The notes under the pieces: generated by a model
Seen by the model: only the letters and a program-made list of their open reading frames with translations
Databases searched by the model: none
What the model was told of the DNA's origin: nothing
Assembly (NCBI GenBank): GCA_963748015.1
Contig: CAVVHE010000006.1
Span: 119,032-183,031, forward strand
Origin: Terriglobia bacterium
GTDB taxonomy: Bacteria > Acidobacteriota > Polarisedimenticolia > Polarisedimenticolales > JAIQFR01
DNA: 64,000 nt
Direction: 5' to 3'
Shown: piece by piece, positions 1 to 64,000 of the stretch
Layout: the number at the start of each line of letters is the position of its first letter
Position numbering within the stretch: position 1 is the first letter of the stretch
Program-made: the position numbers and the translations under genes

Positions 1-17
1 CCGGCGCGTCGTCTCGC

Positions 18-1424
18 TCACCATGGCCACTCCAGGCGCATCCCTTGGCCCCGGAAGAGGACCCCGACGGCCGTGAGCACGAGGAAAGCCACGGTCACGA
101 ACGAGAAGAGCGACTGCACGGTCTCGAGACGCGAGAGCGACAGCGACCGCTTCAAAAGGAGCACGAGTACCCCGGCCACGAATCCCCAGAGGACGAGCGG
201 AACGAGACCGCCGGCGATCGCCGCCGGCAGGGCAGGAAAGAGGCGCGACCACTGCAGGACGTGCTCATCGAGGAGCACCGCGACCGGGACGATCAGGAGC
301 GCCGCCGCCGCGGCCAGGAGGGCCGCGCGCCTCCCGCGCTCCGAGTGGAACCACGAGCCGGTCGGCGCCTCGCCGTAACGCAGGAACGGAAGGCCGGCGA
401 GGAACGCGCAGACGAGCAGGGGGACCACCACCACGGCGAACGACGGGTGCAGGTGGACCAGCAGCTCCTGGATGCCCATGAAGTACCAGGGCGCTTTCGC
501 AGGGTTCGGGCTCATCCCGGCATTCGCCTGCTCCTCGAGCGGCGCCGGGACGACGGCCGCGATCGCCAGGAGGACGGCGAGCAGCACCAGCGAGGCGACC
601 CCTTCGCGGACGAGGAGGTTCGGCCGAACGGGGACCAGGGTGGGGCGCGGGGCGCCGCCCCGGCCCGATCCGCCCGGGAGCATGACGCCTCCCGCCTTTC
701 GCACGAGCCAGAAGTGGAACCCCGTCAGCAGGAAGAGCAGGATCGGGAGCAGCGCGATGTGGAGGACGAAGAACAGCGAGAGGGTCTTCGGCCCCACCTC
801 GTCCCCTCCACGCGCCATGCGCTGGAGCGCATCGCCGACGAGCGGCACGTACTGGAGCATCCCGGTGCCGATCGTCACGGCCCAGTAGGCCAGCTGGTCC
901 CACGGGAGCAGGTAGCCGGTGAAGTCCGCGGCCATCACGACGAGGAGCATCCCGAGCCCCAGGCCCCAGTTGAAGCGGCGCGGAGGGAGGAACGCCCCCG
1001 TGAAGAACACTCGGAGGAGGTGGAGGAAGGCGACCACGAGCAGGAGGTTCCCCGCCCAGTGGTGGATGCCGCGGACGAACGCGCCGAACGGCACCTCCTC
1101 CTGGATCGACGCGACCGAGGCGTAGGCGCGCTCGGTCGACGGCTCGTAGGAGAAGAGGAGCAGCGCTCCCGTCGCGATCAACACCAGGAAGAGGACCAGG
1201 GCCATCCCGCCGAGGCCGAAGGTGCGCTCGAGCGCGAGCGATTCCTCCGGCACCATCTTCGGATGGAGGTGAAGCAGGAGGTTCGAGAAGCCCGACGGTT
1301 TCTTCGCGGCGGGAACCGCCGGGGCAGCCGGAGCCTTCGCCCCGGCCGCTCGCGGTTCAGATCCGGTCTTGTCCTCGCCCATGCCGGCCCCGAGCCCCCC
1401 GCTCTCGTCCGTCCAGCGGAGCAT
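18..1424 (-). CDS. Cytochrome b/b6-family quinol oxidoreductase subunit (N-terminal b domain plus subunit-IV-like C-terminus)
   Basis: Four heme-b His ligands (GIHHW, FLHLLRVF, FVLHI, GFHFW); FTGYLLPWDQLAYWA motif; KAPWYF in place of PEWY; many TM helices. Confidence 0.9.
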   Translation of the reverse strand: MLRWTDESGGLGAGMGEDKTGSEPRAAGAKAPAAPAVPAAKKPSGFSNLLLHLHPKMVPEESLALERTFGLGGMALVLFLVLIATGALLLFSYEPSTERAYASVASIQEEVPFGAFVRGIHHWAGNLLLVVAFLHLLRVFFTGAFLPPRRFNWGLGLGMLLVVMAADFTGYLLPWDQLAYWAVTIGTGMLQYVPLVGDALQRMARGGDEVGPKTLSLFFVLHIALLPILLFLLTGFHFWLVRKAGGVMLPGGSGRGGAPRPTLVPVRPNLLVREGVASLVLLAVLLAIAAVVPAPLEEQANAGMSPNPAKAPWYFMGIQELLVHLHPSFAVVVVPLLVCAFLAGLPFLRYGEAPTGSWFHSERGRRAALLAAAAALLIVPVAVLLDEHVLQWSRLFPALPAAIAGGLVPLVLWGFVAGVLVLLLKRSLSLSRLETVQSLFSFVTVAFLVLTAVGVLFRGQGMRLEWPW

Positions 1425-1450
1425 AGCACCGGCCGGGTGGGAGTCTCACC

Positions 1451-3010
1451 TCAGTTGGCGTTCTTCGGCGCGGCCTGGAGCGTCTCGAGAACCTGGTCGA
1501 GGCTGAAGCTACCGACCTTCTGGCTCGGCGGGAACTCCCCGAACGTGCCGAGGAACCGCGCGACGTACTGCTGCGCCGGCACGAGGATGAACATGTGATC
1601 GATCCTCCACCGCCAGAAGTCGATGGCGTGGTCGGCCGCCTCGAAGGGGTCCGAGCGGAGGTTGTAGACTTTGGGAACGCGCAACGTCGTGTACTGCTCC
1701 TGCCACCCGTCGGCGCCCTCGCCGCGTTGCTCCTGAAAGACGACCTTGTACTGCTGATAGCGCATCGCGGTCAGGTTGCCGTCGTCGCCGAAGTAGAAGA
1801 ACTCCTTGCGCGGGCTGGGGGCCTTGCCGGCGAGCGCGTCGGTGAGGTCGTAGCCGTCGAGGTGCACCTTGAAGGTCTTGTCGCCGACCTTCATGCCCTT
1901 GAGCAGCCGCTCCTTCACGTCGGGCACGCCGGCGGCCGCCATCAGCGTGGGGAGCATGTCCTCGTGGGCGAAGATGTCGTTGAGCACGGTGCCGGGCTTG
2001 ATCGTGCCGGGCCAGCGAATGGCGCAGGGCACCCGGAAGCCGCCTTCCCACTGCGTGCCCTTCTCGCCGCGGAAGGGAGACTGGCCGCCGTCGGGCCAGG
2101 TCATCTTCTCCGCGCCGTTGTCCGTCGAGTACATGACGATCGTGTTCTGATCGAGGCCCAGCTCCTTGAGCTTGTCCAGCAGCTGGCCGACCATCGCGTC
2201 GTGCTCGACCATGCCGTCGGGATAGGTGCCGAGCCCCGTCTTGCCCTTGCTGCCTTCCTTCAGGTGCGTCCAGATGTGCATGCGGGTGGAGTTCCACCAG
2301 AGGAAGAACGGCTTGTCCGACTTCTTGGCCTTCTCGAGATAGGCCAGCGCGGCGTCGGTGAACTCCTGGTCGATGGTCTCCATTCGCTTCTTGCCCAGGG
2401 GGCCGGTGGACTCGATCCTCTGCGTGCCGTCGGGGTTCGCCCAGGCGTGGATCACGCCGCGCGTCTGGTACTTCTTGATCAGCTCCGGGTCCTTGAAGTA
2501 GTCCGGATTCTCGAACTCCTCCTCGGCGTTGAGGTGGTAGAGCGAGCCGAAGAACTCGTCGAACCCGTGCGCGGTGGGAAGGTGCTCGTCGAGGTCGCCG
2601 AGATGGTTCTTGCCGAACTGCGCCGTCATGTAACCCTGCGCCTTGAGCAGCTGCGCGAGCGTGACATCCCGCGCCTGGAGCCCTTCCTTCGCGCCGGGCA
2701 GGCCGACCTTGAGCAGGCCGGTGCGAAAGCCGCTCTGCCCGGTCAGGAACGCCGCGCGCCCCGCGGTGCAGCTCTGCTGGCCGTACCAGTCGGTGAACAG
2801 CGCGCCTTCCCTCGCGATGCGATCGATGTTGGGCGTTCTATAGCCCATCATCCCCTGGTTATAGGCGCTGACGTTCCAGTAGCCGACGTCGTCGCCCCAG
2901 AGGACGAGGATGTTGGGCTTCTTGGCCGCCTGCTGGGCCCATGCCGGGCCGGCCACGGCCGTTAGCGCGATCGTGACGACGATCGCGGCGATCGCTTGTC
3001 TGCTCCGCAT
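1451..3010 (-). CDS. Secreted arylsulfatase (Cys-type, formylglycine-dependent)
   Basis: Signal peptide, KPNILVLWGDD, SCTAGRAAFLTG (CxxxR), GKNHLG, STDNG. ATG at 3010 with AGGAG upstream; the ORF-track extension to 3445 is not credible. Confidence 0.92.
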   Translation of the reverse strand: MRSRQAIAAIVVTIALTAVAGPAWAQQAAKKPNILVLWGDDVGYWNVSAYNQGMMGYRTPNIDRIAREGALFTDWYGQQSCTAGRAAFLTGQSGFRTGLLKVGLPGAKEGLQARDVTLAQLLKAQGYMTAQFGKNHLGDLDEHLPTAHGFDEFFGSLYHLNAEEEFENPDYFKDPELIKKYQTRGVIHAWANPDGTQRIESTGPLGKKRMETIDQEFTDAALAYLEKAKKSDKPFFLWWNSTRMHIWTHLKEGSKGKTGLGTYPDGMVEHDAMVGQLLDKLKELGLDQNTIVMYSTDNGAEKMTWPDGGQSPFRGEKGTQWEGGFRVPCAIRWPGTIKPGTVLNDIFAHEDMLPTLMAAAGVPDVKERLLKGMKVGDKTFKVHLDGYDLTDALAGKAPSPRKEFFYFGDDGNLTAMRYQQYKVVFQEQRGEGADGWQEQYTTLRVPKVYNLRSDPFEAADHAIDFWRWRIDHMFILVPAQQYVARFLGTFGEFPPSQKVGSFSLDQVLETLQAAPKNAN

Positions 3011-3284
3011 TCGGACACTCCTTATTGGACGCCGTTCTTGCCGGCGTGATGCCGCGACGATCCTGCTCATCTGTTTGATTGATCCAGCCGTGCGGTTATG
3101 GCGCTCCGTTCGCGATTCACCACAATGTTCACCCTTTGCGTCCCATTTGTCAAACGCACCCGTACGAACGGGCCCGCCGGGTGACGATGGCAGGGCCTCG
3201 GCCTGCAGCTCGGCGCCTTCTCTTCGAGCGCCTTCGAGCGTATAAGAGCTCTTGATCCCCGGCATTCGGATTGGAGATGCCGCC

Positions 3285-4398
3285 ATGACGGCGAGAGTGA
3301 CGACATGCCTTGCGCTCGTGCTGGCCGCGACGATCGCGTCCTCGTCGGCCGGGGCTTCATCGCCGGCCTTCGACTGCGCCAAGGCGAGCGGCGAGATCGA
3401 GGCGATGGTCTGCAAGGACGACGGGCTCGCCGCGCTCGACCGCAAGATGGCGGCCGCCTACGAGAAGGCGATGAAGGCCTGGCCCGCGGAGGAGGTCTCC
3501 AGGCAGAAGGCCCTCCAGCGGGGCTGGATCAAGGGGCGGAACGATTGCTGGAAAGCGGACGACAAGAGGTCCTGCGCGGAGCTGTCCTACCGCACCCGCA
3601 TCGTCGAGCTGCAGATCCAGTCCGGGGAGCTCACCGCCCCCGAGCCGGTCGGCTACGCCTGCACCGGATGGGAGAGCAAGCCCTTCTTCGCCACGTTCTA
3701 CAATCGAAACCGATCCGCCGAGCGCCGTCATCACGTTCGGCGACGACCAGGTCATCGCGTTCCAGGCCCGGTCGGCCAGCGGCGCGAGGTACACCGCGGA
3801 GAACATGGAGTTCTGGGAGCACCACGGCGAGGCGGCCGTGGACTGGTATGGAATCGAGCTCCGGTGCAAGGCGCGGCCGCCGGCCGGTGCGCCGACTCGC
3901 GCGTTCGAGCGGACCCTCCGGCTCGGGGGGATCACGTTCGACGTATCGTGTCCGAACGACCGCTCGATTCCCACGCTCAGGATCGTGCCGGCGGGGCTCG
4001 AGGTGGACAACTCCGCCGTGATCCGCGAGGTGGAGGGCATCGTCGTGGGCGCCGAGGCCGCCGACCTCGACGCGGACGGCTCGCCCGAGATCTACGTGTA
4101 CGTGCAGTCGGTGGGGAGCGGCTCCTACGGCTCGCTCGCGGCCTACTCGGCGAACAACCGGAAGTCCCTGAGCCAGATTTATCTTCCACCCGTTGCCGCC
4201 GACGACAAGGCAGTCAAAGGCTATCAGGGGCACGACGCGTTCGCCGTGGAGGGGAACACCCTGGTTCGGCGGTTCCCGGTCTACCGGCAAGGCGACACCA
4301 ACGCGGCGCCCACGGGCGGGACGCGGCAGCTCCGGTACAGGCTCGTCGCCGGAGAAGCGGGCTGGCTCCTGAAGCTCGACCGGGTCGTCGGCGACTAG
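3285..4398 (+). CDS. Secreted lysozyme-inhibitor-like fusion: LprI/DUF1311 + MliC + PliI-like domains; one frameshift near 3705
   Basis: GGAG then ATG 3285; PAFDCAKA...QRGWIKGRNDC (LprI-like); after removing one base near 3705, ARSASGARY...FWEHHGEA (MliC-like) runs in frame into DLDADGSPEIYVYVQSVGSGSYG...GYQGHD (PliI-like). Confidence 0.72.
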
Positions 4399-4402
4399 CC
4401 GC

Positions 4403-5161
4403 TCAGTAATACCAGCGAGCTACGAGGGCGAAGACGTAGAGGCCGGAGGACTCGGGAAGCCGGTCCACCTGCCGCGCCACGGACGGCTCGAGCCGGAAGT
4501 GCCTGGTGAGGGCGATTTCCGCGCCGAGCTGGTAGAGCTCCCTGGCCCAGCCGTCGTAGCGCGTGTCGTAGAAGTACTCCGCCTGCAGGAAGACGTTCGA
4601 CACCACGCCGAGCACCGTGAAGTCCCGGTTCAGCTCGCCGCGCAGGCGGTACCTCGTCGAGTAGTCCCCGTCGATCCAGCGAAGGTCCGCGCGGGTGCGC
4701 AGCTCGAAGAGGAACCGCGCGGGAAGGTAGGCTCTTCCGTGCACGGCGAGGATCCCCCGGTCCTCCGGGGTCGACATGACCTCGCCTTCCTGCTTGAAGA
4801 CGTGGTCGTAGCCGATCCGGACCCAGAGGTACCGCTTCTTTCGCCAATCCTCTTGCGTCCGCCAGTCGTCCTGGCGTAGAACGTCCCGGGCGAACGGCCG
4901 GAACGTCATGTCGAAGTACCCGGCGACGTCCAGGGTCAGGAACTCCGATTCCTTCCCGGTCGCGTAGGCCGCCACGAAGTACGCCCGTCTCGTGGGGCCG
5001 AGCCCCTTGTAGAGGTTGAGCTCGGGCCAGAACTCCCAGGGGTCGCCGGCCCGCGCGGGGACGCTCAGGAGCAACGCGGCGAAAGCCGAAGATACCAGGA
5101 TCCGGGCGGCCTTCGCCGCCGCACTCTTCGTGCGCCGGACGCCGTTCGGGGACGGGCTCAC
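4403..5161 (-). CDS. Outer-membrane beta-barrel, DUF2490-like
   Basis: Signal peptide, alternating beta-strand pattern, RYRLRGEL motif, C-terminal aromatic residues (RWYY). Confidence 0.7.
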   Translation of the reverse strand: MSPSPNGVRRTKSAAAKAARILVSSAFAALLLSVPARAGDPWEFWPELNLYKGLGPTRRAYFVAAYATGKESEFLTLDVAGYFDMTFRPFARDVLRQDDWRTQEDWRKKRYLWVRIGYDHVFKQEGEVMSTPEDRGILAVHGRAYLPARFLFELRTRADLRWIDGDYSTRYRLRGELNRDFTVLGVVSNVFLQAEYFYDTRYDGWARELYQLGAEIALTRHFRLEPSVARQVDRLPESSGLYVFALVARWYY

Positions 5162-5226
5162 TTGAGCCAGCCGCGCCGGGAGAAGTACCGAAGCTGGCCT
5201 ACCACCACGATCACCATGAACGACAT
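5158..5226 (-). pseudogene. 22-codon fragment resembling the last TM helix of a CorA Mg2+ transporter
   Basis: Translates MSFMVIVVVGQLRYFSRRGWLK*, like the YFxRRGWL ending of CorA; its TGA overlaps the GTG start of the next gene (GTGA). Confidence 0.5.
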
Positions 5227-5301
5227 GGCAGTGCGTACACCATCACCCTCTCGCGGCCCTCGCGAGACGGTGTCGCCGAACCACCTGCGTGAAGCTCAGC
5301 G

Positions 5302-5871
5302 CTACTTCTTGCCGAAGCGGAAGTAGGCGCCGAGCGCATACTCCTGGAGCGAGCCGTCGACGTCCCACCCTTCCCATTCCGCGCGGAGGCCGAATCGCTT
5401 CCCGAGCTTCAGGTCGGCGCCGAGGCCATAGAGCAGCCTCCAGTCGGTGGTGCTGAGACTCGCCGAGGCGCCCGTGCCGGTCAGGGTCGAATCGACGGAC
5501 ACGTTGGAATAACCCAGCCTCGCGAACAGCTCGAACCTCTCGCCGACCGGGAGAATGCCCCTGAAGGCCACGTCGGTGACCTTGACGTCGGCGGTGAACG
5601 TCTCGTTGTCTTTCGTCTGTTGGAGTTTGCCGAGGTCGTAATACGTGAGCTCTGCTCCGAAGTACTTGTTGAAGTTCCATCCACCGAAGATCTTCCAGCC
5701 GTCGGCGTTGGGGTCGAAGGACTCGCCGGAGGAGCTGAACGTCCCGCTCGAGCTCAGGTAGCTCGCGCCGAGGTAGGCTTCCTGGGCGTGCGCCGGCAGG
5801 CACACCCCGCACAGGGCGATCGTTGCAGCCGCCATCAGAACTCCGAGCCGAACGAAGAGTCGCTCTCGCAT
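5302..5871 (-). CDS. OmpA-like 8-stranded outer-membrane beta-barrel protein
   Basis: Signal peptide; GWKIFGGWNFNKYFGAELTYYDLG; LFARLG; GLRAEWE. Confidence 0.82.
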   Translation of the reverse strand: MRERLFVRLGVLMAAATIALCGVCLPAHAQEAYLGASYLSSSGTFSSSGESFDPNADGWKIFGGWNFNKYFGAELTYYDLGKLQQTKDNETFTADVKVTDVAFRGILPVGERFELFARLGYSNVSVDSTLTGTGASASLSTTDWRLLYGLGADLKLGKRFGLRAEWEGWDVDGSLQEYALGAYFRFGKK

Positions 5872-5972
5872 CGAAAACCTCCTGGGGTCGGACCCGAAGG
5901 GCACCCCCCCTCTGACCCGCGAGGAACCCCCCGGCATGCCACCGCGACACGCCGGAGGGCAGTATCATACCG

Positions 5973-6209
5973 CTACCCGATCCGCTGCGAGGCCGCCAGC
6001 AGCTCGGTCACCCCGGGCAGCTTCGAGGTGGTCGTCTTCTTCCACTGTGCCTCGAGCAGCTCCTTGGCGGCCTGCTCGAGGAACTCCGGCGCGGCCCACT
6101 TCCTCACGTCGAAATCGTTCTTGATCCTGTTCAGGCTCTTCGAGAGGCCGTTCTTCTTGCCTTTCAGGTCTTTCATCAGGTAGATGTCGTCCCTGGAGCG
6201 CACCATCAT
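5973..6209 (-). CDS. Small hypothetical protein (78 aa), possibly a C-terminal gene fragment
   Basis: Open frame with GC3-biased codons filling the gap between two same-strand genes; no confident domain. Confidence 0.4.
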   Translation of the reverse strand: MMVRSRDDIYLMKDLKGKKNGLSKSLNRIKNDFDVRKWAAPEFLEQAAKELLEAQWKKTTTSKLPGVTELLAASQRIG

Positions 6210-6321
6210 GCAGCCGCCTTCGTGCGGCGCGTGCGTCAAGCCCAGGAGCCGGGTCCTGCGGACGTCCGCGTGAACGTGGATGGGCGGGAACAAGCCGCCG
6301 AAACGGATGAGATTGTCCAGG

Positions 6322-7032
6322 TTAGGGCCCCATCTTCTTGTAGCCGGAGTTCTCGATCGCGATCGCGAGTTTCTGCGAGGCCACGTCCAGTTGTATCTTC
6401 TCCGGATAGACCGTGCCGTCCGGGAAGGCCCCGAACGCGACCTTCAGGCCGACCGCGTCCTTCTCCTTGTCGGTGAGCGTCGTGATCGTCACTCCCAGGA
6501 TGCGGTCGGAAGCGGCGTTCACGTCGAACGTGAGCGAGTCCCCCGGCTTGAGGTAGTCCTTGATGACCAACCGGACCTCACCCTTCGAGTTCGGCGGCGT
6601 CAGCGAGAGCCTGCTCTCCTCCTTCGCAGCCTGGATGCGGGCAGGGTCGGGCGGAACGTACTGCTTCACGAGGGCGACCGCCTCCTTCACGGCGTCGGAT
6701 AGCTCCTCCTTCTTGTTTTTTTGAACCTTCCCCCGGAGCCCCCCCTTCTTCTTCTCCTCGGTAGCGGTGAGGGGGATCTTCTGGAGCTTTCCGGCGACGT
6801 CGTAGTAGCAATTCTTCTGCGCCCGCGACTTTTCCTCGCCCTTCAGGGAAATCACCGTCGTCTCGATCCACTCGTACTTCCGCAGCGCCACCATGCTCTT
6901 CTGGAGCGATTCCTTCACGGCAGTCACGTGGTCCGTCTTCCCGGCGGCTGCGTCCGGGGCCTGCTGCGCTGCAGCAGGCAAGTAGAGACAAGCGGACAGC
7001 AATGCGATGACACCGGTCCTACGCGCGAACAT
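6322..7032 (-). CDS. Secreted hypothetical protein (236 aa)
   Basis: AGGAG then ATG 7032; signal peptide MFARRTGVIALLSACLYLPAAAQQ; typical codon usage. Confidence 0.75.
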   Translation of the reverse strand: MFARRTGVIALLSACLYLPAAAQQAPDAAAGKTDHVTAVKESLQKSMVALRKYEWIETTVISLKGEEKSRAQKNCYYDVAGKLQKIPLTATEEKKKGGLRGKVQKNKKEELSDAVKEAVALVKQYVPPDPARIQAAKEESRLSLTPPNSKGEVRLVIKDYLKPGDSLTFDVNAASDRILGVTITTLTDKEKDAVGLKVAFGAFPDGTVYPEKIQLDVASQKLAIAIENSGYKKMGP

Positions 7033-7079
7033 CGGGATCTCCTTTCGTCGAGCGATCTTGTTCTCGTCGAATCCGAGTC

Positions 7080-7661
7080 TCAGTACTTGGCTATGTATCC
7101 CTTTCCCTCGAGGCAGGCGGTGAACGCCTTCTTGAAATTGGTCATGTCCTGCGAGGTTGCCGCCTGCTGGGCCTGCGCCTGTTGATCGATCTGCTTGGTG
7201 GCTTCCGCTTCCGCTTTCTTGCCCTTTCGCCGGCCGGCCACCGCGCCCGCGGCGGCGCCGACGCCCGCGCCCTTGCCCGCGTCGTCGTTCGCGATCTCCC
7301 CGACGACGGCTCCCGCCGCGGCGCCCTTCACCGCTCCCTTGGCCCCTGCTCCCTTGCTTGATCCCTCCACCTGGGCCTTGGCGGCTTCGGCCTGCTGCGC
7401 CTGCTGCTGCGCCTGCTTCTGGAGCTCGAACGGGTCCTTGCCGGTGTTCTGGACGGCCCACTGGTAACACGCCGATTCGTCCTGGGACTGCTGGGTGGCG
7501 GACTGGCCCTTCTGCGGGAACGCGGAGACGTTGAGGGTTGCCGCCAGGGTCTTCTGCCCGCTCGGCGGGGCCGGTGCGGACGCGGGCGGGGGCGCCTGGG
7601 CCAGCGCGACGGAAGAGCCGACGACGAGAACGAGACAGGCGATGCAGAGAACGCGCTTCAT
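7080..7661 (-). CDS. Secreted glycine-zipper (YMGG-like) protein
   Basis: Signal peptide; QQSQDESACYQWA; GAVKGAAAGAVVGEIA...GAGVGAAAGAVAG; FTACLEGKGY; ATGA overlap with the upstream ORF. Confidence 0.82.
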   Translation of the reverse strand: MKRVLCIACLVLVVGSSVALAQAPPPASAPAPPSGQKTLAATLNVSAFPQKGQSATQQSQDESACYQWAVQNTGKDPFELQKQAQQQAQQAEAAKAQVEGSSKGAGAKGAVKGAAAGAVVGEIANDDAGKGAGVGAAAGAVAGRRKGKKAEAEATKQIDQQAQAQQAATSQDMTNFKKAFTACLEGKGYIAKY

Positions 7662-8233
7662 GATCCGGCCTCCTTGTCGGGCTTCAGTTCTTTGCGAAAT
7701 GCCGCCGCCGCGTGCCGGTTGGTCGGGAAGAACCGGCGCGGGTCGATCAGCTCCATCAACTCGTACCTCTCCAGCCACGAGCGGAAGGACCGCTCGGCGC
7801 GGCTGACGGCGAACGTGACGCCCCGCTTGTCCAGCATCGTGATCACCTGCCGCAGGGCCCCGGCGCCGGTGGTGTCGACGTCCACCATCGCCTGGGCGTC
7901 CAGCACGAACCACCGGATCGGCTCGGGCGACGTGGTGACCAACCGCTCGACCTCCTCGAGGAACAGGGTCGCGTTGGCGAAGTAGAGCGGCGCGCCGAAC
8001 CGGTACAGGAGCAAGCCCGGAGACCCCGACGCCTGTCCGGCCCCCGCGGGGACGAAGTGGGAGCCGTCCGGCGCCTCCTGGAGGGCCGCGGTCTCCGGAC
8101 GGGACGTCCGCCGGATCACGTCGATGACCGACATGAGGAAGGCGATGACGACCGCGCGCAGCGGGCCCAGGGCCAGCACGCTCAGCAGGCAGGTCGCGGC
8201 GATCCAGAACTCAGAGCGGCGCATGTGCCACAC
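7658..8233 (-). pseudogene. C-terminal fragment of a SulP/SLC26 anion transporter (last TM hairpin + STAS domain)
   Basis: RRSEFWIA...SRP, LLYRFGAPLYFANA and VLDAQAMVDVDTTG are SulP tail and STAS motifs; the main multi-TM core is missing and the upstream gene ends only 67 nt away. Confidence 0.7.
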
Positions 8234-8300
8234 CTGCTTGCTCGATCAGTCACGCTCAGGTGTCCGCCTGGGTGTCCATAACGCTCGGAAAATACGGAGG

Positions 8301-8894
8301 CTATTTCTTCGGAGCCTTCTCGACCTTGATCGCGAGAGCCTCGGTGTAGGTGATCTCGACCGTGTCCCCGACGTTCACGCCCTGAAGCTTCTCGGGGTGC
8401 CTCACCTTGATCGTGCGCGTGTTGCCGGCCGGCCCCCTGAAGGTGACGGAGGGGACCTTGGGGTCGATCGCCGCGATCGTGACGGTCAGGGTGGTCTGCT
8501 GCGCGACGGCGGCCGCCGGCTTCTTGCCGAGCGGGGCAGCCTCCGTCGTGACGTTCGTTCCCATGCCGGCCGCATTGCCGCCCTTCTTCACCTCGTAGGC
8601 GAGGGCTTCCGTGTAGGTCGCGGTGACCAGGTCGCCCTTCTTCACCTGGGCGAGGTTCTTCACCGCGTCGCCGGCGACGAAGCTGTACTCCTGGCCGTCC
8701 GCGGTCTTGAGCGTGACCTCGCGCGTCTTCTGGTCGATCTTCGTCACGGTCGCGGTGACCACCTCGGACGCCACCACGGCCTCGCCCTTGGCCGGGGCGG
8801 CGGGTTTCGCGGGCTCCTGGGCCAGGGTTGCGGACGCAAGGCACACGGCTCCCGCCACGCAGGCGGCCACCATCCAGGATCGGGGACTCTTCAT
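8301..8894 (-). CDS. Secreted hypothetical protein with two OB-fold-like repeats
   Basis: Signal peptide; internal duplication ATVTKIDQKTREVTLK...VKKGDLVTATYTEALA / VTIAAIDPKVPSVTFR...VNVGDTVEITYTEALA. Confidence 0.8.
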   Translation of the reverse strand: MKSPRSWMVAACVAGAVCLASATLAQEPAKPAAPAKGEAVVASEVVTATVTKIDQKTREVTLKTADGQEYSFVAGDAVKNLAQVKKGDLVTATYTEALAYEVKKGGNAAGMGTNVTTEAAPLGKKPAAAVAQQTTLTVTIAAIDPKVPSVTFRGPAGNTRTIKVRHPEKLQGVNVGDTVEITYTEALAIKVEKAPKK

Positions 8895-9295
8895 GGCTTG
8901 CTCTCCTTTGTCATTTCACTTCGGCTATTGCGGACGAGTTCAACTGCGGGCAAGAGGTCGGTCGCGATCGCACGCTTGAGCACGAAGGCGTCGGCGCCGG
9001 CCTCCATCGCCGCCCGGCGTACGGCCTGCTCGTCGTGGACGCTGAGGACGATCACCTTGAGGTCGGGACAGCGCTGCCGGAGCGCTCGCAACCAGCCCAG
9101 GCCGCTGTCCCGGGCCAGGGAGAGATCCACGACCGCCACGTCGGGCCGGAGCCGGCCCGCCCCCTCGAGCAGCGACGCCTCGTCGGCGACCATGACCACC
9201 GTTCCGAACGCCGTCTCGAGCAGCCCGCGCACGCCCTCCGTGAGGCCGTGGTGCCGGTCCGCCAGTAGAACGCAGCTCGGGAGCTTCTCGGGCAT
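8891..9295 (-). CDS. Stand-alone response regulator receiver domain (NarL-like receiver, no output domain)
   Basis: VLLADRH, VAVVDLSL (phospho-Asp), VIVLSVH, GADAFVLK; 134 aa; ATGA overlap with the downstream gene. Confidence 0.85.
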   Translation of the reverse strand: MPEKLPSCVLLADRHHGLTEGVRGLLETAFGTVVMVADEASLLEGAGRLRPDVAVVDLSLARDSGLGWLRALRQRCPDLKVIVLSVHDEQAVRRAAMEAGADAFVLKRAIATDLLPAVELVRNSRSEMTKESKP

Positions 9296-9388
9296 CGATA
9301 CCCTTCCTTCTCTGCGACCGTGCCCGTCGCGTTGCATGTTGCCGCCCGGCTTCGGGTGGAGCTTAGCCGTGCCGAGGGGGGCATGTAA

Positions 9389-9428
9389 CCTCGGGAAACT
9401 ACGGGCTTGTTGCCGTGGAATTACGAGG
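9389..9428 (-). promoter_or_regulatory. Tandem putative activator sites upstream of the receiver-domain operon
   Basis: CCTCGGG-AAAC-TACGGGC (9389-9406) and TGCCGTG-GAAT-TACGAGG (9411-9428), centres 22 bp apart; minus-strand -10 TAAGCT at 9365-9360. Confidence 0.6.
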
Positions 9429-9511
9429 TTCCCGGGCCGGGGACACGGCCCCGGCAATCGCGCCTGTCGACCGAGAGGCGCGATGCCGGGCCGATACGCC
9501 TTGGATGCGCT

Positions 9512-10561
9512 CTAGATCTCCCCGAACTGGAGGATGACCTTGATGTCGTCGGGCCTTCTCTCCAGGGCCTGCGCGAAATTCTCCGGCTTCTCGCGGCGGG
9601 TGATCAGGCGGCCCAGCCAAGCCCGGTCCGCGCGAGCCAGGATGTTCCCGGCCTTGTACCAGTGTCGCTTGTTGGCGTTGACGCTACCCACGATCACGTT
9701 GTTCTTCAGCACCGCGGCCGCGGCGATGTCGGCGCAGGCTGCGGACGTGACCACGCCGCCGTGCCCGACCCCGGTCAGGCACACGATCCCGCTCGACCCG
9801 ATCGCCTGGATCGAGTCGGCGATCACCTGTCCCACCCCGGTGCACTCGATGATGGCGTCCGGCTCGAAGCCGATTGCTTTCACCGAGCCGGAGTGATACG
9901 TCGCACCCAGGGCGCGCACCAGGTCCGGCTTGGGGCCCGATTCCACGCGGTCGAGGACGTGGACGTCCTGGCCGAACAGCTTGGCGCCGAGGGCCGCCAG
10001 AAGGCCGATCGGGCCCGCGCCGGTCACGAGCACGGTCTTCGGCTCCCAGAAGGACCGCCGGCCGATGGTCGCGACCTGTTCGAGGGCCTTCGTGATCACG
10101 GTCGTCGGCTCGAGGAGCACGCCGAGGATGCCCAGGGTGGGGTCGACCTTGATGGCGTACTCGGGCTCGATCCTCCAGCGCTCGGACATGTAGCCGTGGA
10201 TCTCCTTGATCCCGCGCTCGGTGTACTGGCCGTTGCGGCACATGTCCCACTCGCCCACCGCGCAGTTCGGGCAGGGGACCGGATCCGGGCGGCGGACGAT
10301 CCCCACGACCAGGTCGCCCTTCTTGAAGGAACAGGCCGGACCCGGATCGACGACGCGGCCGAGGGATTCGTGCCCCAGCACCAGGCGCGTCGCTCCCGGG
10401 GGCGCCCAGCCGTACTTGCCCTCGACGATCTCGACGTCGGTCCCGCAGACGCCGACGGCCACCGCCTCGACGAGAACCTGGCCTTCATGAACCCCGGGTT
10501 CCGGAAAGGCCTCCCAACGCGCCGATCCGGGATTCCTGGGTTCCACGGTGATGGCTTTCAT
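9512..10561 (-). CDS. Zinc-dependent glucose 1-dehydrogenase (MDR family)
   Basis: GVCGTD, LGHE, VRRPDPVPCPNC...C, ERGIKEIHGYMSE, LLEP, GAGPIG, GSVNAN. Confidence 0.88.
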   Translation of the reverse strand: MKAITVEPRNPGSARWEAFPEPGVHEGQVLVEAVAVGVCGTDVEIVEGKYGWAPPGATRLVLGHESLGRVVDPGPACSFKKGDLVVGIVRRPDPVPCPNCAVGEWDMCRNGQYTERGIKEIHGYMSERWRIEPEYAIKVDPTLGILGVLLEPTTVITKALEQVATIGRRSFWEPKTVLVTGAGPIGLLAALGAKLFGQDVHVLDRVESGPKPDLVRALGATYHSGSVKAIGFEPDAIIECTGVGQVIADSIQAIGSSGIVCLTGVGHGGVVTSAACADIAAAAVLKNNVIVGSVNANKRHWYKAGNILARADRAWLGRLITRREKPENFAQALERRPDDIKVILQFGEI

Positions 10562-10574
10562 ATCGCACTCGCTT

Positions 10575-12054
10575 TCACGACGCGCTCACCCGGAAGAGGT
10601 GGCACTTCCACGCCCCCATTTCGACGTACAGGCCGGCATCTCGCAGGTCGTCCCCGCTCCGGTCGTACACCTCACTCGACAGGACATCGTCGAGGCGCCA
10701 CGTCTTTCCTCTCAACTCATCCCAGGGCACGTGGACCCGGGCCTGGGCGGTTTCTCGTCCGAAATTGACGACGATGAGAAAGCGGTCTCCGTTCTTGACC
10801 CAGCACCAGCTGACGATGTTCTGGCAGCTCTGGTTGTCGGGCCAGCCGCTCCGCTCGCAGAGGCGCCATGTGCCCGTCCGAAAGACGCCGCGGTGGGTCG
10901 CCGTCAGCAAGCGCTCGTAGAAGGCGACCAGATCGCGATCGACCGGCTCTACCGGGCGGCGGCCCAGGAAGACCGGGAGCCTCGCCCTGAACCCTTCGAA
11001 CTGCCCCTCGTGCAGCAGCCTGGCCCCGGGAAGGGTGAGGATGGCCACCGCGGCGGCCCGGCCCTTCTCCCCCGGAAACGCGACGGCGGCCCTGGGCTCG
11101 TCATGGTTCTCGATGAACCGGACCATCCCCTCCTGGTAGGAAAGGTCCGCCAGGAGGTGCAGGCGGACGTTCTCGGCAGAAGCGTGCTCCATGCGGTCGT
11201 AGAGCTTCTTGTCGTAGCAATGATCGAAGCCTTGCTGCTGCAGCTCCCACTCGAGGTCCCAGTAGGCCTCGGCGATGAACCTGAACTCCGGCCACCGCGC
11301 CTTTGTCGCCGCGATGACGGTCGTCCAGTAGTCGTCGACGGGCCTGTCTCCGGCGCGGGCGCCCCAGGTGCGCTCGAAGATGTCGTTCAGCATGAGCATG
11401 GCCATGTCGCAGCGGATGCCGTCGCACTGCCCGGCGATCTCCGAGACGGTCTCGATCACCGCCTTCCGGAGCCCCGGCTGGAAGGCGTTGAGCTGGAGCA
11501 CGTCGGGCCAGGCGGGGAAGAACGGATCGCGTCCGCAGGCGAAAACGTTGCCTCCGGCCTCGAGGAAGGAAGCCGGATCTTTCTCGAGGTCGTTCCTGTC
11601 TCCCCGGACGAAGTACTCCGGGTGCTCGAATACCCAGGGGTGGTCCGGGGCGACATGGTTCGGCACGAAATCGAGGACGAGACGGATGCCGCGCGTCGCG
11701 AGAGCGTCGCGGGCCGCGGCGAGCCCTTCCGGCCCGCCGAGATGCGCGTCGACGACGTAGCGGCGCACGCAGTACGGCGAGCCGACGTTGTCCTCCGCGC
11801 GAGAAGTCGGGGAGGGCCCTCCTGAAGTCCTCGAGGAGGCCCGCGTTGCGCATGGAGATCTCGATGCCGGCGGGGCTCCGCTCCCAGACCCCCATGAACC
11901 AGACGGCGTCGAAGCCACGGGAGGCGATGGCGTCCCACTCCTGATTCGGAACCGTGGCGAGGTCCAAGGGCTGCCGGTATTTCCGGCTCAGCTCGTCGAG
12001 CCACACCCACGTGTTGATCTCGTAGATCACGGGATTGGTCGGCCACGGTTCCAT
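10575..12054 (-). CDS. GH13 alpha-amylase-family glycosidase; one frameshift near 11800
   Basis: N-terminus IYEINTWVW...WFMGVW in one frame, continuing as [36 protein letters not shown] in another. Confidence 0.85.
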
Positions 12055-12072
12055 GTCGCCCTCCCGCCGGAT

Positions 12073-14832
12073 TCAGGAAACGGGCTCCCCCGTGCCCTTT
12101 CGGGCACCCTGAACGAACGCGGCCTGCTTGCCCACCTCCAGGGCGCGCTTGGCATCCAGAAGGCCGTAGAGCTCGATGAGCTTGGCCACGAGCCCCGGTC
12201 CAGCCGGTCTGGTGACTGGCGCCCAGCCCCGCGCCGTTGTCGCCGTGGAAGTACTCGTAGAAGAGGATGTGGTCGCGCCAGTGGGGATCGGTCTGGAACT
12301 TCTCGGTGCCGCCGTAGACCGGGCGCCGGCCATGCTCGTCGCGGGTGAAGGTGCTGGTGAGCCGGTCGGCGATCTCCTTGCTCACCTCGAAGAGGTTCAT
12401 CATTCTTCCCGATCCCGTCGGGCACTCGATCTTGAAGTTGTCGCCGTAGTACAGGTAGAAGTTCTGCAGCGCCCGGATGATCAGCGCGTTCACCGGCATC
12501 CAGACGGGGCCCCGCCAGTTGGAGTTGCCGCCGAACATGCCGGTGTTCGACTCGGCCGGCAGGTAGTCCACCCGGTACTCCTGGCCGTTGCACGTGGAGG
12601 ACGTACGGGTTCCGCTCGTGGAACTTCGAGATCGAGCGGATGCCGTGGGGACCCAGGAACTCGTTCTCGTCGAGCATCTTCGTCAGGATCCGGCGGAGCC
12701 GCTCCGGGTTGACGCAGGGCCAGGATCCCCCGCTCGGCGACGCCGAGATGTCCCGGGCCGGTGGGGTGGATGGTCATCCATGAGCTCGGGCATGCGGCGC
12801 AGGCGTTCGTAGATCCCGGTCATCGCCCTCGGGATGCGCTCCCGCTGCGACTTCTCGATCACCGTGGTGGCGCAGAGGGGCAGGAGCCCCACCAGGGAAC
12901 GCACCTTGAGCCGCGTGGCGCTGCCGTCGGGGAGCCGCAGGATGTCGTAGTAGAAGCCGTCCTCCTCGTCCCACATGCCGTCCTGGCCGGGGCGGTTCAT
13001 GGCGGCGGCGATGTAGTAGAAGTGCTCCGACGAACTTGAAGACCATGTCCTCGTAGATGGGGTCGTGGGCGGCGAGCTCGACCGCGAGCTCCAGCATGTT
13101 CTGGCTGAAGAGGGCCATCCACGCCGTGCCGTCCGCCTGCTCGAGGTGGCCGCCGGTGGGAAGCGGGGCGCTGCGGTCGAAGACGCCGATGTTGTCGAGG
13201 CCGAGGAAGCCGCCCTCGAAGACGTTCTTGCCGAAGCGGTCCTTGCGGTTGACCCACCAGGTGAAGTTCAGCAGGAGCTTGTTGAAGGTCGACTTGAGGA
13301 AATCGAGGTCCACCTCGCCGCGCAGGGCCTGCTCGGTGCGGTGCAGGAAGAGCGTCGCGAAGGCGTGGACCGGGGGGTTCACGTCGCTGAAGTTCCACTC
13401 GTAGGCGGGCATCTGGCCGTTGGGGTGCAGGTAGGCGCCCGCGGAGCATCAGCTCCATCTGCTCCTTGGCGAAGTCGGGGTCCACGATCGAGAGCGGTAG
13501 CGTGTGGAAGGCCAGGTCCCAGGCCGCGTACCACGGGTACTCCCACTTGTCGGGCATGGAGATGATGTCCTCGTTCAGCATGTGGAACCACTCCGAGTTC
13601 CGGGCAGCTCGATATCCCGTGTGGAGCGGGTTGGAGTTGTGCTCGTCCAGCCAGTTGTCGCCGTCGAAGAAGAAGAACTGCTTGCTCCAGAGCATGCCGG
13701 CGAGGGCCTGGCGCATCACGTTGGCCGCGTCCTCGCTCACGGACGGCGGCGTGACCGACTTGTAGAACTCGTCGGCCTCGCGGAGCCTGTCGGCGAAGAC
13801 GTCGTCGAACGGCTTCCCGAAGGGCTTGCCTTTCGGGCCCGCGGACGGCCTTGGAGAGCCGCAGGCGGATCACCTTGCTCTGGCCGGCGCCGACAGGCGA
13901 CGTGGTAGTGCGCCGCGACCTTGGTGCCCTTGCTGGCCTGGGTTCACCGCGCCCTGGTTGCCGTGCACCACGCAGTCGTTGATGCCGTCCTTGACGTAGG
14001 GGCTCTCGTTCTTCTGCCCGGGAAAGAGCAGCTCGTGGTTCGTCTCGTTCTCGGTGAAGAGCAGCGGCACGTCGCCTTCGCAGGAGAGGATGAACTCGCC
14101 GAGCAGCGGATGCGTGGCCGCAACCGCGCTCGTGCCCGCCGTGCCCTCGATCTGCTCGAGGCTCGGCTTCCGGGCGGCGCGGTTGGATTCGGCGATCCAC
14201 GCCGACCAGTCGTTCCGGAACCACAGCGTCGGCAGAAGGTGCAGCTCGGCCGCGTCCGGTCCCCGGTTGGCCGCCGTGATCTTCACCAGGATGTCCTCGG
14301 CGCCGCCCTTGGCGTACTCCACGAAGACGTCGAAGTACCGGTCGTCGTCGAAGACGCCGGTGTCGAGCAGCTCGTACTCCATCTCGTTGCGAGTGCGGCG
14401 CCGGTTCGTCTCCACCAGGTCGGCGTAGGGATAAGGCGCCTGCGGGTACTTGTAGAGGTACTTCATGTACGAGTGGGTCGGCGTGCTGTCGAGGTAGAAG
14501 TAGTACTCCTTCACGTCCTCGCCGTGGTTCCCCTCGCTGTTGGTCAATCCGAAGAGCCGCTCCTTGAGGATCGGGTCCTTCCCGTTCCACAGGGCCAGCG
14601 CGAAGCAGAGGCGCTGCTTGTCGTCGGAGATGCCGGCCAGCCCGTCCTCGCCCCAGCGGTAGGCGCGCGAGCGGGCCTGATCGTGGGTGAAGAAATTCCA
14701 GGCGTCGCCGTTCTCGCTGTAGTCCTCGCGGACCGTTCCCCACTGGCGCTCGCTGAGGTAGGGCCCCCATTTCTTCCAGTCGATCTTCCGCTCGCGGGCC
14801 TCTTCGAGCCTGAGCTGTTCGGCTGTCTTCAT
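12073..14832 (-). CDS. MGH1-like GH63 glucosidase, broken by multiple frameshifts (probably sequence errors)
   Basis: [112 protein letters not shown] occur in order across shifting frames. Confidence 0.88.
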
Positions 14833-14959
14833 GACCTTACTCCTCTCGTCCCGGGACGTTCGACAGCGGGCCTCTCCCGGACTCGCAATGCGGAAGGCCG
14901 AAACCTCTGCTCTGCGACCCTGCCTGGCGCGATGCGTGTCGTTGCCCGGCCTTGAAGCG

Positions 14960-15005
14960 ATTCTAGTCGCGTTTCGGAGGGAGCTGGCCTAGTAAAGTTA
15001 CGAGG
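14960..15005 (-). promoter_or_regulatory. Putative activator-dependent promoter of the glucosidase-amylase-glucose dehydrogenase operon
   Basis: Palindrome CCTAGTA-AAGT-TACGAGG at 14988-15005; -10 TAGAAT at 14965-14960; weaker second half-site (GAAC-TACGATG) ending at 15028. Confidence 0.65.
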
Positions 15006-15120
15006 TCGTCCGCCTGGGAACTACGATGCTACCCCGGGTAGGAGGGGGAATGTGGGGTGGAGGGGCGTCACGTTCGGGACGGGTGAAAGAGCTTGGTTCC
15101 CGGCGCGATCGGCGGGGGTC

Positions 15121-15882
15121 TTACTTGCAGCGGCCGAAGCAGGCGAACGGCGGAGAGAACAGCATGACGCCGAACTCGATTCCCGGACCGCTCGAGCCGC
15201 TGAACTCGGCGCCATAGGTAATCGCGAAGACGGCATACGGGTTCGGCTCCCAGCGCACGCCGGCCCGGTATTGCGGGGGGGACCCCGCCTCGCCCTTCGC
15301 ACCATAGATCTCCCCGACGAGCGACCATCGCGGGTTGACGGGGTACCACGCCAGGCGGGTGCAGTAGGTGAAATCCCAGGACGTTTCCTCTTCCTCTCCG
15401 TAGTTACGGGTCACACTCACGCCCGGCGTGACGTCCCAGGACAGCTTGTCGCGGAGGAACGGCACGGTCAGGGGGGTATTCACCCAGTAGGTCTGGAACG
15501 CATCGTTCGTCCTGGCGTCCACGTCCAGGTAGCCCGGGAACATGCCGGTGCCGAACTTGACCGCCATGCCGCCGGTCTTCGCCTTGTTCTCGTAGAACAT
15601 GTACTTGGCATACAGCGAATTCGAGTACCCGTCGTTGGTCGTCGGGTCGTTGTCGTCGTTGTAGAAGTACCCGGATACGGTGAACTCCCATTTGGGAAAG
15701 AGCGAAAACGTGGTCATCAACATCGAGTTTCGTTGACCCACGGTGGGGATGATCGTCACCGTGCCGTGGGGTTTGGACAGCCAGCTGTCGGAGTTGAACT
15801 GCTGGGCCTGGGCCGGAGCAAACGTCAGGGCCACCGAGAGGAACAGCGTTGCAAAGGCGATTCTCGATACGTGGAGTCGCAT
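15121..15882 (-). CDS. Secreted/outer-membrane hypothetical protein
   Basis: Signal peptide ending AQAQQ; aromatic beta-strand pattern; C-terminal FSPPFACFGRCK. Confidence 0.72.
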   Translation of the reverse strand: MRLHVSRIAFATLFLSVALTFAPAQAQQFNSDSWLSKPHGTVTIIPTVGQRNSMLMTTFSLFPKWEFTVSGYFYNDDNDPTTNDGYSNSLYAKYMFYENKAKTGGMAVKFGTGMFPGYLDVDARTNDAFQTYWVNTPLTVPFLRDKLSWDVTPGVSVTRNYGEEEETSWDFTYCTRLAWYPVNPRWSLVGEIYGAKGEAGSPPQYRAGVRWEPNPYAVFAITYGAEFSGSSGPGIEFGVMLFSPPFACFGRCK

Positions 15883-15980
15883 GTAGTTCCCGTCTGCAGT
15901 CACGTTGAACCGGAAGGTCCCTACCACCCTTAGCTCGACCAAGCCGGTGGTCATGGGTGCCGGCTCCTGACGGCGAGAGA

Positions 15981-16026
15981 ATGTTAGACGAGCCGCGGAG
16001 GCTCGTGACCTCGTAAAACTACGGGG
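15981..16026 (-). promoter_or_regulatory. Putative activator-dependent promoter directly downstream of the NarL-type regulator gene
   Basis: Palindrome CCTCGTA-AAAC-TACGGGG at 16009-16026; -10 TAACAT at 15986-15981. Confidence 0.68.
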
Positions 16027-16065
16027 CTCGTCACCGGGCACTCGCGAGGCCTCCGGGCGGAAGGG

Positions 16066-16713
<648 letters not shown>

Positions 16714-16717
<4 letters not shown>

Positions 16718-18699
16718 CGCGACCCTCCTTCCACGGGGACCCAGGCGACGACCGCCGTGCCCCGGCCGGGCGCGCTCTCGACGTCGAGCGTGCCGTTCAC
16801 CAGTCGCAAACGCTCGCGCATGCTCGCCAGGCCGAGGCTCCGCCCCTGTCTCGGATTTCCCGGATCGAAGCCGGCACCGTCGTCGCGGACGGCGAGGAGC
16901 AGGCCGCCGTCCATTTGCCGTAGAACCACGCTCGCGCTGCTCGCACCGGCGTGACGGATCGCGTTGTTCAGGGCCTCCTGCGCCACGCGGAACAGGCAGA
17001 GCGCCGCGTCCCTCGGGACGACCGCGGGTAGCGGGTCGAGCTCCAGCGAGAGCCGGACACCGCCGCGGCGTCCGGTCCGCTCGCATTCCGTCCTCAAAGC
17101 CTCGGCCAGGCCGAGCTCCTCGAGGACCGACGGGTGAAGCTGGTACGCCAGGGAATGGATGTCCTCGCTGAGACGCACGAGCCCCTCGCGGACCGTGCGC
17201 ATCGTGTCGGCCTGCGCCCCGCCGGTCGCGGCCAGCTCGGCGCGGCCGACGTCGATCGCCAGCACGGCAAGCCGCTGCGTCACGTCGTCGTGGAGCTCGC
17301 GCGCGAGCAGCGCGCGCTCGTCCTCGTGGGCCCGGATCAGGCGCTGGGAGAGGTCGCGCAGCTCCTCCTCGGCTCGCTTGCGCTCCGTGACGTCGCGGAG
17401 GACACCGAAGGTGCGGATCGCGCGCCCGGTGGCGTCGCGCGTGCCCGCGCCCGCCAGGTGCTGGATCCACCGCTCCCCGCGGGCCGGATGCAGGTAGCGA
17501 TACTCGCAGGATAGCCGGTCCAGTCTGCCGTCGTGCAGCTGCCGGCGCAGGTCCAGCACGCGTGGGCGATCGTCGGGATGCAGATGCTCCAACCAGAAGT
17601 CCAGGGCCTGGAGGCCGTGCTCCCGTTCCGGCGGGACGCCGCAGAGGTCGCGGAGCCTGTGGTCGACGTACGTGACGCCCTCGCCGAAGTCCACCTCGTA
17701 GAACGCGAGGCCGGCGAGGTCGGCGCCCGCCGCCAGGCGAGCCTCGCTCGTCCGAAGCGCCTCCTCGGCACGCCTGCGCTCGGTGATGTCGATGGAGACC
17801 CCCGTCAGCCGCTCCGGGTCGCCTTCGGGCGTGCGCTGGGGTCGTCCGCGCGAGGCGATCCACCGCACGCGGCCGTCGCGGAGCAAGATCCGGTAGTCCA
17901 CGTCGATGGGGTCGCCCGCGCGCGCGGACCGCTCGATGGCTCCCCGAACGAGATCCCAGTCGCCGGGATGGACCGATTCCTCGAAACGCTCCATGCTGAC
18001 GACCTCGTCCGACGTGTACCCGAAGATCGCCCGGGCCCTCTCCGTGACCCAGAACGCGCCCGTCCGCAGGTCGAGGGTCCAGAGCCCCGCCTCGGCGGAG
18101 TCCGCCGCCAGGGCCAGGCGCTCCTCGCTCTCCTGCAAGCGCAGTTCGCGGCGCCTGCGGGCGAGGGCGTTGGTGATGACCTGCGCGACCAGTTGCAGCC
18201 TCCTCACCACCGCGTCCGGCCAATCGCGCCTCTCCCGCATGGTGTTCAGACCCAGGACGCCGACGGGTGGCTCGCCCCCCACCGTGAGGGGGAGGGTCAA
18301 GTTCGACTTGACGCCGAGAAGGCGAGCATTCTCGAGGTCCACGGCGGCCTCCGCCGGGAACTCCTCCAACGACGAGATGGCAACCGTGCGGCCGGCCATC
18401 ATCTGCCGTAGGTACCAGGGGAACTGTTCCTGGCTCAGCGGCCCGGGAGGCGGCTGACCTTGCTCCGACACGTGGAAGTGGGTGGGCGCGAGGGTATCGG
18501 GAGCCGCGCTCGACCATTGCCAGAGCACTGCGAAATCCAGGCCGAGGAACTGGCAGACACGACGTAGAGCATCCTCGATCTCGCGGTCCACCGCGTCGGG
18601 AGGCAGGTTGATGAAGCGAGAGGAGAGGTCGGAGATCAGCGTCTCGAACTCGAGACGGCTCTCGAGGGCGTCGGCGGAAGGGTGCGTGTGACTATCCAT
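16714..18699 (-). CDS. Cytoplasmic GAF-PAS-PAS sensor histidine kinase (HisKA_3 type)
   Basis: N-terminal GAF-like region, two PAS/PAC units (VHPGDW...RWIASRG; LHPDD...RWIQH), ARELHDDVTQ, QEALNNAIRHA, DDGAGFD, GLASMRER; no TM helix. Confidence 0.92.
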
Positions 18700-18846
18700 C
18701 AGCGGTCCGCCCAGTGACGGGAATGGGTCCACTCGGCCCCAATTGTCGCACCGAATTCCACGTTCGCCCAAGCGCCGTCGACGGGGCCCGGCGCGGCATC
18801 GCCGGCTCTGCGCTTCGCGCGGACGATGGTCGCCGAAGAGCCGCGT

Positions 18847-19536
18847 CTACACGACGGTCCCGAACAGCTTCCCGAGCAGGGCCGTGCAGCCCATGGCGAC
18901 CGCTCCCCAGAACGCGACGCGAAGGGCGCCCCGCAACGGCGGGGCGGCGCCGAGCCGGGCCGCCAGCCAACCGAGGGCGAGGAGCAGGAGGAGCGAGCTT
19001 CCCGCGACGACGCGGGTCAGGAGCGGGACCGGGACGAGCAGGACCAGAAACAGCGGGAGCGCGGCGCCAACGGCGAACGCCGCCGCGGACGCCAACGCCG
19101 CCTGGACCGGGCGGGCCCGGGTAGTTTCCGACATCCCGAGCTCGTCTCGCGCGTGCGCGGCCAGGGCATCGTGAGCCGACATCTGGTCGACGACCTGGGC
19201 CGCGAGGTCGGGGGTGAGGCCGCGAGCGACGTAGATCGCCACGAGCTCGGCCCGCTCGGCCTCCGGGGCGGTGGCCAGCTCGCGGCGTTCCCGGGCGAGA
19301 TCGGCTTCCTCGGTGTCCGCCTGGGAGCTCACCGAGACGTACTCCCCGGCGGCCATGGAGAGCGCGCCCGCGACGAGGCCGGCGGAGGCGGCCAGGAGGA
19401 CCGGGCCGCGTGTCGCCTGGGCCGCCGCGACGCCGACCACCAGGCTGCTCGTCGAGATGAGGCCGTCATTGGCTCCCAGGACGGCGGCGCGCAGCCAGCC
19501 GATGTGCTCGGTGCGGTGAAGCTCGACGTGTCGCAT
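18847..19536 (-). CDS. VIT1/CCC1 family Fe2+/Mn2+ transporter
   Basis: GWLRAAVLGANDG, AGALSMAAGEYVSVSSQAD, AHARDELG. Confidence 0.93.
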   Translation of the reverse strand: MRHVELHRTEHIGWLRAAVLGANDGLISTSSLVVGVAAAQATRGPVLLAASAGLVAGALSMAAGEYVSVSSQADTEEADLARERRELATAPEAERAELVAIYVARGLTPDLAAQVVDQMSAHDALAAHARDELGMSETTRARPVQAALASAAAFAVGAALPLFLVLLVPVPLLTRVVAGSSLLLLLALGWLAARLGAAPPLRGALRVAFWGAVAMGCTALLGKLFGTVV

Positions 19537-19577
19537 CGGCTCCAGTCTAATCGAATCAACCGCGCCGGTTGCCCCTT

Positions 19578-19583
19578 TATAAT
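19578..19583 (+). promoter_or_regulatory. Consensus -10 (TATAAT) in the divergent VIT1 / gnd intergenic region
   Basis: Exact TATAAT in a very GC-rich context, about 50 nt upstream of the AGGAG-preceded ATG at 19635. Confidence 0.5.
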
Positions 19584-19634
19584 GACCCCGATCGCGGGAC
19601 GACCCGAAACATGGCGAGAGCAAGGAGAAGACCG

Positions 19635-19763
19635 ATGCGCAAGATAATCGCGGTTTCGATGATGGCGGGAGCGGTGTTTCTGGGAAGCGGACAGGTTCCG
19701 GCGGCGGAGACGCCGGCCATGGAGACGCTCACCGACGGCCTCAAGAAGGCCTGCAACAAGTAG
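19635..19763 (+). CDS. 42-aa peptide with a signal sequence, probably the truncated N-terminus of a secreted protein
   Basis: AGGAG RBS, ATG, MRKIIAVSMMAGAVFLGSGQVPAA then ETPAMETLTDGLKKACNK*. Confidence 0.5.
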   Translation: MRKIIAVSMMAGAVFLGSGQVPAAETPAMETLTDGLKKACNK

Positions 19764-19799
19764 CACGCGGGGAGGTCGGTGGGGAGGGGGAGGGGCGCC

Positions 19800-20816
19800 A
19801 TGCAGCTAGGGATGATCGGACTTGGACGGATGGGGGCGAACATGGTCCGCCGGCTGATCGGCGGCGGCCACGAATGCGTCGTGTTCGACATGTCGCCGAA
19901 GGCGGTCGCGGAGCTCGCGAAAGACCAGGCGGTCGGCGCGTCTTCGATGGCGGATTTCGTGGCGAAGCTCTCGAAGCCCCGCGCGATCTGGCTCATGGTT
20001 CCGGCGGCCGTCGTGGACAAGGCGATCGCCGACCTCCTCCCTCTCCTCGCGAAGGGGGACGTCCTGATCGACGGCGGCAACTCGTATTACGTGGACGACA
20101 TCCGGCGGGCGAAGGAGCTGGCCGCGAAGGGGATCCACTACGTGGACGTCGGCACGAGCGGCGGCGTCTGGGGGCTCGAGCGGGGCTACTGCATGATGAT
20201 CGGCGGCGAGGAGGCCATCGTGAAGCGCCTCGACCCGATCTTGAAGCGCCTCGCCCCCGGGCGCGGCGACGTGCCGCGGACGCCCGGGCGCGGGAACGCC
20301 GGCGGCACTTCCGAGGAGGGGTACCTCCATTGCGGTCCGAACGGCGCGGGCCACTTCGTCAAGATGGTCCACAACGGCATCGAGTACGGCCTCATGGCGG
20401 CCTACGCCGAGGGGCTGAACATCCTGAAGCACGCCAACGTGGGCAAGAACGGGCGCGAGGTGGACGCCGAGACGACGCCGCTCCGCAACCCCGAGCACTA
20501 CCAGTACGACCTGAATATCCCCGAGATCGCGGAGGTCTGGCGGCGCGGGAGCGTCGTCGCCTCGTGGCTGCTCGATCTGACGGCGAGCGCTCTCATCGAG
20601 TCCCCGGACCTGGGGGAGTTCTCGGGGCGCGTGTCGGATTCGGGAGAGGGACGCTGGACCATCCTGGCGGCGATCGACGAGGGGGTGCCGGCCGAGGTCC
20701 TCACGGCCTCCCTCTACGAGCGGTTCTCGTCGCGCGGAGAGGCGGAGTTCCAGAACAAGCTGCTGTCCGCGATGCGATTCCAGTTCGGCGGGCATCACGA
20801 GAAGCCCGCGAGGTGA
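19800..20816 (+). CDS. gnd: Decarboxylating 6-phosphogluconate dehydrogenase (short YqeC-type)
   Basis: [55 protein letters not shown]. Confidence 0.95.
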
Positions 20817-20826
20817 GGAGAACGCG

Positions 20827-21023
20827 ATGATCCCGCCCCGGTCATCGGCGTGGCCAAGGCAGACCGGAATCTCGACCGGCTGAAAGCCCGGGTGAAGGAA
20901 CTGGGGGGGGCGCAAAGAGGCCGGAACCCCGTCTTCCCTCACGAACCGCAATACTCGGGACGAACGGAAGTCGAGCGCGTCACGCCCCCCGACGGGTGGC
21001 ATGACCCGGTCATGAATCGATAG
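20827..21023 (+). pseudogene. zwf: Internally deleted relic of glucose-6-phosphate dehydrogenase
   Basis: GAGGAG + ATG; segment PVIGVAKADRNLDRLKARVKELGG (Zwf N-terminal-like) and segment PVFPHEP...EVERVTPPDGWHDPVMNR* (Zwf C-terminal-like); lies between gnd and pgl. Confidence 0.68.
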
Positions 21024-21032
21024 GGAGGTGTT

Positions 21033-21743
21033 GTGATGGACGTGCGCATCCTCGCCGGCCCCGATGCCGTGGCCGCCGAAGCCGCAAGGGTGATCGCCGC
21101 CGAGGCGCGGGCGGCCGTGGCGGCGCGTGGGCGCTTCGTCTTGGCGGTCAGTGGCGGCCGTACGCCGCGGCTCATGCTGCGCGCGCTCGCGGCCGAAGAC
21201 GTGCCGTGGGCCAGTGTGCACGTGGTGCAGGTGGACGAGCGCATCGCCCCCGCCGGCGATCCCGATCGCAACCTCACGCACCTGTGCCTTAGCCTGCTCG
21301 AGTATGCGCCGCTGCGGGCGGAGCGGATCCACGCCATGCCGGTCGAGGAGGCCGACGTCGAAGCGGCCGCCCGCGGCTACGCGCGCACCCTCGAACGGAT
21401 CGCCGGCACGCCGCCGGTGCTCGACCTCGCCCATCTCGGGCTCGGGCCGGACGGCCACACGGCATCTCTGGTTCCCGGCGATCCCGTCCTGGACGTCGTG
21501 GACCGGGACGTCGCGCCGACCGGCGTCTACATGAAGCGGCGCCGCATGACGTTGACCTATCCGATCCTCGATCGTTCGCGGCGCATCCTCTGGGTGGTGA
21601 CCGGCGTGGAGAAGGCCGCGATGCTCTCGCGTCTCATCGCAGCGGATGCGTCGATTCCAGCGGGTCGCGTGCGTCGGGAGCAAGCCCTGGTTCTGGCCGA
21701 CCGCTCCGCCACGGGGGAGAAGGCAGGACCGACGACCCGTTGA
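21033..21743 (+). CDS. pgl: 6-phosphogluconolactonase
   Basis: AVSGGRTP, QVDER, DLAHLGLGPDGHTASL, RMTLTYP, VTGVEKA. Confidence 0.92.
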   Translation: MMDVRILAGPDAVAAEAARVIAAEARAAVAARGRFVLAVSGGRTPRLMLRALAAEDVPWASVHVVQVDERIAPAGDPDRNLTHLCLSLLEYAPLRAERIHAMPVEEADVEAAARGYARTLERIAGTPPVLDLAHLGLGPDGHTASLVPGDPVLDVVDRDVAPTGVYMKRRRMTLTYPILDRSRRILWVVTGVEKAAMLSRLIAADASIPAGRVRREQALVLADRSATGEKAGPTTR

Positions 21744-21827
21744 TCGGACTCGCCGTCAGCACGATCCGCACCCCCCCGATCGACGCGGTGCAGGCGGCGA
21801 AGGCGCTTGGTCGGGAGCGAGGGGGGG

Positions 21828-21836
21828 TGGTACGCT
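21828..21836 (+). promoter_or_regulatory. Extended -10 (TGnTACGCT) ending 10 nt before the ATG of the bsh-like cluster; near-leaderless transcript
   Basis: TGGTACGCT at 21828-21836; TTGGTC at 21807-21812; no Shine-Dalgarno before ATG 21846. Confidence 0.5.
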
Positions 21837-21845
21837 GACCCACTC

Positions 21846-23420
21846 ATGAGCGAGCCGGTCATCTGCTTCGGGCAGCAGCCCTGCGGCTTCTTTCCGAAGC
21901 GGTTCTTCTACGCGAAGCTGGTCACGGCACTCCGGCTGCGGCGGGAGCTCGGCGGGCGCGTCGTGTGGTTCTGTCACGACAGCGACCACGACTACCGCGA
22001 GACCACGACACCGCTCGTGGACCTCAAGACGGGGGACCTCAAGCGGATCAACTTCGACCACGTGAGCAAGATCCAGAAGAGCTACTCTCCCCTCTACGTC
22101 AAGCGGATCAAGGACGACTGGCAGGAGCGGACCGCGCGCGTCCTGCCGTGCTTCGTGGGTCCGGAGCTGGTAGACCTCTTCCGGTCGGTCCGGGCCACGC
22201 TCGCGGCCGACTTCTGCCTCGAGATGTACCGGCGCCTCGGGCTCCTCGAGGGGGTCGAGGTGATGCGCTCGAGCGATCCCGAGGTTCGGCGCCAGGCGGT
22301 TGCGATCGAGGACCCGTACGTGGACGTGGAGTACGAGGGGGAGATTGTGCGGGCCCGGCGACAGGGGGGAAGGCTCCGGTTGCACAAGGGCGGGGGCGAG
22401 TTCATCGAGCTCCCCGACCTCGAGACCGGCAAGGAAAGCATCAGCCCGGCGCGCGACGCCCGCCTGCGCTGGATGCAGTCGGTGGTGCGCTGCACCCACT
22501 ACGTCGCCGGGGCGAGCGAGGTGCAGTACCTGAACACGTCGGAGACTCCGGAGATCACCTTCGTGGAGCGCGACGCGATCGACGACTCCCACGGGTCGTT
22601 CGTCGGCGTGGCCCCGCAGCGGGGGGGTGGTAGGCTTCCAAGCTCAACCGGAGATTCGAGCTTGAGTCGCGACGCCAACCACGACGCCCCGAGCGCCACC
22701 GCGCCATCGCCACGCCGTATCCTGGCGGTCGGCGCGCATCCCGACGACGTCGAGTTCGGTTGCGGCGGCATCCTCGTCAAGGAGGCCGCCCGCGGCCACG
22801 AGGTCACGATCCTGAGCTTGTCTCGCGGCGAGGCGGCCTCGAACGGGGACCCCGAGACGCGCCGGCGCGAGGGCGAGGCGGCCGCGGAGGTCATCGGCGC
22901 GCGTCTCGAGCTCCTCGATCTCGAGGGGGACTCGCGGATCGAGTACCGGCCGCCGAACGCCGTCGCCATCGCGCGCGTCATCCGGCGGTTGCGGCCGCAC
23001 ATCCTGCTCGCGCCGTCGCCGGAGGAGAACCAGCACCCCGATCACGCCAAGGCCGGGCGGCTGGTCCGCGATGCCGCGCGCTTGGCCCGCTACGGCGGGC
23101 TCGAGGACCTGGCGCCCGCCCCGGCCCACGCCATCGACGCGCTCTACTTCTTCGAGATCACCGGGACCGGCCTCGGCTCCGCCTCGACCGGCCTGCCCTG
23201 GATCGTCGTGGACGTTTCGGATGTCGTGGCGACCTGGCGCAAAGCGATGGAATGTCACGCGACGCAGCTGGCCACGCGCAACTACGTCGAGCTGCAACTG
23301 GCGCGTGCCCGCGCGCTCGGACTCGAGATCGGCGTCGAGCACGCCATGGCGGTCCGTGCGAACGATCCGATCCGCCTCGAGGGGCTCACGGACCTCCGGG
23401 GTTCGGGGAGGCGGTTCTGA
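21846..23420 (+). CDS. Miniature BshC-like domain in frame with a BshB1-like PIG-L deacetylase
   Basis: N-terminal ~255 aa: GQQPCGFF, WFCHDSDHDYRE, ISPARDARLRWMQ...HYVAGASEVQY echo the BshC motifs GQQxG, W..xEDHDxxE and SP...YxGGPGExxY. C-terminal half: AVGAHPDDVEFGCGG, RRREG, HPDH. Confidence 0.78.
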   Translation: MSEPVICFGQQPCGFFPKRFFYAKLVTALRLRRELGGRVVWFCHDSDHDYRETTTPLVDLKTGDLKRINFDHVSKIQKSYSPLYVKRIKDDWQERTARVLPCFVGPELVDLFRSVRATLAADFCLEMYRRLGLLEGVEVMRSSDPEVRRQAVAIEDPYVDVEYEGEIVRARRQGGRLRLHKGGGEFIELPDLETGKESISPARDARLRWMQSVVRCTHYVAGASEVQYLNTSETPEITFVERDAIDDSHGSFVGVAPQRGGGRLPSSTGDSSLSRDANHDAPSATAPSPRRILAVGAHPDDVEFGCGGILVKEAARGHEVTILSLSRGEAASNGDPETRRREGEAAAEVIGARLELLDLEGDSRIEYRPPNAVAIARVIRRLRPHILLAPSPEENQHPDHAKAGRLVRDAARLARYGGLEDLAPAPAHAIDALYFFEITGTGLGSASTGLPWIVVDVSDVVATWRKAMECHATQLATRNYVELQLARARALGLEIGVEHAMAVRANDPIRLEGLTDLRGSGRRF

Positions 23421-24577
23421 GCGGCTCTCGCACGGCGGACGGTCCCCTGCGGATCGCCATCACCTGCTACCCGACGGTCGGCGGCAGCGGCATTCTCGCC
23501 TCGCAGCTCGGGCAGCAACTGGCGGCGCGGGGCCACGAGGTGCACTTCGTCTCCTACGGCATGCCGTTCCGGCTGGACGGAACGGCGCCCAACATCTTCT
23601 TCCACCCCGTGAGCGTCAACGAGTACGATCTCTTCCGCTATCCGGACTACACGCTGCCGCTCTCGGTGACTCTGGCGGAGGTCAGCCGGGACTTCGATCT
23701 CGACCTGATCCACGCGCACTACGCCGTGCCGCACGCCGTCGCTGCCTACCTGGCCCGGCAGATGATCGGGGAGGGAGCGCCTCGCGTCATCACCACGCTG
23801 CACGGCACCGACACGACGCTCATGGGGCAGGACCCGAACTACCAGCCCGTGATCCGCCACGCCATCGAGCACTCTTCGGGGGTGACGGCGGTGAGCGCAT
23901 TCCTTCGCGACGAGACGAAGAGCACCTTCCAGGTGGAGCACGAAATCCGCGTCATCCACAACTTCTTCGCGCCCATCAGCCCGAGCCGCGACCGGGAGCG
24001 GGTGCGCGCGGAGCTGGGGGTCGGCGACGAGCTCCTGGTGCTCCACATGTCGAACCTCCGGCCGGTCAAGCGGATCGATGACCTGCTGCGGGTCATCGCC
24101 GCCTCGCGGCACCGCGACCGCGTGCGGCTCCTGATCCTGGCCGGAGGCGACTTCGCCCCGTACCGCCGGCAGGTCGAAGCACTCGGGATCGCGTCGCAGG
24201 TGACCGTGATGCAGTCGGTACTGGACGTGGAGAACTACCTCAACGCCGCCGACGTGGGGCTGTACACCTCCGAGCACGAGTCGTTCGGCCTGAGCATCCT
24301 GGAGAGCATGTTCCACCGACACCCGATTCTCGCGGCGCGCGCCGGCGGCGTCCCGGAGGTCGTCGTGGACGGGGAAACCGGTTTCCTGGCGCCGGTGGGG
24401 GACATCGACGGCCTCGCCGGGAAGCTCGACGCGATCGTGGAGGATAGGGAGCGCTACCGGCCGATGGGGGAGCGGGGCTACGAGAGGGCGAGGGCGCTCT
24501 TTTCCGCCGAGCGGATCACGGGGGAGTATCTCGATTTCTACCGGCAGGTTCTAGTGTCCCGGGAAGCGCGGGAGTAG
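23417..24577 (+). CDS. bshA: N-acetyl-alpha-D-glucosaminyl L-malate synthase (GT4)
   Basis: ITCYPTVGGSG, HAHYAVPHA, TTLHGTD, SNLRPVKR, ESFGL; probable CTG start overlapping the upstream TGA, after GGGGAGG. Confidence 0.88.
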   Translation: MSGSRTADGPLRIAITCYPTVGGSGILASQLGQQLAARGHEVHFVSYGMPFRLDGTAPNIFFHPVSVNEYDLFRYPDYTLPLSVTLAEVSRDFDLDLIHAHYAVPHAVAAYLARQMIGEGAPRVITTLHGTDTTLMGQDPNYQPVIRHAIEHSSGVTAVSAFLRDETKSTFQVEHEIRVIHNFFAPISPSRDRERVRAELGVGDELLVLHMSNLRPVKRIDDLLRVIAASRHRDRVRLLILAGGDFAPYRRQVEALGIASQVTVMQSVLDVENYLNAADVGLYTSEHESFGLSILESMFHRHPILAARAGGVPEVVVDGETGFLAPVGDIDGLAGKLDAIVEDRERYRPMGERGYERARALFSAERITGEYLDFYRQVLVSREARE

Positions 24578-24592
24578 GCGGGGGACGAAGAC

Positions 24593-27097
24593 GTGACGAG
24601 ATGGACCTCGAAAGCCACCGGAGCGTGCGCCATGGGGATTCTGCTGGGATGCATGGGGACGGGCTCCGCCATGGCGCTCGTGCCGAAGCGGCCCGACGCG
24701 GCCGAGATCCAGCTTGCGCTCAAGAAGCTCCAGTTCCTGGGAAGCGCGCTCTACGTGGCGGCGCATCCCGACGACGAGAACACGCGCCTCATGGCGTGGC
24801 TCGTCAACGGACGCCTGGCGGACGCCGCGTATCTCTCCATGACCCGCGGCGACGGCGGGCAGAACCTGATCGGTCCGGAGATCGGCGACCTGCTGGGGAT
24901 CATCCGCTCGCAGGAGCTGCTAGCGGCGCGCCGGATCGACGGCGGGCGGCAGTTCTTCACCCGGGCGATCGACTTCGGGTATTCCAAGACGCCGGAGGAG
25001 ACGCTGCGGATCTGGGACCGGGAGCAAGTGCTCGCCGACACGGTGCGGATCGTGAGGCAATTCCAGCCGGACGTGGTGATCACCCGGTTCCCCGCCGCCA
25101 ATCGCGATACGCACGGGCACCACACCTCGTCCGCGTGGATCGCGCGCGACGCCATGGCGGCGGCCGGCGACCCGAAGCGTTTCCCCGAGCAGCTCGATCG
25201 CCTGGCGACGTGGCGGCCGCGGCGGCTGCTCTGGAACACCTCGCGCTTCTTCTACGACAAGCCGGAGGACCTCAAGCCGGACACGCTGGTCAAGGTCGAC
25301 GCCGGCGCGTACAACCCGTTGCTCGGGGAGTCGTACACGGAACTCGCCGCCCGCGCCCGCAGCATGCACAAGAGCCAGGGGTTCGGGTCGAGCGGCCAGC
25401 GCGGCGAGGTGCTCGAGTACCTCGCGCCGGCTGAAGGCGAGGGGACGCCCCGCGACCTCTTCGAGGGGATCGACACGACGTGGGGGAGGGTGCCGGGCGG
25501 CAAGGCGGTGGGCGGCCTCCTCGATCGGGCCTACCGCGAGTTCGTCCCCGAGAGCCCGGCCGGCATCGTGCCGCGCCTGCTCGAGGCGCGCGCGAAGCTG
25601 GCGGCGCTGCCGCCCGGCCGCTGGACGACCGCCAAGAGGGCCGACCTCGACCAGGTCATCGCCGCCTGCCTCGGCCTCTACCTCGAGGCCGCGGCCGACG
25701 TCTATGCGGCGGTGCCCGGCGACACGTTGAAGATCAATCTCGAGGCGGTCAACCGGTCGCCGGTGGCGGTGCGGCTGAAGAAGGTGACCGTCGCCGCCGC
25801 AGGAAGCGACCTCCCGTGGGAGCAGGACCTCGACAGCCGCCAGAGCTTCAAGAAGACGGTCGAGGTGACGCTGCCGGCGGACCTTCCGGACTCGCAGCCG
25901 TACTGGCTGCGCGAGAAGGGCACCCTCGGGATGTTCCGCGTCGACGAAGCGGCGCTCATCGGCCTGCCCGAGAACCCGCCCGCGCTGACGGCGTCGTTCG
26001 CCCTCGAGGTGGAGGGGACGCCTATCGTCTTCGACAGGCCGGTCGTCTACAGGCGGACCGACCCGGTGCACGGAGAGCAGTACCGGCCGTTCGAGGTGAT
26101 CCCGGCGGTCGCCGTGACCGTCACCGAGAGCGTCTTCGTCCTGCCGCCCGAGCTGTCGTCGCACGAGGTGGCGGTCGAGCTCCGTGCCGGCCGGGCCGGC
26201 GTCGAGGGGACCGTGCGGCTCGAGGCGCCCGCGGGCTGGACCGCGAGCCCCGCGTCGCGCCCGTTCCGCATCGACGAGAAGGACGCGACCGCCACGGTGA
26301 CCTTCGATCTCGTGCCGCCGGCCGCGCCGTCGGCCGGGGTCCTGCGGGCGGTGGCCGAGATCGCCGGGCGGCGCTACCAGCGCGGGCTCGTCCACATCGT
26401 CCACGACCACATCCCGACCCAGGTCGTCATGCCGCCCGCCGAGGCCCGTGTCGTGCGCGCCGACGTGCGTCGCAAGGGGCAGAACGTCGGCTACGTGCAG
26501 GGAGCCGGCGACCAGGTGCCGGCGGGGCTGCGCGAGATCGGCTACACGGTGACCGAGCTGTCCGTGGACGATCTGGTCCCGGACCGCCTGCGTGGCTTCG
26601 ACGCGATCGTCCTCGGCGTGCGGGCGTACAACACGCTCGACCGCATCCGCTTCCAGCAGCCGGCGCTGTTCGACTACGTGAAGGGCGGGGGGACGTTGAT
26701 CGTGCAGTACACCACCGGGCAGGAGCTGAAGGTCGAGTCCGTCGCTCCGCTGCCGCTCACGATCTCGCGCGAGCGGGTGAGCGAGGAGGGGGCCGAGGTC
26801 CGGTTCCTGGCTCCGGACCACCCGGTGCTCAACCGGCCGAACCGGATCACGGCCTCGGACTTCGAGGGCTGGGTGCAGGAGCGCGGTCTCTACTTCGCCG
26901 GCAAGTGGGACCCCGCCTTCACCGCGGTGCTCTCGAGCAACGACGCGGGCGAGCCCCCGCGCGACGGCGGACTGCTCGTGGCGAAGTACGGCGAGGGCTG
27001 GTTCGTGTACACCGGCTACTCCTTCTTCCGGCAGCTCCCGGCCGGGGTGCCGGGGGCTTACCGGCTGTTCGCGAATCTCATCGCGCTGGGCAAGTGA
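24593..27097 (+). CDS. Large secreted PIG-L/LmbE-family deacetylase with Ig-like central domains and a glutamine-amidotransferase-like C-terminal domain
   Basis: Signal peptide; AAHPDDEN, TRGDGGQN, DFGYSK, HGHH, HKSQG; C-terminal GWVQERGLYF...FFRQLPAGVPGAYRLFANLI. Confidence 0.85.
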   Translation: MTRWTSKATGACAMGILLGCMGTGSAMALVPKRPDAAEIQLALKKLQFLGSALYVAAHPDDENTRLMAWLVNGRLADAAYLSMTRGDGGQNLIGPEIGDLLGIIRSQELLAARRIDGGRQFFTRAIDFGYSKTPEETLRIWDREQVLADTVRIVRQFQPDVVITRFPAANRDTHGHHTSSAWIARDAMAAAGDPKRFPEQLDRLATWRPRRLLWNTSRFFYDKPEDLKPDTLVKVDAGAYNPLLGESYTELAARARSMHKSQGFGSSGQRGEVLEYLAPAEGEGTPRDLFEGIDTTWGRVPGGKAVGGLLDRAYREFVPESPAGIVPRLLEARAKLAALPPGRWTTAKRADLDQVIAACLGLYLEAAADVYAAVPGDTLKINLEAVNRSPVAVRLKKVTVAAAGSDLPWEQDLDSRQSFKKTVEVTLPADLPDSQPYWLREKGTLGMFRVDEAALIGLPENPPALTASFALEVEGTPIVFDRPVVYRRTDPVHGEQYRPFEVIPAVAVTVTESVFVLPPELSSHEVAVELRAGRAGVEGTVRLEAPAGWTASPASRPFRIDEKDATATVTFDLVPPAAPSAGVLRAVAEIAGRRYQRGLVHIVHDHIPTQVVMPPAEARVVRADVRRKGQNVGYVQGAGDQVPAGLREIGYTVTELSVDDLVPDRLRGFDAIVLGVRAYNTLDRIRFQQPALFDYVKGGGTLIVQYTTGQELKVESVAPLPLTISRERVSEEGAEVRFLAPDHPVLNRPNRITASDFEGWVQERGLYFAGKWDPAFTAVLSSNDAGEPPRDGGLLVAKYGEGWFVYTGYSFFRQLPAGVPGAYRLFANLIALGK

Positions 27098-27142
27098 CTC
27101 CGTGACACGATCCGGCCGGCCGGACCGCGGGAAGCCGACCGC

Positions 27143-27289
27143 ATGACGACCGATCCCGAAAAGGCGAAACGGATCCTCGACGACCGGCCGCCGTTCTTCC
27201 GGACCTGGACCGACGTGTACGCCGCGGTGATCGGTCTCCTCGGCGTGCTGGTCCTGGTCTTCAGCCTCCTCACGAGGATTCTCGGGTGA
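27143..27289 (+). CDS. 48-aa single-TM membrane protein coupled to the symporter (below the ORF-track cutoff)
   Basis: MTTDPEKAKRILDDRPPFFRTWTDVYAAVIGLLGVLVLVFSLLTRILG*; its TGA overlaps the GTG of the symporter. Confidence 0.7.
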   Translation: MTTDPEKAKRILDDRPPFFRTWTDVYAAVIGLLGVLVLVFSLLTRILG

Positions 27290-29007
27290 GCGCTCTCGAC
27301 GTCGTCGTCCTCCTCGGCACGCTCGTGGGCATCGCCGCCTACGGTGCCTGGAAGACGCGCGGCAACCGCGACCTCGAGGAGTACTTCGGCGGCGACCACT
27401 CGATGAAGTGGGGCACCATCGGCCTCTCGGTGATGGCGACCCAGGCGAGCGCCGTGACCTTCCTCTCGACGCCCGGCTTCGGCTACGAGAAGGGAATGGA
27501 GTTCGTCCAGAACTACCTGGGCCTGCCGATCGCCCTGGTCCTCGTGTCCGCCGCTGTTCATCCCCGTGTACTACCGGAGCGGCGTGTACACGGCCTACGA
27601 GTACCTCGAGCGGCGCTTCGACCTCAAGACCCGGCAGCTGGGCGCCGTCCTGTTCCTCGTGCAGCGGGGACTCGCTTCCGGCATCACGCTCTATGCCCCC
27701 GCGATCATCGTCTCGAATCTCATGGGGTGGAGACTCAACTCCACCATCCTGCTGTCGGGGCTCCTGGTCGTGATCTACACGGTCGCCGGGGGCTCCCGGG
27801 CGGTCAGCCTCACGCAGAAGCACCAGATGGCGGTGATCCTGGTCGGCATGGGCGTGGCGTTCCTCCTCGTCGTCGTGTACCTGTCCCGGGAGATCCCCAT
27901 CGCGCAGGCCCTGCCCCTGGCGGGCAAGCTGGGGAAGATGGAGATCGTCAACTTCTCCTTCGACTACAGCCGGCGGTACACCTTCTGGTCGGGGATCTTC
28001 GGAGGCCTGTTCCTGGCGCTGTCGTACTTCGGCACGGACCAGTCGCAGGTGGGGCGCTATCTCACGGGGAAGTCGGTCACCGAGGGCCGCATGGGACTGA
28101 TGTTCAACGCCGTGCTCAAGGTGCCGATGCAGTTCCTGATCCTGCTCACCGGGGTGATGGTGTTCCTGTTCTACCAGTTCGTGCAGCCGCCGATCCTCTT
28201 CAAGCGGCCGGCGCTCCAGGCCGTGTACGCGTCGGCGCGCGCCGGGGAGATGAAGGCGCTCGAGACCCGCTACGCCGCGGTGTTCACCGAGAAGCGCGAA
28301 GCGGTGCGGACGCTGGCCACGGCCCTCAAAAAAGGCGACGACGGCGCGGTCACCTTGGCCAGGGCCCGGGTCGGGGACCTCGCGGCGCGGGGGAGAAGAT
28401 CCGGGACGAGGCGAAGTCGCTGGTGGCCGAGGTCGCCCCGGGGATGGAGGCGAAGGACTCCGACTACGTCTTCCTGACCTTCGTCGTGCAGCACCTCCCG
28501 CGAGGCGTCATCGGTCTCCTGATCGCGGTGATCTTCTGCGCCGGGATGTCGTCGAGCTCGTCCGAGTTCAACGCCCTCGGCTCGACCTCCACCGTCGACA
28601 TCTACCGCCGGCTCGTCCGGCCGAAGGAGAGCGAGCGGCATTACGTGTTCGTGTCGAAGGCGCTCACGGCGTTCTGGGGACTGGTCGCGATCGCGTTCGC
28701 CATGGCGGCCTCGCTCGCCGAGAACCTGATCGAGGCGATCAACATTCTCGGGTCCCTGTTCTACGGCACCATCCTGGGGATCTTCCTGACCGCGTTCCTG
28801 CTGAAGCGGGTGCAGGGGACCGCGGTGTTCCTTGCGGCCCTCCTGGCGGAGGGCACGGTCGTCACGCTCTACTTCACCACCCACATCGGCTATCTCTGGT
28901 ACAACCTCATCGGCTGCATGATGGTCCTGGCGCTGGGCGCGGCGTTCGAGACCCTCCTGCCGGGTCCACGCAGGAACGCCGTTGCCCCGGGGGTCGGAGG
29001 GAGCTAG
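27286..29007 (+). CDS. Sodium:solute symporter (SSS family); two compensating frameshifts near 27553 and 28393
   Basis: GLSVMATQASAVTFLSTPG; in a second frame TAYEYLERRFD and YFGTDQSQVGRYL; back in the first frame GLLIAVIFCAGMSS. Confidence 0.88.
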   Translation: MSALDVVVLLGTLVGIAAYGAWKTRGNRDLEEYFGGDHSMKWGTIGLSVMATQASAVTFLSTPGFGYEKGMEFVQNYLGLPIALVLVSAAVHPRVLPERRVHGLRVPRAALRPQDPAAGRRPVPRAAGTRFRHHALCPRDHRLESHGVETQLHHPAVGAPGRDLHGRRGLPGGQPHAEAPDGGDPGRHGRGVPPRRRVPVPGDPHRAGPAPGGQAGEDGDRQLLLRLQPAVHLLVGDLRRPVPGAVVLRHGPVAGGALSHGEVGHRGPHGTDVQRRAQGADAVPDPAHRGDGVPVLPVRAAADPLQAAGAPGRVRVGARRGDEGARDPLRRGVHREARSGADAGHGPQKRRRRRGHLGQGPGRGPRGAGEKIRDEAKSLVAEVAPGMEAKDSDYVFLTFVVQHLPRGVIGLLIAVIFCAGMSSSSSEFNALGSTSTVDIYRRLVRPKESERHYVFVSKALTAFWGLVAIAFAMAASLAENLIEAINILGSLFYGTILGIFLTAFLLKRVQGTAVFLAALLAEGTVVTLYFTTHIGYLWYNLIGCMMVLALGAAFETLLPGPRRNAVAPGVGGS

Positions 29008-29064
29008 AATCGGCCGGCTCTTACCTTCGATTCAAGTCCAGGGTCTCGCTCGAGGAGGAACCGT

Positions 29065-29916
29065 ATGAAGAAGATCCTGTTGTCCGCCGCCGTTCTCATG
29101 TTGCTCATGCCGTCCGCGTTCGCGCAGCTCAAGCTGCCCCGGCCCAGCCAGAAGGGCTCGGTCATGCAGACGGTCGGGCTGACCGACGTCACGATCACCT
29201 ACAGCCGTCCCGGCGTGAAGGGACGCACCATCTGGGGCGACCTGGTTCCCTACGACAAGGTCTGGCGGACGGGCGCCAACGAGGCCACCACCATCGTGTT
29301 CGGCAAGGACGTGACCATCAACGGCAAGCCGCTTCCCGCCGGCACGTACAGCCTGCACACCATCCCCGGCAAGAGCTCCTGGACGCTCATCTTCAACAAG
29401 AAGGCCGACCAGTGGGGCAGCTACAGCTACGACGCCGCACAGGACGCGCTGCGCGTCGAGGCCGCGCCGGCCGCGGGGCCGCACGTGGAGTGGCTGACCT
29501 TCTCCTTCCCCGACATCAAGAACGACTCCGCGCAGGTGGAGCTGGCCTGGGAGAAGCTGCGGGTGGCGTTCACGATCGGCGCCGACACCAACAACCAGGC
29601 GCTCGCCGAGATCCGGAAGACCCTGGCGGGCGAGGTGAAGGAGTGGAACGTCCCGTACGGCGCCGCCGGCTTCGTGTTCAACAACAACCTCGACAACAAG
29701 GCCGAGGCGATGAAGTGGATCGACCAGTCGATCGCCATGAAGGAGACGTTCTACAACCTCCGTCTCAAGGCGCAGATGCTCGCGAAGGACGGCAAGCCGA
29801 AGGACGCCGTCGCGTTCGGCGAGAAGGCCGTGGCCGTCGGCAAGGCCGACCCGAACGCCGCCGACGAGGTCGCGAAGCTGGAGAAGCAGATCGCGGAGTG
29901 GAAGGCCGGCAAGTAA
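29065..29916 (+). CDS. Secreted DUF2911-family protein with a TPR-like C-terminus
   Basis: GAGGAGG RBS; PRPSQ...QTVGLTDVTITYSRPGVKGR...VWRTGANEAT...GTYSLHTIP. Confidence 0.88.
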   Translation: MKKILLSAAVLMLLMPSAFAQLKLPRPSQKGSVMQTVGLTDVTITYSRPGVKGRTIWGDLVPYDKVWRTGANEATTIVFGKDVTINGKPLPAGTYSLHTIPGKSSWTLIFNKKADQWGSYSYDAAQDALRVEAAPAAGPHVEWLTFSFPDIKNDSAQVELAWEKLRVAFTIGADTNNQALAEIRKTLAGEVKEWNVPYGAAGFVFNNNLDNKAEAMKWIDQSIAMKETFYNLRLKAQMLAKDGKPKDAVAFGEKAVAVGKADPNAADEVAKLEKQIAEWKAGK

Positions 29917-29936
29917 CGCCGCCCCGAGGAGGCTCT

Positions 29937-31358
29937 ATGGCCGAGACGAAGAAGCCCAAGCCGGCGGTTGCGGCCAAGGAGGCTGCGGTCCCGGTGTCGG
30001 GCTCCGTGGGGACCTTCAAGGAACGGTATGCCAGGGGGAAGGCCCTGCGGGAGAGCTGCCCCCGTGACGCGCACGCGATCTGGAAGCCCGCCAAGGATCG
30101 CCCGGACGCGGTCGAGCTGGTTCTGGAGGCCGAGAAGGGACGCCTGCCCGAGCTGTTGCCCCTCCGCCACGGGCGCATGGTCCGCTCCGCGTTCACCTTC
30201 TACCGGGGTTCGGCCCTCGCCATGGCCAGCGACCTCGCGTCCACCCCGGTCAGCGGGATCCGGGTCCAGTGTTGCGGGGATGCCCACCTGTGCAACTTCG
30301 GCGGGTTCGCGACGCCGGAGCGCCGGATCATCTTCTCCATCAACGACCTGGACGAGACCCTGCCGGCCCCCTGGGAGTGGGACGTCAAGCGCCTCGCGGC
30401 GAGCTTCGTCGTGGCGTGCCGGGACAACGGCCTGAGCGAGGCCGCAGCCAGGGACGCGGTCATGACCTGCGTCCGCACCTACCGCGAGTCCATGGCCGAG
30501 TTCAGCCAGATGAAGACGCTGGAGCTGTGGTATCGATCGCTGGGAGCGGACGAGCTGATCGCCGGTCTGAGCCCCGCCCTCCGGAAGCGCGCCTTGAAGC
30601 GCATCGAGAAGGAGAAAGCGAAGAGCCGCGGCGAGGAGATGTTCCCGAAGCTCGTGGAACACAAGGAAGGGAAGCCGCTGATCAAGGATCAGCTCCCGAC
30701 GATCTTCCACGCGAAGGATCTCCCGCCGGGCGAGATCAAGCAGGCCTTACTCGACACGCTCGCGTCCTACCGCGAGAGCCTGTCGCACTCCTCCCGATCC
30801 CTGCTCGATCGCTACGAGCCCCAGGACGTCGCCATCAAGGTGGTGGGGATCGGCAGCGTCGGGACCGCCTGCTGGGTGTTCCTCTTCATGGCCGGCGAAG
30901 ACGACCCGCTCTTCCTCCAGGTCAAGGAGGCGCGCTCCTCGGTGCTGGAGCCGTACGCCGGCCGGAGCGTCTTTCCGAACCACGGCCAGCGAGTCGTGAA
31001 CGGCTACCGGCTCATGCAGCCCGCGAGCGACATCTTCCTCGGGTGGTGCCGGGGCCCCAAGCGCGACTTCTTCGTCCGCCAGCTGAGGGACATCAAGATC
31101 AGCCTCATGGTGGAGACCTTCCGCGCCCCCGAGATGAGCGTCTACGGCACCTGGTGCGGCAGGGCGCTGGCCCTCTCCCACGCCCGCTCCGGAAGCCCTG
31201 CCACCCTCAGCGGGTACATGGGCAAGAGCGACGTCTTCGACCGGGCCATCGCGGCCTTCTCGGCGGCCTATGCCGACCAGAACGAGAAGGACCACGCCGC
31301 CCTCGACCGCGCCGTCCGCGGGGGAAAGGTGAAGGCGGTCTTCGAAGAGGCGCGGTGA
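29937..31358 (+). CDS. DUF2252-family protein (kinase-like fold)
   Basis: RHGRMVRSAFTFYRG, CGDAHLCNFG, INDLDET, PWEWDVKRL, KVVGIGSVGT, LQVKEA, VRQLRD, HARSG. Confidence 0.9.
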   Translation: MAETKKPKPAVAAKEAAVPVSGSVGTFKERYARGKALRESCPRDAHAIWKPAKDRPDAVELVLEAEKGRLPELLPLRHGRMVRSAFTFYRGSALAMASDLASTPVSGIRVQCCGDAHLCNFGGFATPERRIIFSINDLDETLPAPWEWDVKRLAASFVVACRDNGLSEAAARDAVMTCVRTYRESMAEFSQMKTLELWYRSLGADELIAGLSPALRKRALKRIEKEKAKSRGEEMFPKLVEHKEGKPLIKDQLPTIFHAKDLPPGEIKQALLDTLASYRESLSHSSRSLLDRYEPQDVAIKVVGIGSVGTACWVFLFMAGEDDPLFLQVKEARSSVLEPYAGRSVFPNHGQRVVNGYRLMQPASDIFLGWCRGPKRDFFVRQLRDIKISLMVETFRAPEMSVYGTWCGRALALSHARSGSPATLSGYMGKSDVFDRAIAAFSAAYADQNEKDHAALDRAVRGGKVKAVFEEAR

Positions 31359-31389
31359 GGCGCGGATCCGTGGCCCTCGTCTTGAGCGG

Positions 31390-31923
31390 TCAGAATCGCC
31401 AGTAGGCTCCGACCGACAGCGAGTTGAGGCTCGTGTCCACGTCGTACGTTTCCCACTCGGCGCGGACGCCAAGGCCCATGAAGAAGGTCCAGTCCACCCC
31501 TACGCCGTACAGCATCTGCCAGTTGTCCTCGTCGAACGTCGAGACGGCTTCGTCGATGGTGAACGAGCCCTTCGCGGAGATGTTGGCGTAGCCGACCTTG
31601 GCGAACAGCTGGATCTTCTTGCCGACGGGCAAGATTCCCCGCACGCTCAGGTCGTACGCCTCCAGGTCCGCCTCGACGGAGTTAGCGCCCGACGTGTCGC
31701 TGTGGCTGCCGAGATCGCGGTAAGACGCCTCCACGCCGACGAACTTGAAGAACGTCATTCCGGCGAACGCCTTCCATGCGGTCGCGCTGGTGTCGAAGCT
31801 GGCTGCCGCGTCCTGGAACTCGGCGCTGGTGCTCAACGCGCTCGCGCCCACGCAAATACCCGCGCTAGCGCTCGTGGCACACGCGGCCATCAGCAAGAAG
31901 AGAACCGGAACGAATCGCCTCAT
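31390..31923 (-). CDS. OmpA-like outer-membrane beta-barrel protein
   Basis: Signal peptide; WKAFAG...GVEASYRDLG, RGILPVG, GVRAEWE, C-terminal Phe; paralogous to 5302..5871. Confidence 0.82.
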   Translation of the reverse strand: MRRFVPVLFLLMAACATSASAGICVGASALSTSAEFQDAAASFDTSATAWKAFAGMTFFKFVGVEASYRDLGSHSDTSGANSVEADLEAYDLSVRGILPVGKKIQLFAKVGYANISAKGSFTIDEAVSTFDEDNWQMLYGVGVDWTFFMGLGVRAEWETYDVDTSLNSLSVGAYWRF

Positions 31924-32193
31924 GGAACGAATCCTCCCTTGGCTCGAAAATCAACGCTCCTGCGCGTCCGGGATGCCGCGGACGGTGCATTGTCACACGG
32001 CAAATCTAGGCAATGCGTTGCGGGATTCAAGGCCGCGGTTTTCCATGCGTCCCTCCCCCCCAAAAACACCGCGCATCCGCTTGTATTTCGCTGCCCCAAA
32101 CGGGTAGCATCGCAACCTAATCGGGTCGTCGCCGTCGGGTCGGGCCGACGCACGGAGTTGACCGGTTCGTCGGCGGAAGAGAAGGGGGCATCC

Positions 32194-33414
32194 ATGCGTT
32201 CTCCACTCTTCCTCGGCGCCGCCGCGCCGCGAGGCACGCGCGTCGCCGGGCCCCGGATCCACTCCGCGGCGCTCGTTTTCATCATCCTGGCTCTTCTTGC
32301 GGCTTCCGGGTGCGGCAAGGACCGCGCGAAGACGGGCCCGGGCGACGGGGGCCCGGTCGAGGTCGTCGCGCTGACGGTGGCCTCGCGGGACGTCCCCGTT
32401 TCCTTCGAGTACGTCGCGCAGGCCCAGAGCTCTCGCCAGGTGAACATCCAGGCGCGCGTCAGCGGTTTTCTGGAGAAAAGGGTCTACACCGAGGGGAGTC
32501 CGGTCAAGGAAGGGCAGGTGCTCTTCCTCATGGATGCCAAGCCGTTCGAGGTCCAGGTCGAAGCGCAGGCGGCGGCGCTGGCGAGGCAGCAGGCGGCCCT
32601 CGAGGTCGCGCGGGCCGACCTCGAGCGCACGAAACCGCTGACGGCCGCGAACGCGCTCTCCCAGAAGGACCTGGACGACGCCAACGGCCAGTTCCTCGGC
32701 ACGTCGGCGGCGGTCGAGGAGGCGAAGGCCCGGCTGGAGACGGCGAAGCTCAGCCTGTCGTACTGCACCATCGTTTCCCCCGTGAGCGGCATCACGAGCG
32801 CCGCCCTCCAGCAGGACGGCACCTACATCAGTCCCCAGAACAGCCTCCTGACCACCGTCGCGGTGCTCTCCCCCATCTGGGTGAATTTCAGCCTCTCCCA
32901 GAACGAGATGCAGACGTACCGTGAACAGCTCGCGACGGGCCGGCTACGCGGACCCAAGGACGGCAGCTACCTCGTCGAGGTCCTCCTCACCGACGGCTCC
33001 GTCTTCCCGCACACCGGCCGCATCACCTTCGCCGCGCCGTCGTTCAGCGCCCAGACGGGAACTTTTCTCGTCCGCGCCAGCGTCGACAATCCGGAAGGGA
33101 TCCTCCGACCGAACGCGTACGTGCGCGTCCGGCTGAGCGGAGCCGTGCGGCCCGCTGCGATCCTCGTCCCCCAGCGGTCCGTGCAGCAGGGCTCGGAGGG
33201 GCATTTTGTCTGGGTGGTCGACAAGGAGAGCAAGGCCAGGCCGCGCCCCGTCCAGGTCGGCGAATGGCACGGGAACGACTGGTTCGTGTCCGAGGGCCTG
33301 CACGCCGGAGACCAGGTGATCGTGGACGGCACCCTCGCGCTGCGGGCGGGCTCGCCCGTCGTCGTGAAGTCCGCGCCGGCCGCCCCGGCAGATGCTACCG
33401 GATCGGTGCGCTGA
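32194..33414 (+). CDS. RND efflux periplasmic adaptor (MFP)
   Basis: ARVSGFLEK...EGSPVKEGQVLF, LSYCTIVSPVSG, TGTFLVRA, GLHAGDQVIVDG. Confidence 0.92.
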   Translation: MRSPLFLGAAAPRGTRVAGPRIHSAALVFIILALLAASGCGKDRAKTGPGDGGPVEVVALTVASRDVPVSFEYVAQAQSSRQVNIQARVSGFLEKRVYTEGSPVKEGQVLFLMDAKPFEVQVEAQAAALARQQAALEVARADLERTKPLTAANALSQKDLDDANGQFLGTSAAVEEAKARLETAKLSLSYCTIVSPVSGITSAALQQDGTYISPQNSLLTTVAVLSPIWVNFSLSQNEMQTYREQLATGRLRGPKDGSYLVEVLLTDGSVFPHTGRITFAAPSFSAQTGTFLVRASVDNPEGILRPNAYVRVRLSGAVRPAAILVPQRSVQQGSEGHFVWVVDKESKARPRPVQVGEWHGNDWFVSEGLHAGDQVIVDGTLALRAGSPVVVKSAPAAPADATGSVR

Positions 33415-33432
33415 GCGCGGAGGGTCGCAGCC

Positions 33433-36400
33433 ATGTTCTCGAAGTTCTTCATCGAGCGACCGATCTTCGCGTCGGTGATCTCGATCATCCTGTGCCTGGC
33501 CGGCCTGGTGGCCATGCGCGCTCTGCCGATCGAGCAGTACCCCACCATCACCCCCGTGCAGGTGACCGTCAGCGCCACCTATCCGGGCGCCGACTCGAAG
33601 ACGCTCGCCGACTCGGTGGCGGCGCCGATCGAGGCCCAGATCAACGGCGTCGACAACATGCTCTACATGACGTCGACCAGCTCCTCCACGGGGATGCTGA
33701 ACCTCACCGTCTATTTCTCGCTCGACACCGACCCGGACATCGCGCAGGTCCAGGTGCAGAACCGGGTCAACCTCGCCGTCCCGCAGCTTCCCTCGGCCGT
33801 GGTCCAGCAGGGCGTGTCGGTGCAGAAGAAATCCTCGTCGATCATGATGCTGATCGGCATCTACTCGAAGGAGAAGCGCTACAGCAGCGAGTACATCGCC
33901 AATTACGCGAACGTGTACGTCCTCGACGCGCTCAAGCGGATCCCCGGCGCCGGGCAGGCGTCGATCATGGGGGTTCCCGACCAGGCCATGCGGATCTGGA
34001 TGAATCCGGATCGCATGGCCTCGCTCAAGATCACCACCAGCGACATCCAGCGCGCGGTGTCCAGCCAGAACGCCCTCTACGGCGCGGGACAGATCGGCCA
34101 GCAGCCCACGGCGGGGCGCGTCGAGCTGACGTTCCCGGTGGTCACCCAGGGAGCCTTCACGGACCCGTCCGGCTACGAGAACATCATTCTCCTCGCCGGC
34201 GAGGGCGAGGGCGCCATCGTCCGCCTGAAGGACGTCGCGCGGGTCGAGGTGGGACTCCGGCAGTACGTCGTGGACAGCAGGCTGAACGGCTTGCCGGCCA
34301 CCTTCGTCGCCGTCTACCAGCAACCCGGCGCGAATGCGCTCCAGGTCTCGCAGGCGGTTCGCGAGGCTCTCGAAGGGATGAAGGCGCGCTTCCCCGACGG
34401 GCTGGACTACCTGGTGTCGCTGGACACCACCGAGTTCGTCCGTCTCTCCATCGACGAGGTCATCGAGACCCTGTTCATCGCCATCGCCCTGGTGGTCCTC
34501 GTCGTCTACCTCTTCCTGCAGAACTTCCGTGCCACCGTCATCTGCTCGATCGCGGTCGTCGTCGCGCTGCTCGGCACGTTCCCCTTCATGCTCGCCCTCG
34601 GGTTCTCCGTCAACCTGCTGACGCTCTTCGGACTGGTGCTAGCCATCGGCATCGTCGTGGACGACGCGATCGTCGTCGTGGAGAACGTCGAGCGCAACAT
34701 GATCCAGCGCCACCTCGGCACGAAGGAAGCCACCATCGCCGCGATGGGGGAGGTGGTGAGCCCCGTCATCGCGACGGTTCTGGTCATGGCCTCCATCTTC
34801 GTCCCCGCCTCCTTCCTTCCGGGCACGACGGGGCAGCTCTACAAGCAGTTCGCGATCACGATCGCGATCTCGGTCGCGATCTCCGGGTTCGTCGCCCTCA
34901 CCCTGACCCCGGCGATGTGCGGCGTCCTGCTGAGGCACAAGGCGCCGCCGAAGCGAGGGCCCTTCGCCTGGTTCAACCGCCAGTTCGACGCCATGACCCA
35001 GGGCTTCGGACGGATGGTGGTGGCGATCATCCGCCGAAAGCTCATCGCGCTGGCGTTCCTCGCCGTGTTCGTGGCGGGGATCGTGTTCTTCTTCAAAGTG
35101 CTGCCGACCAGCTTCGTGCCGAACGAGGACCAGGGCTACGTCATGACGGCCGTCGTGATGCCGGATGCCGCCAGCCTCGACCGGACCGACGAGGTCACCA
35201 CACGGGCCGACGCGATCTTCGCCGAGACGCCGGGAGTCGCCGACCGCACGCAGATCACCGGCTACAGCCTGCTGGACGGCGGCCTGAAGACGAACGCCGG
35301 GACTCTCTTCGTGACGCTGAAGCCGTACGACGAGCGCTACGATTCCGCGAAGAAGGCCCGGGCCGAGAACGCGGGGGCGGTGCTGAGGAGCGTGTACGCG
35401 CGCAGCCGGGAGATTCGCGAGGGAATGGTCATCCCCGTCGCTCCTCCGGCGATCCCCGGCATCGGAACGACCGGCGGATTCGAGTTCTGGATCCAGGACC
35501 GCGGCGCCGGGGATCCCGCCCGGCTCGACGAGCTGACCCGGAAGCTCCTCGGCAAGGCACGGGAGCGCCCGGAGCTGACGGGGCTGAACAGCACCTTTCG
35601 CTCGAACACCGTGCAGCTGCGCGCCGAGGTCGACCGCGAGAAGGCGACGCTGCTGGGCGTTTCCGTACAGGACGTCTACAACGCGATCCAGGCCCAGTTC
35701 GGCTCGCTGACGGCCAGTCAATTCAACCAGTTCAGCCGCGTCTGGTGGGTCGTGCTCCAGTCGGACCCCCGATACCGGCAGAGCCCCAGCGACCTCACGC
35801 GCCTCTACACGCGCTCGAGCCAGGGCGAGATGGTGCCGCTCTCCGCGGTGGTCAAGACGTCGTGGGTGGCGGGGCCCGATCTCCTGCCGCACTTCAACGG
35901 CCTCCCGGCCGCCAAGGTGAACGGCTCGCCCGCCCCCGGCTACAGCTCGGGCCAGGCCATCCAGGCGATGGAGGAGGTCGCCGGAGAGGTCCTGCCCGCC
36001 GGCTACACCTTCGCATGGTCGGGGCTCGCCTTCGAGGAAACCAAGTCGGCGGGGACCTCCACGTCCGCGTTCGTCTTCGGCTTCATCATCGTGTTCCTCG
36101 TCCTGGCCGCGCAGTACGAGTCGTGGACGCTGCCCGGCGCGGTCATGACCGCCGTGCCGTTCGGCATCCTGGGAGCGCTGCTCCTGAACTGGATCCGGGG
36201 GCTCGAGAACGACGTCTACTTCCAGATCGGACTGCTCGTGCTCATCGGCCTGGGGGCGAAGAACGCGCTGCTTCGGGTGACCTTCGCGGTGGACCTGCGC
36301 AAGCAGGGAAAGTCGCTGATGGACGCCACGATCGAGGCGGGGGAGATGCGCCTGAGGCCGATCATCATGACGTCCCTCGCGTTCGTCCTCGGCGTGCTGC

Positions 36401-36597
36401 CGCTGGCCGTCGCCATGGGGGTGGGCGCCAACTCGCGACACTCCATCGGCACGGGAATCATCGGCGGGATGCTCGGGGAGACCACGCTGGCGATGCTCTA
36501 CGTCCCGCTGTTCTTCTACATCTTCGAGAGTTTCTCCGAGTGGCTGCGTGACCGGAAGAAGTCGCCGTCTCCCGCCGCGCGCAAGGAGGGGGACTGA
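33433..36597 (+). CDS. RND efflux permease (HAE1/AcrB-like)
   Basis: FFIERPIFA, YPGA, GLVLAIGIVVDDAIVVVENVER, ALTLTPAMC, AKNA, RLRPIIMTSLAF. Confidence 0.95.
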   Translation: MFSKFFIERPIFASVISIILCLAGLVAMRALPIEQYPTITPVQVTVSATYPGADSKTLADSVAAPIEAQINGVDNMLYMTSTSSSTGMLNLTVYFSLDTDPDIAQVQVQNRVNLAVPQLPSAVVQQGVSVQKKSSSIMMLIGIYSKEKRYSSEYIANYANVYVLDALKRIPGAGQASIMGVPDQAMRIWMNPDRMASLKITTSDIQRAVSSQNALYGAGQIGQQPTAGRVELTFPVVTQGAFTDPSGYENIILLAGEGEGAIVRLKDVARVEVGLRQYVVDSRLNGLPATFVAVYQQPGANALQVSQAVREALEGMKARFPDGLDYLVSLDTTEFVRLSIDEVIETLFIAIALVVLVVYLFLQNFRATVICSIAVVVALLGTFPFMLALGFSVNLLTLFGLVLAIGIVVDDAIVVVENVERNMIQRHLGTKEATIAAMGEVVSPVIATVLVMASIFVPASFLPGTTGQLYKQFAITIAISVAISGFVALTLTPAMCGVLLRHKAPPKRGPFAWFNRQFDAMTQGFGRMVVAIIRRKLIALAFLAVFVAGIVFFFKVLPTSFVPNEDQGYVMTAVVMPDAASLDRTDEVTTRADAIFAETPGVADRTQITGYSLLDGGLKTNAGTLFVTLKPYDERYDSAKKARAENAGAVLRSVYARSREIREGMVIPVAPPAIPGIGTTGGFEFWIQDRGAGDPARLDELTRKLLGKARERPELTGLNSTFRSNTVQLRAEVDREKATLLGVSVQDVYNAIQAQFGSLTASQFNQFSRVWWVVLQSDPRYRQSPSDLTRLYTRSSQGEMVPLSAVVKTSWVAGPDLLPHFNGLPAAKVNGSPAPGYSSGQAIQAMEEVAGEVLPAGYTFAWSGLAFEETKSAGTSTSAFVFGFIIVFLVLAAQYESWTLPGAVMTAVPFGILGALLLNWIRGLENDVYFQIGLLVLIGLGAKNALLRVTFAVDLRKQGKSLMDATIEAGEMRLRPIIMTSLAFVLGVLPLAVAMGVGANSRHSIGTGIIGGMLGETTLAMLYVPLFFYIFESFSEWLRDRKKSPSPAARKEGD

Positions 36598-36598
36598 C

Positions 36599-38005
36599 AT
36601 GCGCCGAGCCATCGTGGCGCTGCTCGTCCTGCCGCTCACCGGCTGCATGATGGGGCCCGACTATCAGCGTCCCGCGGTGGATGCGCCGCCCGCCTTCCGC
36701 TACGAGACGGCGGATGCCCAGGAGACCGCGAACACGACCTGGTGGCAGCAGTTCCAGGACCCGGTGCTCGACGGGCTCATCGCCGAGGCTCTCGCCAACA
36801 ACCTGACCGTCAAGATCGCCGCCGCGAACGTCGAGCAGGCCGCCGCGGTGTTCACCCAGGTCCGCTCGCCGCTCTATCCCCAGGTCGGCTACGGCGCCGG
36901 CGGCGCGCGTGAGCGGGCGAGCGAAGCGGGGTCGGTATCCGTCCCGTTCGAGGTCCCGAATCCCCGGGACTCGTACCAGGTTCTCGCCGGCGCTAGCTGG
37001 GAAATCGATCTCTGGGGCCGGATCCGGCGCCTCTCGGAGTCGGCGCGAGCGCAGGTGCTCGCCACCGAGGAAGCCCGCCGCGGCGTGATTCTCAGCCTCG
37101 TGGCCTCCGTCGCCAACGGCTACCTCCAGCTCCGCGGCCTGGACGAGCAGCTCGCGATCGCGATGCGCACCAGGGACGTCTACGCGGCGTCCGTGAGCCT
37201 CTTCGAGCTGCAATTCAAGTACGGCCTGAAATCCGGGATGACGGTGGAGCAGGCGCGGACCCAGTACGAGACCGCCGCCGCCGCCATTCCGCAGCTCGAG
37301 GCGCAGATCGCGCAGACCGAGAACTCGATCTCGATCCTGCTCGGCCGCAATCCCGGCCCGATCCAGCGGGGGAAGTCGATCAACGATTTCGCGTTGCCGA
37401 CGATCCCGGCCGGCGTTCCCTCGCAGGTGCTCGAGCGCCGCCCCGACGTCCGGCAGGCCGAGCAGAACCTGGTCGCCCTGAACGCCCAGATCGGCGCGGC
37501 CAAGGCACGCTACTTCCCCACGATCTCCCTCACCGGGACCTTCGGCACGGCGAGCGCCGAGCTGTCGAACCTCTTCAAGGGGTCGGCGCGGGTCTGGAGC
37601 TACGGCGGCTCGATCACGGGCCCGATCTTCGCGGGCGGAGCCATCACGGCCCAGGTCCGGCAGGCCGAGGCCGCGCGGAAAGGCGCCGAGCTGGGCTACG
37701 CGGCGGCGATCCAGAGCGCGTTCGCCGACGTGGATGACGCGCTGGTCAAGCGGGAGAAGCTCGTCGAGCAGCTGGCGGCCCAGGCGCGTTTGGTCACCGC
37801 TTCCCGGGAGTACGCGCGGCTGGCGCGCCTCCAGTTCGACGGGGGCGTCACCCCCTACCTGACGGTGCTGCAGGCAGAGCAGCAGCTCTTCCCCGCCGAG
37901 CTCAACGAGGCCCAGCTCCGCTCGTCGCTCTTCGCCGCCACGGTCAACGTGTACAAGGCGATGGGAGGCGGTTGGGTCGAGGTGGCGGAGGAGGGAGCCC
38001 GGTAG
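36599..38005 (+). CDS. RND outer-membrane factor lipoprotein (NodT/OprM-like)
   Basis: Lipobox LTGC, GPDYQRP, WWQQFQDPVL, WEIDLWG, RRPDVRQAE, YKAMGGGW. Confidence 0.93.
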   Translation: MRRAIVALLVLPLTGCMMGPDYQRPAVDAPPAFRYETADAQETANTTWWQQFQDPVLDGLIAEALANNLTVKIAAANVEQAAAVFTQVRSPLYPQVGYGAGGARERASEAGSVSVPFEVPNPRDSYQVLAGASWEIDLWGRIRRLSESARAQVLATEEARRGVILSLVASVANGYLQLRGLDEQLAIAMRTRDVYAASVSLFELQFKYGLKSGMTVEQARTQYETAAAAIPQLEAQIAQTENSISILLGRNPGPIQRGKSINDFALPTIPAGVPSQVLERRPDVRQAEQNLVALNAQIGAAKARYFPTISLTGTFGTASAELSNLFKGSARVWSYGGSITGPIFAGGAITAQVRQAEAARKGAELGYAAAIQSAFADVDDALVKREKLVEQLAAQARLVTASREYARLARLQFDGGVTPYLTVLQAEQQLFPAELNEAQLRSSLFAATVNVYKAMGGGWVEVAEEGAR

Positions 38006-38015
38006 GGCCCATCTC

Positions 38016-38621
38016 CTACCAGGCGCTCTTCTTGAATCCGTCGGTCGGGACCCAGTTCGAGTCGGTCGGTGCCTGCTGCCAGGTGGACCGGCTATCCGCG
38101 AGCACGTCTTCCTTCGCGTCGTAAGCCGACGTCGGTGTCCAGTTCGGGTCGATCGAGGACTGCGCCCACTTCGAAGGATTCCAGTTGTTCTGCGTACCGG
38201 GGTCCATGTTCCAGTCGCTCTCGGGAACCCAGTTCGGGTCGATGGAGGATTTCTGCCACTCCGCGGGCTTCCCGAAGACCGCGAGCTGCTCGTCGGTTGT
38301 AGCGGGCTCGACGGGCCTGCCCGCGAGCGTCCGCGGTCCGCCGATCTCGATCCCCGTCGGCCCCTCCGGTATTCCCTCGATCTTGGGCGGCGCGGTCTCC
38401 GAGGGACCGGTGAGCCGGACCTGGTCCACGAGATCGACCGGCATCGTGACGTCGCCCGTGGCCGTGGTCAGGACGTAGACGTCCCCCTCTTTCCGGACCG
38501 ACTCTCCGCGAACCACCTGGCCGTCCACCAGCACCAGCTCCGCACCCCCGAGGGCCACCGCCGTCGCCAGGTACGCGGCACCCAGGGCGAGGACGAGGCG
38601 GCGAAGGCTCCTCCCGTTCAT
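38016..38621 (-). CDS. Secreted hypothetical protein with three Trp-rich C-terminal repeats
   Basis: Signal peptide; WQKSSIDPNWVP, WAQSSIDPNWTP, WQQAPTDSNWVP; ATG 6 nt after a TATGCT -10. Confidence 0.7.
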   Translation of the reverse strand: MNGRSLRRLVLALGAAYLATAVALGGAELVLVDGQVVRGESVRKEGDVYVLTTATGDVTMPVDLVDQVRLTGPSETAPPKIEGIPEGPTGIEIGGPRTLAGRPVEPATTDEQLAVFGKPAEWQKSSIDPNWVPESDWNMDPGTQNNWNPSKWAQSSIDPNWTPTSAYDAKEDVLADSRSTWQQAPTDSNWVPTDGFKKSAW

Positions 38622-38636
38622 ATCGTCAGCATACCC

Positions 38637-38693
38637 CATGGTGGACGCGAGATTGTGGGATGTCCGACACCCCACAATCTCGCGTCCACCATG
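38637..38693. repeat. 57-bp near-perfect palindrome between divergent genes
   Basis: Perfect 23-bp arms CATGGTGGACGCGAGATTGTGGG (38637-38659) and CCCACAATCTCGCGTCCACCATG (38671-38693), with inner TGTC/GACA pairing. Confidence 0.92.
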
Positions 38694-38739
38694 TATGATG
38701 GACCGGTCCGGTCTGTGACCGGCGTCGAGGAGGAACCCC

Positions 38740-39303
38740 ATGCTCAGGAAACTCGCGGCTGTCCTGTCCGGCGCGCTGCTCGCCGCGCTCGTTGCTCCCG
38801 GCCTCTGCACGGCTACCCGGGCCGAGGAGGCGAAGGCGCCCTCCCCGGCGGAGCCTCAGACCAACGTTCGCGTCACGATCCGCCTCGGCAGGATGGAGCA
38901 GGGGAAGCGCAACGTGTTGAAGAGCTACGACCTCGTCGTAGCGGCGGGAACCGTCGGCTCGAAGCTACTGAGCGGCGCCAGGGTTCCGATCCCGACCGCC
39001 GGCAGCGATGCCGCCGAGAAGGGCGTGGGGAACGACGGCGCAACCCGCTTCGTCTACCAGAACATCGGTTTCTCGGTCGACGCGAAGGTGTGGATCGTCG
39101 GCGACAAGAAGATCAAGCTCCTCGCTGAGCTCGAGGACAGCCGCGTCAAGGAGCGCACCGGGAACCAGCCCCCCTTCGTCGAGACCCGGCAACTGTCGAT
39201 CAACGCGATCCTCTCGGATGGAGCACCGCTGGAGGTGACGCGGGTCGAGGGAGAGGCGGATCAGCCGGGATTCGTGGAGATCGAGGCGAAGGTCCTGCGG
39301 TAG
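38740..39303 (+). CDS. Secreted hypothetical protein (187 aa)
   Basis: GAGGAGG RBS, signal peptide; GARVPIPT...FVYQNIG is loosely like secretin-domain strands. Confidence 0.72.
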   Translation: MLRKLAAVLSGALLAALVAPGLCTATRAEEAKAPSPAEPQTNVRVTIRLGRMEQGKRNVLKSYDLVVAAGTVGSKLLSGARVPIPTAGSDAAEKGVGNDGATRFVYQNIGFSVDAKVWIVGDKKIKLLAELEDSRVKERTGNQPPFVETRQLSINAILSDGAPLEVTRVEGEADQPGFVEIEAKVLR

Positions 39304-39337
39304 CCGTCTCGCGCGCGGCGCCCCCCAGCGGGCCGCC

Positions 39338-39406
39338 CGGACTCGGCGGCTTGGGTTCGTAGCCGGCCCTTTTTCGGGCCGGCGAGAACCCAAGCCGCCG
39401 AGTCCG
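39338..39406. terminator. Long hairpin between convergent genes (bidirectional terminator or REP-like element)
   Basis: Perfect 21-bp outer arms 39338-39358 / 39386-39406 plus inner 8-bp stem GCCGGCCC/GGGCCGGC around a TTTTTC loop. Confidence 0.7.
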
Positions 39407-39428
39407 AGCGGCGAGAGTAACAGCCTTC

Positions 39429-40158
39429 CTACACGAGCCGGCGCAGAACGCTCGCGCCGACGCCCAGCCCGAGAAGCACGAGACCCGAAAGGCCGACAAG
39501 CGGCAGCGAGCTTCCGGTCTTGGGGAGCTTGGCGAGGCTCGGCCGGCGGCGGCGGGGGCGGGGGAGCAGGCGCCGCGACCGGAGCGGGTTTCGGCGGGGG
39601 AGGCGGCGGCGGGGGCTGCGCGACGAAGACCTTCAGGTCCTGGTCGGTGATGATCTCCGGCGGGTGTTTCGTCACGATCGTCGCGGTGAGGCGGTCGCCC
39701 GGCTTCAGCTTGCTGGGCTCGACCTCCTTGCCGCCCACCAGGACGACCACGTTCCTGGTCCTGAGCTCCTGGACGGTGAACTTCTTCAGCTCCTTCGTCT
39801 GGAGGTCCCGAACGACGACCACGCCGGCCGTGCTGTAGACGACCTCCGCCTCGCGCACGTCGGTGGTCGTCACGTCGATCGGCGTCTCGGTGGTGGTGAT
39901 CATCGCCGTGTACTTCATGCCCGGCTTCAGGTCGCGGACGGAGAGCTTCTGCCCGTTCATGTCGAACCGGTAGTTGTCCGGGACGACGAACTGCTTCACG
40001 CCCTGCGGCCCGCGAACGGTCACCACGTTGCCTTCCACCGCCAGCACTTCTCCGTTGCGAAGCTCCATTGTCGTGGTCTGGGCGCTCGCAGGAGTCACGA
40101 GGGCCGGGCTCGCCGCGGCGACCGTCAGCAGTAAAGCGATAAGGAACACACGTCTCAT
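39429..40158 (-). CDS. Secreted protein with a Pro-rich linker and a C-terminal LPKTG sorting-like signal; one frameshift near 39534
   Basis: Signal peptide, two OB-like repeats (LKPGM / LKPGD), poly-Pro; after removing one base it reads AKLPKTGSSLPLVGLSGLVLLGLGVGASVLRRLV* (stop 39429-39431). Confidence 0.78.
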
Positions 40159-40364
40159 CTTCGACCTCCTTCACTGGGCGTCTGCAACGCCCCGGACAAA
40201 CAAGAAACGCCGCCCGCTGTCCCGAGCGATTCTCAACCAAAACAGCCGCGCGGGCGCGCCGCTTCGTGGGCCATGGAGCGGAACAGTACGACGATAGACC
40301 CGTCGAGAAGGCCTGACAATAGGCTTTTCGTTCCCGGGGCCCATCGAGCTCTCTGTCGCGGCGC

Positions 40365-40382
40365 ACTAGTAAAACTACGAGT
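40365..40382. promoter_or_regulatory. Copy of the recurring palindrome in the divergent LPKTG-protein / OmpA intergenic region
   Basis: ACTAGTA-AAAC-TACGAGT; a weak plus-strand -10 candidate (CAGCAT) starts at 40405, the same 31.5-bp offset. Confidence 0.6.
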
Positions 40383-40610
40383 TGCAGGAACCGAGGGGAA
40401 CTGGCAGCATCCCGGCAGTGATTCGTTCGCGATGCCCACGGGTAGAAGCTGAGGTGTGCCCAAGAAACGCTCGGCGCGGTTCTCGCCGCGAAATGGCCGG
40501 GCGGCTCCGCCTCGTGGATACCGCGAAGAAGTCGAAGTGCCTCGTCCGGGTGAATCGGCCCCCCCCGGGCTGCCTGCAAGTCACATAAATGGGCCTGGAG
40601 GGAATCCGAC

Positions 40611-42011
40611 ATGAGATTCAGGACGATTGCGGGAATCGTTTCCATCGTGGTGACCGTGCTGTTGCTTGCGACCACCTCGGCGCCGGCGGCGGACTTGACG
40701 CTCAACGCCGTGCTCTATCCGGACGGCCAGAAGGCCGACGTCACGTTCCAGACGACGGATCGCGCGCCGAAGGCGAAGCTCACCGGCACGGTGCGTTCGC
40801 AGCAGGGCCAGTCGCAGATCGAGGTCTCCTGGAGCAAGCTCGAGCCGGCGCTGCTCTTCGGCGGCGACATCAACTGCTGGGTCCTCTGGACCATCACCCC
40901 CGACGGGACGGCCCAAGCGCTCGGCGAGCTTCCCGTGCGGGACGACCGGAGCGGGGATGCCAAGTTCTCGACGCCGTTCAAGCAGTTCGCCCTGGTCGTC
41001 ACGGCGGAGCCTCTCCCCGTCGTCCGGCGGGTCTCGGAGCTCGTCGCGTTCGTCTCGTTGCCCTCGAAGGAGAAGCTCGCGAAGAACTCCACCTTCGCCT
41101 TCGGCGCTTTCCGTACGGGCACGAAGCGCGACAACGAGTCCATCGCCGGCCTCGAGTACAAGGACAAGATCCCGGTGGAGCTCCAGCAAGCCCGGAAGGC
41201 GATCGCGCTGATGGACCGCTACGAGGCGGAGAAGTACGCGCAGCAGGCGGCACGGGACGCGCGGGTCGCCTTGGGACAGGCCGAAGACGCCTACTCGGGC
41301 CGGGTGGGGAAGAGCAAGGACGTGCCGGAGCTTTCCCTCCGCACCCTCGCCCTCGCATCGGAGGCCGTGCGGGTGGCGCTGAAGCAGATCGACGCGCAGA
41401 AGGTGAAGGATGCCGAGGCCAAGCAGCTCGCCGCGCTGGCCGAGAAGCAGGCCGAGACCGAGGCGGAAAAAGCGGCGCGCATGAAGACCGAGGCGGACCT
41501 CGCGTCGGTTCAGGCGCAGCAGCAGGCCCTGAAGATCGAGATGGCGCGGATCGCGGCGGATCGCGAGCAGATCCGGCAGGAACGGGACGCTCTCGCGAAG
41601 CGGCTGTCCGGCGCCCTTGGCACGGTGTCGGCCACCGAGCGCACGGCTCGGGGGCTCGTGGTGAGCCTCTCGGGGGGTATCCTCTTCGAGACGGGGAAGT
41701 CGGACCTCAAGGCCGGCGCCAAGATCTCCCTCGCCAAGCTCTCCGGGATCCTGCTCATGATCCCGACCGCGAACATCCAGGTCGAGGGGCACACCGACTC
41801 GACGGGAACCGAGGCGACGAACGTCAAGCTGTCCCAGGATCGGGCGTCGTCGGTGATGGACTTCATGAAGGCGCAGGGTGTCGACGGGACGCGGATGACG
41901 GCCAAGGGGCTCGCCGCGGCCCAACCCGTGGCGTCGAACGACACCCCCGACGGGCGGGCCAAGAACCGCCGCGTCGAGATCGTCGTTCCCGAGGATAACG
42001 CGGCGAAGTGA
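40611..42011 (+). CDS. OmpA-family peptidoglycan-binding protein with an N-terminal beta domain and coiled coil
   Basis: Signal peptide; RGLVVSL, ILFETGKSDL, VEGHTDSTG, LSQDRA, GRAKNRRVEI. Confidence 0.9.
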   Translation: MRFRTIAGIVSIVVTVLLLATTSAPAADLTLNAVLYPDGQKADVTFQTTDRAPKAKLTGTVRSQQGQSQIEVSWSKLEPALLFGGDINCWVLWTITPDGTAQALGELPVRDDRSGDAKFSTPFKQFALVVTAEPLPVVRRVSELVAFVSLPSKEKLAKNSTFAFGAFRTGTKRDNESIAGLEYKDKIPVELQQARKAIALMDRYEAEKYAQQAARDARVALGQAEDAYSGRVGKSKDVPELSLRTLALASEAVRVALKQIDAQKVKDAEAKQLAALAEKQAETEAEKAARMKTEADLASVQAQQQALKIEMARIAADREQIRQERDALAKRLSGALGTVSATERTARGLVVSLSGGILFETGKSDLKAGAKISLAKLSGILLMIPTANIQVEGHTDSTGTEATNVKLSQDRASSVMDFMKAQGVDGTRMTAKGLAAAQPVASNDTPDGRAKNRRVEIVVPEDNAAK

Positions 42012-42055
42012 GGGGTTACGCTTCCGGCTCTTCCTGAGCGGGAAAAGAGTCGAAA

Positions 42056-42090
42056 TGGACCGGCCGGTTGGCCGCCAGCCGGCCGGTCCA
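42056..42090. terminator. Hairpin between the convergent OmpA-family and glutaminase genes
   Basis: TGGACCGGCCGGTTGG / CCAGCCGGCCGGTCCA 16-bp stem with one G-U pair. Confidence 0.6.
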
Positions 42091-42103
42091 CTCGTTCGTT
42101 ACA

Positions 42104-43117
42104 CTAGCGGGGCGTGACGGCGTAAGGGTTCGCGCCCAGCTTCTCGTCCACGAACTGGATCGCCTTCTGCGCCTTGACGCTGTTGCCCGCGGCGTCGAGC
42201 GGGGGCGAGATCACAGCGATCCCGAACTTCCCCGGCGAGACGGCGAGAATACCGCCGCCGACGCCGCTCTTCCCCGGCAGCCCCGTCTTGTAGAGCCATT
42301 TGCCGGAATCGTCGTAGAGGCCCGCGGTCGCCATGACGGCCAGGACCTCGGGGACGTTCTCGTTCTTCATGACCTGCTTGCCGGTCACCGGGTTCTTCCC
42401 GCCGTTCGCGAGCGTGGCCGCCATCGTGGCGAGGTCCTTCGCGTTCACGCTGATGGCGCACTGCTCGGTGTAGATGTCGGTGGCCTGCAGCGGCTTGTCC
42501 TTGATGTGGCCGTAGGCGTACATGAGCATCGAGATCGCCTGGTTGCGCTGGTTCGTGTCGGCCTCGGACTTGAAGACCTCCTGGTTGACCGACAGCGGCC
42601 GCCCCGCGAACTCCCCGTGCCAGGCCAGGATCTTCTTCCAGATCTCGTCGCGGCTCGCGCCCTTGACCATGCTCGTCGTGGTGATGGCGCCGGGGTTCAC
42701 CATCGCGTTCATCTCCGCGCCCTTGTACTGCTCGACCGCCACGATCGAGTTGAAGACCTGCCCGGTCGCGTCGACGCCCATGTTGTTGTAGATCGCGTCG
42801 GTGCCCTGCTCCTCCATCACCAGCGCCATCGTGAAGACCTTCGAGATCGACTGGATGGACACCTCGGACTTGACATCGCCTGTGGTGTAGATCTTCCCGT
42901 CCACCGTCACGAGCGCGATGCCGAAGATCTTGGAGTCCACCTTGGCGAGCGCTGGGATGTAGTCGGCGTTCTTGCCTTCCTGGAGCCCGACGTACTTGTC
43001 GTACGCCGCCTTGAGCGCGGCATCGATGTCGGCCTTCGCCGGCGCCTGCGCGTACGCGGCCATCGTGGCGGCACACGCGATCAGGACGAGCGCTGCGATC
43101 AGGAATCGGTTCCGCAT
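42104..43117 (-). CDS. glsA: Glutaminase A with an N-terminal signal peptide
   Basis: GKNADYIPALA, SIQSISK (catalytic SxxK), FNSI, NAMVNPGAI, GLYDDSG, PGKSGVGGG, GNSV. Confidence 0.93.
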   Translation of the reverse strand: MRNRFLIAALVLIACAATMAAYAQAPAKADIDAALKAAYDKYVGLQEGKNADYIPALAKVDSKIFGIALVTVDGKIYTTGDVKSEVSIQSISKVFTMALVMEEQGTDAIYNNMGVDATGQVFNSIVAVEQYKGAEMNAMVNPGAITTTSMVKGASRDEIWKKILAWHGEFAGRPLSVNQEVFKSEADTNQRNQAISMLMYAYGHIKDKPLQATDIYTEQCAISVNAKDLATMAATLANGGKNPVTGKQVMKNENVPEVLAVMATAGLYDDSGKWLYKTGLPGKSGVGGGILAVSPGKFGIAVISPPLDAAGNSVKAQKAIQFVDEKLGANPYAVTPR

Positions 43118-43123
43118 GACGGG

Positions 43124-44323
43124 CTATCCTCCGAACTTCATCGAGAAGTTGTACTTGAACGAGACCTGCAGGCGGTAGTCGTCCACCGTCCAGCCGTCCG
43201 AGTTGTTCTGGCGCTGGCCCCACTGGAACTCCGCCCCGTACATGACGCCCGGGACCGGAGTGCGGAGGAGGTTGACGAGCGCATACTGCCCCTTCTTGAA
43301 CGCGCTCGACGACTGTCCGTCGCTGTTGTCGATGTCCACCATCGAGTAGCCGATGCTGGTGCTCAACTTGCTGCTCCACGAGTGGTCGAGGAAGGCCACG
43401 ATGCCGAGGATCGGCAGCGGCTCGCCGGGGTCGGTCGGATCCTCCGTGATCCCGACGTCCACGGTGGCGTCGTTCATGTAGTTCTCGATCCCCTCGCCGT
43501 AGACGACCGACGCCCGGAGGACGTCATCCGAGAACTTGAAGTTCGTGCTCAGGTTCACGCCCCAGCCGAGCGCATCTCCCGATAGGTCGTAAACTCCCGG
43601 GTCCATGTCGTCCCACTTGATCTCGCGGAGAATGCCGGCCGCCTGGACGTGCCCCCACTTCCTCGTCATCCGGTAGTGCGCGGAGAGGTCCGGGAGCGGG
43701 TAGCGGCCCTTGACCCGGCCGGGTTCGATGATATCGCTGTAGTTCCCGGCGTCACCGGAGGCGCCCGGCCGCTCTAGGGCCACGAACAGCTCGTCCTCGC
43801 CCTGCATGGGCATCCAGCGGATCTGGACGTTCCGGAAGAAGACCATGCCGCTCGGCCCCCAGTACTCGATCGAGTTCGGGAACACGTCGATGTCCATGAA
43901 CGGGCTCCAGGACTGGCCCGCGCCCCAGTGTCCCAGCTCTCCCCAGGCGTGCCGCAAGCGGATCGTCGTCTGCCCCGCGTCCGCGCCGACCCCGAACATC
44001 TCGAACTCGAAGATGGTCTTCAGCTCGCCGAGGGCCGTGGGGAAGTACCCCTTCACGCCGAGCCGGCTCTGGCGCACGCCGGCGTAGGTGTTTCCGTCCT
44101 TGCCCCACTGGTCCTTGTACTCAGGGAGCTTCGTCGGCCGCACCACGTCGAACCAGTCCGGGTCCGTCTGCTTGAAGTCGTACCCCATGTCCAGCATCGC
44201 GAAGCCGTAGAGCTCCACCTTCGGTTTTTCCTGCGCGAACGCAGGGATTGCCAGGACGGCGAGAACCGCCACCGCGACGACCGCGAGCGCGCCCGCCCGG
44301 CGTCTTACGATTCCACTCCGCAT
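43124..44323 (-). CDS. DcaP-family trimeric outer-membrane porin
   Basis: Signal peptide; RQSRLG, RLRHAWG, GQSWSPFMD, QIRW, ALERPG; C-terminal KYNF. Confidence 0.85.
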   Translation of the reverse strand: MRSGIVRRRAGALAVVAVAVLAVLAIPAFAQEKPKVELYGFAMLDMGYDFKQTDPDWFDVVRPTKLPEYKDQWGKDGNTYAGVRQSRLGVKGYFPTALGELKTIFEFEMFGVGADAGQTTIRLRHAWGELGHWGAGQSWSPFMDIDVFPNSIEYWGPSGMVFFRNVQIRWMPMQGEDELFVALERPGASGDAGNYSDIIEPGRVKGRYPLPDLSAHYRMTRKWGHVQAAGILREIKWDDMDPGVYDLSGDALGWGVNLSTNFKFSDDVLRASVVYGEGIENYMNDATVDVGITEDPTDPGEPLPILGIVAFLDHSWSSKLSTSIGYSMVDIDNSDGQSSSAFKKGQYALVNLLRTPVPGVMYGAEFQWGQRQNNSDGWTVDDYRLQVSFKYNFSMKFGG

Positions 44324-44339
44324 CTTGCCTCCTCCTTTG

Positions 44340-45422
44340 CTATCGGACGTTGGCTTTTTCCCAGGCCCGCACACGGCGGCGCGCCTCGTCGAACAGACGT
44401 TCGTAGTTTCCCTTCAGCAGCTTCTCCCTGGCCTCGGGGGTCAGCCTGGCCAGCAGGGGAGCGTACATGTCGTAGACCTTCAGGTATTTCTTCTGATCGG
44501 ACGGGGCCACCTCGTCCGTACCGAAGAGAAATCGGTCGGGGTGGCGGTTGATCACGTCGGCCGTGGCCTGGGTCGCCTCGGGGCTCGACACCACGTACTT
44601 CGCGACCTCGTCCCACGAGATGTCGAAGTAGACGTGCGCGAGCTCCGGATTGTTGATCGCCCGCTCGATGATCCCGAGCTGGTCGTGAATGGGGTGGACG
44701 ATGCGGCCGAGACCGATGTGCGCCCAGATGGTCGTGGTTCGCGGGTGCCGCTTGAAGAGGTCCCGGAGCTGATAAACCTGGTAGGGCTCTTGTCCCGGCT
44801 TCGGGAACGGGGTGTCGATGTCGCTGTGGAGGAGCACGACGAGCCCCGCCTCCGCGGCGAAATCGAAGATCCGGTCCAGCGCGGGGTTCGTGAGGCTCGC
44901 CGTCTCCCCCGCGATCTTGGCCGACACGAACTCCTTGTGGATCGTGAACTCGCCGATCCCCGAAAACACTCCGGGAAACGTCGTCAGCACGCGCTTGATG
45001 TGGTCCACCGCGTACATGTCCGCCGGGTTGAACCCCGTGATCATCGGGTCGAATCGGGCCTGCTCCTCCTTCGTGAGGGACCTATACGCCATCGCGATGA
45101 AGGCGTCGGTGAAGGAGTAGTAGTAGAGCGGCGCGTCGGTCTGCAGGTAGTAGGTCGGGGCGAAGTCGCCGGTGTTCCCGTACGACCAGGTCTGCTGCAG
45201 CGGCAGGCCGAACAGCGTGGACCGGCCGACCTTGTCCCCCATGATCTTCAGGAACTCGCGGATGTCCGTGCCCTGCTGGACGTAGTTCGTCAAATGGAGG
45301 TGCGCGTCGTTCACGACGTAACCGTCCGCGCCGGCCGCAACGGCGGCCGAGCGCCCGGCGGCGAGCACGAGCCCGACCGAGATGACGGCGACGCAGATCC
45401 ACCGGTTCCGGACGTGTCTCAT
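44340..45422 (-). CDS. Secreted amidohydrolase-family (TIM-barrel) protein
   Basis: Signal peptide; DAHLH, GIGEF, LLHSD, IWAH, YFDISW, RFLFGTD. Confidence 0.85.
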   Translation of the reverse strand: MRHVRNRWICVAVISVGLVLAAGRSAAVAAGADGYVVNDAHLHLTNYVQQGTDIREFLKIMGDKVGRSTLFGLPLQQTWSYGNTGDFAPTYYLQTDAPLYYYSFTDAFIAMAYRSLTKEEQARFDPMITGFNPADMYAVDHIKRVLTTFPGVFSGIGEFTIHKEFVSAKIAGETASLTNPALDRIFDFAAEAGLVVLLHSDIDTPFPKPGQEPYQVYQLRDLFKRHPRTTTIWAHIGLGRIVHPIHDQLGIIERAINNPELAHVYFDISWDEVAKYVVSSPEATQATADVINRHPDRFLFGTDEVAPSDQKKYLKVYDMYAPLLARLTPEAREKLLKGNYERLFDEARRRVRAWEKANVR

Positions 45423-45438
45423 GATCCGACTCCTTCCG

Positions 45439-46995
45439 TCAGAACAGAATCGACGTGGCCACCGAAACCGTCGGCCCCTTCTGCCCGCCCACGTAGAAGC
45501 CGAACGTGCTGCTGGCCGGGGAGCGGTCCACGCGCATGAACTGCAGGTTCGACCGAATGTTTCGGGAGTCGAACCAGAAGTAGTTCATGCCCAGGAGGTA
45601 CTCGTGGCTCGTCTTGAACCCGGCGCTCTCGTCGCCAAACACCCACGACGTCGCGCCGTACACCTCGAGCTTCTTCTTGATCGGGTAGCCGGCGGCCTGC
45701 ACGTAGAAGCCGGTGTCGACGATCTCCGTGACCGGAATCGGCCCGTCCGCCTTGAAGCCGTTGAGCCACCGCTTGTACATCTCGACCTGGACGAAGATAC
45801 CGCGGTACTTCACGCCGGCGTCCACCGACAGGAGGCGAACGTCGGCCTCTTGCACGGTGAAGCCCGTGGCCAGCGAGCCCGTGTCGAAGAGGTTGAGGCT
45901 GTCGGCGATCTTCACCTGGGTGTTCTCGGGCGTGCCGTCCGCCTGTTCTTGCCGGTCCTCCCCGCTCCTGGCCACCGAGAATCCGAACCGCGTCGCCACC
46001 TTCTCGTGGTACTCCCAGTCGTCGTACGCGCCGTTCGGGCCGAACTCGTGCGTCGTCGGCATCCACCACATCGACCCGCCGGTGGCGAGGCTCCTGTTGA
46101 GCTGCTTGGCGGTGATGCCGAGATTGCTCAGGTTGTTGCCGACGGCGAGCTGGTACCAGAGGCCCGGCGCCACCTCGCCGTTGGCCCAGATGCCGTTGGT
46201 GAACGCGCCCCGGAAGAACTCGTCGGCCATGACGCGGTCGTTGGCCAGCCAGAACGGGTGGGATCCGTACAGCGAGCGGCTTCCCCCGATCCCGTTCGTG
46301 CCGCCGTAGAGGTTGAAGTACTTGTTGAACTGGTAACCGAAGAAGCCGTACAGGGTCGTCTGGTCGGTCGACTGGACGGTCCAGATGGTGATCTGGTAGC
46401 GGAACTTCGGCGAGCCGAGCCACCCTCGGAAATGGACCATCGCACGGTGAAACTGGATGTCCCTGCGGGTGTCGATGGGGCGCACGCCCCCGAGGTGATC
46501 GGTGAACTCCTGTGTGGCCGGCATCTGGTTGATGTACCGCACGAGCGCGTAGCCGCCGATCTTCAACTCGCCGGCGCTCGTCCGGCCGACCAGGAAGCCC
46601 GAGCCGCTGGCGTCGAACACCCCATAGCTCGACCGTTCGGGCTCGTCCGGTCCCGCGTTGGGTCCACCGATGAACTTCTCCTTCGCGCTCGCGGGCTCCG
46701 GGGGCGTGCCAGCCGCCTGCCCCAGCACGAACTCGCCGCCGCACCCATCCGAGACCCAGATGCCCTTGTCGTCGTAGCCCCACGTCTTGCCCAGGAGGCA
46801 CGGCGCGGCTCCCGCGGCAGCGACGAGCGCGACGCCTGCCGACGTGTTGGCGGGGCAGTGATTGCGGCTGCCCGCGTCGGAGGAGCAGGTGATCTTCGAG
46901 CCGGGAGAGGCCGGCGGGGCGGCGAGTGCCGGCAGGAAACCGGCGCCCGCGAAGACTAGGATCAAGACCGTCAGGCCCTTCGAATACCCCGTCAC
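45439..46995 (-). CDS. Outer-membrane porin-like protein with an N-terminal Cys-rich DUF3011-like domain
   Basis: GGAGG + GTG 46995; CSS...NHC...CLLGKTWGYDDKGIWVSDGCGGEF; long beta-strand-rich region ending in Phe. Confidence 0.75.
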   Translation of the reverse strand: MTGYSKGLTVLILVFAGAGFLPALAAPPASPGSKITCSSDAGSRNHCPANTSAGVALVAAAGAAPCLLGKTWGYDDKGIWVSDGCGGEFVLGQAAGTPPEPASAKEKFIGGPNAGPDEPERSSYGVFDASGSGFLVGRTSAGELKIGGYALVRYINQMPATQEFTDHLGGVRPIDTRRDIQFHRAMVHFRGWLGSPKFRYQITIWTVQSTDQTTLYGFFGYQFNKYFNLYGGTNGIGGSRSLYGSHPFWLANDRVMADEFFRGAFTNGIWANGEVAPGLWYQLAVGNNLSNLGITAKQLNRSLATGGSMWWMPTTHEFGPNGAYDDWEYHEKVATRFGFSVARSGEDRQEQADGTPENTQVKIADSLNLFDTGSLATGFTVQEADVRLLSVDAGVKYRGIFVQVEMYKRWLNGFKADGPIPVTEIVDTGFYVQAAGYPIKKKLEVYGATSWVFGDESAGFKTSHEYLLGMNYFWFDSRNIRSNLQFMRVDRSPASSTFGFYVGGQKGPTVSVATSILF

Positions 46996-47126
46996 GGATC
47001 TTCCTCCGTAGTTAGCGCCGCTCCGCGAGGAAAGGACAGCAAACCCCCGCGCGGACCGCGTCGGCGATCGGCCGGGAGCGCGCACCTCGCATTCGTTTCG
47101 GTTATCGTGGCCCCCAACCTCCGCGG

Positions 47127-47172
47127 ATCATAGCGCGGGTCGGCGGTGCAGGGACCTCGTAAAACTACCAGC
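47127..47172 (-). promoter_or_regulatory. Putative activator-dependent promoter of the porin-amidohydrolase-DcaP-glutaminase operon
   Basis: Palindrome CCTCGTA-AAAC-TACCAGC at 47155-47172; -10 TATGAT at 47132-47127. Confidence 0.68.
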
Positions 47173-47224
47173 ACCGCTTGGGACGGACTATTTGCGGAGA
47201 CGGGAAAGCGGTTCGGCGCTCCCG

Positions 47225-48826
47225 TCAGAACCTGAAGATTCCCACGACCTGGATCTGGTCGGACTCCCCGCGCTCGCCGTTCTTGTTCTCCCGCGTCCCG
47301 AATACGTACTCGCCTCCAACGTCGATCCGGTTCGTCGGGGAGAAGACGAGATTGACCGAGAGGCGATTGGTCGTCCGGTATGCGTCGTCCGGCTGGAAGG
47401 CGAGGTTGTCCACGGTGACGAAGCTCCAGATGAGCGACGAGCGGAGCTTCATGTCGCGTCCCAGCTTCCACCCCTTCCACTGGTGCTCGTAGTCCACGTA
47501 CCAGCCGGCGGCGGGAATCGTATAGAGGCGGCCGGTGTCGTCGAACGCTGCGTCCTGCCCGCCGAGCGAGTTGAGATCGTTGATGTAGCGCGCGTTCCCT
47601 TTTCCGAACGTCAGCTGGAAAATGAACCGGTCCGTCAGGTCGAAGTAGCGGAACGGCAGGACGCCGCTAACACTCGCCCCCCACGCGAAGGCCGATTGCA
47701 CGGCCCCCGGCGCCTCGGTCCACTCGCCGCGGATCTGGCGGAGGACGACGGCTCCCTGCAGGTGCCCGATCTCCTTGAAGCTCCAGACGGAGCGGCCGAT
47801 CAGGTCCGGGATCAGGTTCACCCCCTGCCCCCCGCTCAGGGAGACCTGCGGGGTTTCCGCGGCCGCCGCCACGCTGAGGTCGTCGTGCACCTGCCACGTG
47901 TAGCGGAACTGCGGCTGCCGGATCACGTTCTCGCCGTTGATCCCCTCGAAGTCCAGGTCCTGGTGGTCCGCGGACGGGTCCGAGAACGTGGACCACGTCT
48001 GGCCCATGAGCATCCCCTTGAACTGCGCGTACGCGTGACGGAGCCGGAACGCCGTCCGACTCTCCGAGGTCGCCCCGGTCGCGCCGTAGAAATCCCCCTC
48101 GAGGAACGCGCGCATCTGGCCGACGCCGGTCGGCGTGCGCATCTCGAAGTTCAGGCGGCTCGTGTTCGCGGAGAACGTGGTGCGCTTCCCCTTGCCCGCG
48201 GCCGCGTCCTCTGCGGTCACCGGGATCGAGTTGGTCAGGAACCGGTCCTCGGAGCCCAGGGGACCGAGGGTGAAGACAGCCGCCGTCCGGATACGGCCGC
48301 CGAACTTGATGGCGGCGTCGGTGCCCGGGACCCGCATCGAGCCGGGGAACTCCCCAGCGGACACCACGGTCGGAGGAAGCTCCGGCGGCTTCTGGGCCTC
48401 CGCCTCGATGCGCGCGAGACGCTTGGCAAGCTCCTCCTGCTCCTGTAGGCCGGGGACCTGCTGCGCGAGCTCGTCGAGGCGGCGGGTCAGCTCGGCGAGC
48501 TTCTGCTCCATGTCCGCCAGCTTCGTCTTCTGCTCATCGATGACGAGGGCCTGCTCGCCGATCTTCGAATCCTGCTCGGCGATCTTCGCCTGCTGCTCGG
48601 CGACGAGCGTCCGCTGCGCCTCGACAAGAGCCCGCTGCTCCTCGAGCAGGCGCGCCAGCTCGGCGACGGTCGGCTTCTTCTTGGCGGGGGGCTTCGCGGC
48701 CTGCTTCGGAGGGGTCTTCGGCGGGTTTTCCGCCGCGGGCGCCGCGAGGGAGATCGTGAAGGACGCGACGAGCGCGCCTAACGCAAGGCCGATCCGGGCG
48801 AATCGCTTCGAGAGGCTCCGTTCCAC
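47225..48826 (-). CDS. DcaP-family porin with an N-terminal coiled coil
   Basis: Signal peptide, heptad-rich region, FPGSMRVPGT, SRLNFE, FLEGDF, RLRHAYAQ, GQTWSTFSD, RQPQFRY; terminal Phe. Confidence 0.87.
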   Translation of the reverse strand: MERSLSKRFARIGLALGALVASFTISLAAPAAENPPKTPPKQAAKPPAKKKPTVAELARLLEEQRALVEAQRTLVAEQQAKIAEQDSKIGEQALVIDEQKTKLADMEQKLAELTRRLDELAQQVPGLQEQEELAKRLARIEAEAQKPPELPPTVVSAGEFPGSMRVPGTDAAIKFGGRIRTAAVFTLGPLGSEDRFLTNSIPVTAEDAAAGKGKRTTFSANTSRLNFEMRTPTGVGQMRAFLEGDFYGATGATSESRTAFRLRHAYAQFKGMLMGQTWSTFSDPSADHQDLDFEGINGENVIRQPQFRYTWQVHDDLSVAAAAETPQVSLSGGQGVNLIPDLIGRSVWSFKEIGHLQGAVVLRQIRGEWTEAPGAVQSAFAWGASVSGVLPFRYFDLTDRFIFQLTFGKGNARYINDLNSLGGQDAAFDDTGRLYTIPAAGWYVDYEHQWKGWKLGRDMKLRSSLIWSFVTVDNLAFQPDDAYRTTNRLSVNLVFSPTNRIDVGGEYVFGTRENKNGERGESDQIQVVGIFRF

Positions 48827-49033
48827 CGGGCTTCCTCCAGTCTATCGGGGGAGGATCATACCTTCGTCTTTCCCTTTCCTTGTCTCCCTTTTTCGTCCGG
48901 ATTCCGCCGGCGACAGGGCGGCGGTCCGATCGGTTCCGAGCTTTGGAGCCGGGATGGTTGTGTGTCATCATGTCGCTTTCCGCCGCGTCGGACCGACAGT
49001 GCTCGCGCGGCTTTCGAGACAGGAGGGATTCCC

Positions 49034-49708
49034 ATGACGGGTAAGCGTGCGGGAATGCTGGCCGTGCTCGCGGCGATCGCCGTGCTTGCCGGCTCGAGCG
49101 TCTGGGCGGTCGACGAGCCGGTCGTCGGTCACTTCTCCTTCGGGCCGAGCTTCCCGCAGGGAGACGCCACCAAGGCCCTCAAGGATGGTTGGGCGATCCA
49201 CGGCGGCGCGACCTGGTTCTCTCCGAGCAAGCCGGCGCTGGGCCTCCGGCTGGATTTCGGCATCGATTGGTACGACATGAAGGACGAGTTCCTGAGGGGG
49301 ATCGACACGAACCCCGACACCGAGATCATCGAGCCGCCGGACAACGGCTACGGACGGGCCTGGTCGGCGACCGCGGATCTCATGTGGAACCCCAGGAGCA
49401 AGGGCAAAGTAGGCGTGTATCTCGTCGCCGGTGCCGGTATCTACTACACCCAGGCTTGGCTTTCCGAATACGGCTACGGCACGGGCTACTATTGCGACCC
49501 GTGGTGGGGCTACTGCTACCCGTATGCGGGCACCGCCGAGTATCTGCTCGAATCCCAGTCCAACTGGGAGTGGGGTCTCAACGCCGGCATCGGGATGACG
49601 ATCAAGATCAGCGAGAGGTCGGAGCTGTACCTGGAAACCGTCTATCACTGGATCGACACGAAGAACGGCGCCGAGATCCTCCCCGTGAGCCTCGGGTTCC
49701 GCTGGTAG
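49034..49708 (+). CDS. Outer-membrane beta-barrel protein (OmpA-like) with a Cys/Trp loop
   Basis: AGGAGG RBS; signal peptide; YLVAGAGIY, YYCDPWWGYCYP, WGLNAGIG, LGFRW end. Confidence 0.78.
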   Translation: MTGKRAGMLAVLAAIAVLAGSSVWAVDEPVVGHFSFGPSFPQGDATKALKDGWAIHGGATWFSPSKPALGLRLDFGIDWYDMKDEFLRGIDTNPDTEIIEPPDNGYGRAWSATADLMWNPRSKGKVGVYLVAGAGIYYTQAWLSEYGYGTGYYCDPWWGYCYPYAGTAEYLLESQSNWEWGLNAGIGMTIKISERSELYLETVYHWIDTKNGAEILPVSLGFRW

Positions 49709-49731
49709 CTTCGAGAGCCGTAGCATCCACC

Positions 49732-49774
49732 CGCCGGGCCGCGCGGCTCACGCGCCGCCCGGCGTCCGTCTTTT
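49732..49774 (+). terminator. Possible intrinsic terminator
   Basis: GC-rich stem CGCCGGGC..GCCCGGCG followed by TCCGTCTTTT. Confidence 0.4.
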
Positions 49775-49900
49775 CCGGACCGTTCCCGCCGGGCGCGATC
49801 CTCGCGGACGACGTCACGGTTCTGGTCCTCGCGCGCGGGTGAATGCTGGCGGTACGGGCCTTGCGGGATGTGGAGTCATGACGAGACGAGGGGTGTGCCG

Positions 49901-50749
49901 ATGAAGCGGACGAGGGCGGGCTTCGTCGCGCTCGCGGTATTCGCGCTCGCGTCTCACGGCGGGACTCGGGCCGAGATGCCGGGCGAAGTCCCGGACAAGC
50001 TGCGGTTCTCCCTCGGCGGCATGCTGGCCAACGCCTTCACGGACGCCGGATACGGCTCCGTGAGCGCCGGCCTCGGCGGCACCGTGAACTTCGAGGACAG
50101 CTTCGGCCTGCCCTCCAACAAGGACATCTTCCGCGCCGACGTCAGCTGGCACGTCGCCAAGCGCCAGCTCATCGACTTCGGCTACTTCAAGCTCGACCGG
50201 TCCGGCTCGAGCGTCCTCGACGAGGACATCCAGTGGGGCGACTACGTCTACCAGGCCGGCGGCGAGGTGAGCGCGCGGTTCAACTCCGAGTTCATCTACG
50301 GCGCCTGGCGCTACCTGTTCCTCGACCTGCCCGAGGTGCGGCTCTCCGGCTCGGTGGGAGTGAGCGACATCGGCCTCGAGGCGGGTCTCGTCGCGTCGGG
50401 CACCGTGACCGATCGCGAGGGCAACGTCGTCGAGGGCACCGTCGACGAGGCCGCCCGCGTCACGGCGCCGGTGCCGATGGTCGGCCTGCAAGTCGACTAC
50501 GCGCCGACCCCTCGCCTGGCGTTCCTGGGGTTCTACCGCACCCTCTACGTCAAGGACGTCGCGGGCATCGACGGCTCGCTCGCCGAGACCTCGATCCGGA
50601 TGAGCTGGTGGTATGCCAGGCACGCCGGTATCAGCGCCGGCATCGACACCGAGAACATCGATTTGAGGTCCTACGAGAAGGGCGATACGAAGGCGCGCTT
50701 CCGCTACCAGGTGCGCGCCGTATCCGTCTATCTGACCTTTGCCCTCTAG
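49901..50749 (+). CDS. Hypothetical outer-membrane beta-barrel protein
   Basis: Signal peptide; PGEVPDKLRFSLGG; beta-strand pattern; paralogous to 51610..52446. Confidence 0.72.
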   Translation: MKRTRAGFVALAVFALASHGGTRAEMPGEVPDKLRFSLGGMLANAFTDAGYGSVSAGLGGTVNFEDSFGLPSNKDIFRADVSWHVAKRQLIDFGYFKLDRSGSSVLDEDIQWGDYVYQAGGEVSARFNSEFIYGAWRYLFLDLPEVRLSGSVGVSDIGLEAGLVASGTVTDREGNVVEGTVDEAARVTAPVPMVGLQVDYAPTPRLAFLGFYRTLYVKDVAGIDGSLAETSIRMSWWYARHAGISAGIDTENIDLRSYEKGDTKARFRYQVRAVSVYLTFAL

Positions 50750-50807
50750 CGCGCGCGGGTGGGCCTCCGAATCGAATGAAGTACACTATCGGGTGGAGGA
50801 TTCTCAC

Positions 50808-51464
50808 ATGCCGAAATCGGGACGAGTCGCAATCGCCGCCTTCGTCGTGACCTGCCTGGCGGCCGCAGCGGGGGCCGCGCTCGCCGAGGAGAAGGCGCCC
50901 CCACCCCAGCAGGAGCAGGCGCTCCAACCGCAGACCGAGGTCTTCACCGGGACGCTCATGATCGTGAGCGGGCCGGGTGGGGCTCAAATGGGCCGGATCA
51001 AGATCACGGTGGAGCACTGGACGACCGACGAGGAGCGGAAGACGCTCGCCGAGGCGATCCGCTCGGGTAACGAGGCGAGCCGCGGAGGTAACGACGCCCT
51101 CGTCGACGCGATGGACAAGCTGCAGGCCGGCTACGTGCAGATCGAGAACAACCTGCGCTGGCCGATCCGCTCCGCCGCCTCGTGGAAGACCGAGAAGGGC
51201 CGCAAAGTCCGATTCGCGACGAACCGGCCGATCAACTACCAGGAAACCGCGATGAACAGCCGGAGCTCCGACTACCCAATCGGGTTCATCGAGTTGGTCC
51301 TTCCCCCCGAGGGGAAGGGGGAAGGCGTGCTCCTAGTCGCGACGCAGGTCGAGTTCGGCTCGGACGGCAAGCTCCAGGTGAGATCGCTTCCGACCAACAC
51401 GGGGCCGCAGAAGGTCACGAATGTCGTCTCCGAGCTGCTCAAGCCGAAGAAGAGCAAGAACTAG
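50808..51464 (+). CDS. Secreted hypothetical protein
   Basis: TACACT -10 candidate, GGAGG RBS, signal peptide; WTTDEER, ATNRPI, DYPIGFIEL, GKGEG. Confidence 0.75.
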   Translation: MPKSGRVAIAAFVVTCLAAAAGAALAEEKAPPPQQEQALQPQTEVFTGTLMIVSGPGGAQMGRIKITVEHWTTDEERKTLAEAIRSGNEASRGGNDALVDAMDKLQAGYVQIENNLRWPIRSAASWKTEKGRKVRFATNRPINYQETAMNSRSSDYPIGFIELVLPPEGKGEGVLLVATQVEFGSDGKLQVRSLPTNTGPQKVTNVVSELLKPKKSKN

Positions 51465-51477
51465 TAGAAGTACCAGG
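51460..51477 (+). promoter_or_regulatory. Additional candidate copy of the recurring palindrome upstream of the 51610 operon
   Basis: ACTAGTA-GAAG-TACCAGG overlapping the upstream stop codon; extended -10 TGATAAGAT at 51532-51540. Confidence 0.45.
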
Positions 51478-51609
51478 TCGACAGCCGAGACCGATCTTGG
51501 ATCGGATGGCACCTCTCCCGACGCGCGAGCGTGATAAGATCCGCTTCGATCAAGCTCTCGGCCATGGAGGATCCGTGCCGGGCCTCGGGCCGGGGGATGG
51601 GGGCTGCCC

Positions 51610-52446
51610 ATGAAAAACGCTATCGGCGCCGTTATCGTCGTCCTGGCTGTCGCCGCAACGCCGGTCGCGGCAGGCTTTCCCGGCGACGTCCCGGATCGCC
51701 TTCAGGTCTCGTTCGGCGGGATGGTCACCGCCCTCGACACGCAGGCCTCCGCCGGCAAGACGCGCGGCGGTCTCGGCATGACGATCAAGTTCGAGGACTT
51801 CTTCAACATGCCGAGCTCCAATTGGACAGGTTTCCTGAACGGCTCCTGGCGTTTCGCCGGCCGTCAGTACATCGACTTCGGCTGGCTCAACATCGACCGC
51901 TCGGGCAGCCGGATGAACTCCGAGGACGTCGAGTTCAGGGACTACACCTTCCTCGCGGGATCCGAGCTCGAGGGCGGGCTCGATTCGTCCTTCCCCTACC
52001 TGGCATACCGGTACGATTTCCTCCAGCTCGACCAGGTGAAGATCTCCGGCTCGGCCGGCATATCGTACATCGACCTCACGGCCTGGCTGGCCGCCGACGC
52101 GGGAGTCATCGACCCCGAGGGGAATCTCATCGAGGGCTACAGGAAAGCCGAGATGTCGATCGGGTTGCCCGTCCCGGTCATCGGTTTCGAGATGGACTGG
52201 GCCGTCTCCAAGCGCAATTCCATCGTCATGTCCGGCCGCATGATCTACGCGAACTTCTCCGGGTTGCGAGCCCAGATCTCGGAGAATTCGTTTCACTGGT
52301 ATTACCACCCCTGGAAGCACTGGGCCCTCGGCGCCGGTTTTGACAGGATCGCGATCGGCATTCCGAGCTACGAGAAAGACGGCCAATTCGCGACGTTCAG
52401 CTACAACCTCACTGGCTTGGCGATCTTCGGGAAGGCCAGCTTCTAG
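51610..52446 (+). CDS. Hypothetical outer-membrane beta-barrel protein
   Basis: Signal peptide; PGDVPDRLQVSFGG; terminal Phe. Confidence 0.75.
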   Translation: MKNAIGAVIVVLAVAATPVAAGFPGDVPDRLQVSFGGMVTALDTQASAGKTRGGLGMTIKFEDFFNMPSSNWTGFLNGSWRFAGRQYIDFGWLNIDRSGSRMNSEDVEFRDYTFLAGSELEGGLDSSFPYLAYRYDFLQLDQVKISGSAGISYIDLTAWLAADAGVIDPEGNLIEGYRKAEMSIGLPVPVIGFEMDWAVSKRNSIVMSGRMIYANFSGLRAQISENSFHWYYHPWKHWALGAGFDRIAIGIPSYEKDGQFATFSYNLTGLAIFGKASF

Positions 52447-52498
52447 AACGATGGGAGGCGGCCGCGCGATATCCGGGCCGCCCAAGGAGGTCGGATCC

Positions 52499-53062
52499 AT
52501 GAAAGGCCTGATCGCTCTTCTCGTCTTGGCTGCCGTTTCGACGCTCGCGTGGGCTCAGGCCCCACCCCCGACCGCCCCGGCGGGCCAGAAGACGCTGGCC
52601 GCAACGGTCGGCCTCTACGTGTTCCCGGCGAAGGGGCAAACACCCGAGAAGCAGTCGCAGGAAGAGGCGGAGTGCTACAACTGGGCCGTGCAGAACACGG
52701 GAACCGATCCGTTCCAGCTCGGCAAGCAGGCGGAGCAGCAAAAGGCCCAGACCGAGCAGGCCAAGCAGCAGGCCGCGACCGCGGGCGACGGCGCGGGCGC
52801 GAAGGGTGCGGTGAAGGGCGCCGCGGTGGGCGCGCTCATCGGCGAGGTCGGCTCCGGCAACGCCAGCAAGGGCGCGGCGTACGGCGCCGCGGCCGGCGCG
52901 ATCGCGGGGCGGCGAAAAAAAGAAAAGGCACAGGATCAGGCCATGGCCCAGGCGGAGCAGCAGGGCCAGGCGGCCCAGCAGGCGACCCAGCAGCAGCTGG
53001 ACGGGTTCAAGAAGGCCTTCAGCGTGTGTCTCGAGTCGAAAAACTACATGGTCAAGTTCTGA
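52499..53062 (+). CDS. Secreted glycine-zipper protein (paralogue of 7080..7661)
   Basis: AGGAGG RBS; GQKTLAAT...FPAKGQ...CYNWAVQNTGTDPF...GAGAKGAVKGAA...FKKAFSVCLE. Confidence 0.83.
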   Translation: MKGLIALLVLAAVSTLAWAQAPPPTAPAGQKTLAATVGLYVFPAKGQTPEKQSQEEAECYNWAVQNTGTDPFQLGKQAEQQKAQTEQAKQQAATAGDGAGAKGAVKGAAVGALIGEVGSGNASKGAAYGAAAGAIAGRRKKEKAQDQAMAQAEQQGQAAQQATQQQLDGFKKAFSVCLESKNYMVKF

Positions 53063-53080
53063 GGCGGGACGGAGGAGACG

Positions 53081-53506
53081 ATGACGAACGCTTCGAAGTG
53101 CGCGCTCGCGGGGCTCCTGCTCGTCCTGGCTTCCGGCTCCGCCCTCGCCGACGACGTCACGGGAGCGAGCCGCATCCTGTGCTCGGCCGCCCAGGCGACC
53201 GTGTGCGGGGACGACGGGGAATGCGAGACGGCCGTGCCGTGGACCTGGAACATCCCGCAGTTCATGGAGCTCGACTTTCCCGGCAAGATGCTCGCCACGA
53301 CGAAGGCTAGCGGGGAGAACCGCCAGACGCCGATGGGGACGGTGAAGCGCGAGGGCGGGTGGATCTTCATCCAGGGGATCGAGGCCGGCCGCGCGTTCAG
53401 CTTCGCGATCGAGGAGGAGACCGGCTTGATGTCGGTCGCCGTGGCCAGGCGCGGTCTGACCGTTTCCGTGTTCGGCGCGTGTACGCCGATGCCGGCGTCG
53501 CGCTAG
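53081..53506 (+). CDS. Small secreted Cys-containing hypothetical protein
   Basis: GGAGG RBS; signal peptide; four mature-region Cys (ILCS, TVC, GEC, FGAC). Confidence 0.72.
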   Translation: MTNASKCALAGLLLVLASGSALADDVTGASRILCSAAQATVCGDDGECETAVPWTWNIPQFMELDFPGKMLATTKASGENRQTPMGTVKREGGWIFIQGIEAGRAFSFAIEEETGLMSVAVARRGLTVSVFGACTPMPASR

Positions 53507-53609
53507 CCCAGCGGGCCAGGCTCGGGACGAGGGCACGAGACCTCCGCGGCTCCGGGCGAAACGTAGCGCGATGTCGCCGCTCTGCGGCGTGCCCGCGCCG
53601 GGAGGTTTC

Positions 53610-54239
53610 ATGACGAAGCGTGGCTGGGGGATCTTCCGGGTCGTCGCGGTCACCTGCGGTTTGGCGGTCGCCGCGGCGGGCGCCCAGACGAAGACGGCGG
53701 AGAGCCAGGGCGGGAAGTCGTCGCCCGAGACGCGGCCTCGCAAGATCCTCGTCCTGGTGGTCGCGCCCGATCCGACGACGCGGATCGCCGTCGAGAAAGT
53801 GATCGCGGGCGAGCTCTCGCTTCGCGGCGCCACCGCCGTGGCCTCGCACGTCTCGTTCCCCGAGCTTCCGAAGGAGCGCGGCCCGTTCGAGGAGAAGCTC
53901 GTCGCGGACGGCTTCGACGCGGTGACCGTGAGCCGCCTCGTCGGCCGGAACGACAAGTCCACGTACAAGGAGGGGTCCGACTCGTTCCAGCCCGAGTATC
54001 TGGGCATGGGGGTGTGGGGCGGGTACTGGTTCACCTACCACCAGGTCACCCTTCCCGAGTACCTTTCGAAGGAGACCCGCGTCCGCGTGCGCACCGATTT
54101 CTGGCGGGCGTCGGGCAAGGAGGGGCGGCTTGTCTGGTCGGGAACGACCGATCTGTTCGACCCCATGACGCTGGTCCAGGCTGCGCGCGAGGTCGGCGTC
54201 GCCGTCACGCAGGCGCTTGCGAAGGCGAAGCTCATTTGA
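53610..54239 (+). CDS. Secreted hypothetical protein
   Basis: GGAGG RBS; signal peptide; KILVLV...RIAVE, GFDAV, LVWSG. Confidence 0.7.
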   Translation: MTKRGWGIFRVVAVTCGLAVAAAGAQTKTAESQGGKSSPETRPRKILVLVVAPDPTTRIAVEKVIAGELSLRGATAVASHVSFPELPKERGPFEEKLVADGFDAVTVSRLVGRNDKSTYKEGSDSFQPEYLGMGVWGGYWFTYHQVTLPEYLSKETRVRVRTDFWRASGKEGRLVWSGTTDLFDPMTLVQAAREVGVAVTQALAKAKLI

Positions 54240-54252
54240 GGAGGTGCGTGCC

Positions 54253-54867
54253 ATGAAGCGAGGCTCGTGGATCCCGTTGGCCCTGGCGACGTGGTGCATC
54301 CTGGCCTTCGGCGCCTCTCCCGTCTACGAGCTCGCTGACCGCAGGACGAACTCGGACGTCAGGCCGCGGAAGCTCCACAAGCTCATCGTCATCGCGATCT
54401 CCGACGACCGGGAAGTGCGCAACCGGTTCGAGGACAAGTTCGTCACGCACCTCAAGGGGAAGGGCTTCGACGCGCTGATCAGCCACGAGCTCGTGCCCGA
54501 CCTCACGACCCCCGCAGACCGTCAGAGCGTCCTCGACGCCCTGGCCCGGGAAAAGGTGGACGGCGCCCTGACCGTCCGCGCGGTGCCGCTCGAGGACGTC
54601 AGCGAGGCGACGTGGAGCGCCGCCTGGACCGCCTGGGTGGACGAGCCCTCGACCGTGCGCGACCTCGTCCGGAGCACCGTGCCGGTCGCGAAGAAGAAGG
54701 CGAAGATGTACGGGGTCGAGGTCGCGCTGTGGGACGCCGAGGCGTCGCGACCGCTGTGGGCGGCGCGAACGCGCGCCGTCTCCATTCGGGACCTCAAAGC
54801 GGGAGTCGGCGACCTCCTGGGTCTCACGATGGCGGCGCTCAAGGACACTCCCTGGCTTGGACCGTAG
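54253..54867 (+). CDS. Secreted hypothetical protein, same family as the preceding gene
   Basis: GGAGG RBS; KLIVIA...RNRFED, VDGAL, PLWAA. Confidence 0.7.
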   Translation: MKRGSWIPLALATWCILAFGASPVYELADRRTNSDVRPRKLHKLIVIAISDDREVRNRFEDKFVTHLKGKGFDALISHELVPDLTTPADRQSVLDALAREKVDGALTVRAVPLEDVSEATWSAAWTAWVDEPSTVRDLVRSTVPVAKKKAKMYGVEVALWDAEASRPLWAARTRAVSIRDLKAGVGDLLGLTMAALKDTPWLGP

Positions 54868-54916
54868 AAATCGCTCCGGGAAGCACGGCAGCGCACGCGA
54901 AAGGGGGGCATTTCCG

Positions 54917-57178
54917 ATGCGGACGTGGACGAGGGTTGCGTTCCTTGGGGCGGTCATCCTGCTGGCAGGCGTTCTCGTCGTCCCTGTCCGGGCCGCGACG
55001 CCTGCCGCGAAGTCGGCGGCGGATCCCGCCGCCCCCGCTCCCGGCGCGGGCCAGAAGCCTCGCCTCTTCCTCGTGCTGAGCGGCGGCGGAGCCCGCGGTG
55101 CCGCCCACATCGGCGTTCTCAAGGTCCTCGAAGAGCTGCACGTCCCGGTGGACATGGTCGTCGGGACGAGCATGGGATCGATCGTCGGAGGGCTCTACGC
55201 GACCGGCTGGACGCCCGACGAGATGGAGGCGTTTCTGCTGCAGGTCGACTGGGACCGGGTCTTCATCGACCAGGTGGACCGGGACGAGAAGCCGTACCGG
55301 CGCCGGCAAGACGACACCCGATTCTTCGTCAAGGCCAAGATCCGCTTCAAGGGATGGAAGCCGTACATCCCTGCGGGCGTGCTCGGAGGCCAGCGCCTCG
55401 AGCTGATGCTCCGGGCGGTCGAGTTCGAGTCCACGGGCGAGACGGACTTCGACAAGTTCCCGATCCCCTACCGGGCGGTCGCGGCGGACCTCAACGAGAA
55501 CGAGCCGTTCGTCGTCGACCACGGGAGCCTCGCCACCGCCATGCGCGCGAGCATGTCCATCGCCGGCGCCTTCGCGCCCGTCGAGATCGAAGGGCACGTT
55601 CTCGTGGACGGCGGGGCGGTCGCGAACCTCCCGGTCCGCATCGCGCAGGGCCTCGGGGCCGACGCGGTCGTCGCGGTGGACATCACGAGCCCGCTCGGGA
55701 CCAAGGACGAGCTGGGATCGTTCCTCTCGGTCATGAGCCAAATGAGCTCGCTGCTCACGACCGGGAACCGCGGGGAGGACATCCGGAAGCTGAGGCCCCA
55801 GGACGTGCTGATTCGCCCGGAGCTGGGCGACATCTCGTTCTCGGATTTTCCCCGTGCGTCCGAGGCGATCGTGATCGGGGAGAAGGCCGCTCGCGCGGCG
55901 GCGGAGCGGCTCAAGGCGTTCGCCGTTCCCGACGAGGAGTGGGCCGCCTACAAGGCCCGCCACCACAAGCGCCCGGCGAGCGAGCTCGTCGTCGACCACT
56001 TCGAGGTCAAGAACGAGAGCCTCGTCGACGACGACATCGTGCGGGCGCACATCGAGGTGCCCCTCGGTCGCCCGCTCGATCAGAAGGCGTTCGGCGAAAG
56101 TATCATGCGGCTCCAGGGTCTCGACTACTTCGGCGTGATAAGGCCTACGTTCGAGCGCCGGGAGGGCGAGGGCGACCTTTCGATGGTCGTTCCGCCGAAA
56201 CCCTACGGAAGGAGCAGTCTCCAGGCGGGCCTGGGCTTCTACAGCGACCTGAAAGGGGAGAGCTCCGCCACGATCACCGCGCGGCACCTCCTCCTCGCCG
56301 CGAATCGCCGGGGCGGAGAGTGGCAGAACACCTTCCAGATCGGCGAGCGGATGAGTTTGGCCACGGAGTTTTACCAGCCGCTTGACGCCGGCTTGAAGTG
56401 GTTCGTGGTGCCGGCCGCGCAGTGGTTCAAGGTTAACCGGGGGCTCTGGATGGACGGCGCCCACGTCGCCGATTACAGCGTGAAGAGTTACGGCGGAAGT
56501 CTCGACGCGGGACGCGTGCTGGGAAGTTGGGGCGACCTCAGCATCGGAGGGTTCGCGACCCGGAGCAGCGGCTCCGTCTTGATCGGTCCCGACGTCGCTC
56601 CCCCGTTTGCCGAGACGGACGCCGGGGTCCGACTCCGCTGGAACGCAGACACCCTCGACTCGGTGATCTTCCCGCGGCGCGGCTGGCGCTTGTTGTCCGA
56701 GTACTCGAACTCCCTCGATGCTTTCGGCGCCGACGCTCCGGGAGGCCGGGCGTTCGCGGGAGTGCTGAGCGCGATCGGCATCGGCCGCACGACCGTCATT
56801 CCCCACGTCGAGTACGGGGACAGTTTCCGGACACAGAGTAACCTCGGCCAGTTGTTCTCCCTCGGCGGACTCTGGCGCCTTTCAGGACTCGCGCAGAACG
56901 AGCTGCTCGGGGAGCGCATGGCTCTCGCCTCGGCCGTGTTCTACAGGGAGCTCATGAAGGTCGGCCTCGGTGTCGTACGTACCAACGTCTACATTGGCGG
57001 CAGCCTCGAGGCCGGCAACGTTTTCAGCGAAAGCGATCCCTTCTCCCTCGACGCCCTCGACGCCGGGGGGTCGATCTTCGTGGGGGCCGACACCTTGATC
57101 GGCCCCGTCTACTTCGCCTGCGGTTTCGCCGAGAACGGGCGGCAGCGCTACTACGTGAGCATCGGCCAGACGTTCTAG
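54917..57178 (+). CDS. Patatin-like phospholipase-POTRA-beta-barrel protein (PlpD / type Vd secretion-like)
   Basis: LSGGGARGAAHIGV, GTSMG nucleophile, DGG, POTRA-like segment, Omp85-like barrel ending IGQTF. Confidence 0.9.
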   Translation: MRTWTRVAFLGAVILLAGVLVVPVRAATPAAKSAADPAAPAPGAGQKPRLFLVLSGGGARGAAHIGVLKVLEELHVPVDMVVGTSMGSIVGGLYATGWTPDEMEAFLLQVDWDRVFIDQVDRDEKPYRRRQDDTRFFVKAKIRFKGWKPYIPAGVLGGQRLELMLRAVEFESTGETDFDKFPIPYRAVAADLNENEPFVVDHGSLATAMRASMSIAGAFAPVEIEGHVLVDGGAVANLPVRIAQGLGADAVVAVDITSPLGTKDELGSFLSVMSQMSSLLTTGNRGEDIRKLRPQDVLIRPELGDISFSDFPRASEAIVIGEKAARAAAERLKAFAVPDEEWAAYKARHHKRPASELVVDHFEVKNESLVDDDIVRAHIEVPLGRPLDQKAFGESIMRLQGLDYFGVIRPTFERREGEGDLSMVVPPKPYGRSSLQAGLGFYSDLKGESSATITARHLLLAANRRGGEWQNTFQIGERMSLATEFYQPLDAGLKWFVVPAAQWFKVNRGLWMDGAHVADYSVKSYGGSLDAGRVLGSWGDLSIGGFATRSSGSVLIGPDVAPPFAETDAGVRLRWNADTLDSVIFPRRGWRLLSEYSNSLDAFGADAPGGRAFAGVLSAIGIGRTTVIPHVEYGDSFRTQSNLGQLFSLGGLWRLSGLAQNELLGERMALASAVFYRELMKVGLGVVRTNVYIGGSLEAGNVFSESDPFSLDALDAGGSIFVGADTLIGPVYFACGFAENGRQRYYVSIGQTF

Positions 57179-57242
57179 GATCGAGCCACCGTCCCGGCGT
57201 CGGAACCGTTCACGATGCCGCGGATATCGACGGGAGGACGAC

Positions 57243-58175
57243 GTGAAGATCGCCAGGCTGATCGTCCTCGCGTTGCTCGTCACCCTCGCGGGAGCGCGCC
57301 GGGCGGGTGCGCAGGACATGGAGCCGCGCGCCTACTCGCCGTCCCCGGTCGGGACCAACTTCGTCGCGGTCGTCCTCGGCGGGACCCGCGGCGCGATCCT
57401 CTTCGATCCCGCGGTCCCAATCACCGACGCCCACGCGGAGCTCGGCCAGACCGTTCTGGGCTACGGTCGGTCGTTCGGTCTCTTCGGCCGGCAAGGACTC
57501 GTGCTGGTCGGGGTCCCGTACGCGTGGGGTTACGCCGAAGGGGCGGTGCAGGAGGAGACCCGACGCGTCCATCGGGACGGGTTCGGTGACATGCGCGTCA
57601 AGGCTTCGCTCAATCTCCTGGGACCGAAGGCAATGAGCCCGGAGGAGTTCCGCAAGGCACCCCGGCGGACGGTCCTGGGCGTGAGCCTCGCCGTCCAGGC
57701 GCCCACCGGGGAGTACGACAGGACGAAGCTGATCAATCTGGGGACGGGCCGGTGGGCGATCAAGCCCGAGGTCGGCCTGTCGGTCCCGGTCGGCCGGTGG
57801 TTTCTCGACGCGTACGCGGGCGCCTGGTTCTTCGAAACCAACGACCAGTTTTACCCGGGCGACGCCACCCGGCGCCAGGACCCGCTCTACACCCTCCAGG
57901 CCCACGCGAGCTACACGTTCAAGAACCGCGCTTGGGTCGCGGCCGACGCGACGTGGTACGGAGGGGGCGCGTCCACGGTCGACTCGGGCTCCCCGTCGGA
58001 GCGTCAGAGCAACTCCCGCCTCGGAGGAACGGTCGCCGTCCCGATCACCAAGCGCCAGTCCATGAAGCTCGCGGCCAGCACCGGCACCTCCACGCGGACT
58101 GGAACCGACTTCGACACCGTTCTCGTCGGATGGCAATTCCTCTGGTTCGATCGCCCGCGCGACCGGAAGCCCTGA
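57243..58175 (+). CDS. Outer-membrane protein of the MetA-pathway/phenol-degradation (SphA/CbbX-like transporter) family
   Basis: Signal peptide; EPRAYSPSPVGTNF, GFGD, APTGEYD...INLGTGRW, NSRLG. Confidence 0.8.
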   Translation: MKIARLIVLALLVTLAGARRAGAQDMEPRAYSPSPVGTNFVAVVLGGTRGAILFDPAVPITDAHAELGQTVLGYGRSFGLFGRQGLVLVGVPYAWGYAEGAVQEETRRVHRDGFGDMRVKASLNLLGPKAMSPEEFRKAPRRTVLGVSLAVQAPTGEYDRTKLINLGTGRWAIKPEVGLSVPVGRWFLDAYAGAWFFETNDQFYPGDATRRQDPLYTLQAHASYTFKNRAWVAADATWYGGGASTVDSGSPSERQSNSRLGGTVAVPITKRQSMKLAASTGTSTRTGTDFDTVLVGWQFLWFDRPRDRKP

Positions 58176-58194
58176 GGGACCCGGGGCCTTGGAG

Positions 58195-59148
58195 TCACGG
58201 CGTGGTGACGGGCTTCCACGTCTTGTCGGGGTTGTAGCGGGTCATCGCGTTGAAGGTCTCGAGCGTCTTCGGGCCGAGGTCCTTCTCGTAAACCACGCCG
58301 TCGTGGCTCACGATGAAGGTCTTGATGCCCGTGACCTCATAGTCGGCCGGCGCGGCAACCATCGCGAAGCCCCCGATCATCACGCCCTTCACGAGGAAGT
58401 CCATCTCCCCCATGGGCGCGGCGGGGCCCTGACCCTTCAGGATCTTGAAGTAGTAGCCGTGGTACGGCTGGTACTTCTCCGAGTAGCCCTCGGCGATCAC
58501 TCTGGCGATCCCCTCGCCTACCGGCCCCTGCCAGGATCCATCGGGTCCCTGCCACGCGAGCCCGTCGTGCTTGCCGGGGGTACTGATCACCCGCTGCGCG
58601 TACTGGTTGACCGGCGATCCATCGCGTTTCTCGGAGGCATACTCGATCTGCGCCTCGACGTAACCGCGGCAGACCTCGATGGCGTCCAGCTCGTTCTGTC
58701 CGATTCGGCGGTACAGGACCTCCCTGGCTCCCGTCTTCGAGTCGAAGCGCCACTTGCCGCCGTCCTGCACGATCGGGATCGGCATCGGCCAGTCTTCGTC
58801 GCCGGTCACCAGGATGGCCACCTTCGGCTTCGCGGGGTCGCGGACGATCCGGTGCTTCTCGCGGGCCTGCGCGGCGAACGCCATGCCCGTGTTCTTGTCC
58901 TGGACCGGGTCCTCGGTGACCACGAGGTCCACGCCGTCAGGCCCGAGGATCTCCTTCAATGCTGCGACGTCGAACTTCTCGGCCGCGGCGATCAACGCCT
59001 CGCTCGCTTGCTCCGGCGTGTCGAACTTCTTTTGTGCTCCCTGCGCGGGAGCCGCGGCGGCACCGGAGGGCAAGGACGCCGCGAAGGCGATGCCGAGGCA
59101 AAGGAGGAAGAAAGCCCGCATGAGTGTTTTCGATGTCATCGCGCTCAC
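58195..59148 (-). CDS. DUF2950-family secreted protein
   Basis: FDTPEQA, DWPMPIPIV, RRIGQNE, STPGKHDGL, PYHGYYFKIL, TFIVSHDGVVYEKDLG. Confidence 0.9.
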   Translation of the reverse strand: MSAMTSKTLMRAFFLLCLGIAFAASLPSGAAAAPAQGAQKKFDTPEQASEALIAAAEKFDVAALKEILGPDGVDLVVTEDPVQDKNTGMAFAAQAREKHRIVRDPAKPKVAILVTGDEDWPMPIPIVQDGGKWRFDSKTGAREVLYRRIGQNELDAIEVCRGYVEAQIEYASEKRDGSPVNQYAQRVISTPGKHDGLAWQGPDGSWQGPVGEGIARVIAEGYSEKYQPYHGYYFKILKGQGPAAPMGEMDFLVKGVMIGGFAMVAAPADYEVTGIKTFIVSHDGVVYEKDLGPKTLETFNAMTRYNPDKTWKPVTTP

Positions 59149-60548
59149 CTCCGCCCGCCGCCTCTGCCACCACCGCCTCTTCCGCCACCGCCGCCCCTGC
59201 TGCCGCCATAGCTCGAGGCGCCGCGCGACGAGCTGGCCCGGGCGCTGCTGCCGCTGTACCCGCCGGAGCCTCCGCTGAAGCCGCTCCCTCCGGCTCTCGA
59301 TCCACTGCTGCTCGGGACGCTCCGGTTGCCGACCTTGTCTCCACCGGCGCCCCCCGACACGCTGGGAGAGCCGCCCCGCGTTCCCGCGCCGCCGGTCTGG
59401 CTCGCGCTAGGCGCGCCGCCCCGCGTTCCCGCGCCGCCAGTCTGGCTCGCGCTGGGCGCGCCGCCGCGGGTTCCCGCGCCGCCGGTCTGGCTCGCGCTCG
59501 GTCCGCCGCCGCGCGTACCCGCGCCGCCGGTCTGGCTCGCGCTCGGCCCGCCTCCGCGATTCGACCCGCCGCCGTACTTGTTCGCCGTCGCCTTGTCGCC
59601 GTACGGCGCGGCGCCGCGATGCTGGGGGTTGTGCTGCCAGTTGTTGCCGCCCGCGCCCCCTCCGCCGTAGTGGTTGACCCTGTTGAAATTGTTGTTGACG
59701 TTGATGTTGACGCTGCCGCCGTGCCACCCGCACCCGCAGCACGCGCCGCCCCACATCGCCGCGCCCCACATCACCCCGAAGGAGAACGCCACGAACGCCG
59801 CCCCGGGTGGCGGGGGCGGGGGATAGTAGATCGGTGGATACGGATAGTAGACGGGCGGGCCGTAGACGACCACGGGGCTGTAAGACGGGACGTAGATGAC
59901 CTCGGGGTTCGAGGGCTCCACGACGATCACGGTCTTGTTCTCGACGACCTGCGTCTCGACCTTCTGCTGCTGGTTCGTCTCCAGGGCGCCCTTGTCCATG
60001 GCCTTCTTCCGCATCCGCTGCACGGCGTCCATGACGTCGCTCTGCTGCGCGAGGAAGGCGTTTCCGAGGTCCGTCGTCCACTGAATGTCGTCCGCGAGGC
60101 GCTTCACCACCTCGGGAGTCGCCGCCATGGACTGGACGCTCGGGTCCCAGGGCTGCTTGGCGACCGCGTCCGCGAGCGCCTTGTCCTTCAGTTCCTTGTT
60201 CTTCGCGAGCCACTGCTGGAGCTGGATGATCTCGAGCGGGTAGGTGGACGCCACGAGCGTCTGGGCGAGCAGCGGATCGGGGTAGAGGGCGATCGGGGCC
60301 ACCAGGGATTCGAGCTGCTCGGGGGCAAGCTTCGTCGCCTCCGGCGCGGCGGCGCCGTTCGGCTTGGCGGGCGCGGGTGTGCCGGGGGCCGGTGCGGTAG
60401 CCTGCGGCGCGACCTGCTGCGGGGCCGCCGGCTTCTCCTGCGCTAGCAATAGCCCTTCCCCGGGCAGGAGCAGGATCGCACAGGTGAGCGCCATGAGGGC
60501 GCGACGCCCCGGTCTCACCGTGCGGTATCGCGGCGTGGTCCTCTGCAT
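59145..60548 (-). CDS. DUF3300-family protein with a Gly-rich repetitive tail
   Basis: LESLVAPIALYPDPLLAQ, WDPSV, LGNAFLAQQ.DVMDAVQRMR, IYVPSY, WQHNPQHR; GTGA overlap with the DUF2950 gene. Confidence 0.9.
   Translation of the reverse strand: MQRTTPRYRTVRPGRRALMALTCAILLLPGEGLLLAQEKPAAPQQVAPQATAPAPGTPAPAKPNGAAAPEATKLAPEQLESLVAPIALYPDPLLAQTLVASTYPLEIIQLQQWLAKNKELKDKALADAVAKQPWDPSVQSMAATPEVVKRLADDIQWTTDLGNAFLAQQSDVMDAVQRMRKKAMDKGALETNQQQKVETQVVENKTVIVVEPSNPEVIYVPSYSPVVVYGPPVYYPYPPIYYPPPPPPGAAFVAFSFGVMWGAAMWGGACCGCGWHGGSVNINVNNNFNRVNHYGGGGAGGNNWQHNPQHRGAAPYGDKATANKYGGGSNRGGGPSASQTGGAGTRGGGPSASQTGGAGTRGGAPSASQTGGAGTRGGAPSASQTGGAGTRGGSPSVSGGAGGDKVGNRSVPSSSGSRAGGSGFSGGSGGYSGSSARASSSRGASSYGGSRGGGGGRGGGGRGGGRR
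59371..59558 (-). repeat. 45-bp coding tandem repeat, about 4 copies plus a partial
   Basis: CTGGCTCGCGCT recurs at 59397, 59442, 59487 and 59532; encodes GG(G/A)PSASQTGGAGTR. Confidence 0.92.
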
Positions 60549-60730
60549 GGTGGCCGTCCCTTCTCCGAGATGATCACTCGAAACGCCGGGTGGACCGGCG
60601 TACGGACAAGCAGCATAAGGCAATTCGGGCGGGCGAGACAACCGGAGTCCCGGTGAGATCGAGCAGCTCCGACGCACTCTCGGGCAGGCATGGACGGCGC
60701 GCCCCAAGGCCGGAGCGCCGGGAAACCCCG

Positions 60731-61261
60731 CTACTTCATCTTGTCCATGGTGACCGCCTGCATGAGCAGCCACGGCCCTCCATCGACGGAGACCTCCGCG
60801 TCGTTCGTGAAACGCGTCGTTCCGCGCTGCGTGATCGTGGCTCGGACCTTCACCGGCTTCCCTTCGGCCTTCATTTCGAAGGCGAAGATCCACGTCTCGC
60901 CCTCGATCGACCCGCGGGCGAGGGAACCCACGCCCTGGCTGTCGATGTCGTACCAGGTGTACTGCTTCGCGTCGGGGTCGTAGCCGAAGATCGCCAGCTC
61001 GTGGTAGGGCGCGGTACCCATCGTTCCATCCAGCCGGCACACGACGTTGCGCCCGCCCGGGAACCTGGAACAGTCGATCTTCGCGGCGAAGCTCCCGGCG
61101 GCGCTGACCGGGGTGGTCTTCAGCTCGCCGCCGCCCTTCCACTTGCCGACCAGGAAATCGAGCCGCTCGTACTCCGGCCCCGGCGTGGGCGCGGGTTTCC
61201 GCGCGAGCGCGGGGCCCGCGGCACAGAGCGCCAACAGACTCGAGGCGAGCAACTTCCTCAT
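60731..61261 (-). CDS. Secreted DUF1579-like protein
   Basis: GGAGG RBS; signal peptide; LDFLVGKWKG, GYDPDAKQYTWYDIDS. Confidence 0.72.
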   Translation of the reverse strand: MRKLLASSLLALCAAGPALARKPAPTPGPEYERLDFLVGKWKGGGELKTTPVSAAGSFAAKIDCSRFPGGRNVVCRLDGTMGTAPYHELAIFGYDPDAKQYTWYDIDSQGVGSLARGSIEGETWIFAFEMKAEGKPVKVRATITQRGTTRFTNDAEVSVDGGPWLLMQAVTMDKMK

Positions 61262-61307
61262 CGGTGCCTCCTCCAGGCTTCCGCGCGACGAAACCGAGAT
61301 GCGACGC

Positions 61308-62093
61308 TCACGGCTCCGCAATCCGCGGCAGCACGCCGCCGGGCCGGCCGAAATGGGGAACGGCGTCGGCAGCGTTGCGAGGATCGACGAACGCGCCACT
61401 CGCGGCGCTGTAGTAGAGACAGCCGATCTCGTCGGCGAGGCGGAACGCGACGAACGGCTCGACCGAGTCCAGCGCGTCGAGCCACCCGCGTTTCAATTCC
61501 TGGAGGTCGATCGGCGCCGCGAGGTCGAGCCGCGCGATGTCTTCCGGGCGGACCCTTCCGCGTCGACGCAGCAGCTCGAGGAGAGACAGGGGTGTGAAGC
61601 CGGGGTCCTTCCCGCAGGCCGCCCAGCAAAGCGGCCCCAGTCCGAGCACGTGCCTGTGAAGATGGAGCGCGTCCAAAACGTCGCGGGGCTCGTCGCGGCC
61701 TGCCAGCGCCAGCACCTTGTTGACGGCCAGGTCCACCGGATGGAGCAGGAACCCGACCCTCTCGTCGCGCACCGTCGGCATGAAACGCCAGGCCGAGTCG
61801 CGCGCCCACTCGACCTTGGTCGCCTGTGCGCCCTTGCGCACGACCGCGCGGATGTAGCCGGGTTGGTTCATGTCGACGGCGACCGCATACCCGCCGGTCT
61901 CCAGCAGACTCCGGTCGGCGGCGAACGCCTCCGCGACCCGTGCCTCCGAGTCGTGGAAGTAGTCGAGGTCGCGGCTGTAGCGCGTCGTGTTGGGCTCGAT
62001 GAGGATCGCCGCTCCGCCCGCGAGGTACGAATCGAAGGTCCTGTTCCGCGAGAGAAGGCGGGCCAGACCGGCTTGGTACTCCGTCAGCGGCAT
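61308..62093 (-). CDS. AbiEii/AbiGii-like nucleotidyltransferase (putative type IV toxin)
   Basis: YLAGGAAI, RYSRDLDYF, KVEW, DLAVNKVLALAGRDEPRDVLD match the DUF1814/AbiEii motif series. Confidence 0.82.
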   Translation of the reverse strand: MPLTEYQAGLARLLSRNRTFDSYLAGGAAILIEPNTTRYSRDLDYFHDSEARVAEAFAADRSLLETGGYAVAVDMNQPGYIRAVVRKGAQATKVEWARDSAWRFMPTVRDERVGFLLHPVDLAVNKVLALAGRDEPRDVLDALHLHRHVLGLGPLCWAACGKDPGFTPLSLLELLRRRGRVRPEDIARLDLAAPIDLQELKRGWLDALDSVEPFVAFRLADEIGCLYYSAASGAFVDPRNAADAVPHFGRPGGVLPRIAEP

Positions 62094-62350
62094 AGCTTCC
62101 TCGCGGTCTCCCAGGCGTCGCGCCCGCCGTGCTTGCGCAGCTGCTCCGCGACCCAGGCGACGTCCGACGGGCCGATGCGATACGCGGGATCGAACGACCA
62201 GAAGCACACCGCGTGGAACCGCCGGTAGGCCCGTCGCGCTTCGCGCACGCGGACCATAGCCCTCGCGGTCTCGGGGTCGAGCGCGCGGCGACTCTTCCGG
62301 CCGCCTCTCCGCCCGATCTCCGAGAGATAGATCCTCACGTTCCGGTCCAT
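62084..62350 (-). CDS. 88-aa basic protein, putative antitoxin or autoregulator of the nucleotidyltransferase
   Basis: Overlaps the toxin start by 10 nt; SEIGRRGG motif; CFWSFD...LRKHGGRDAW; begins at the predicted +1 of a consensus promoter. Confidence 0.72.
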   Translation of the reverse strand: MDRNVRIYLSEIGRRGGRKSRRALDPETARAMVRVREARRAYRRFHAVCFWSFDPAYRIGPSDVAWVAEQLRKHGGRDAWETARKLCR

Positions 62351-62356
62351 GTCGAT

Positions 62357-62385
62357 ATCATAGTCCGTTTATGATTATATGTCAA
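62357..62385 (-). promoter_or_regulatory. Near-consensus sigma70 promoter giving a leaderless transcript
   Basis: TTGACA (62385-62380), 17 nt, TATGAT (62362-62357), 6 nt, ATG (62350); AT-rich patch to about 62410. Confidence 0.85.
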
Positions 62386-62434
62386 TAGATATCAATTAGA
62401 TAAACGTGTAGATGGCCGAGCTGCGGCATGTCGC

Positions 62435-62601
62435 TCAGGGCTTCGCCACGACCGTGAATGGCTCGATCCGGCCGTCGGGCAGTTCGCGCTCCAGGACCTG
62501 CAACGTCGACCGAGGCCGTAGTTCGTCCCGAGCCCGCTCGCAAGGCGCACCTCGGTCTCCATCTCGGCCCAGGACGAGGCGGCGAGGAGCTTGCGGTCCA
62601 T
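62435..62601 (-). pseudogene. Internally deleted relic of a beta-lactamase-family serine hydrolase
   Basis: MDRKLLAASSWAEMETEVRLASGLGTNYGLG (YGLG motif region) joined out of frame to TLQVLERELPDGRIEPFTVVAKP*; recognised from memory of such proteins. Confidence 0.45.
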
Positions 62602-62646
62602 TACCGCGACGGACCTTCGTGAATAATGCGGGCTACCCGATCCGGA

Positions 62647-63705
62647 TCAGCGCGCCGCGGCGTTCGCCTGCGCCAGGTCCTCCGCGATCCACTTCCCGAC
62701 CAGCTCGATCGCCTCCCCGTCGGCGATCACCGTTCCGAGAGGAGGCATCTGCGACGACGGGCGACGGGAAGCCATCCGGTAGAGGAGCGCGCTGCGTCCG
62801 GCCGAGCCCGGTGCGATCGTTCGCGACGCGCCGTCGGGCGCGCCGGGAACCTGGAATCGCCCCTTCGCGTCGATCGCTGTCACGATCGCGGGCTCCTTGC
62901 CGCCCTTCGTGGCCGCGGCGGGGTCGTGCGCCAGCACGAGGCCGAGGCGCGCGAGCGGGCCCGAAGGGTTGTGGCAGTGGGCGCAGTTCCCGGCGAGGTA
63001 ACCGAGCACAGCGCGCTCGCGCGGGCTCGACGCCGCGATGCGCGGCGGACTCGAGGCGAGGTCGGGGCGCGGCGGCTCGAGCCTGCCCCGCTCGACGAGC
63101 GACGAGAGCGTGACCATGCCGGGCCGGAGCGGCTCAGCGTGGAGGGCCAAGGGATCGCGGTCGTCCGAGAGCTGCAGCGCGCTGAACCCGAGCACCGTCG
63201 ACGGCCCCGACTCGTGGCAAGTCCTGCAGTCGGCGATCGCGGGAATCGAGTGGCGCTTTCCCGGCGCAATCTCGGCGTACTCCCGGAGTCCCTCTTCGGG
63301 CGCCAACTCGGCGTCGGTCTGGGCTTCGTTCCACACGTACGTTGCGTATACCCATGCGTCCGCCGTCGCGCGCCACAACATGCGCGTCTCTACCTTGCGC
63401 CCCGCGAAGGCGAACTCTTTCCAGAGCTTCGTGCCAACGGGGAATCGCCACGCGTCGACATTCCGGACATCGATCTTCGACCCTTCGGGCAGGCGGATCC
63501 AGCGCGACTTCGCCGCGCCGTCCGTCCACAGCGGGTACTGCGGGGAGTACGAGAGATTCCCCGCGGCGATGGTCGCCGTACCGGTGGCCGCGTAAAGGCC
63601 GGTCTCCGAGAGCCTCTCGGGCGGGAGGACGGGGGCGGCCTCGCCGGCCCACGCGGCGGCCGCCGAGAGAGCGGCCACCGCGAGCATCAGGAATCTCGAG
63701 GTCAT
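62647..63705 (-). CDS. Secreted diheme c-type cytochrome (SO2930-like)
   Basis: Signal peptide; LSETGLY, YPLWTDGAAKSRW, FPVGT...KEF, CRTCH, CAHCH, MPP. Confidence 0.83.
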   Translation of the reverse strand: MTSRFLMLAVAALSAAAAWAGEAAPVLPPERLSETGLYAATGTATIAAGNLSYSPQYPLWTDGAAKSRWIRLPEGSKIDVRNVDAWRFPVGTKLWKEFAFAGRKVETRMLWRATADAWVYATYVWNEAQTDAELAPEEGLREYAEIAPGKRHSIPAIADCRTCHESGPSTVLGFSALQLSDDRDPLALHAEPLRPGMVTLSSLVERGRLEPPRPDLASSPPRIAASSPRERAVLGYLAGNCAHCHNPSGPLARLGLVLAHDPAAATKGGKEPAIVTAIDAKGRFQVPGAPDGASRTIAPGSAGRSALLYRMASRRPSSQMPPLGTVIADGEAIELVGKWIAEDLAQANAAAR

Positions 63706-63727
63706 GGATGCCTCCCTCCCCCCGGCC

Positions 63728-64000
63728 TCAGTGCCCCTCGGGCGGATCCACCGGCTGCGGGACGCGGTTGCGGACCGGCGGGATCGAGTTCAGGTACGCG
63801 AAGATCGCCCTAAGGTCGTCGTCGGTCGCGGTCGCGACGGTCTGCCACGGCATCGGGGGGAGAATCGGTCGGCCGGCTCCCTCGTGGCGCCCGGTGCGTA
63901 TTGCGTCCGTGAAGGTCTTGAGCGTCCAGCTCCCGAGTCCGGTCTCCGGATCAGGGGTCAGGTTCGCGGCGTAGCTCGTCCCCCAGGGGCCGGCGAACGC
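63728..64000 (-). CDS. C-terminal part of a c-type cytochrome (diheme c-553-like), truncated by the window edge
   Basis: Translates AFAGPWGTSYAANLTPDPETGLGSWT...AIRTGRH...ILPPMPW...DDDLRAIFAYLNSIPPVRNRVP...*. Confidence 0.82.
   Translation of the reverse strand, partial: AFAGPWGTSYAANLTPDPETGLGSWTLKTFTDAIRTGRHEGAGRPILPPMPWQTVATATDDDLRAIFAYLNSIPPVRNRVPQPVDPPEGH

Follow-up and report, generated by a model that had tools for sequence, protein, structure and literature searches.

The NarL/FixJ-family response regulator encoded at 16066–16717, phosphorylated by a cytoplasmic GAF-PAS kinase, probably activates promoters of its own island from two boxes, including that of a lone pseudo-receiver that would damp the circuit, and a probability of roughly 0.78 is given to this reading, which was assembled from sequence comparisons. 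The window, meaning the whole stretch of 64,000 nucleotides that was analysed, belongs to the 4.83-Mb genome of a Polarisedimenticolia bacterium. In the proposed mechanism, the kinase would phosphorylate the regulator, which would then bind two boxes 23 bp apart, presumably as cooperative dimers, the proximal box being in contact with the -35 element, by analogy with DevR and FixJ. From about -43.5, the regulator would activate housekeeping-sigma promoters and turn on genes of the mobile island that encodes it, among them the lone pseudo-receiver, which may in turn damp the circuit. The features concerned are the following.

8891..9295, minus strand: lone receiver (Pfam Response_reg), D-R-H-H, Arg taking the place of the second acidic residue; predicted feedback element
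9360..9365, minus strand: predicted -10 hexamer TAAGCT, 23-bp gap from the 9389 box
9389..9406, minus strand: primary box of the lone pseudo-receiver operon, 25.7 bits; GTTACA comes next, and TAAGCT after a gap of 23 bp
9411..9428, minus strand: upstream secondary box, 22 bp from 9389; 6.9 bits, rank 447
9512..14832, minus strand: predicted target operon of the 14988 box, with a GH63/MGH1-like glycoside hydrolase (frameshifted here), an alpha-amylase-family protein and glucose dehydrogenase
14988..15005, minus strand: primary box, 17.3 bits, with TAGAAT at 14960–14965 after a gap of 22 bp
15121..15954, minus strand: predicted target, exported protein with no Pfam match; homologues in box-bearing loci
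16009..16026, minus strand: primary box, 26.2 bits, immediately 3' of the regulator gene
16066..16717, minus strand: NarL/FixJ-family response regulator, receiver plus GerE HTH with helix RTVEFHKY
16714..18699, minus strand: cytoplasmic GAF-PAS-PAS-HisKA_3-HATPase sensor kinase
40365..40382, minus strand: doubtful box, 12.7 bits, rank 47; no TAnnnT at 10–39 bp, one at 43 bp
42104..46995, minus strand: predicted target operon of the 47155 box, with a DUF3011-containing exported protein, an amidohydrolase, a DcaP porin and glutaminase A
47155..47172, minus strand: primary box, 19.0 bits, with TATGAT at 47127–47132 after a gap of 22 bp
51460..51477, no strand assigned: site of the first-pass annotation, 9.0 bits, rank 213; no TAnnnT at 10–39 bp

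The box and its promoters

The oriented box is a genuine motif and not an artefact. Across 1.27 Mb around 80 regulator orthologues, a seed matrix gave 128 matches versus 2 in the shuffles used as control; a box was found no more than 130 bp 3' of the regulator gene in 56 of the 80 loci, and a looser promoter-like site in 76. Additionally, unseeded Gibbs sampling of 69 de-duplicated regions behind regulator orthologues recovered the same motif at 21.0 bits, compared with 7.8–8.2 bits in shuffled controls. The first-pass annotation had proposed that such a motif be checked for intergenic enrichment and for its spacing to the -10 hexamer, and both checks came out in its favour, as 113 of 115 held-out sites were intergenic, compared with an intergenic share of 18% of bases, and TAnnnT stood at exactly 22 bp in 75/115, its background being 0.38% per intergenic position. 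Among these 75 promoters, a -35-like (G/T)T(C/T)AC was present in 61 and a second box 22–25 bp upstream in 33.

The full layout consists of an upstream box, a 23-bp period, CCYCGTARTTTYCCGAGG, the -35-like GTCACA, 17 bp and TAnnnT, with a conserved C at -13 and -8 and a weakly conserved spacer. TCACA and TAnnnT accompany the proximal box only, while the box itself recurs at the 23-bp period. The box has an 18-bp 7-4-7 layout, and its palindrome is imperfect and oriented: among non-homologous promoters, the orientation of the matrix strand gave the higher score in 35 of 35. The perfect palindrome CCTCGTA-N4-TACGAGG, put forward earlier as the motif, was discarded, with zero exact copies in the genome and four with one mismatch. 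Judged by the spacing to the -10, which is fixed, the box centre would lie near -42 to -44 and the box would abut the -35, which supports the earlier suggestion of a class II activator site near -43.5.

All seven 18-mers of the first-pass annotation are found at their coordinates, and the distances given for them are right, with 31.5-bp centres (22-bp gap) at 14988, 16009 and 47155 and a 23-bp gap at 9389. Scored with a matrix built from other genomes only (50 of the 69 de-duplicated regions), these four are full box plus TAnnnT promoters and rank 2nd (16009), 3rd (9389), 10th (47155) and 12th (14988) in the genome. The promoter at 16009 comprises GTCACG (16004–16009), 17 bp and TAACAT (15981–15986), with 22 bp between box and TAACAT. 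The earlier remark that none of these promoters has a good -35 holds for 14988 and 47155, but not for 16009 and 9389 (GTCACG and GTTACA), nor for the 61 held-out promoters mentioned above. The remaining sites fared less well as members of the motif: 9411 is secondary, its left half matching and its right half being weak, as in orthologues; 40365 is doubtful and possibly a distal site for 38965–40158; and 51460, which overlaps a stop codon and lacks a -10 at 10–39 bp, was rejected as probably due to chance. The many secreted proteins of 49055–58175, once listed as targets, fall with this weak site, on which they depend.

Genome-wide, only seven boxes of at least 7 bits have TAnnnT at 22/23 bp, four of them in the window, two on contig C9 and one, C8:745099, in an uncalled kinase frame, which was set aside as likely chance. 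No TAnnnT was seen up to 70 bp from C9:220878 and C8:732299, two strong own-genome boxes. One metatranscriptome contained 5% of the words; its contigs, short and mostly those of other organisms, revealed neither a start site nor expression for this genome. Literature searches, covering mostly open papers and with RegPrecise outside their scope, found nothing on the motif or the trio of kinase, regulator and pseudo-receiver (DUF3300/DUF2950, glutaminase/DcaP/acid resistance, motif words, and three taxa with 'regulon'). The sole match to motif words consisted of primers.

Sensor kinase, cargo and signal

The adjacent cognate kinase gene, with HisKA_3 and HATPase domains, overlaps the start of the regulator gene, and H470 is invariant among 62 aligned kinases. 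Positive autoregulation is not seen, since just 1 of 143 box promoters leads the kinase-regulator operon. Cargo differs between lineages, with glutaminase/porins, sulfur-redox enzymes or glucoside enzymes. The glucoside, glutaminase/porin and lone-receiver operons, already named as targets in the first-pass annotation, are box-led in other genomes too: the 9512..14832-type operon is box-led in loci L118 and L119 and present on a Rhizobium plasmid, and each gene of 42104..46995, whose glutaminase A scores above the cut-off of NCBIfam PRK12356, occurs in box-led operons of 8–11 of the 80 loci. In one genome of the same genus that lacks the regulator, a GH63 homologue had no box, the best score in 9 kb being 4.9 bits.

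The weakest step is the signal, tentatively, and at somewhat less than even odds, taken to be an internal stress of acidity or ion balance, as in oxygen-poor sediments and wet soils. This choice is based on the box-led genes for glutaminase A, serine dehydratase, cation/proton exchangers and an arginine-type decarboxylase along with its permease. EvgA is a NarL-family regulator, as is the regulator here, and its box probably differs from the present one. The EvgS-EvgA acid-resistance network of E. coli, as described, includes glutaminase, decarboxylase-antiporter and RND efflux functions (PMC11434309), and the cargo here is of that type, one locus also having a box before an AraC-type regulator. 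However, the EvgA equivalog score is 90 vs 251 bits, and the kinase, unlike EvgS, is cytoplasmic and non-hybrid.

Rather unlikely, yet better placed than any other alternative, is that the same factor and promoters serve a kinase sensing low oxygen, redox or a sulfur metabolite instead of acid, with a core output of binding protein, CoA-disulfide reductase-rhodanese, and glycyl-radical and dehydratase cargo. Redox/sulfur cargo is indeed box-led in more loci and phyla than glutaminase (SsuA-like binding protein, 29 loci, 21 box-led; CoA-disulfide reductase-rhodanese, 23 and 14; glutaminase, 16 and 9), and the box has the core of the oxygen-responsive FixJ site. The sensor domains point both ways: the kinase-proximal PAS is the best-conserved sensor part, with H374 in 55/56 and H414 in 53/55 sequences, but the GAF domain has no invariant His or Cys among 41 sequences, and fold searches of the GAF and last PAS gave generic matches only, with no ligand. 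In the haem-PAS comparison with FixL, the last PAS thus pairs a conserved His with a generic fold, and the FixL score is 100.9 bits versus a cut-off of 850; moreover, the annotated neighbour clusters contain no oxidase, haem-synthesis or Crp/Fnr gene. An acid or ion-balance signal is tentatively preferred.

Range of the box and its probable factor

The pattern follows the regulator across phyla: many unrelated bacteria of soil and sediment carry it in gene islands, nearly always together with the trio. The strict pattern was present in 33 of 50 regulator-bearing genomes and missing from 17, the reversed control giving 0. Co-occurrence with the regulator, a further check proposed at first pass, held among relatives of one Thermoleophilia genome in 12/12 genomes with the regulator versus 2/69 without, although 9 of the 12 are, by contig numbers, among the loci on which the pattern was tuned, so that the positive side is partly circular and only 3/3 are new. 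Among the window's relatives, the pattern was found in 2/7 versus 0/53, related genomes in all these counts not being independent, and sampled genomes of another phylum gave 0/150. Two genomes carry a match without a detectable regulator orthologue.

The regulon is local to islands rather than global. That it serves general stress or the stationary phase throughout the genome, akin to the scattered programme first envisaged, is improbable: the 4.83-Mb genome has only six credible promoters, in two islands and all in accessory regions; of the 73 strict matches found in 50 other genomes, 53 are no more than 10 kb away from a regulator gene; and the regulator occurs in only 8/61 of the window's relatives and 12/81 of those of the Thermoleophilia genome. 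In its favour, two promoters are on another contig, 10/73 strict matches are, by coordinates, on contigs other than the regulator's, and the cargo includes a glucoside hydrolase, amylase, glucose dehydrogenase, glycogen enzymes and polyphosphate kinase, which are typical general-stress genes.

The regulator at 16066–16717 is probably the protein that binds the box; the first-pass annotation had already named this NarL/LuxR-type factor, together with its GAF-PAS-PAS kinase, and motif-regulator co-occurrence supports it. Its gene is frameshifted in the assembly, the ATG at 16717 being offset by one base from the remaining reading frame; orthologues have 216 aa, are 75–93% identical and are spread over at least nine phyla, and D7, D8, D51, T79 and K101 are invariant in 35 regulators. 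The recognition helix RTVEFHKY occurs in only two proteins of the genome, with a box right behind each gene. Boxes of at least 12.5 bits lie near 5/6 orthologues of 61–66% identity, and boxes of 9 bits are absent near 4/4 paralogues of 42–46%. A regulator tree of 61/80 loci (rows outside 195–230 aa or uncalled excluded) mixes phyla, with 11 changes where the least is 7 and with weak support, and a single clade of the 21 Acidobacteriota rows stands in the AU test (p-AU 0.152); the tree does not prove transfer between phyla.

That a true FixJ or another LuxR-type protein binds the box is quite improbable. The FixJ site of Sinorhizobium and Caulobacter is described as an 18-bp imperfect palindrome with two sites per promoter (PMC4999443), and the box shares its core, GTAGTTTCCC / GTAATTTCCC, the 10-bp core equalling the reported FixJ SELEX core (core score 17.8 bits; PMC4999443). 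However, the outer arms are CYC/GAG here and TAA/TTA in FixJ, and the published FixJ site totals -2.8 bits because of these arms (-20.6). The regulator scores 107.2 vs 255 bits for FixJ, which with the FixL score above argues against FixLJ orthology, and the kinase differs in combining HisKA_3 with GAF, no fixK-type target being seen. The genome has nine other LuxR-type or similar HTH matches, none with RTVEFHKY, and the two genomes with regulator-free matches stand against absence of the pattern in 67/69 and 53/53 regulator-free genomes. It is very improbable that the whole 46-bp element is an alternative-sigma promoter, or a copied promoter without a protein-binding palindrome, for despite the very rigid spacing, the conserved C at -13 and -8 and the weak spacer conservation, the box recurs without TCACA and TAnnnT, the architecture holds across 35 non-homologous targets, no sigma factor occurs in the annotated neighbour clusters and the window gives no Rfam match.

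The lone pseudo-receiver, related systems and significance

The lone receiver is the steadiest predicted target, with a box upstream of 40/44 genes. The Asp-to-Arg change at the second acidic position is found in 48/48, while D57 is kept in 98% and K107 in 96%, which agrees with the definition of a pseudo-receiver (PMC12632262); an atlas search returned receiver clusters without names. It is likely a FixT-like brake, FixT being described as a single-domain receiver induced by FixL-FixJ that acts as feedback inhibitor (PMC7078487), though the lone receiver here has no 4-Cys motif. Similarly, Osp of Rhodobacter sphaeroides is reported as a single-domain receiver activated by its system's regulator and inhibiting the kinase (PMC9430884), and the box-led receiver here is a predicted target and brake; Osp belongs to a CckA-ChpT-CtrA phosphorelay of the OmpR family and is likened by description. 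By analogy with both, and with slightly better than even odds, the pseudo-receiver, lacking the Mg-binding acid, may inhibit the kinase or pair unproductively with the regulator.

Two further NarL-type systems resemble this one in architecture. DevR/DosR of Mycobacterium has a cytoplasmic GAF kinase, as here. Its closely packed primary and secondary boxes, the proximal one overlapping the -35 (PMC3029386), are matched at sequence level by the tandem boxes; it differs in that the GAF domain here has no invariant haem-ligand His (41 domains), the operon shows no autoregulation, and the system is island-local and cross-phylum with other cargo. SsrB is the regulator's second-best NCBIfam match (154.7 bits, below the cut-off of 242), and EsrB is among its top solved HTH matches. 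SsrB of Salmonella and EsrB of Edwardsiella, whose regulator gene lies in a horizontally acquired island as the present one is island-encoded, share the 18-bp 7-4-7 palindrome as described in PMC2837388; spacing to the start site, strict here, is not strict in that account of SsrB, and no secretion-system targets occur here.

NarL-type class II activation is an already known mechanism. Hardly any regulons have been mapped in Acidobacteriota, Thermoleophilia and Gemmatimonadota, and here a factor, its box, their geometry and the targets are predicted together, grouping dozens of unknown-function genes (DcaP porins, DUF7144, DUF3300/DUF2950, SsuA-like protein) under one condition. A cultured Rhizobium strain carries the trio on a plasmid, where the system is testable. 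The box and the FixJ site, with the same core and other arms, form a natural pair for studies of DNA recognition, and the highly conserved pseudo-receiver family bears on how pseudo-receivers act. It is possible, on balance doubtful, that the trio moves among at least nine phyla with one 46-bp promoter design, swappable stress cargo and the Arg-substituted pseudo-receiver as brake. If so, this design would work with RNA polymerases from Actinomycetota to Pseudomonadota, and the system would serve uncultured bacteria of soil and sediment as a universal plug-in regulon, besides offering a ready-made inducible switch with a broad host range.

Box motif and promoter architecture

The box examined here is an oriented, imperfect 18-bp palindrome. 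All seven 18-mers listed by the first-pass annotation (starting at 9389, 9411, 14988, 16009, 40365, 47155 and 51460) were found in place and its distances to minus-strand hexamers proved correct; the perfect palindrome that it had put forward as the motif is absent from the 4.83-Mb genome. The scan of relatives that it had proposed, run with a matrix of the seven sites, returned 128 matches in 1.27 Mb around 80 orthologues of the regulator versus 2 in shuffles, and unseeded Gibbs sampling of the 170 bp that follow the regulator gene, in 69 de-duplicated regions, yielded CCCGTAGTTTCCCGAGGTCACAGC. The motif is real. In the logo, a weaker box at -23 precedes the main box, after which come TCACA, a 17-bp stretch and the -10-like hexamer TAnnnT.

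Intergenic enrichment and fixed spacing to the -10, two further checks that had been suggested, were both borne out in a held-out set of 115 matches outside the training windows, scored with a matrix that did not include the -10. In this set, 113 boxes lay between genes, and TAnnnT stood exactly 22 bp away in 75 (23 bp in 5 and 21 bp in 1). Among those 75, a -35-like hexamer was present in 61 and an upstream box at 22-25 bp in 33. The same layout was verified across 35 non-homologous targets, represented by one promoter each. Since only the proximal box is followed by TCACA, this was read as a putative -35 element and, taking the T at -12, the box centre would lie at -43.5. Additionally, across all loci the spacer includes, at +23, a degenerate copy of the right half-box (mean -4.2 bits, against -8.8 and -14.9 for controls), which may represent a third, weak site overlying the -10 spacer. 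At two loci (L121:1127-1220 and L114:2915-3003), divergent box promoters stand back-to-back at a distance of about 90 bp, and a separate -35 and -10 accompany each of them.

In order to avoid circularity, the sites were ranked genome-wide with a matrix made from other genomes only, which placed 16009 second, 9389 third, 47155 tenth and 14988 twelfth, followed by 40365 (47), 51460 (213) and 9411 (447), the last being the upstream partner box of 9389. Site 51460 was rejected: it coincides in part with a stop codon and lacks a -10 at the proper distance. The combination of a box and TAnnnT 22-23 bp further downstream is seen seven times in the whole genome: four in the window, two on contig C9 and one inside a kinase frame, the last likely by chance. 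A strong box of 20.4 bits (C8:732299) precedes an alginate-export-type porin, with no -10 within 70 bp.

The regulator, its kinase and their distribution

Features of the window:
8891-9295, lone receiver
12194-14832, GH63 gene, frameshifted
16066-16717, regulator, receiver plus GerE protein
16714-18699, kinase, GAF-PAS-PAS-HisKA_3, no membrane segment
27143-29007, symporter gene, frameshifted, whole in relatives

A strict box plus TAnnnT pattern was present in 33 of the 50 regulator-bearing genomes entered from the 80 loci, with 73 matches and none in the reversed control. Co-occurrence with the regulator, also proposed for checking, was evident around one Thermoleophilia genome (12/12 genomes with the regulator vs 2/69 without). 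The pattern was tuned on regulator loci, which include 9 of these 12 positives; the negatives are independent. In the window's group, the pattern was found in 2/7 genomes with the regulator vs 0/53 without, and in 0/150 sampled genomes of another phylum. An orthologue was looked for in the two pattern-positive genomes outside the regulator set, and none was found. Boxes were located near 5/6 distant orthologues and 0/4 paralogues; in the own genome, the recognition helix RTVEFHKY occurs in two proteins only, with a box directly behind each gene. These findings indicated that the regulator at 16066-16717, as first suggested, is likely the factor for the box. For the overall predicted mechanism, we estimate a probability of roughly 0.78.

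The kinase has the cytoplasmic GAF-PAS-PAS organization originally described. Its GAF domain model is confident (pLDDT 91), and an invariant His or Cys was sought in this domain and not found. Conservation is higher in the kinase-proximal PAS (66% vs 51% mean column identity), which has several conserved His and whose fold matches were generic PAS only. At L083, L088, L090 and L104, an N-terminal membrane or periplasmic part replaces GAF (3/62 aligned), with regulator and box still present.

No NCBIfam family reached its cut-off for the regulator (MctR best, 157.8/300; SsrB, 154.7/242; FixJ, 107.2/255). Scanning of genome contigs identified 473 relatives, of which the best 80, sharing 75-93% identity, were used; these belong to Acidobacteriota (28), Actinomycetota (20), Gemmatimonadota (8), Pseudomonadota (7), Myxococcota (3), Verrucomicrobiota (3), Planctomycetota (2), Chloroflexota (1) and Margulisiibacteriota (1), with 7 unassigned. 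The distribution is patchy (8/61 genomes in the window's group and 12/81 around the Thermoleophilia genome), which, together with the high identity, suggests transfer between phyla. The regulator tree is weak and a single Acidobacteriota clade was not rejected; some genome bins may be mislabelled. In five close genomes, most of the window was not found at the DNA level, except for 21845-29908 and scattered genes. Among 72,556 plasmids, the sole match was NZ_CP030763.1 of Rhizobium leguminosarum ATCC 14479, carrying regulator, kinase and lone receiver with dehydratases, SulP, glucosidase, amylase, glucose dehydrogenase and boxes of 13-23 bits; its highest-scoring box (22.8 bits) stands in front of a DUF2092 gene.

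The regulator ATG at 16717 is off frame by one base, and orthologues have 216 aa. Given that a transporter gene whole in close relatives is also broken here, twice, the regulator frameshift would more probably stem from faulty assembly than mark a pseudogene; the GH63 and symporter frameshifts suggest assembly indels.

Extent of the regulon

A scattered genome-wide programme had been proposed. The regulon is instead local, since of the 73 strict matches, 53 are situated no more than 10 kb from a regulator gene and 63 no more than 50 kb, the latter count from reading coordinates. A second island without its own regulator copy (C9:190000-235000) encodes an AspT-type antiporter, RND pump, PPK2, SulP, K channel, NhaA, aspartase, asparaginase, serine dehydratase and Ca/H exchanger.

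Boxes on contig C9:
194578
208172, TAATCT at 24 bp
220878
229285

A further stretch, C5:1-200000, of 59-68% G+C vs ~69% elsewhere, holds a second copy of the three genes whose nearest proteins are from Verrucomicrobiota (regulator piece 88%), its regulator being frameshifted too; the stretch may be chimeric or a contaminant, or may stem from a large transfer. Window positions 5973-8233 hold remnants of an SsuA-like binding protein and a SulP transporter, whole and box-led in other loci, and the island may be decaying in this genome. Between accessory regions, block 21845-29908 (bshB1-like of bacillithiol type, bshA, a PIG-L protein and a sodium symporter) is 78% identical in two same-genus genomes.

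Cargo, related systems and the lone receiver

Apart from the lone receiver, the cargo is modular across loci.

Cargo among 80 loci (best 80 of 473 relatives): gene, loci, box-led
SsuA-like binding protein, 29, 21
CoA-disulfide reductase-rhodanese, 23, 14
DcaP, 19, 11
Glutaminase A, 16, 9
DUF7144, 15, 13
SBF transporter, 12, 12

One locus carries an arginine-type decarboxylase with a permease, and another a DUF3300-DUF2950-Ca/H exchanger set. In the own genome, the sole glutaminase and sole serine dehydratase are both box-led, and for the aspartase-asparaginase operon the box is strong and no -10 accompanies it. Acid resistance in E. coli uses glutaminase, arginine decarboxylase and serine deaminase, according to PMC11434309 and PMC9765748. 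Acid stress is the favoured candidate signal, at somewhat under even odds because the sulfur-redox module is equally common. At L032:10638-11717, the gene headed by a box promoter encodes an AraC-family regulator, so there may be a second tier of regulation.

FixJ recognizes an imperfect palindrome of 18 bp (GTAGTTTCCC from in vitro selection and TAAGTAATTTCCCTTA mapped at fixK; PMC4999443), in DevR promoters the boxes are closely packed and the proximal box falls on the -35 (PMC3029386), and SsrB binds a 7-4-7 palindrome with no strict spacing (PMC2837388). The FixJ site core fits the box matrix, whereas its arms do not, and the regulator scored 107.2 against the FixJ cut-off of 255. The box system resembles all three in working and belongs to none. 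A literature search covering the main text of non-subscription papers returned no paper on the motif or the three genes.

The lone receiver is the steadiest target, found in 42 of the 80 loci (best 80 of 473) with a box promoter before 40/44 genes; of 143 promoters, a single one heads the kinase operon. In the lone receiver, Arg occupies the second acidic position in 48/48, with Asp57, Ser85 and Lys107 retained, which qualifies it as a pseudo-receiver under the definition in PMC12632262. FixT (PMC7078487) and Osp (PMC9430884) are each switched on by the system they belong to and act as inhibitors of its kinase; the likeness is that of a single receiver predicted to be under the control of its own system. 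By analogy, the lone receiver is a predicted box-induced kinase inhibitor: the regulator would switch it on, and it would in turn inhibit the kinase.

Follow-up and report, generated by a model that had tools for sequence, protein, structure and literature searches.

We identified a half-size homologue of the bacillithiol enzyme BshC that probably attaches Cys to glucosaminyl-malate, in a gene cassette that would then make bacillithiol. In the relatives examined, this homologue is encoded by a separate gene, and its join to bshB1 in the sequence analyzed here is probably an assembly error. The sequence is a 64,000-nt stretch (hereafter, the window) from the Terriglobia bacterium GCA_963748015.1, contig CAVVHE010000006.1, positions 119,032 to 183,031 of the forward strand, and the host genome is 100% complete and 1.8% contaminated. 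Read as assembled, the open reading frame at 21846 to 23420 (+) encodes 524 aa, which the first-pass annotation described as a stripped-down BshC lacking the coiled coil and joined to BshB1. We propose bacillithiol synthesis because of the fold, the motifs, the gene order, the exclusion of canonical bshC, and the separate genes in relatives.

Fold, profiles, and motifs of the short protein

The AF2 model of the short protein has a pLDDT of 95 and contains no long helices. In Foldseek, its only match at E ≤ 1e-3 was the structure 4WBD, B. subtilis BshC (E = 3.5e-11). The same structure ranked first among 48,161 chains compared with residues 1 to 255 (Z = 20.2, rmsd 2.4 Å), with 238 of the 255 residues aligned to its chain range 82 to 512; class I LysRS came second (Z = 14.4), and all other folds scored 9.2 or lower. 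Profile alignment agreed with the structural comparisons. With hhalign, the short family matched the ~400-aa BshC forms that we found in other Acidobacteriota at 97.8% (E = 1e-12, 219 columns), canonical and ~400-aa forms pooled at 97.0%, and canonical BshC alone at 74.8% over 62 columns. ESM Atlas features link the short protein to PF10079 clusters at 0.91. From the model and the profiles together we conclude that the half-size domain is a BshC homologue, as had been claimed for residues 1 to 255. Dissimilarity to BshC, lack of linkage to bshA and bshB, and a canonical bshC elsewhere in the genome had been named beforehand as grounds against that claim; we found similarity, linkage, and no canonical bshC.

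The family cut-offs leave the short form out. PF10079 matches 27 of 59 short-family members (best E = 8.5e-6), the window protein lies under its cut-off (12.4 bits against 27, E = 0.1), and a profile search with TIGR03998 gave no match to it. A profile search of PDB sequences with the 59-member alignment returned two chance GST matches (E = 1.9) and no BshC, because the link is too remote for a search by sequence only. Among the 150 listed of 227 matches to 50%-identity representatives, none was a full-length BshC; all 150 belonged to the short family or were fragments.

The three N-terminal motifs noted in the first-pass annotation are present in the order given: GQQPCGFF (residues 9 to 16), WFCHDSDHDYRE (41 to 52), and ISP..WMQ..HYVAGASEVQY (199 to 228). 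They are invariant or nearly so across the 59 homologues, which rules out chance. By profile alignment, the short form matches the invariant BshC columns GQQ, K24, D47-H48-D49, E52, R206, Q211, G222, E225, Y228, and R242. Three columns that are invariant in 15 canonical BshCs are altered (W to F42, E to S46, D to S212), and conserved residues new to the short form appear at C7, H44, D45, C124, and H218, with C13 and C216 conserved in at least 90%. The global profile alignment spans only canonical residues ~85 to 406. In our tree, the short form makes up its own clade (support 100/100) on a very long branch of 4.1 changes per site; the tree is unrooted, and the direction of reduction is not readable from it. 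A homodimer prediction gave no answer (score 0.00) and counts neither way.

The cassette and its distribution

The cassette extends past the interval first described, to position 29916 (Table 1). The conserved unit consists of short bshC-bshB1-bshA plus genes for a putatively exported PIG-L hydrolase, a Na+ symporter, and a DUF2911 protein, and probably a small ORF. The earlier bshA and bshB1-like assignments were both recovered with TIGR profiles, BshA over its cut-off and the BshB1-like half under. For the latter, TIGR04001 gave 150.3 bits against a cut-off of 182.5 and still far outscored every other family (BshB2, 42.9); the orthologue in another genome also fell under the cut-off (155.7). 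PF02585 matched the bshB1 product at E = 4e-25, and its motifs AHPDD and QHPDH support a PIG-L fold with His-x-x-Asp...His zinc ligands. The conserved N-terminus of BshA is preceded by no ATG, GTG, or TTG, and judging from the sequence the likely start is a CTG that overlaps the bshB1 stop. BshA motifs occur alike in 71 copies from the cassette and in 9 from loci with a canonical or ~400-aa bshC. The ~830-aa PIG-L hydrolase appears, on inspection by eye of its N-terminus, to be exported. Both symporter indels are apparent against four of four relatives.

Table 1. Features of the cassette, in window coordinates
Feature	Coordinates	Strand	Remarks
Half-size BshC homologue	21846..22633	+	Conserved domain 21846-22610 (255 aa); model, Foldseek, Z score, hhalign, stop positions
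Intergenic DNA read through in frame	22611..22661	+	G7 run 22621-22627; TGnTAGGCT element; SD GGAGA 22650-22654
bshB1-like Zn deacetylase	22662..23420	+	Own predicted TTG start (M-S-R-D-A), matching starts in relatives
bshA, GlcNAc-malate synthase	23417..24577	+	TIGR03999 414.1 bits, over cut-off 273.7
~830-aa PIG-L/LmbE hydrolase	24593..27097	+	PF02585; signal-peptide-like N-terminus
48-aa ORF	27143..27289	+	One hydrophobic stretch; overlaps symporter start
Sodium:solute symporter	27286..29007	+	PF00474 on intact orthologue; +1 at ~27547, -1 in G run ~28390
DUF2911 protein	29065..29916	+	PF11138 E 5e-57; signal-peptide-like N-terminus

Linkage to the other bacillithiol genes, which had been put forward as a check, is common: bshA adjoins 75 of 80 loci and bshB 44 of 80, and in four of the five loci without an adjacent bshA the gene lies elsewhere in the genome. 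bshB1 is missing from 31 of the 75 bshA loci, and four of five such genomes checked have no bshB1 match anywhere. The PIG-L hydrolase is present in 62 of 80 loci (40 of 44 with full flanks), the symporter in 69 of 80, and the DUF2911 gene in 51 of 80 (38 of 44). The PIG-L neighbor also accompanies canonical bsh genes; 98 of 102 genomes of the window's phylum with this hydrolase also have bshA or bshC. We found no further recurring cytoplasmic neighbor: once six cassette genes are set aside, the next same-strand clusters occur in 15, 12, and 11 of 80 loci and are mostly alternative frames, and Pfam has no match for a family of 143-aa ORFs present at 12 loci. As previously noted, no methyltransferase gene, and no nmbA, was found among the neighbors scanned.

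The short BshC belongs to a large family of ~256-aa proteins without annotation, and the cassette is carried by Acidobacteriota, Verrucomicrobiota, Planctomycetota, and Patescibacteria, the last with loci limited to three genes (short bshC-bshB-bshA). We surveyed 352 genomes, 201 from the window's phylum and 151 from Verrucomicrobiota. In the window's phylum, bshA was detected in 125 of 201 genomes, of which 122 have a TIGR03998 match, and the remaining three are exactly the three with the short form. In Verrucomicrobiota, bshA was detected in 8 of 151 genomes, seven with the short form and one with the canonical form. Altogether, ten of the 352 genomes have bshA and lack canonical bshC, all ten carry the short form, and the two forms were never found in one genome, a pattern that is not a statistical test because the genomes are related rather than independent. 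TIGR03998 matched in 0 of 34 short-form genomes, and the search for a canonical bshC in the window's own genome, suggested in the first-pass annotation, found none with this profile.

The junction with bshB1

The description of the domain as joined to BshB1 applies to a read-through in a single genome, and in relatives the domain is its own gene. Short bshC is separate in 79 of 79 GTDB loci with a readable stop (80 examined, one of which runs off its contig), in 45 of 45 metagenome loci (80 examined, 35 with one gene or partial only dropped), and in 3 of 3 related genomes, with protein lengths of 254 to 280 aa overall and 254 to 270 aa for the GTDB loci. We rejected a conserved BshC-BshB fusion enzyme because the fused form occurs in 0/79, 0/45, and 0/3 of these loci. 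The DNA at 22611 to 22661 aligns to non-coding DNA past the stop codon in three relative loci (L117, L114, and L115), and bshB1 retains its own SD and an in-frame TTG in the same place as the starts of relatives. A promoter scan of 21600 to 22800 found no sigma-70 consensus, so no more than a conserved resemblance can be claimed for the TGnTAGGCT element.

One extra base in the G7 run would place a stop codon before bshB1. The true end of short bshC is then likely the TAG at 22631 to 22633, out of frame in the assembly, giving a protein of 262 aa. Relative to L117, the window is 1 nt shorter at or just after the G run, and the TAG lies 4 nt further on. The same assembly has lost a single base in the G run at ~28390, 5.8 kb from the junction. 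Our frameshift census flagged 7 of 106 rows. One flag falls on a gene junction and two concern the symporter gene, so that 5 distinct genes of about 104 count as broken, and true lesions may be among them. We therefore regard the join as likely an assembly error in the form of an indel.

It is possible, though doubtful, that this strain does make the fusion because a small deletion took out the stop codon and left a 524-aa two-enzyme protein. A one-base error leaves unexplained why the window is ~28 to 30 nt shorter than L117 where the L117 stop lies, and the L117 G run is also 7 long. In a related contig, 101 letters replace 12 at 22608 to 22621, and among the pieces listed from a near-identical sequencing run none bridges 22542 to 22675. 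Three of 10 long database matches unite both domains, compared with 6,657 near-length matches; one (P0125, from another assembly) looks intact, but the other two contain scrambled stretches. The uniformly separate loci, the preserved SD and start of bshB1, the missing base after the G run, and the indels elsewhere all argue against a real fusion. An accidental read-through is about as doubtful as real fusion as a whole, whereas a fusion selected for channeling, as implied by the first-pass annotation, is highly improbable and the least likely form of a real fusion. A real fusion would bear on nothing but the junction and could coexist with bacillithiol synthesis.

Predicted function and relation to known systems

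In the pathway we propose, BshA would make GlcNAc-malate, BshB1 would take off the acetyl group, and the short enzyme would be a class I aminoacyl-tRNA-synthetase-type catalytic core alone. HIGH and KMSKS are the ATP-binding motifs of class I aminoacyl-tRNA synthetases; neither was found in the 255-aa sequence, which has no further domain. Given the lack of HIGH, KMSKS, and a coiled coil in its sequence, short BshC most likely does not form Cys-AMP on its own but transfers Cys that was activated elsewhere and is carried by Cys-tRNA or by some other thio- or oxy-ester. Recapture of GlcN-malate from the periplasm, or its supply from there, may be the role of the exported PIG-L hydrolase and the symporter. 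Reviews describe, in the parts consulted, the BshC reaction as not reconstituted and its cysteine donor as unknown at the time (PMC5790435, 2018; PMC4360819, 2015).

Because invariant columns are altered and new conserved residues are present, the substrate may have changed. We consider it unlikely that the enzyme places another acyl group or amino acid on GlcN-malate, or uses a related sugar-acid substrate, to yield a metabolite, either a new thiol resembling bacillithiol or a compound without a thiol, that the exported PIG-L hydrolase and symporter turn over. Such a change would fit the long branch, the altered positions and new Cys and His residues, and the frequent lack of bshB. It would also fit the lack of known bacillithiol-using enzymes: BrxA/B, YtxJ, and BstA were each missing from all five short-form genomes searched, and YpdA did not reach its cut-off in any of five. 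This absence is weak counter-evidence because the canonical-bshC controls also mostly lack them (BrxA/B in 2 of 5, YpdA in 1 of 5). In five short-form genomes, no gshB match exceeded the cut-off. Against changed specificity, the BshA motifs and the core BshC motifs are kept, the W-x-x-x-E-D-H-D positions vary in ~400-aa BshC forms too, the PIG-L partner is common to canonical clusters, and the short and canonical forms never occur together, as expected of proteins that do the same job. Similarly improbable is a mobile seven-gene system making a new bacillithiol-like molecule. There, GlcN-malate would receive a pre-activated group that is not plain cysteine from a bare class I core bearing additional conserved Cys and His residues, and carriers without cytoplasmic BshB would deacetylate via the periplasm, with exported PIG-L and re-import by the symporter. 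If true, it would predict an undescribed low-molecular-weight thiol or metabolite in Verrucomicrobiota, Planctomycetota, and even Patescibacteria.

It is very unlikely that the short protein is a substrate-binding half needing a partner for the lost coiled-coil role, or that the cassette mainly salvages external bacillithiol parts. About 290 residues are gone, among them the coiled coil, which is reported to mediate dimerization (excerpts of PMC4360819 and PMC5790435), a missing BshC partner is suggested in reviews, and export and uptake genes occur in 38 to 40 of 44 full-flank loci; but no other cytoplasmic gene recurs alongside short bshC, Patescibacteria loci hold only short bshC-bshB-bshA, and bshA, which encodes the committed step of synthesis, is rarely missing.

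If the short enzyme does serve bacillithiol synthesis, thiols of this type are expected in some Verrucomicrobiota (7 of the 151 genomes sampled) as well as in Planctomycetota and Patescibacteria; Verrucomicrobia and Planctomycetes are listed without a predicted thiol in PMC6282198, as excerpted. Earlier surveys, as far as the consulted parts of the sources describe them, required a length similar to that of the ~540-aa BshC (PMC6282198; bioRxiv 2025.07.06.663066) and would therefore be blind to the short form. Titles and abstract openings in the bacillithiol and BshC literature that we searched mention no half-size BshC. A natural 256-aa version reveals which parts are dispensable (the N-terminal lobe and the coiled coil) and which residues are retained, and it offers a small, confidently modeled test object that is open to simple complementation.

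Class I synthetases share the fold of the short protein. The class I LysRS 1IRX (residues 19 to 293) aligns over 208 residues (Z = 14.4), and another class I core, MshC (3C8Z), scores Z = 7.5. We rejected identity as a class I aminoacyl-tRNA synthetase because HIGH, KMSKS, and the anticodon-binding domain are absent; sequence identity is 8 to 11%. Closer are the ~400-aa BshC forms (f31, f42, and f49), which lie under the TIGR03998 cut-off, begin at the GQQ strand as short BshC does, and are its best profile match (97.8 to 98.9%). Unlike short BshC, they retain a QER motif together with a helical part at the C-terminus, and they fall into two separate groups. The diderm setting pointed out in the first-pass annotation is already in print: bacillithiol or N-methyl-bacillithiol pathways of Chlorobi, Bacteroidota (Bacteroidetes), and Acidobacteria, as excerpted from PMC6282198, likewise have bshA, bshB, and a bshC-type gene. 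With B. subtilis BshC itself (YllA; 4WBD/TIGR03998/PF10079+PF24850), the short form shares the Rossmann core with connecting-peptide inserts, the motifs GQQ, DHD-x-x-E, R-x-x-x-x-Q, and G-x-x-E-x-x-Y as placed by profile alignment, and linkage to bshA and bshB. It differs in its length (255 against ~540 aa, at 13% identity), in lacking the first ~80 to 85 residues, ~37 residues within the second insert, and the C-terminal region with the coiled coil, in scoring under both family cut-offs with several invariant columns changed, and in that no genome searched had it together with canonical BshC.

Homology of the half-size domain to BshC

The 524-aa ORF that opens the cassette carries in its translation all three motifs that the first-pass annotation had quoted for it. 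Residues ~290 to 524 form a PIG-L deacetylase; as that annotation proposed, the closest family is BshB1, although the score of 150.3 bits lies under the cutoff of 182.5. The next gene, ending at 24577, encodes BshA as claimed (414 bits against a cutoff of 273.7). It likely starts at a CTG overlapping the bshB1 TGA (23417 to 23420), the conserved N terminus having no preceding ATG, GTG, or TTG.

For residues 1 to 255, no family scored above its cutoff, and PF10079, the BshC Rossmann domain, matched at E = 0.1. We modeled this domain with AlphaFold2 from 59 homologues (pLDDT 95.3). In the Foldseek search proposed earlier, Bacillus subtilis BshC (PDB 4WBD) was the sole match at E ≤ 0.001 (E = 3.5e-11). 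It also ranked first among 48,161 representative chains (Z 20.2, rmsd 2.4 Å, 238 of 255 residues, chain range 82 to 512), followed by class I LysRS (Z 14.4, residues 19 to 293), with other class I synthetases at ≤9.2. PF10079 matches 27 of the 59 short-family members (best E 8.5e-6). The short-family profile matched canonical BshC weakly (74.8% over 62 columns), the ~400-aa BshC forms of other Acidobacteriota strongly (97.8% over 219 columns), and the two pooled at 97.0%. Judged by the predicted fold and these profiles, residues 1 to 255 are a BshC homologue, which lies outside TIGR03998 by both score and architecture. The earlier description of a stripped-down BshC without the coiled coil agrees with the fold match and with the absence of the coiled-coil region from the alignment.

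Junction with bshB1

The claim that this domain is joined to BshB1 did not hold up. The short bshC ends in a stop after 254 to 270 codons in 79 of 80 GTDB loci, the remaining one running off its contig, and is likewise a separate gene in all three carriers among 40 related genomes searched (stops at 257 to 267 aa), two of which do not have bshB1 adjacent. Of 80 metagenome loci identified by searching with the full 524-aa sequence, 35 were dropped because they held one gene or part only; no fusion occurred in the 45 measurable two-gene loci, where the gene was always separate. The fusion is not conserved.

The apparent linker in the window aligns with intergenic DNA of relatives. It contains GGAGA at 22650 to 22654, and at 22662, the position of the GTG, ATG, or TTG starts of relatives, an in-frame TTG follows. 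Directly after a G7 run (22621 to 22627), the window is one base shorter than L117, a related locus, and both other frames carry stops near the junction (TAG at 22631, TGA at 22663); one added base gives a 262-aa short BshC, within the family length range. The symporter gene 5 kb downstream has +1 and −1 indels relative to four of four relatives, the −1 in a G run, and, among about 104 genes compared, 5 different ones are broken in the assembly. On the minus strand at 12027 to 14832, the pieces of what seems to be a single long glycoside-hydrolase-like gene lie in several different frames, which also points to assembly indels. At the junction, 12 letters of the window are replaced by 101 in a related contig, and no same-strain read bridging it was found. 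We think that the fusion probably reflects an assembly error. A read-through that is real but accidental is a less likely, though serious, possibility: ~28 to 30 nt are missing in the window at the site of L117's stop. That a BshC-BshB1 fusion was selected is very improbable. Overall, the fusion is likely spurious.

Distribution of the short family and replacement of canonical bshC

Short BshC is a large stand-alone family, matched by 6,657 of 7,999 scored candidates of 140 to 447 aa; among the matches listed, 117 of 120 are 250 to 300 aa. Only 10 of 5,654 longer candidates match, with the product of an adjacent gene as domain partner (symporter in 5, BshB in 3, BshA-type in 1, unlabeled in 1). 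Scrambled segments occur in three of these, and four are truncated within the domain; the symporter fusion P0124 and the BshB fusion P0125 seem to be intact, and P0126 almost so. The 80 GTDB loci are mostly from Verrucomicrobiota, but also from Acidobacteriota, Planctomycetota, and three Patescibacteria (record titles).

In an unrooted tree that took in 17 of the 59 short-form rows, the short forms group in a single clade (100/100) whose branch is 4.1 changes per site long, with shallow diversity across phyla, a pattern that would fit a mobile cassette. The Patescibacteria loci (L010:1105-3731, L012:5989-8738, L016:6001-8278) hold short bshC-bshB-bshA only. Their proteins form one clade (100/99), and two of the loci have 35 to 39% GC and an ABC transporter gene directly upstream, which argues against binning error. 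The ~400-aa forms of other Acidobacteriota (loci L101 to L110 and L088; genomes G194, G108, G147, G091, G253, G249, G231, G135, G124, and G222) are missing ~85 residues at the N terminus, and their scores fall far under the TIGR03998 cutoff. They fall into two separate groups, suggesting that BshC was shortened more than once.

The short form takes the place of canonical bshC. The window's genome, assigned to Acidobacteriota through loci of same-genus and same-order genomes (4.83 Mb, 9 contigs, 100% complete), has no PF10079 or TIGR03998 match, which answers the earlier question of a canonical bshC elsewhere, nor does any of 34 genomes chosen from short-form loci (completeness not given). In the sample from the window's phylum (201 genomes), 125 have bshA, 131 a TIGR03998 match, and 122 both; the 3 bshA-only genomes coincide with the 3 that carry the short form, and nine have bshC without bshA at the threshold used. 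The unpublished genome G096 is among the 122 and adds one to the phylum counts; no conclusion rests on it. Of 151 Verrucomicrobiota genomes, 8 have bshA: 7 of these carry the short form and 1 the canonical form. The sampled genomes are related rather than independent, so this exclusion is a pattern, not a test.

Cassette, proposed pathway, and comparison with described BshC

The window's gene order is short bshC, bshB1, bshA, PIG-L, 48-aa ORF, symporter, DUF2911. The neighborhood survey proposed in the first-pass annotation linked bshA in 75 and bshB1 in 44 of the 80 loci, with the symporter in 69, the ~830-aa PIG-L in 62, and DUF2911 in 51; counts for the 44 full-flank loci are 42, 24, 40, 40, and 38, respectively.

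Features of the cassette in the window
Feature	Position	Strand	Remarks
524-aa ORF	21846-23420	+	Translated as assembled
PIG-L (~830 aa)	24593-27097		Third gene after short bshC
48-aa ORF	27143-27289		One hydrophobic stretch; between PIG-L gene and symporter
Symporter	27286-29007		After 48-aa ORF
DUF2911	29065-29916		Last gene of cassette

Upstream (18847 to 21743) are a VIT1-family gene, a 6-phosphogluconate-dehydrogenase-like ORF (by eye), and a 6-phosphogluconolactonase, none of which is a recurrent neighbor across the 80 loci. In 12 of the 80, bshA is followed by a ~145-aa ORF (L049:8815-9243) that has no Pfam match. At one Opitutales locus (L017:8637-10016), GNAT and arylamine-type N-acetyltransferase genes after bshA suggest mercapturate-type processing there. 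The ~830-aa PIG-L is not confined to short-form genomes: bshA or bshC is present in 98 of 102 phylum-sample genomes carrying it, and only 4 of the 67 genomes that have neither gene carry it. In Verrucomicrobiota, the 7 genomes that have it are those that have the short form.

BshA would make GlcNAc-malate, since it has the motifs of the BshA proteins encoded at canonical and ~400-aa bshC loci; BshB1 would deacetylate it, and short BshC, which likely works like BshC, would add cysteine. The class I synthetase motifs HIGH and KMSKS are both absent from short BshC, a bare class I synthetase-type core, and we therefore favor transfer of cysteine from a pre-activated donor. A 2018 review likewise assumes an unidentified activated Cys for BshC (PMC5790435). 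The exported PIG-L hydrolase and symporter would likely recover or supply GlcN-malate.

Two observations count against a plain bacillithiol reading. BrxA/B, YtxJ, BstA, and over-cutoff YpdA were each found in none of 5 short-form genomes (canonical-bshC controls: BrxA/B in 2 of 5, YpdA in 1 of 5). In addition, bshB1 is absent from 31 of 75 bshA loci, and a search of five carriers with such loci (G001, G003, G045, G054, G071) gave no match anywhere in four and a 32% match in the fifth. A YpdA-like flavoprotein in the window's genome (146 bits, cutoff 340; G000:C4:2207067-2207867, L194), also present in G001, is a possible stand-in disulfide reductase.

The first-pass annotation stressed a diderm host; the genes are indeed in one, but PMC6282198 already predicts bacillithiol in Acidobacteria. 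That paper requires orthologues of similar length and lists Verrucomicrobia and Planctomycetes as lacking a predicted thiol; its supplements have 0 matches to Verrucomicrob, Opitut, or Planctomyc. A 2025 NmbA paper (preprint; PMC12719100) applies the same length filter and lists 2 Planctomycetota and no Verrucomicrobiota. Half-size BshC appeared in no titles or abstract starts of the literature searched, mostly outside subscription journals; the subfamily is real and undescribed in that literature.

According to PMC4360819, BshC has a Rossmann core, two connecting peptides, and a coiled coil required for dimerization, and its activity was never demonstrated in vitro; PMC5790435 agrees. In a forced global alignment, the short form falls on canonical residues ~85 to 406; missing are ~85 residues at the N terminus, ~37 from the second insert, and the coiled-coil region at the C terminus. 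The structural range reaching 512 hints that in the model its last residues may occupy the place of the canonical segment beyond the coiled coil. In the profile alignment, GQQ, K24, DHD, E52, R206, Q211, G222, E225, Y228, and R242 of the short form fall on invariant BshC columns; three canonical invariants are replaced (F42, S46, and S212), and C7, H44, D45, C124, and H218 are newly invariant.
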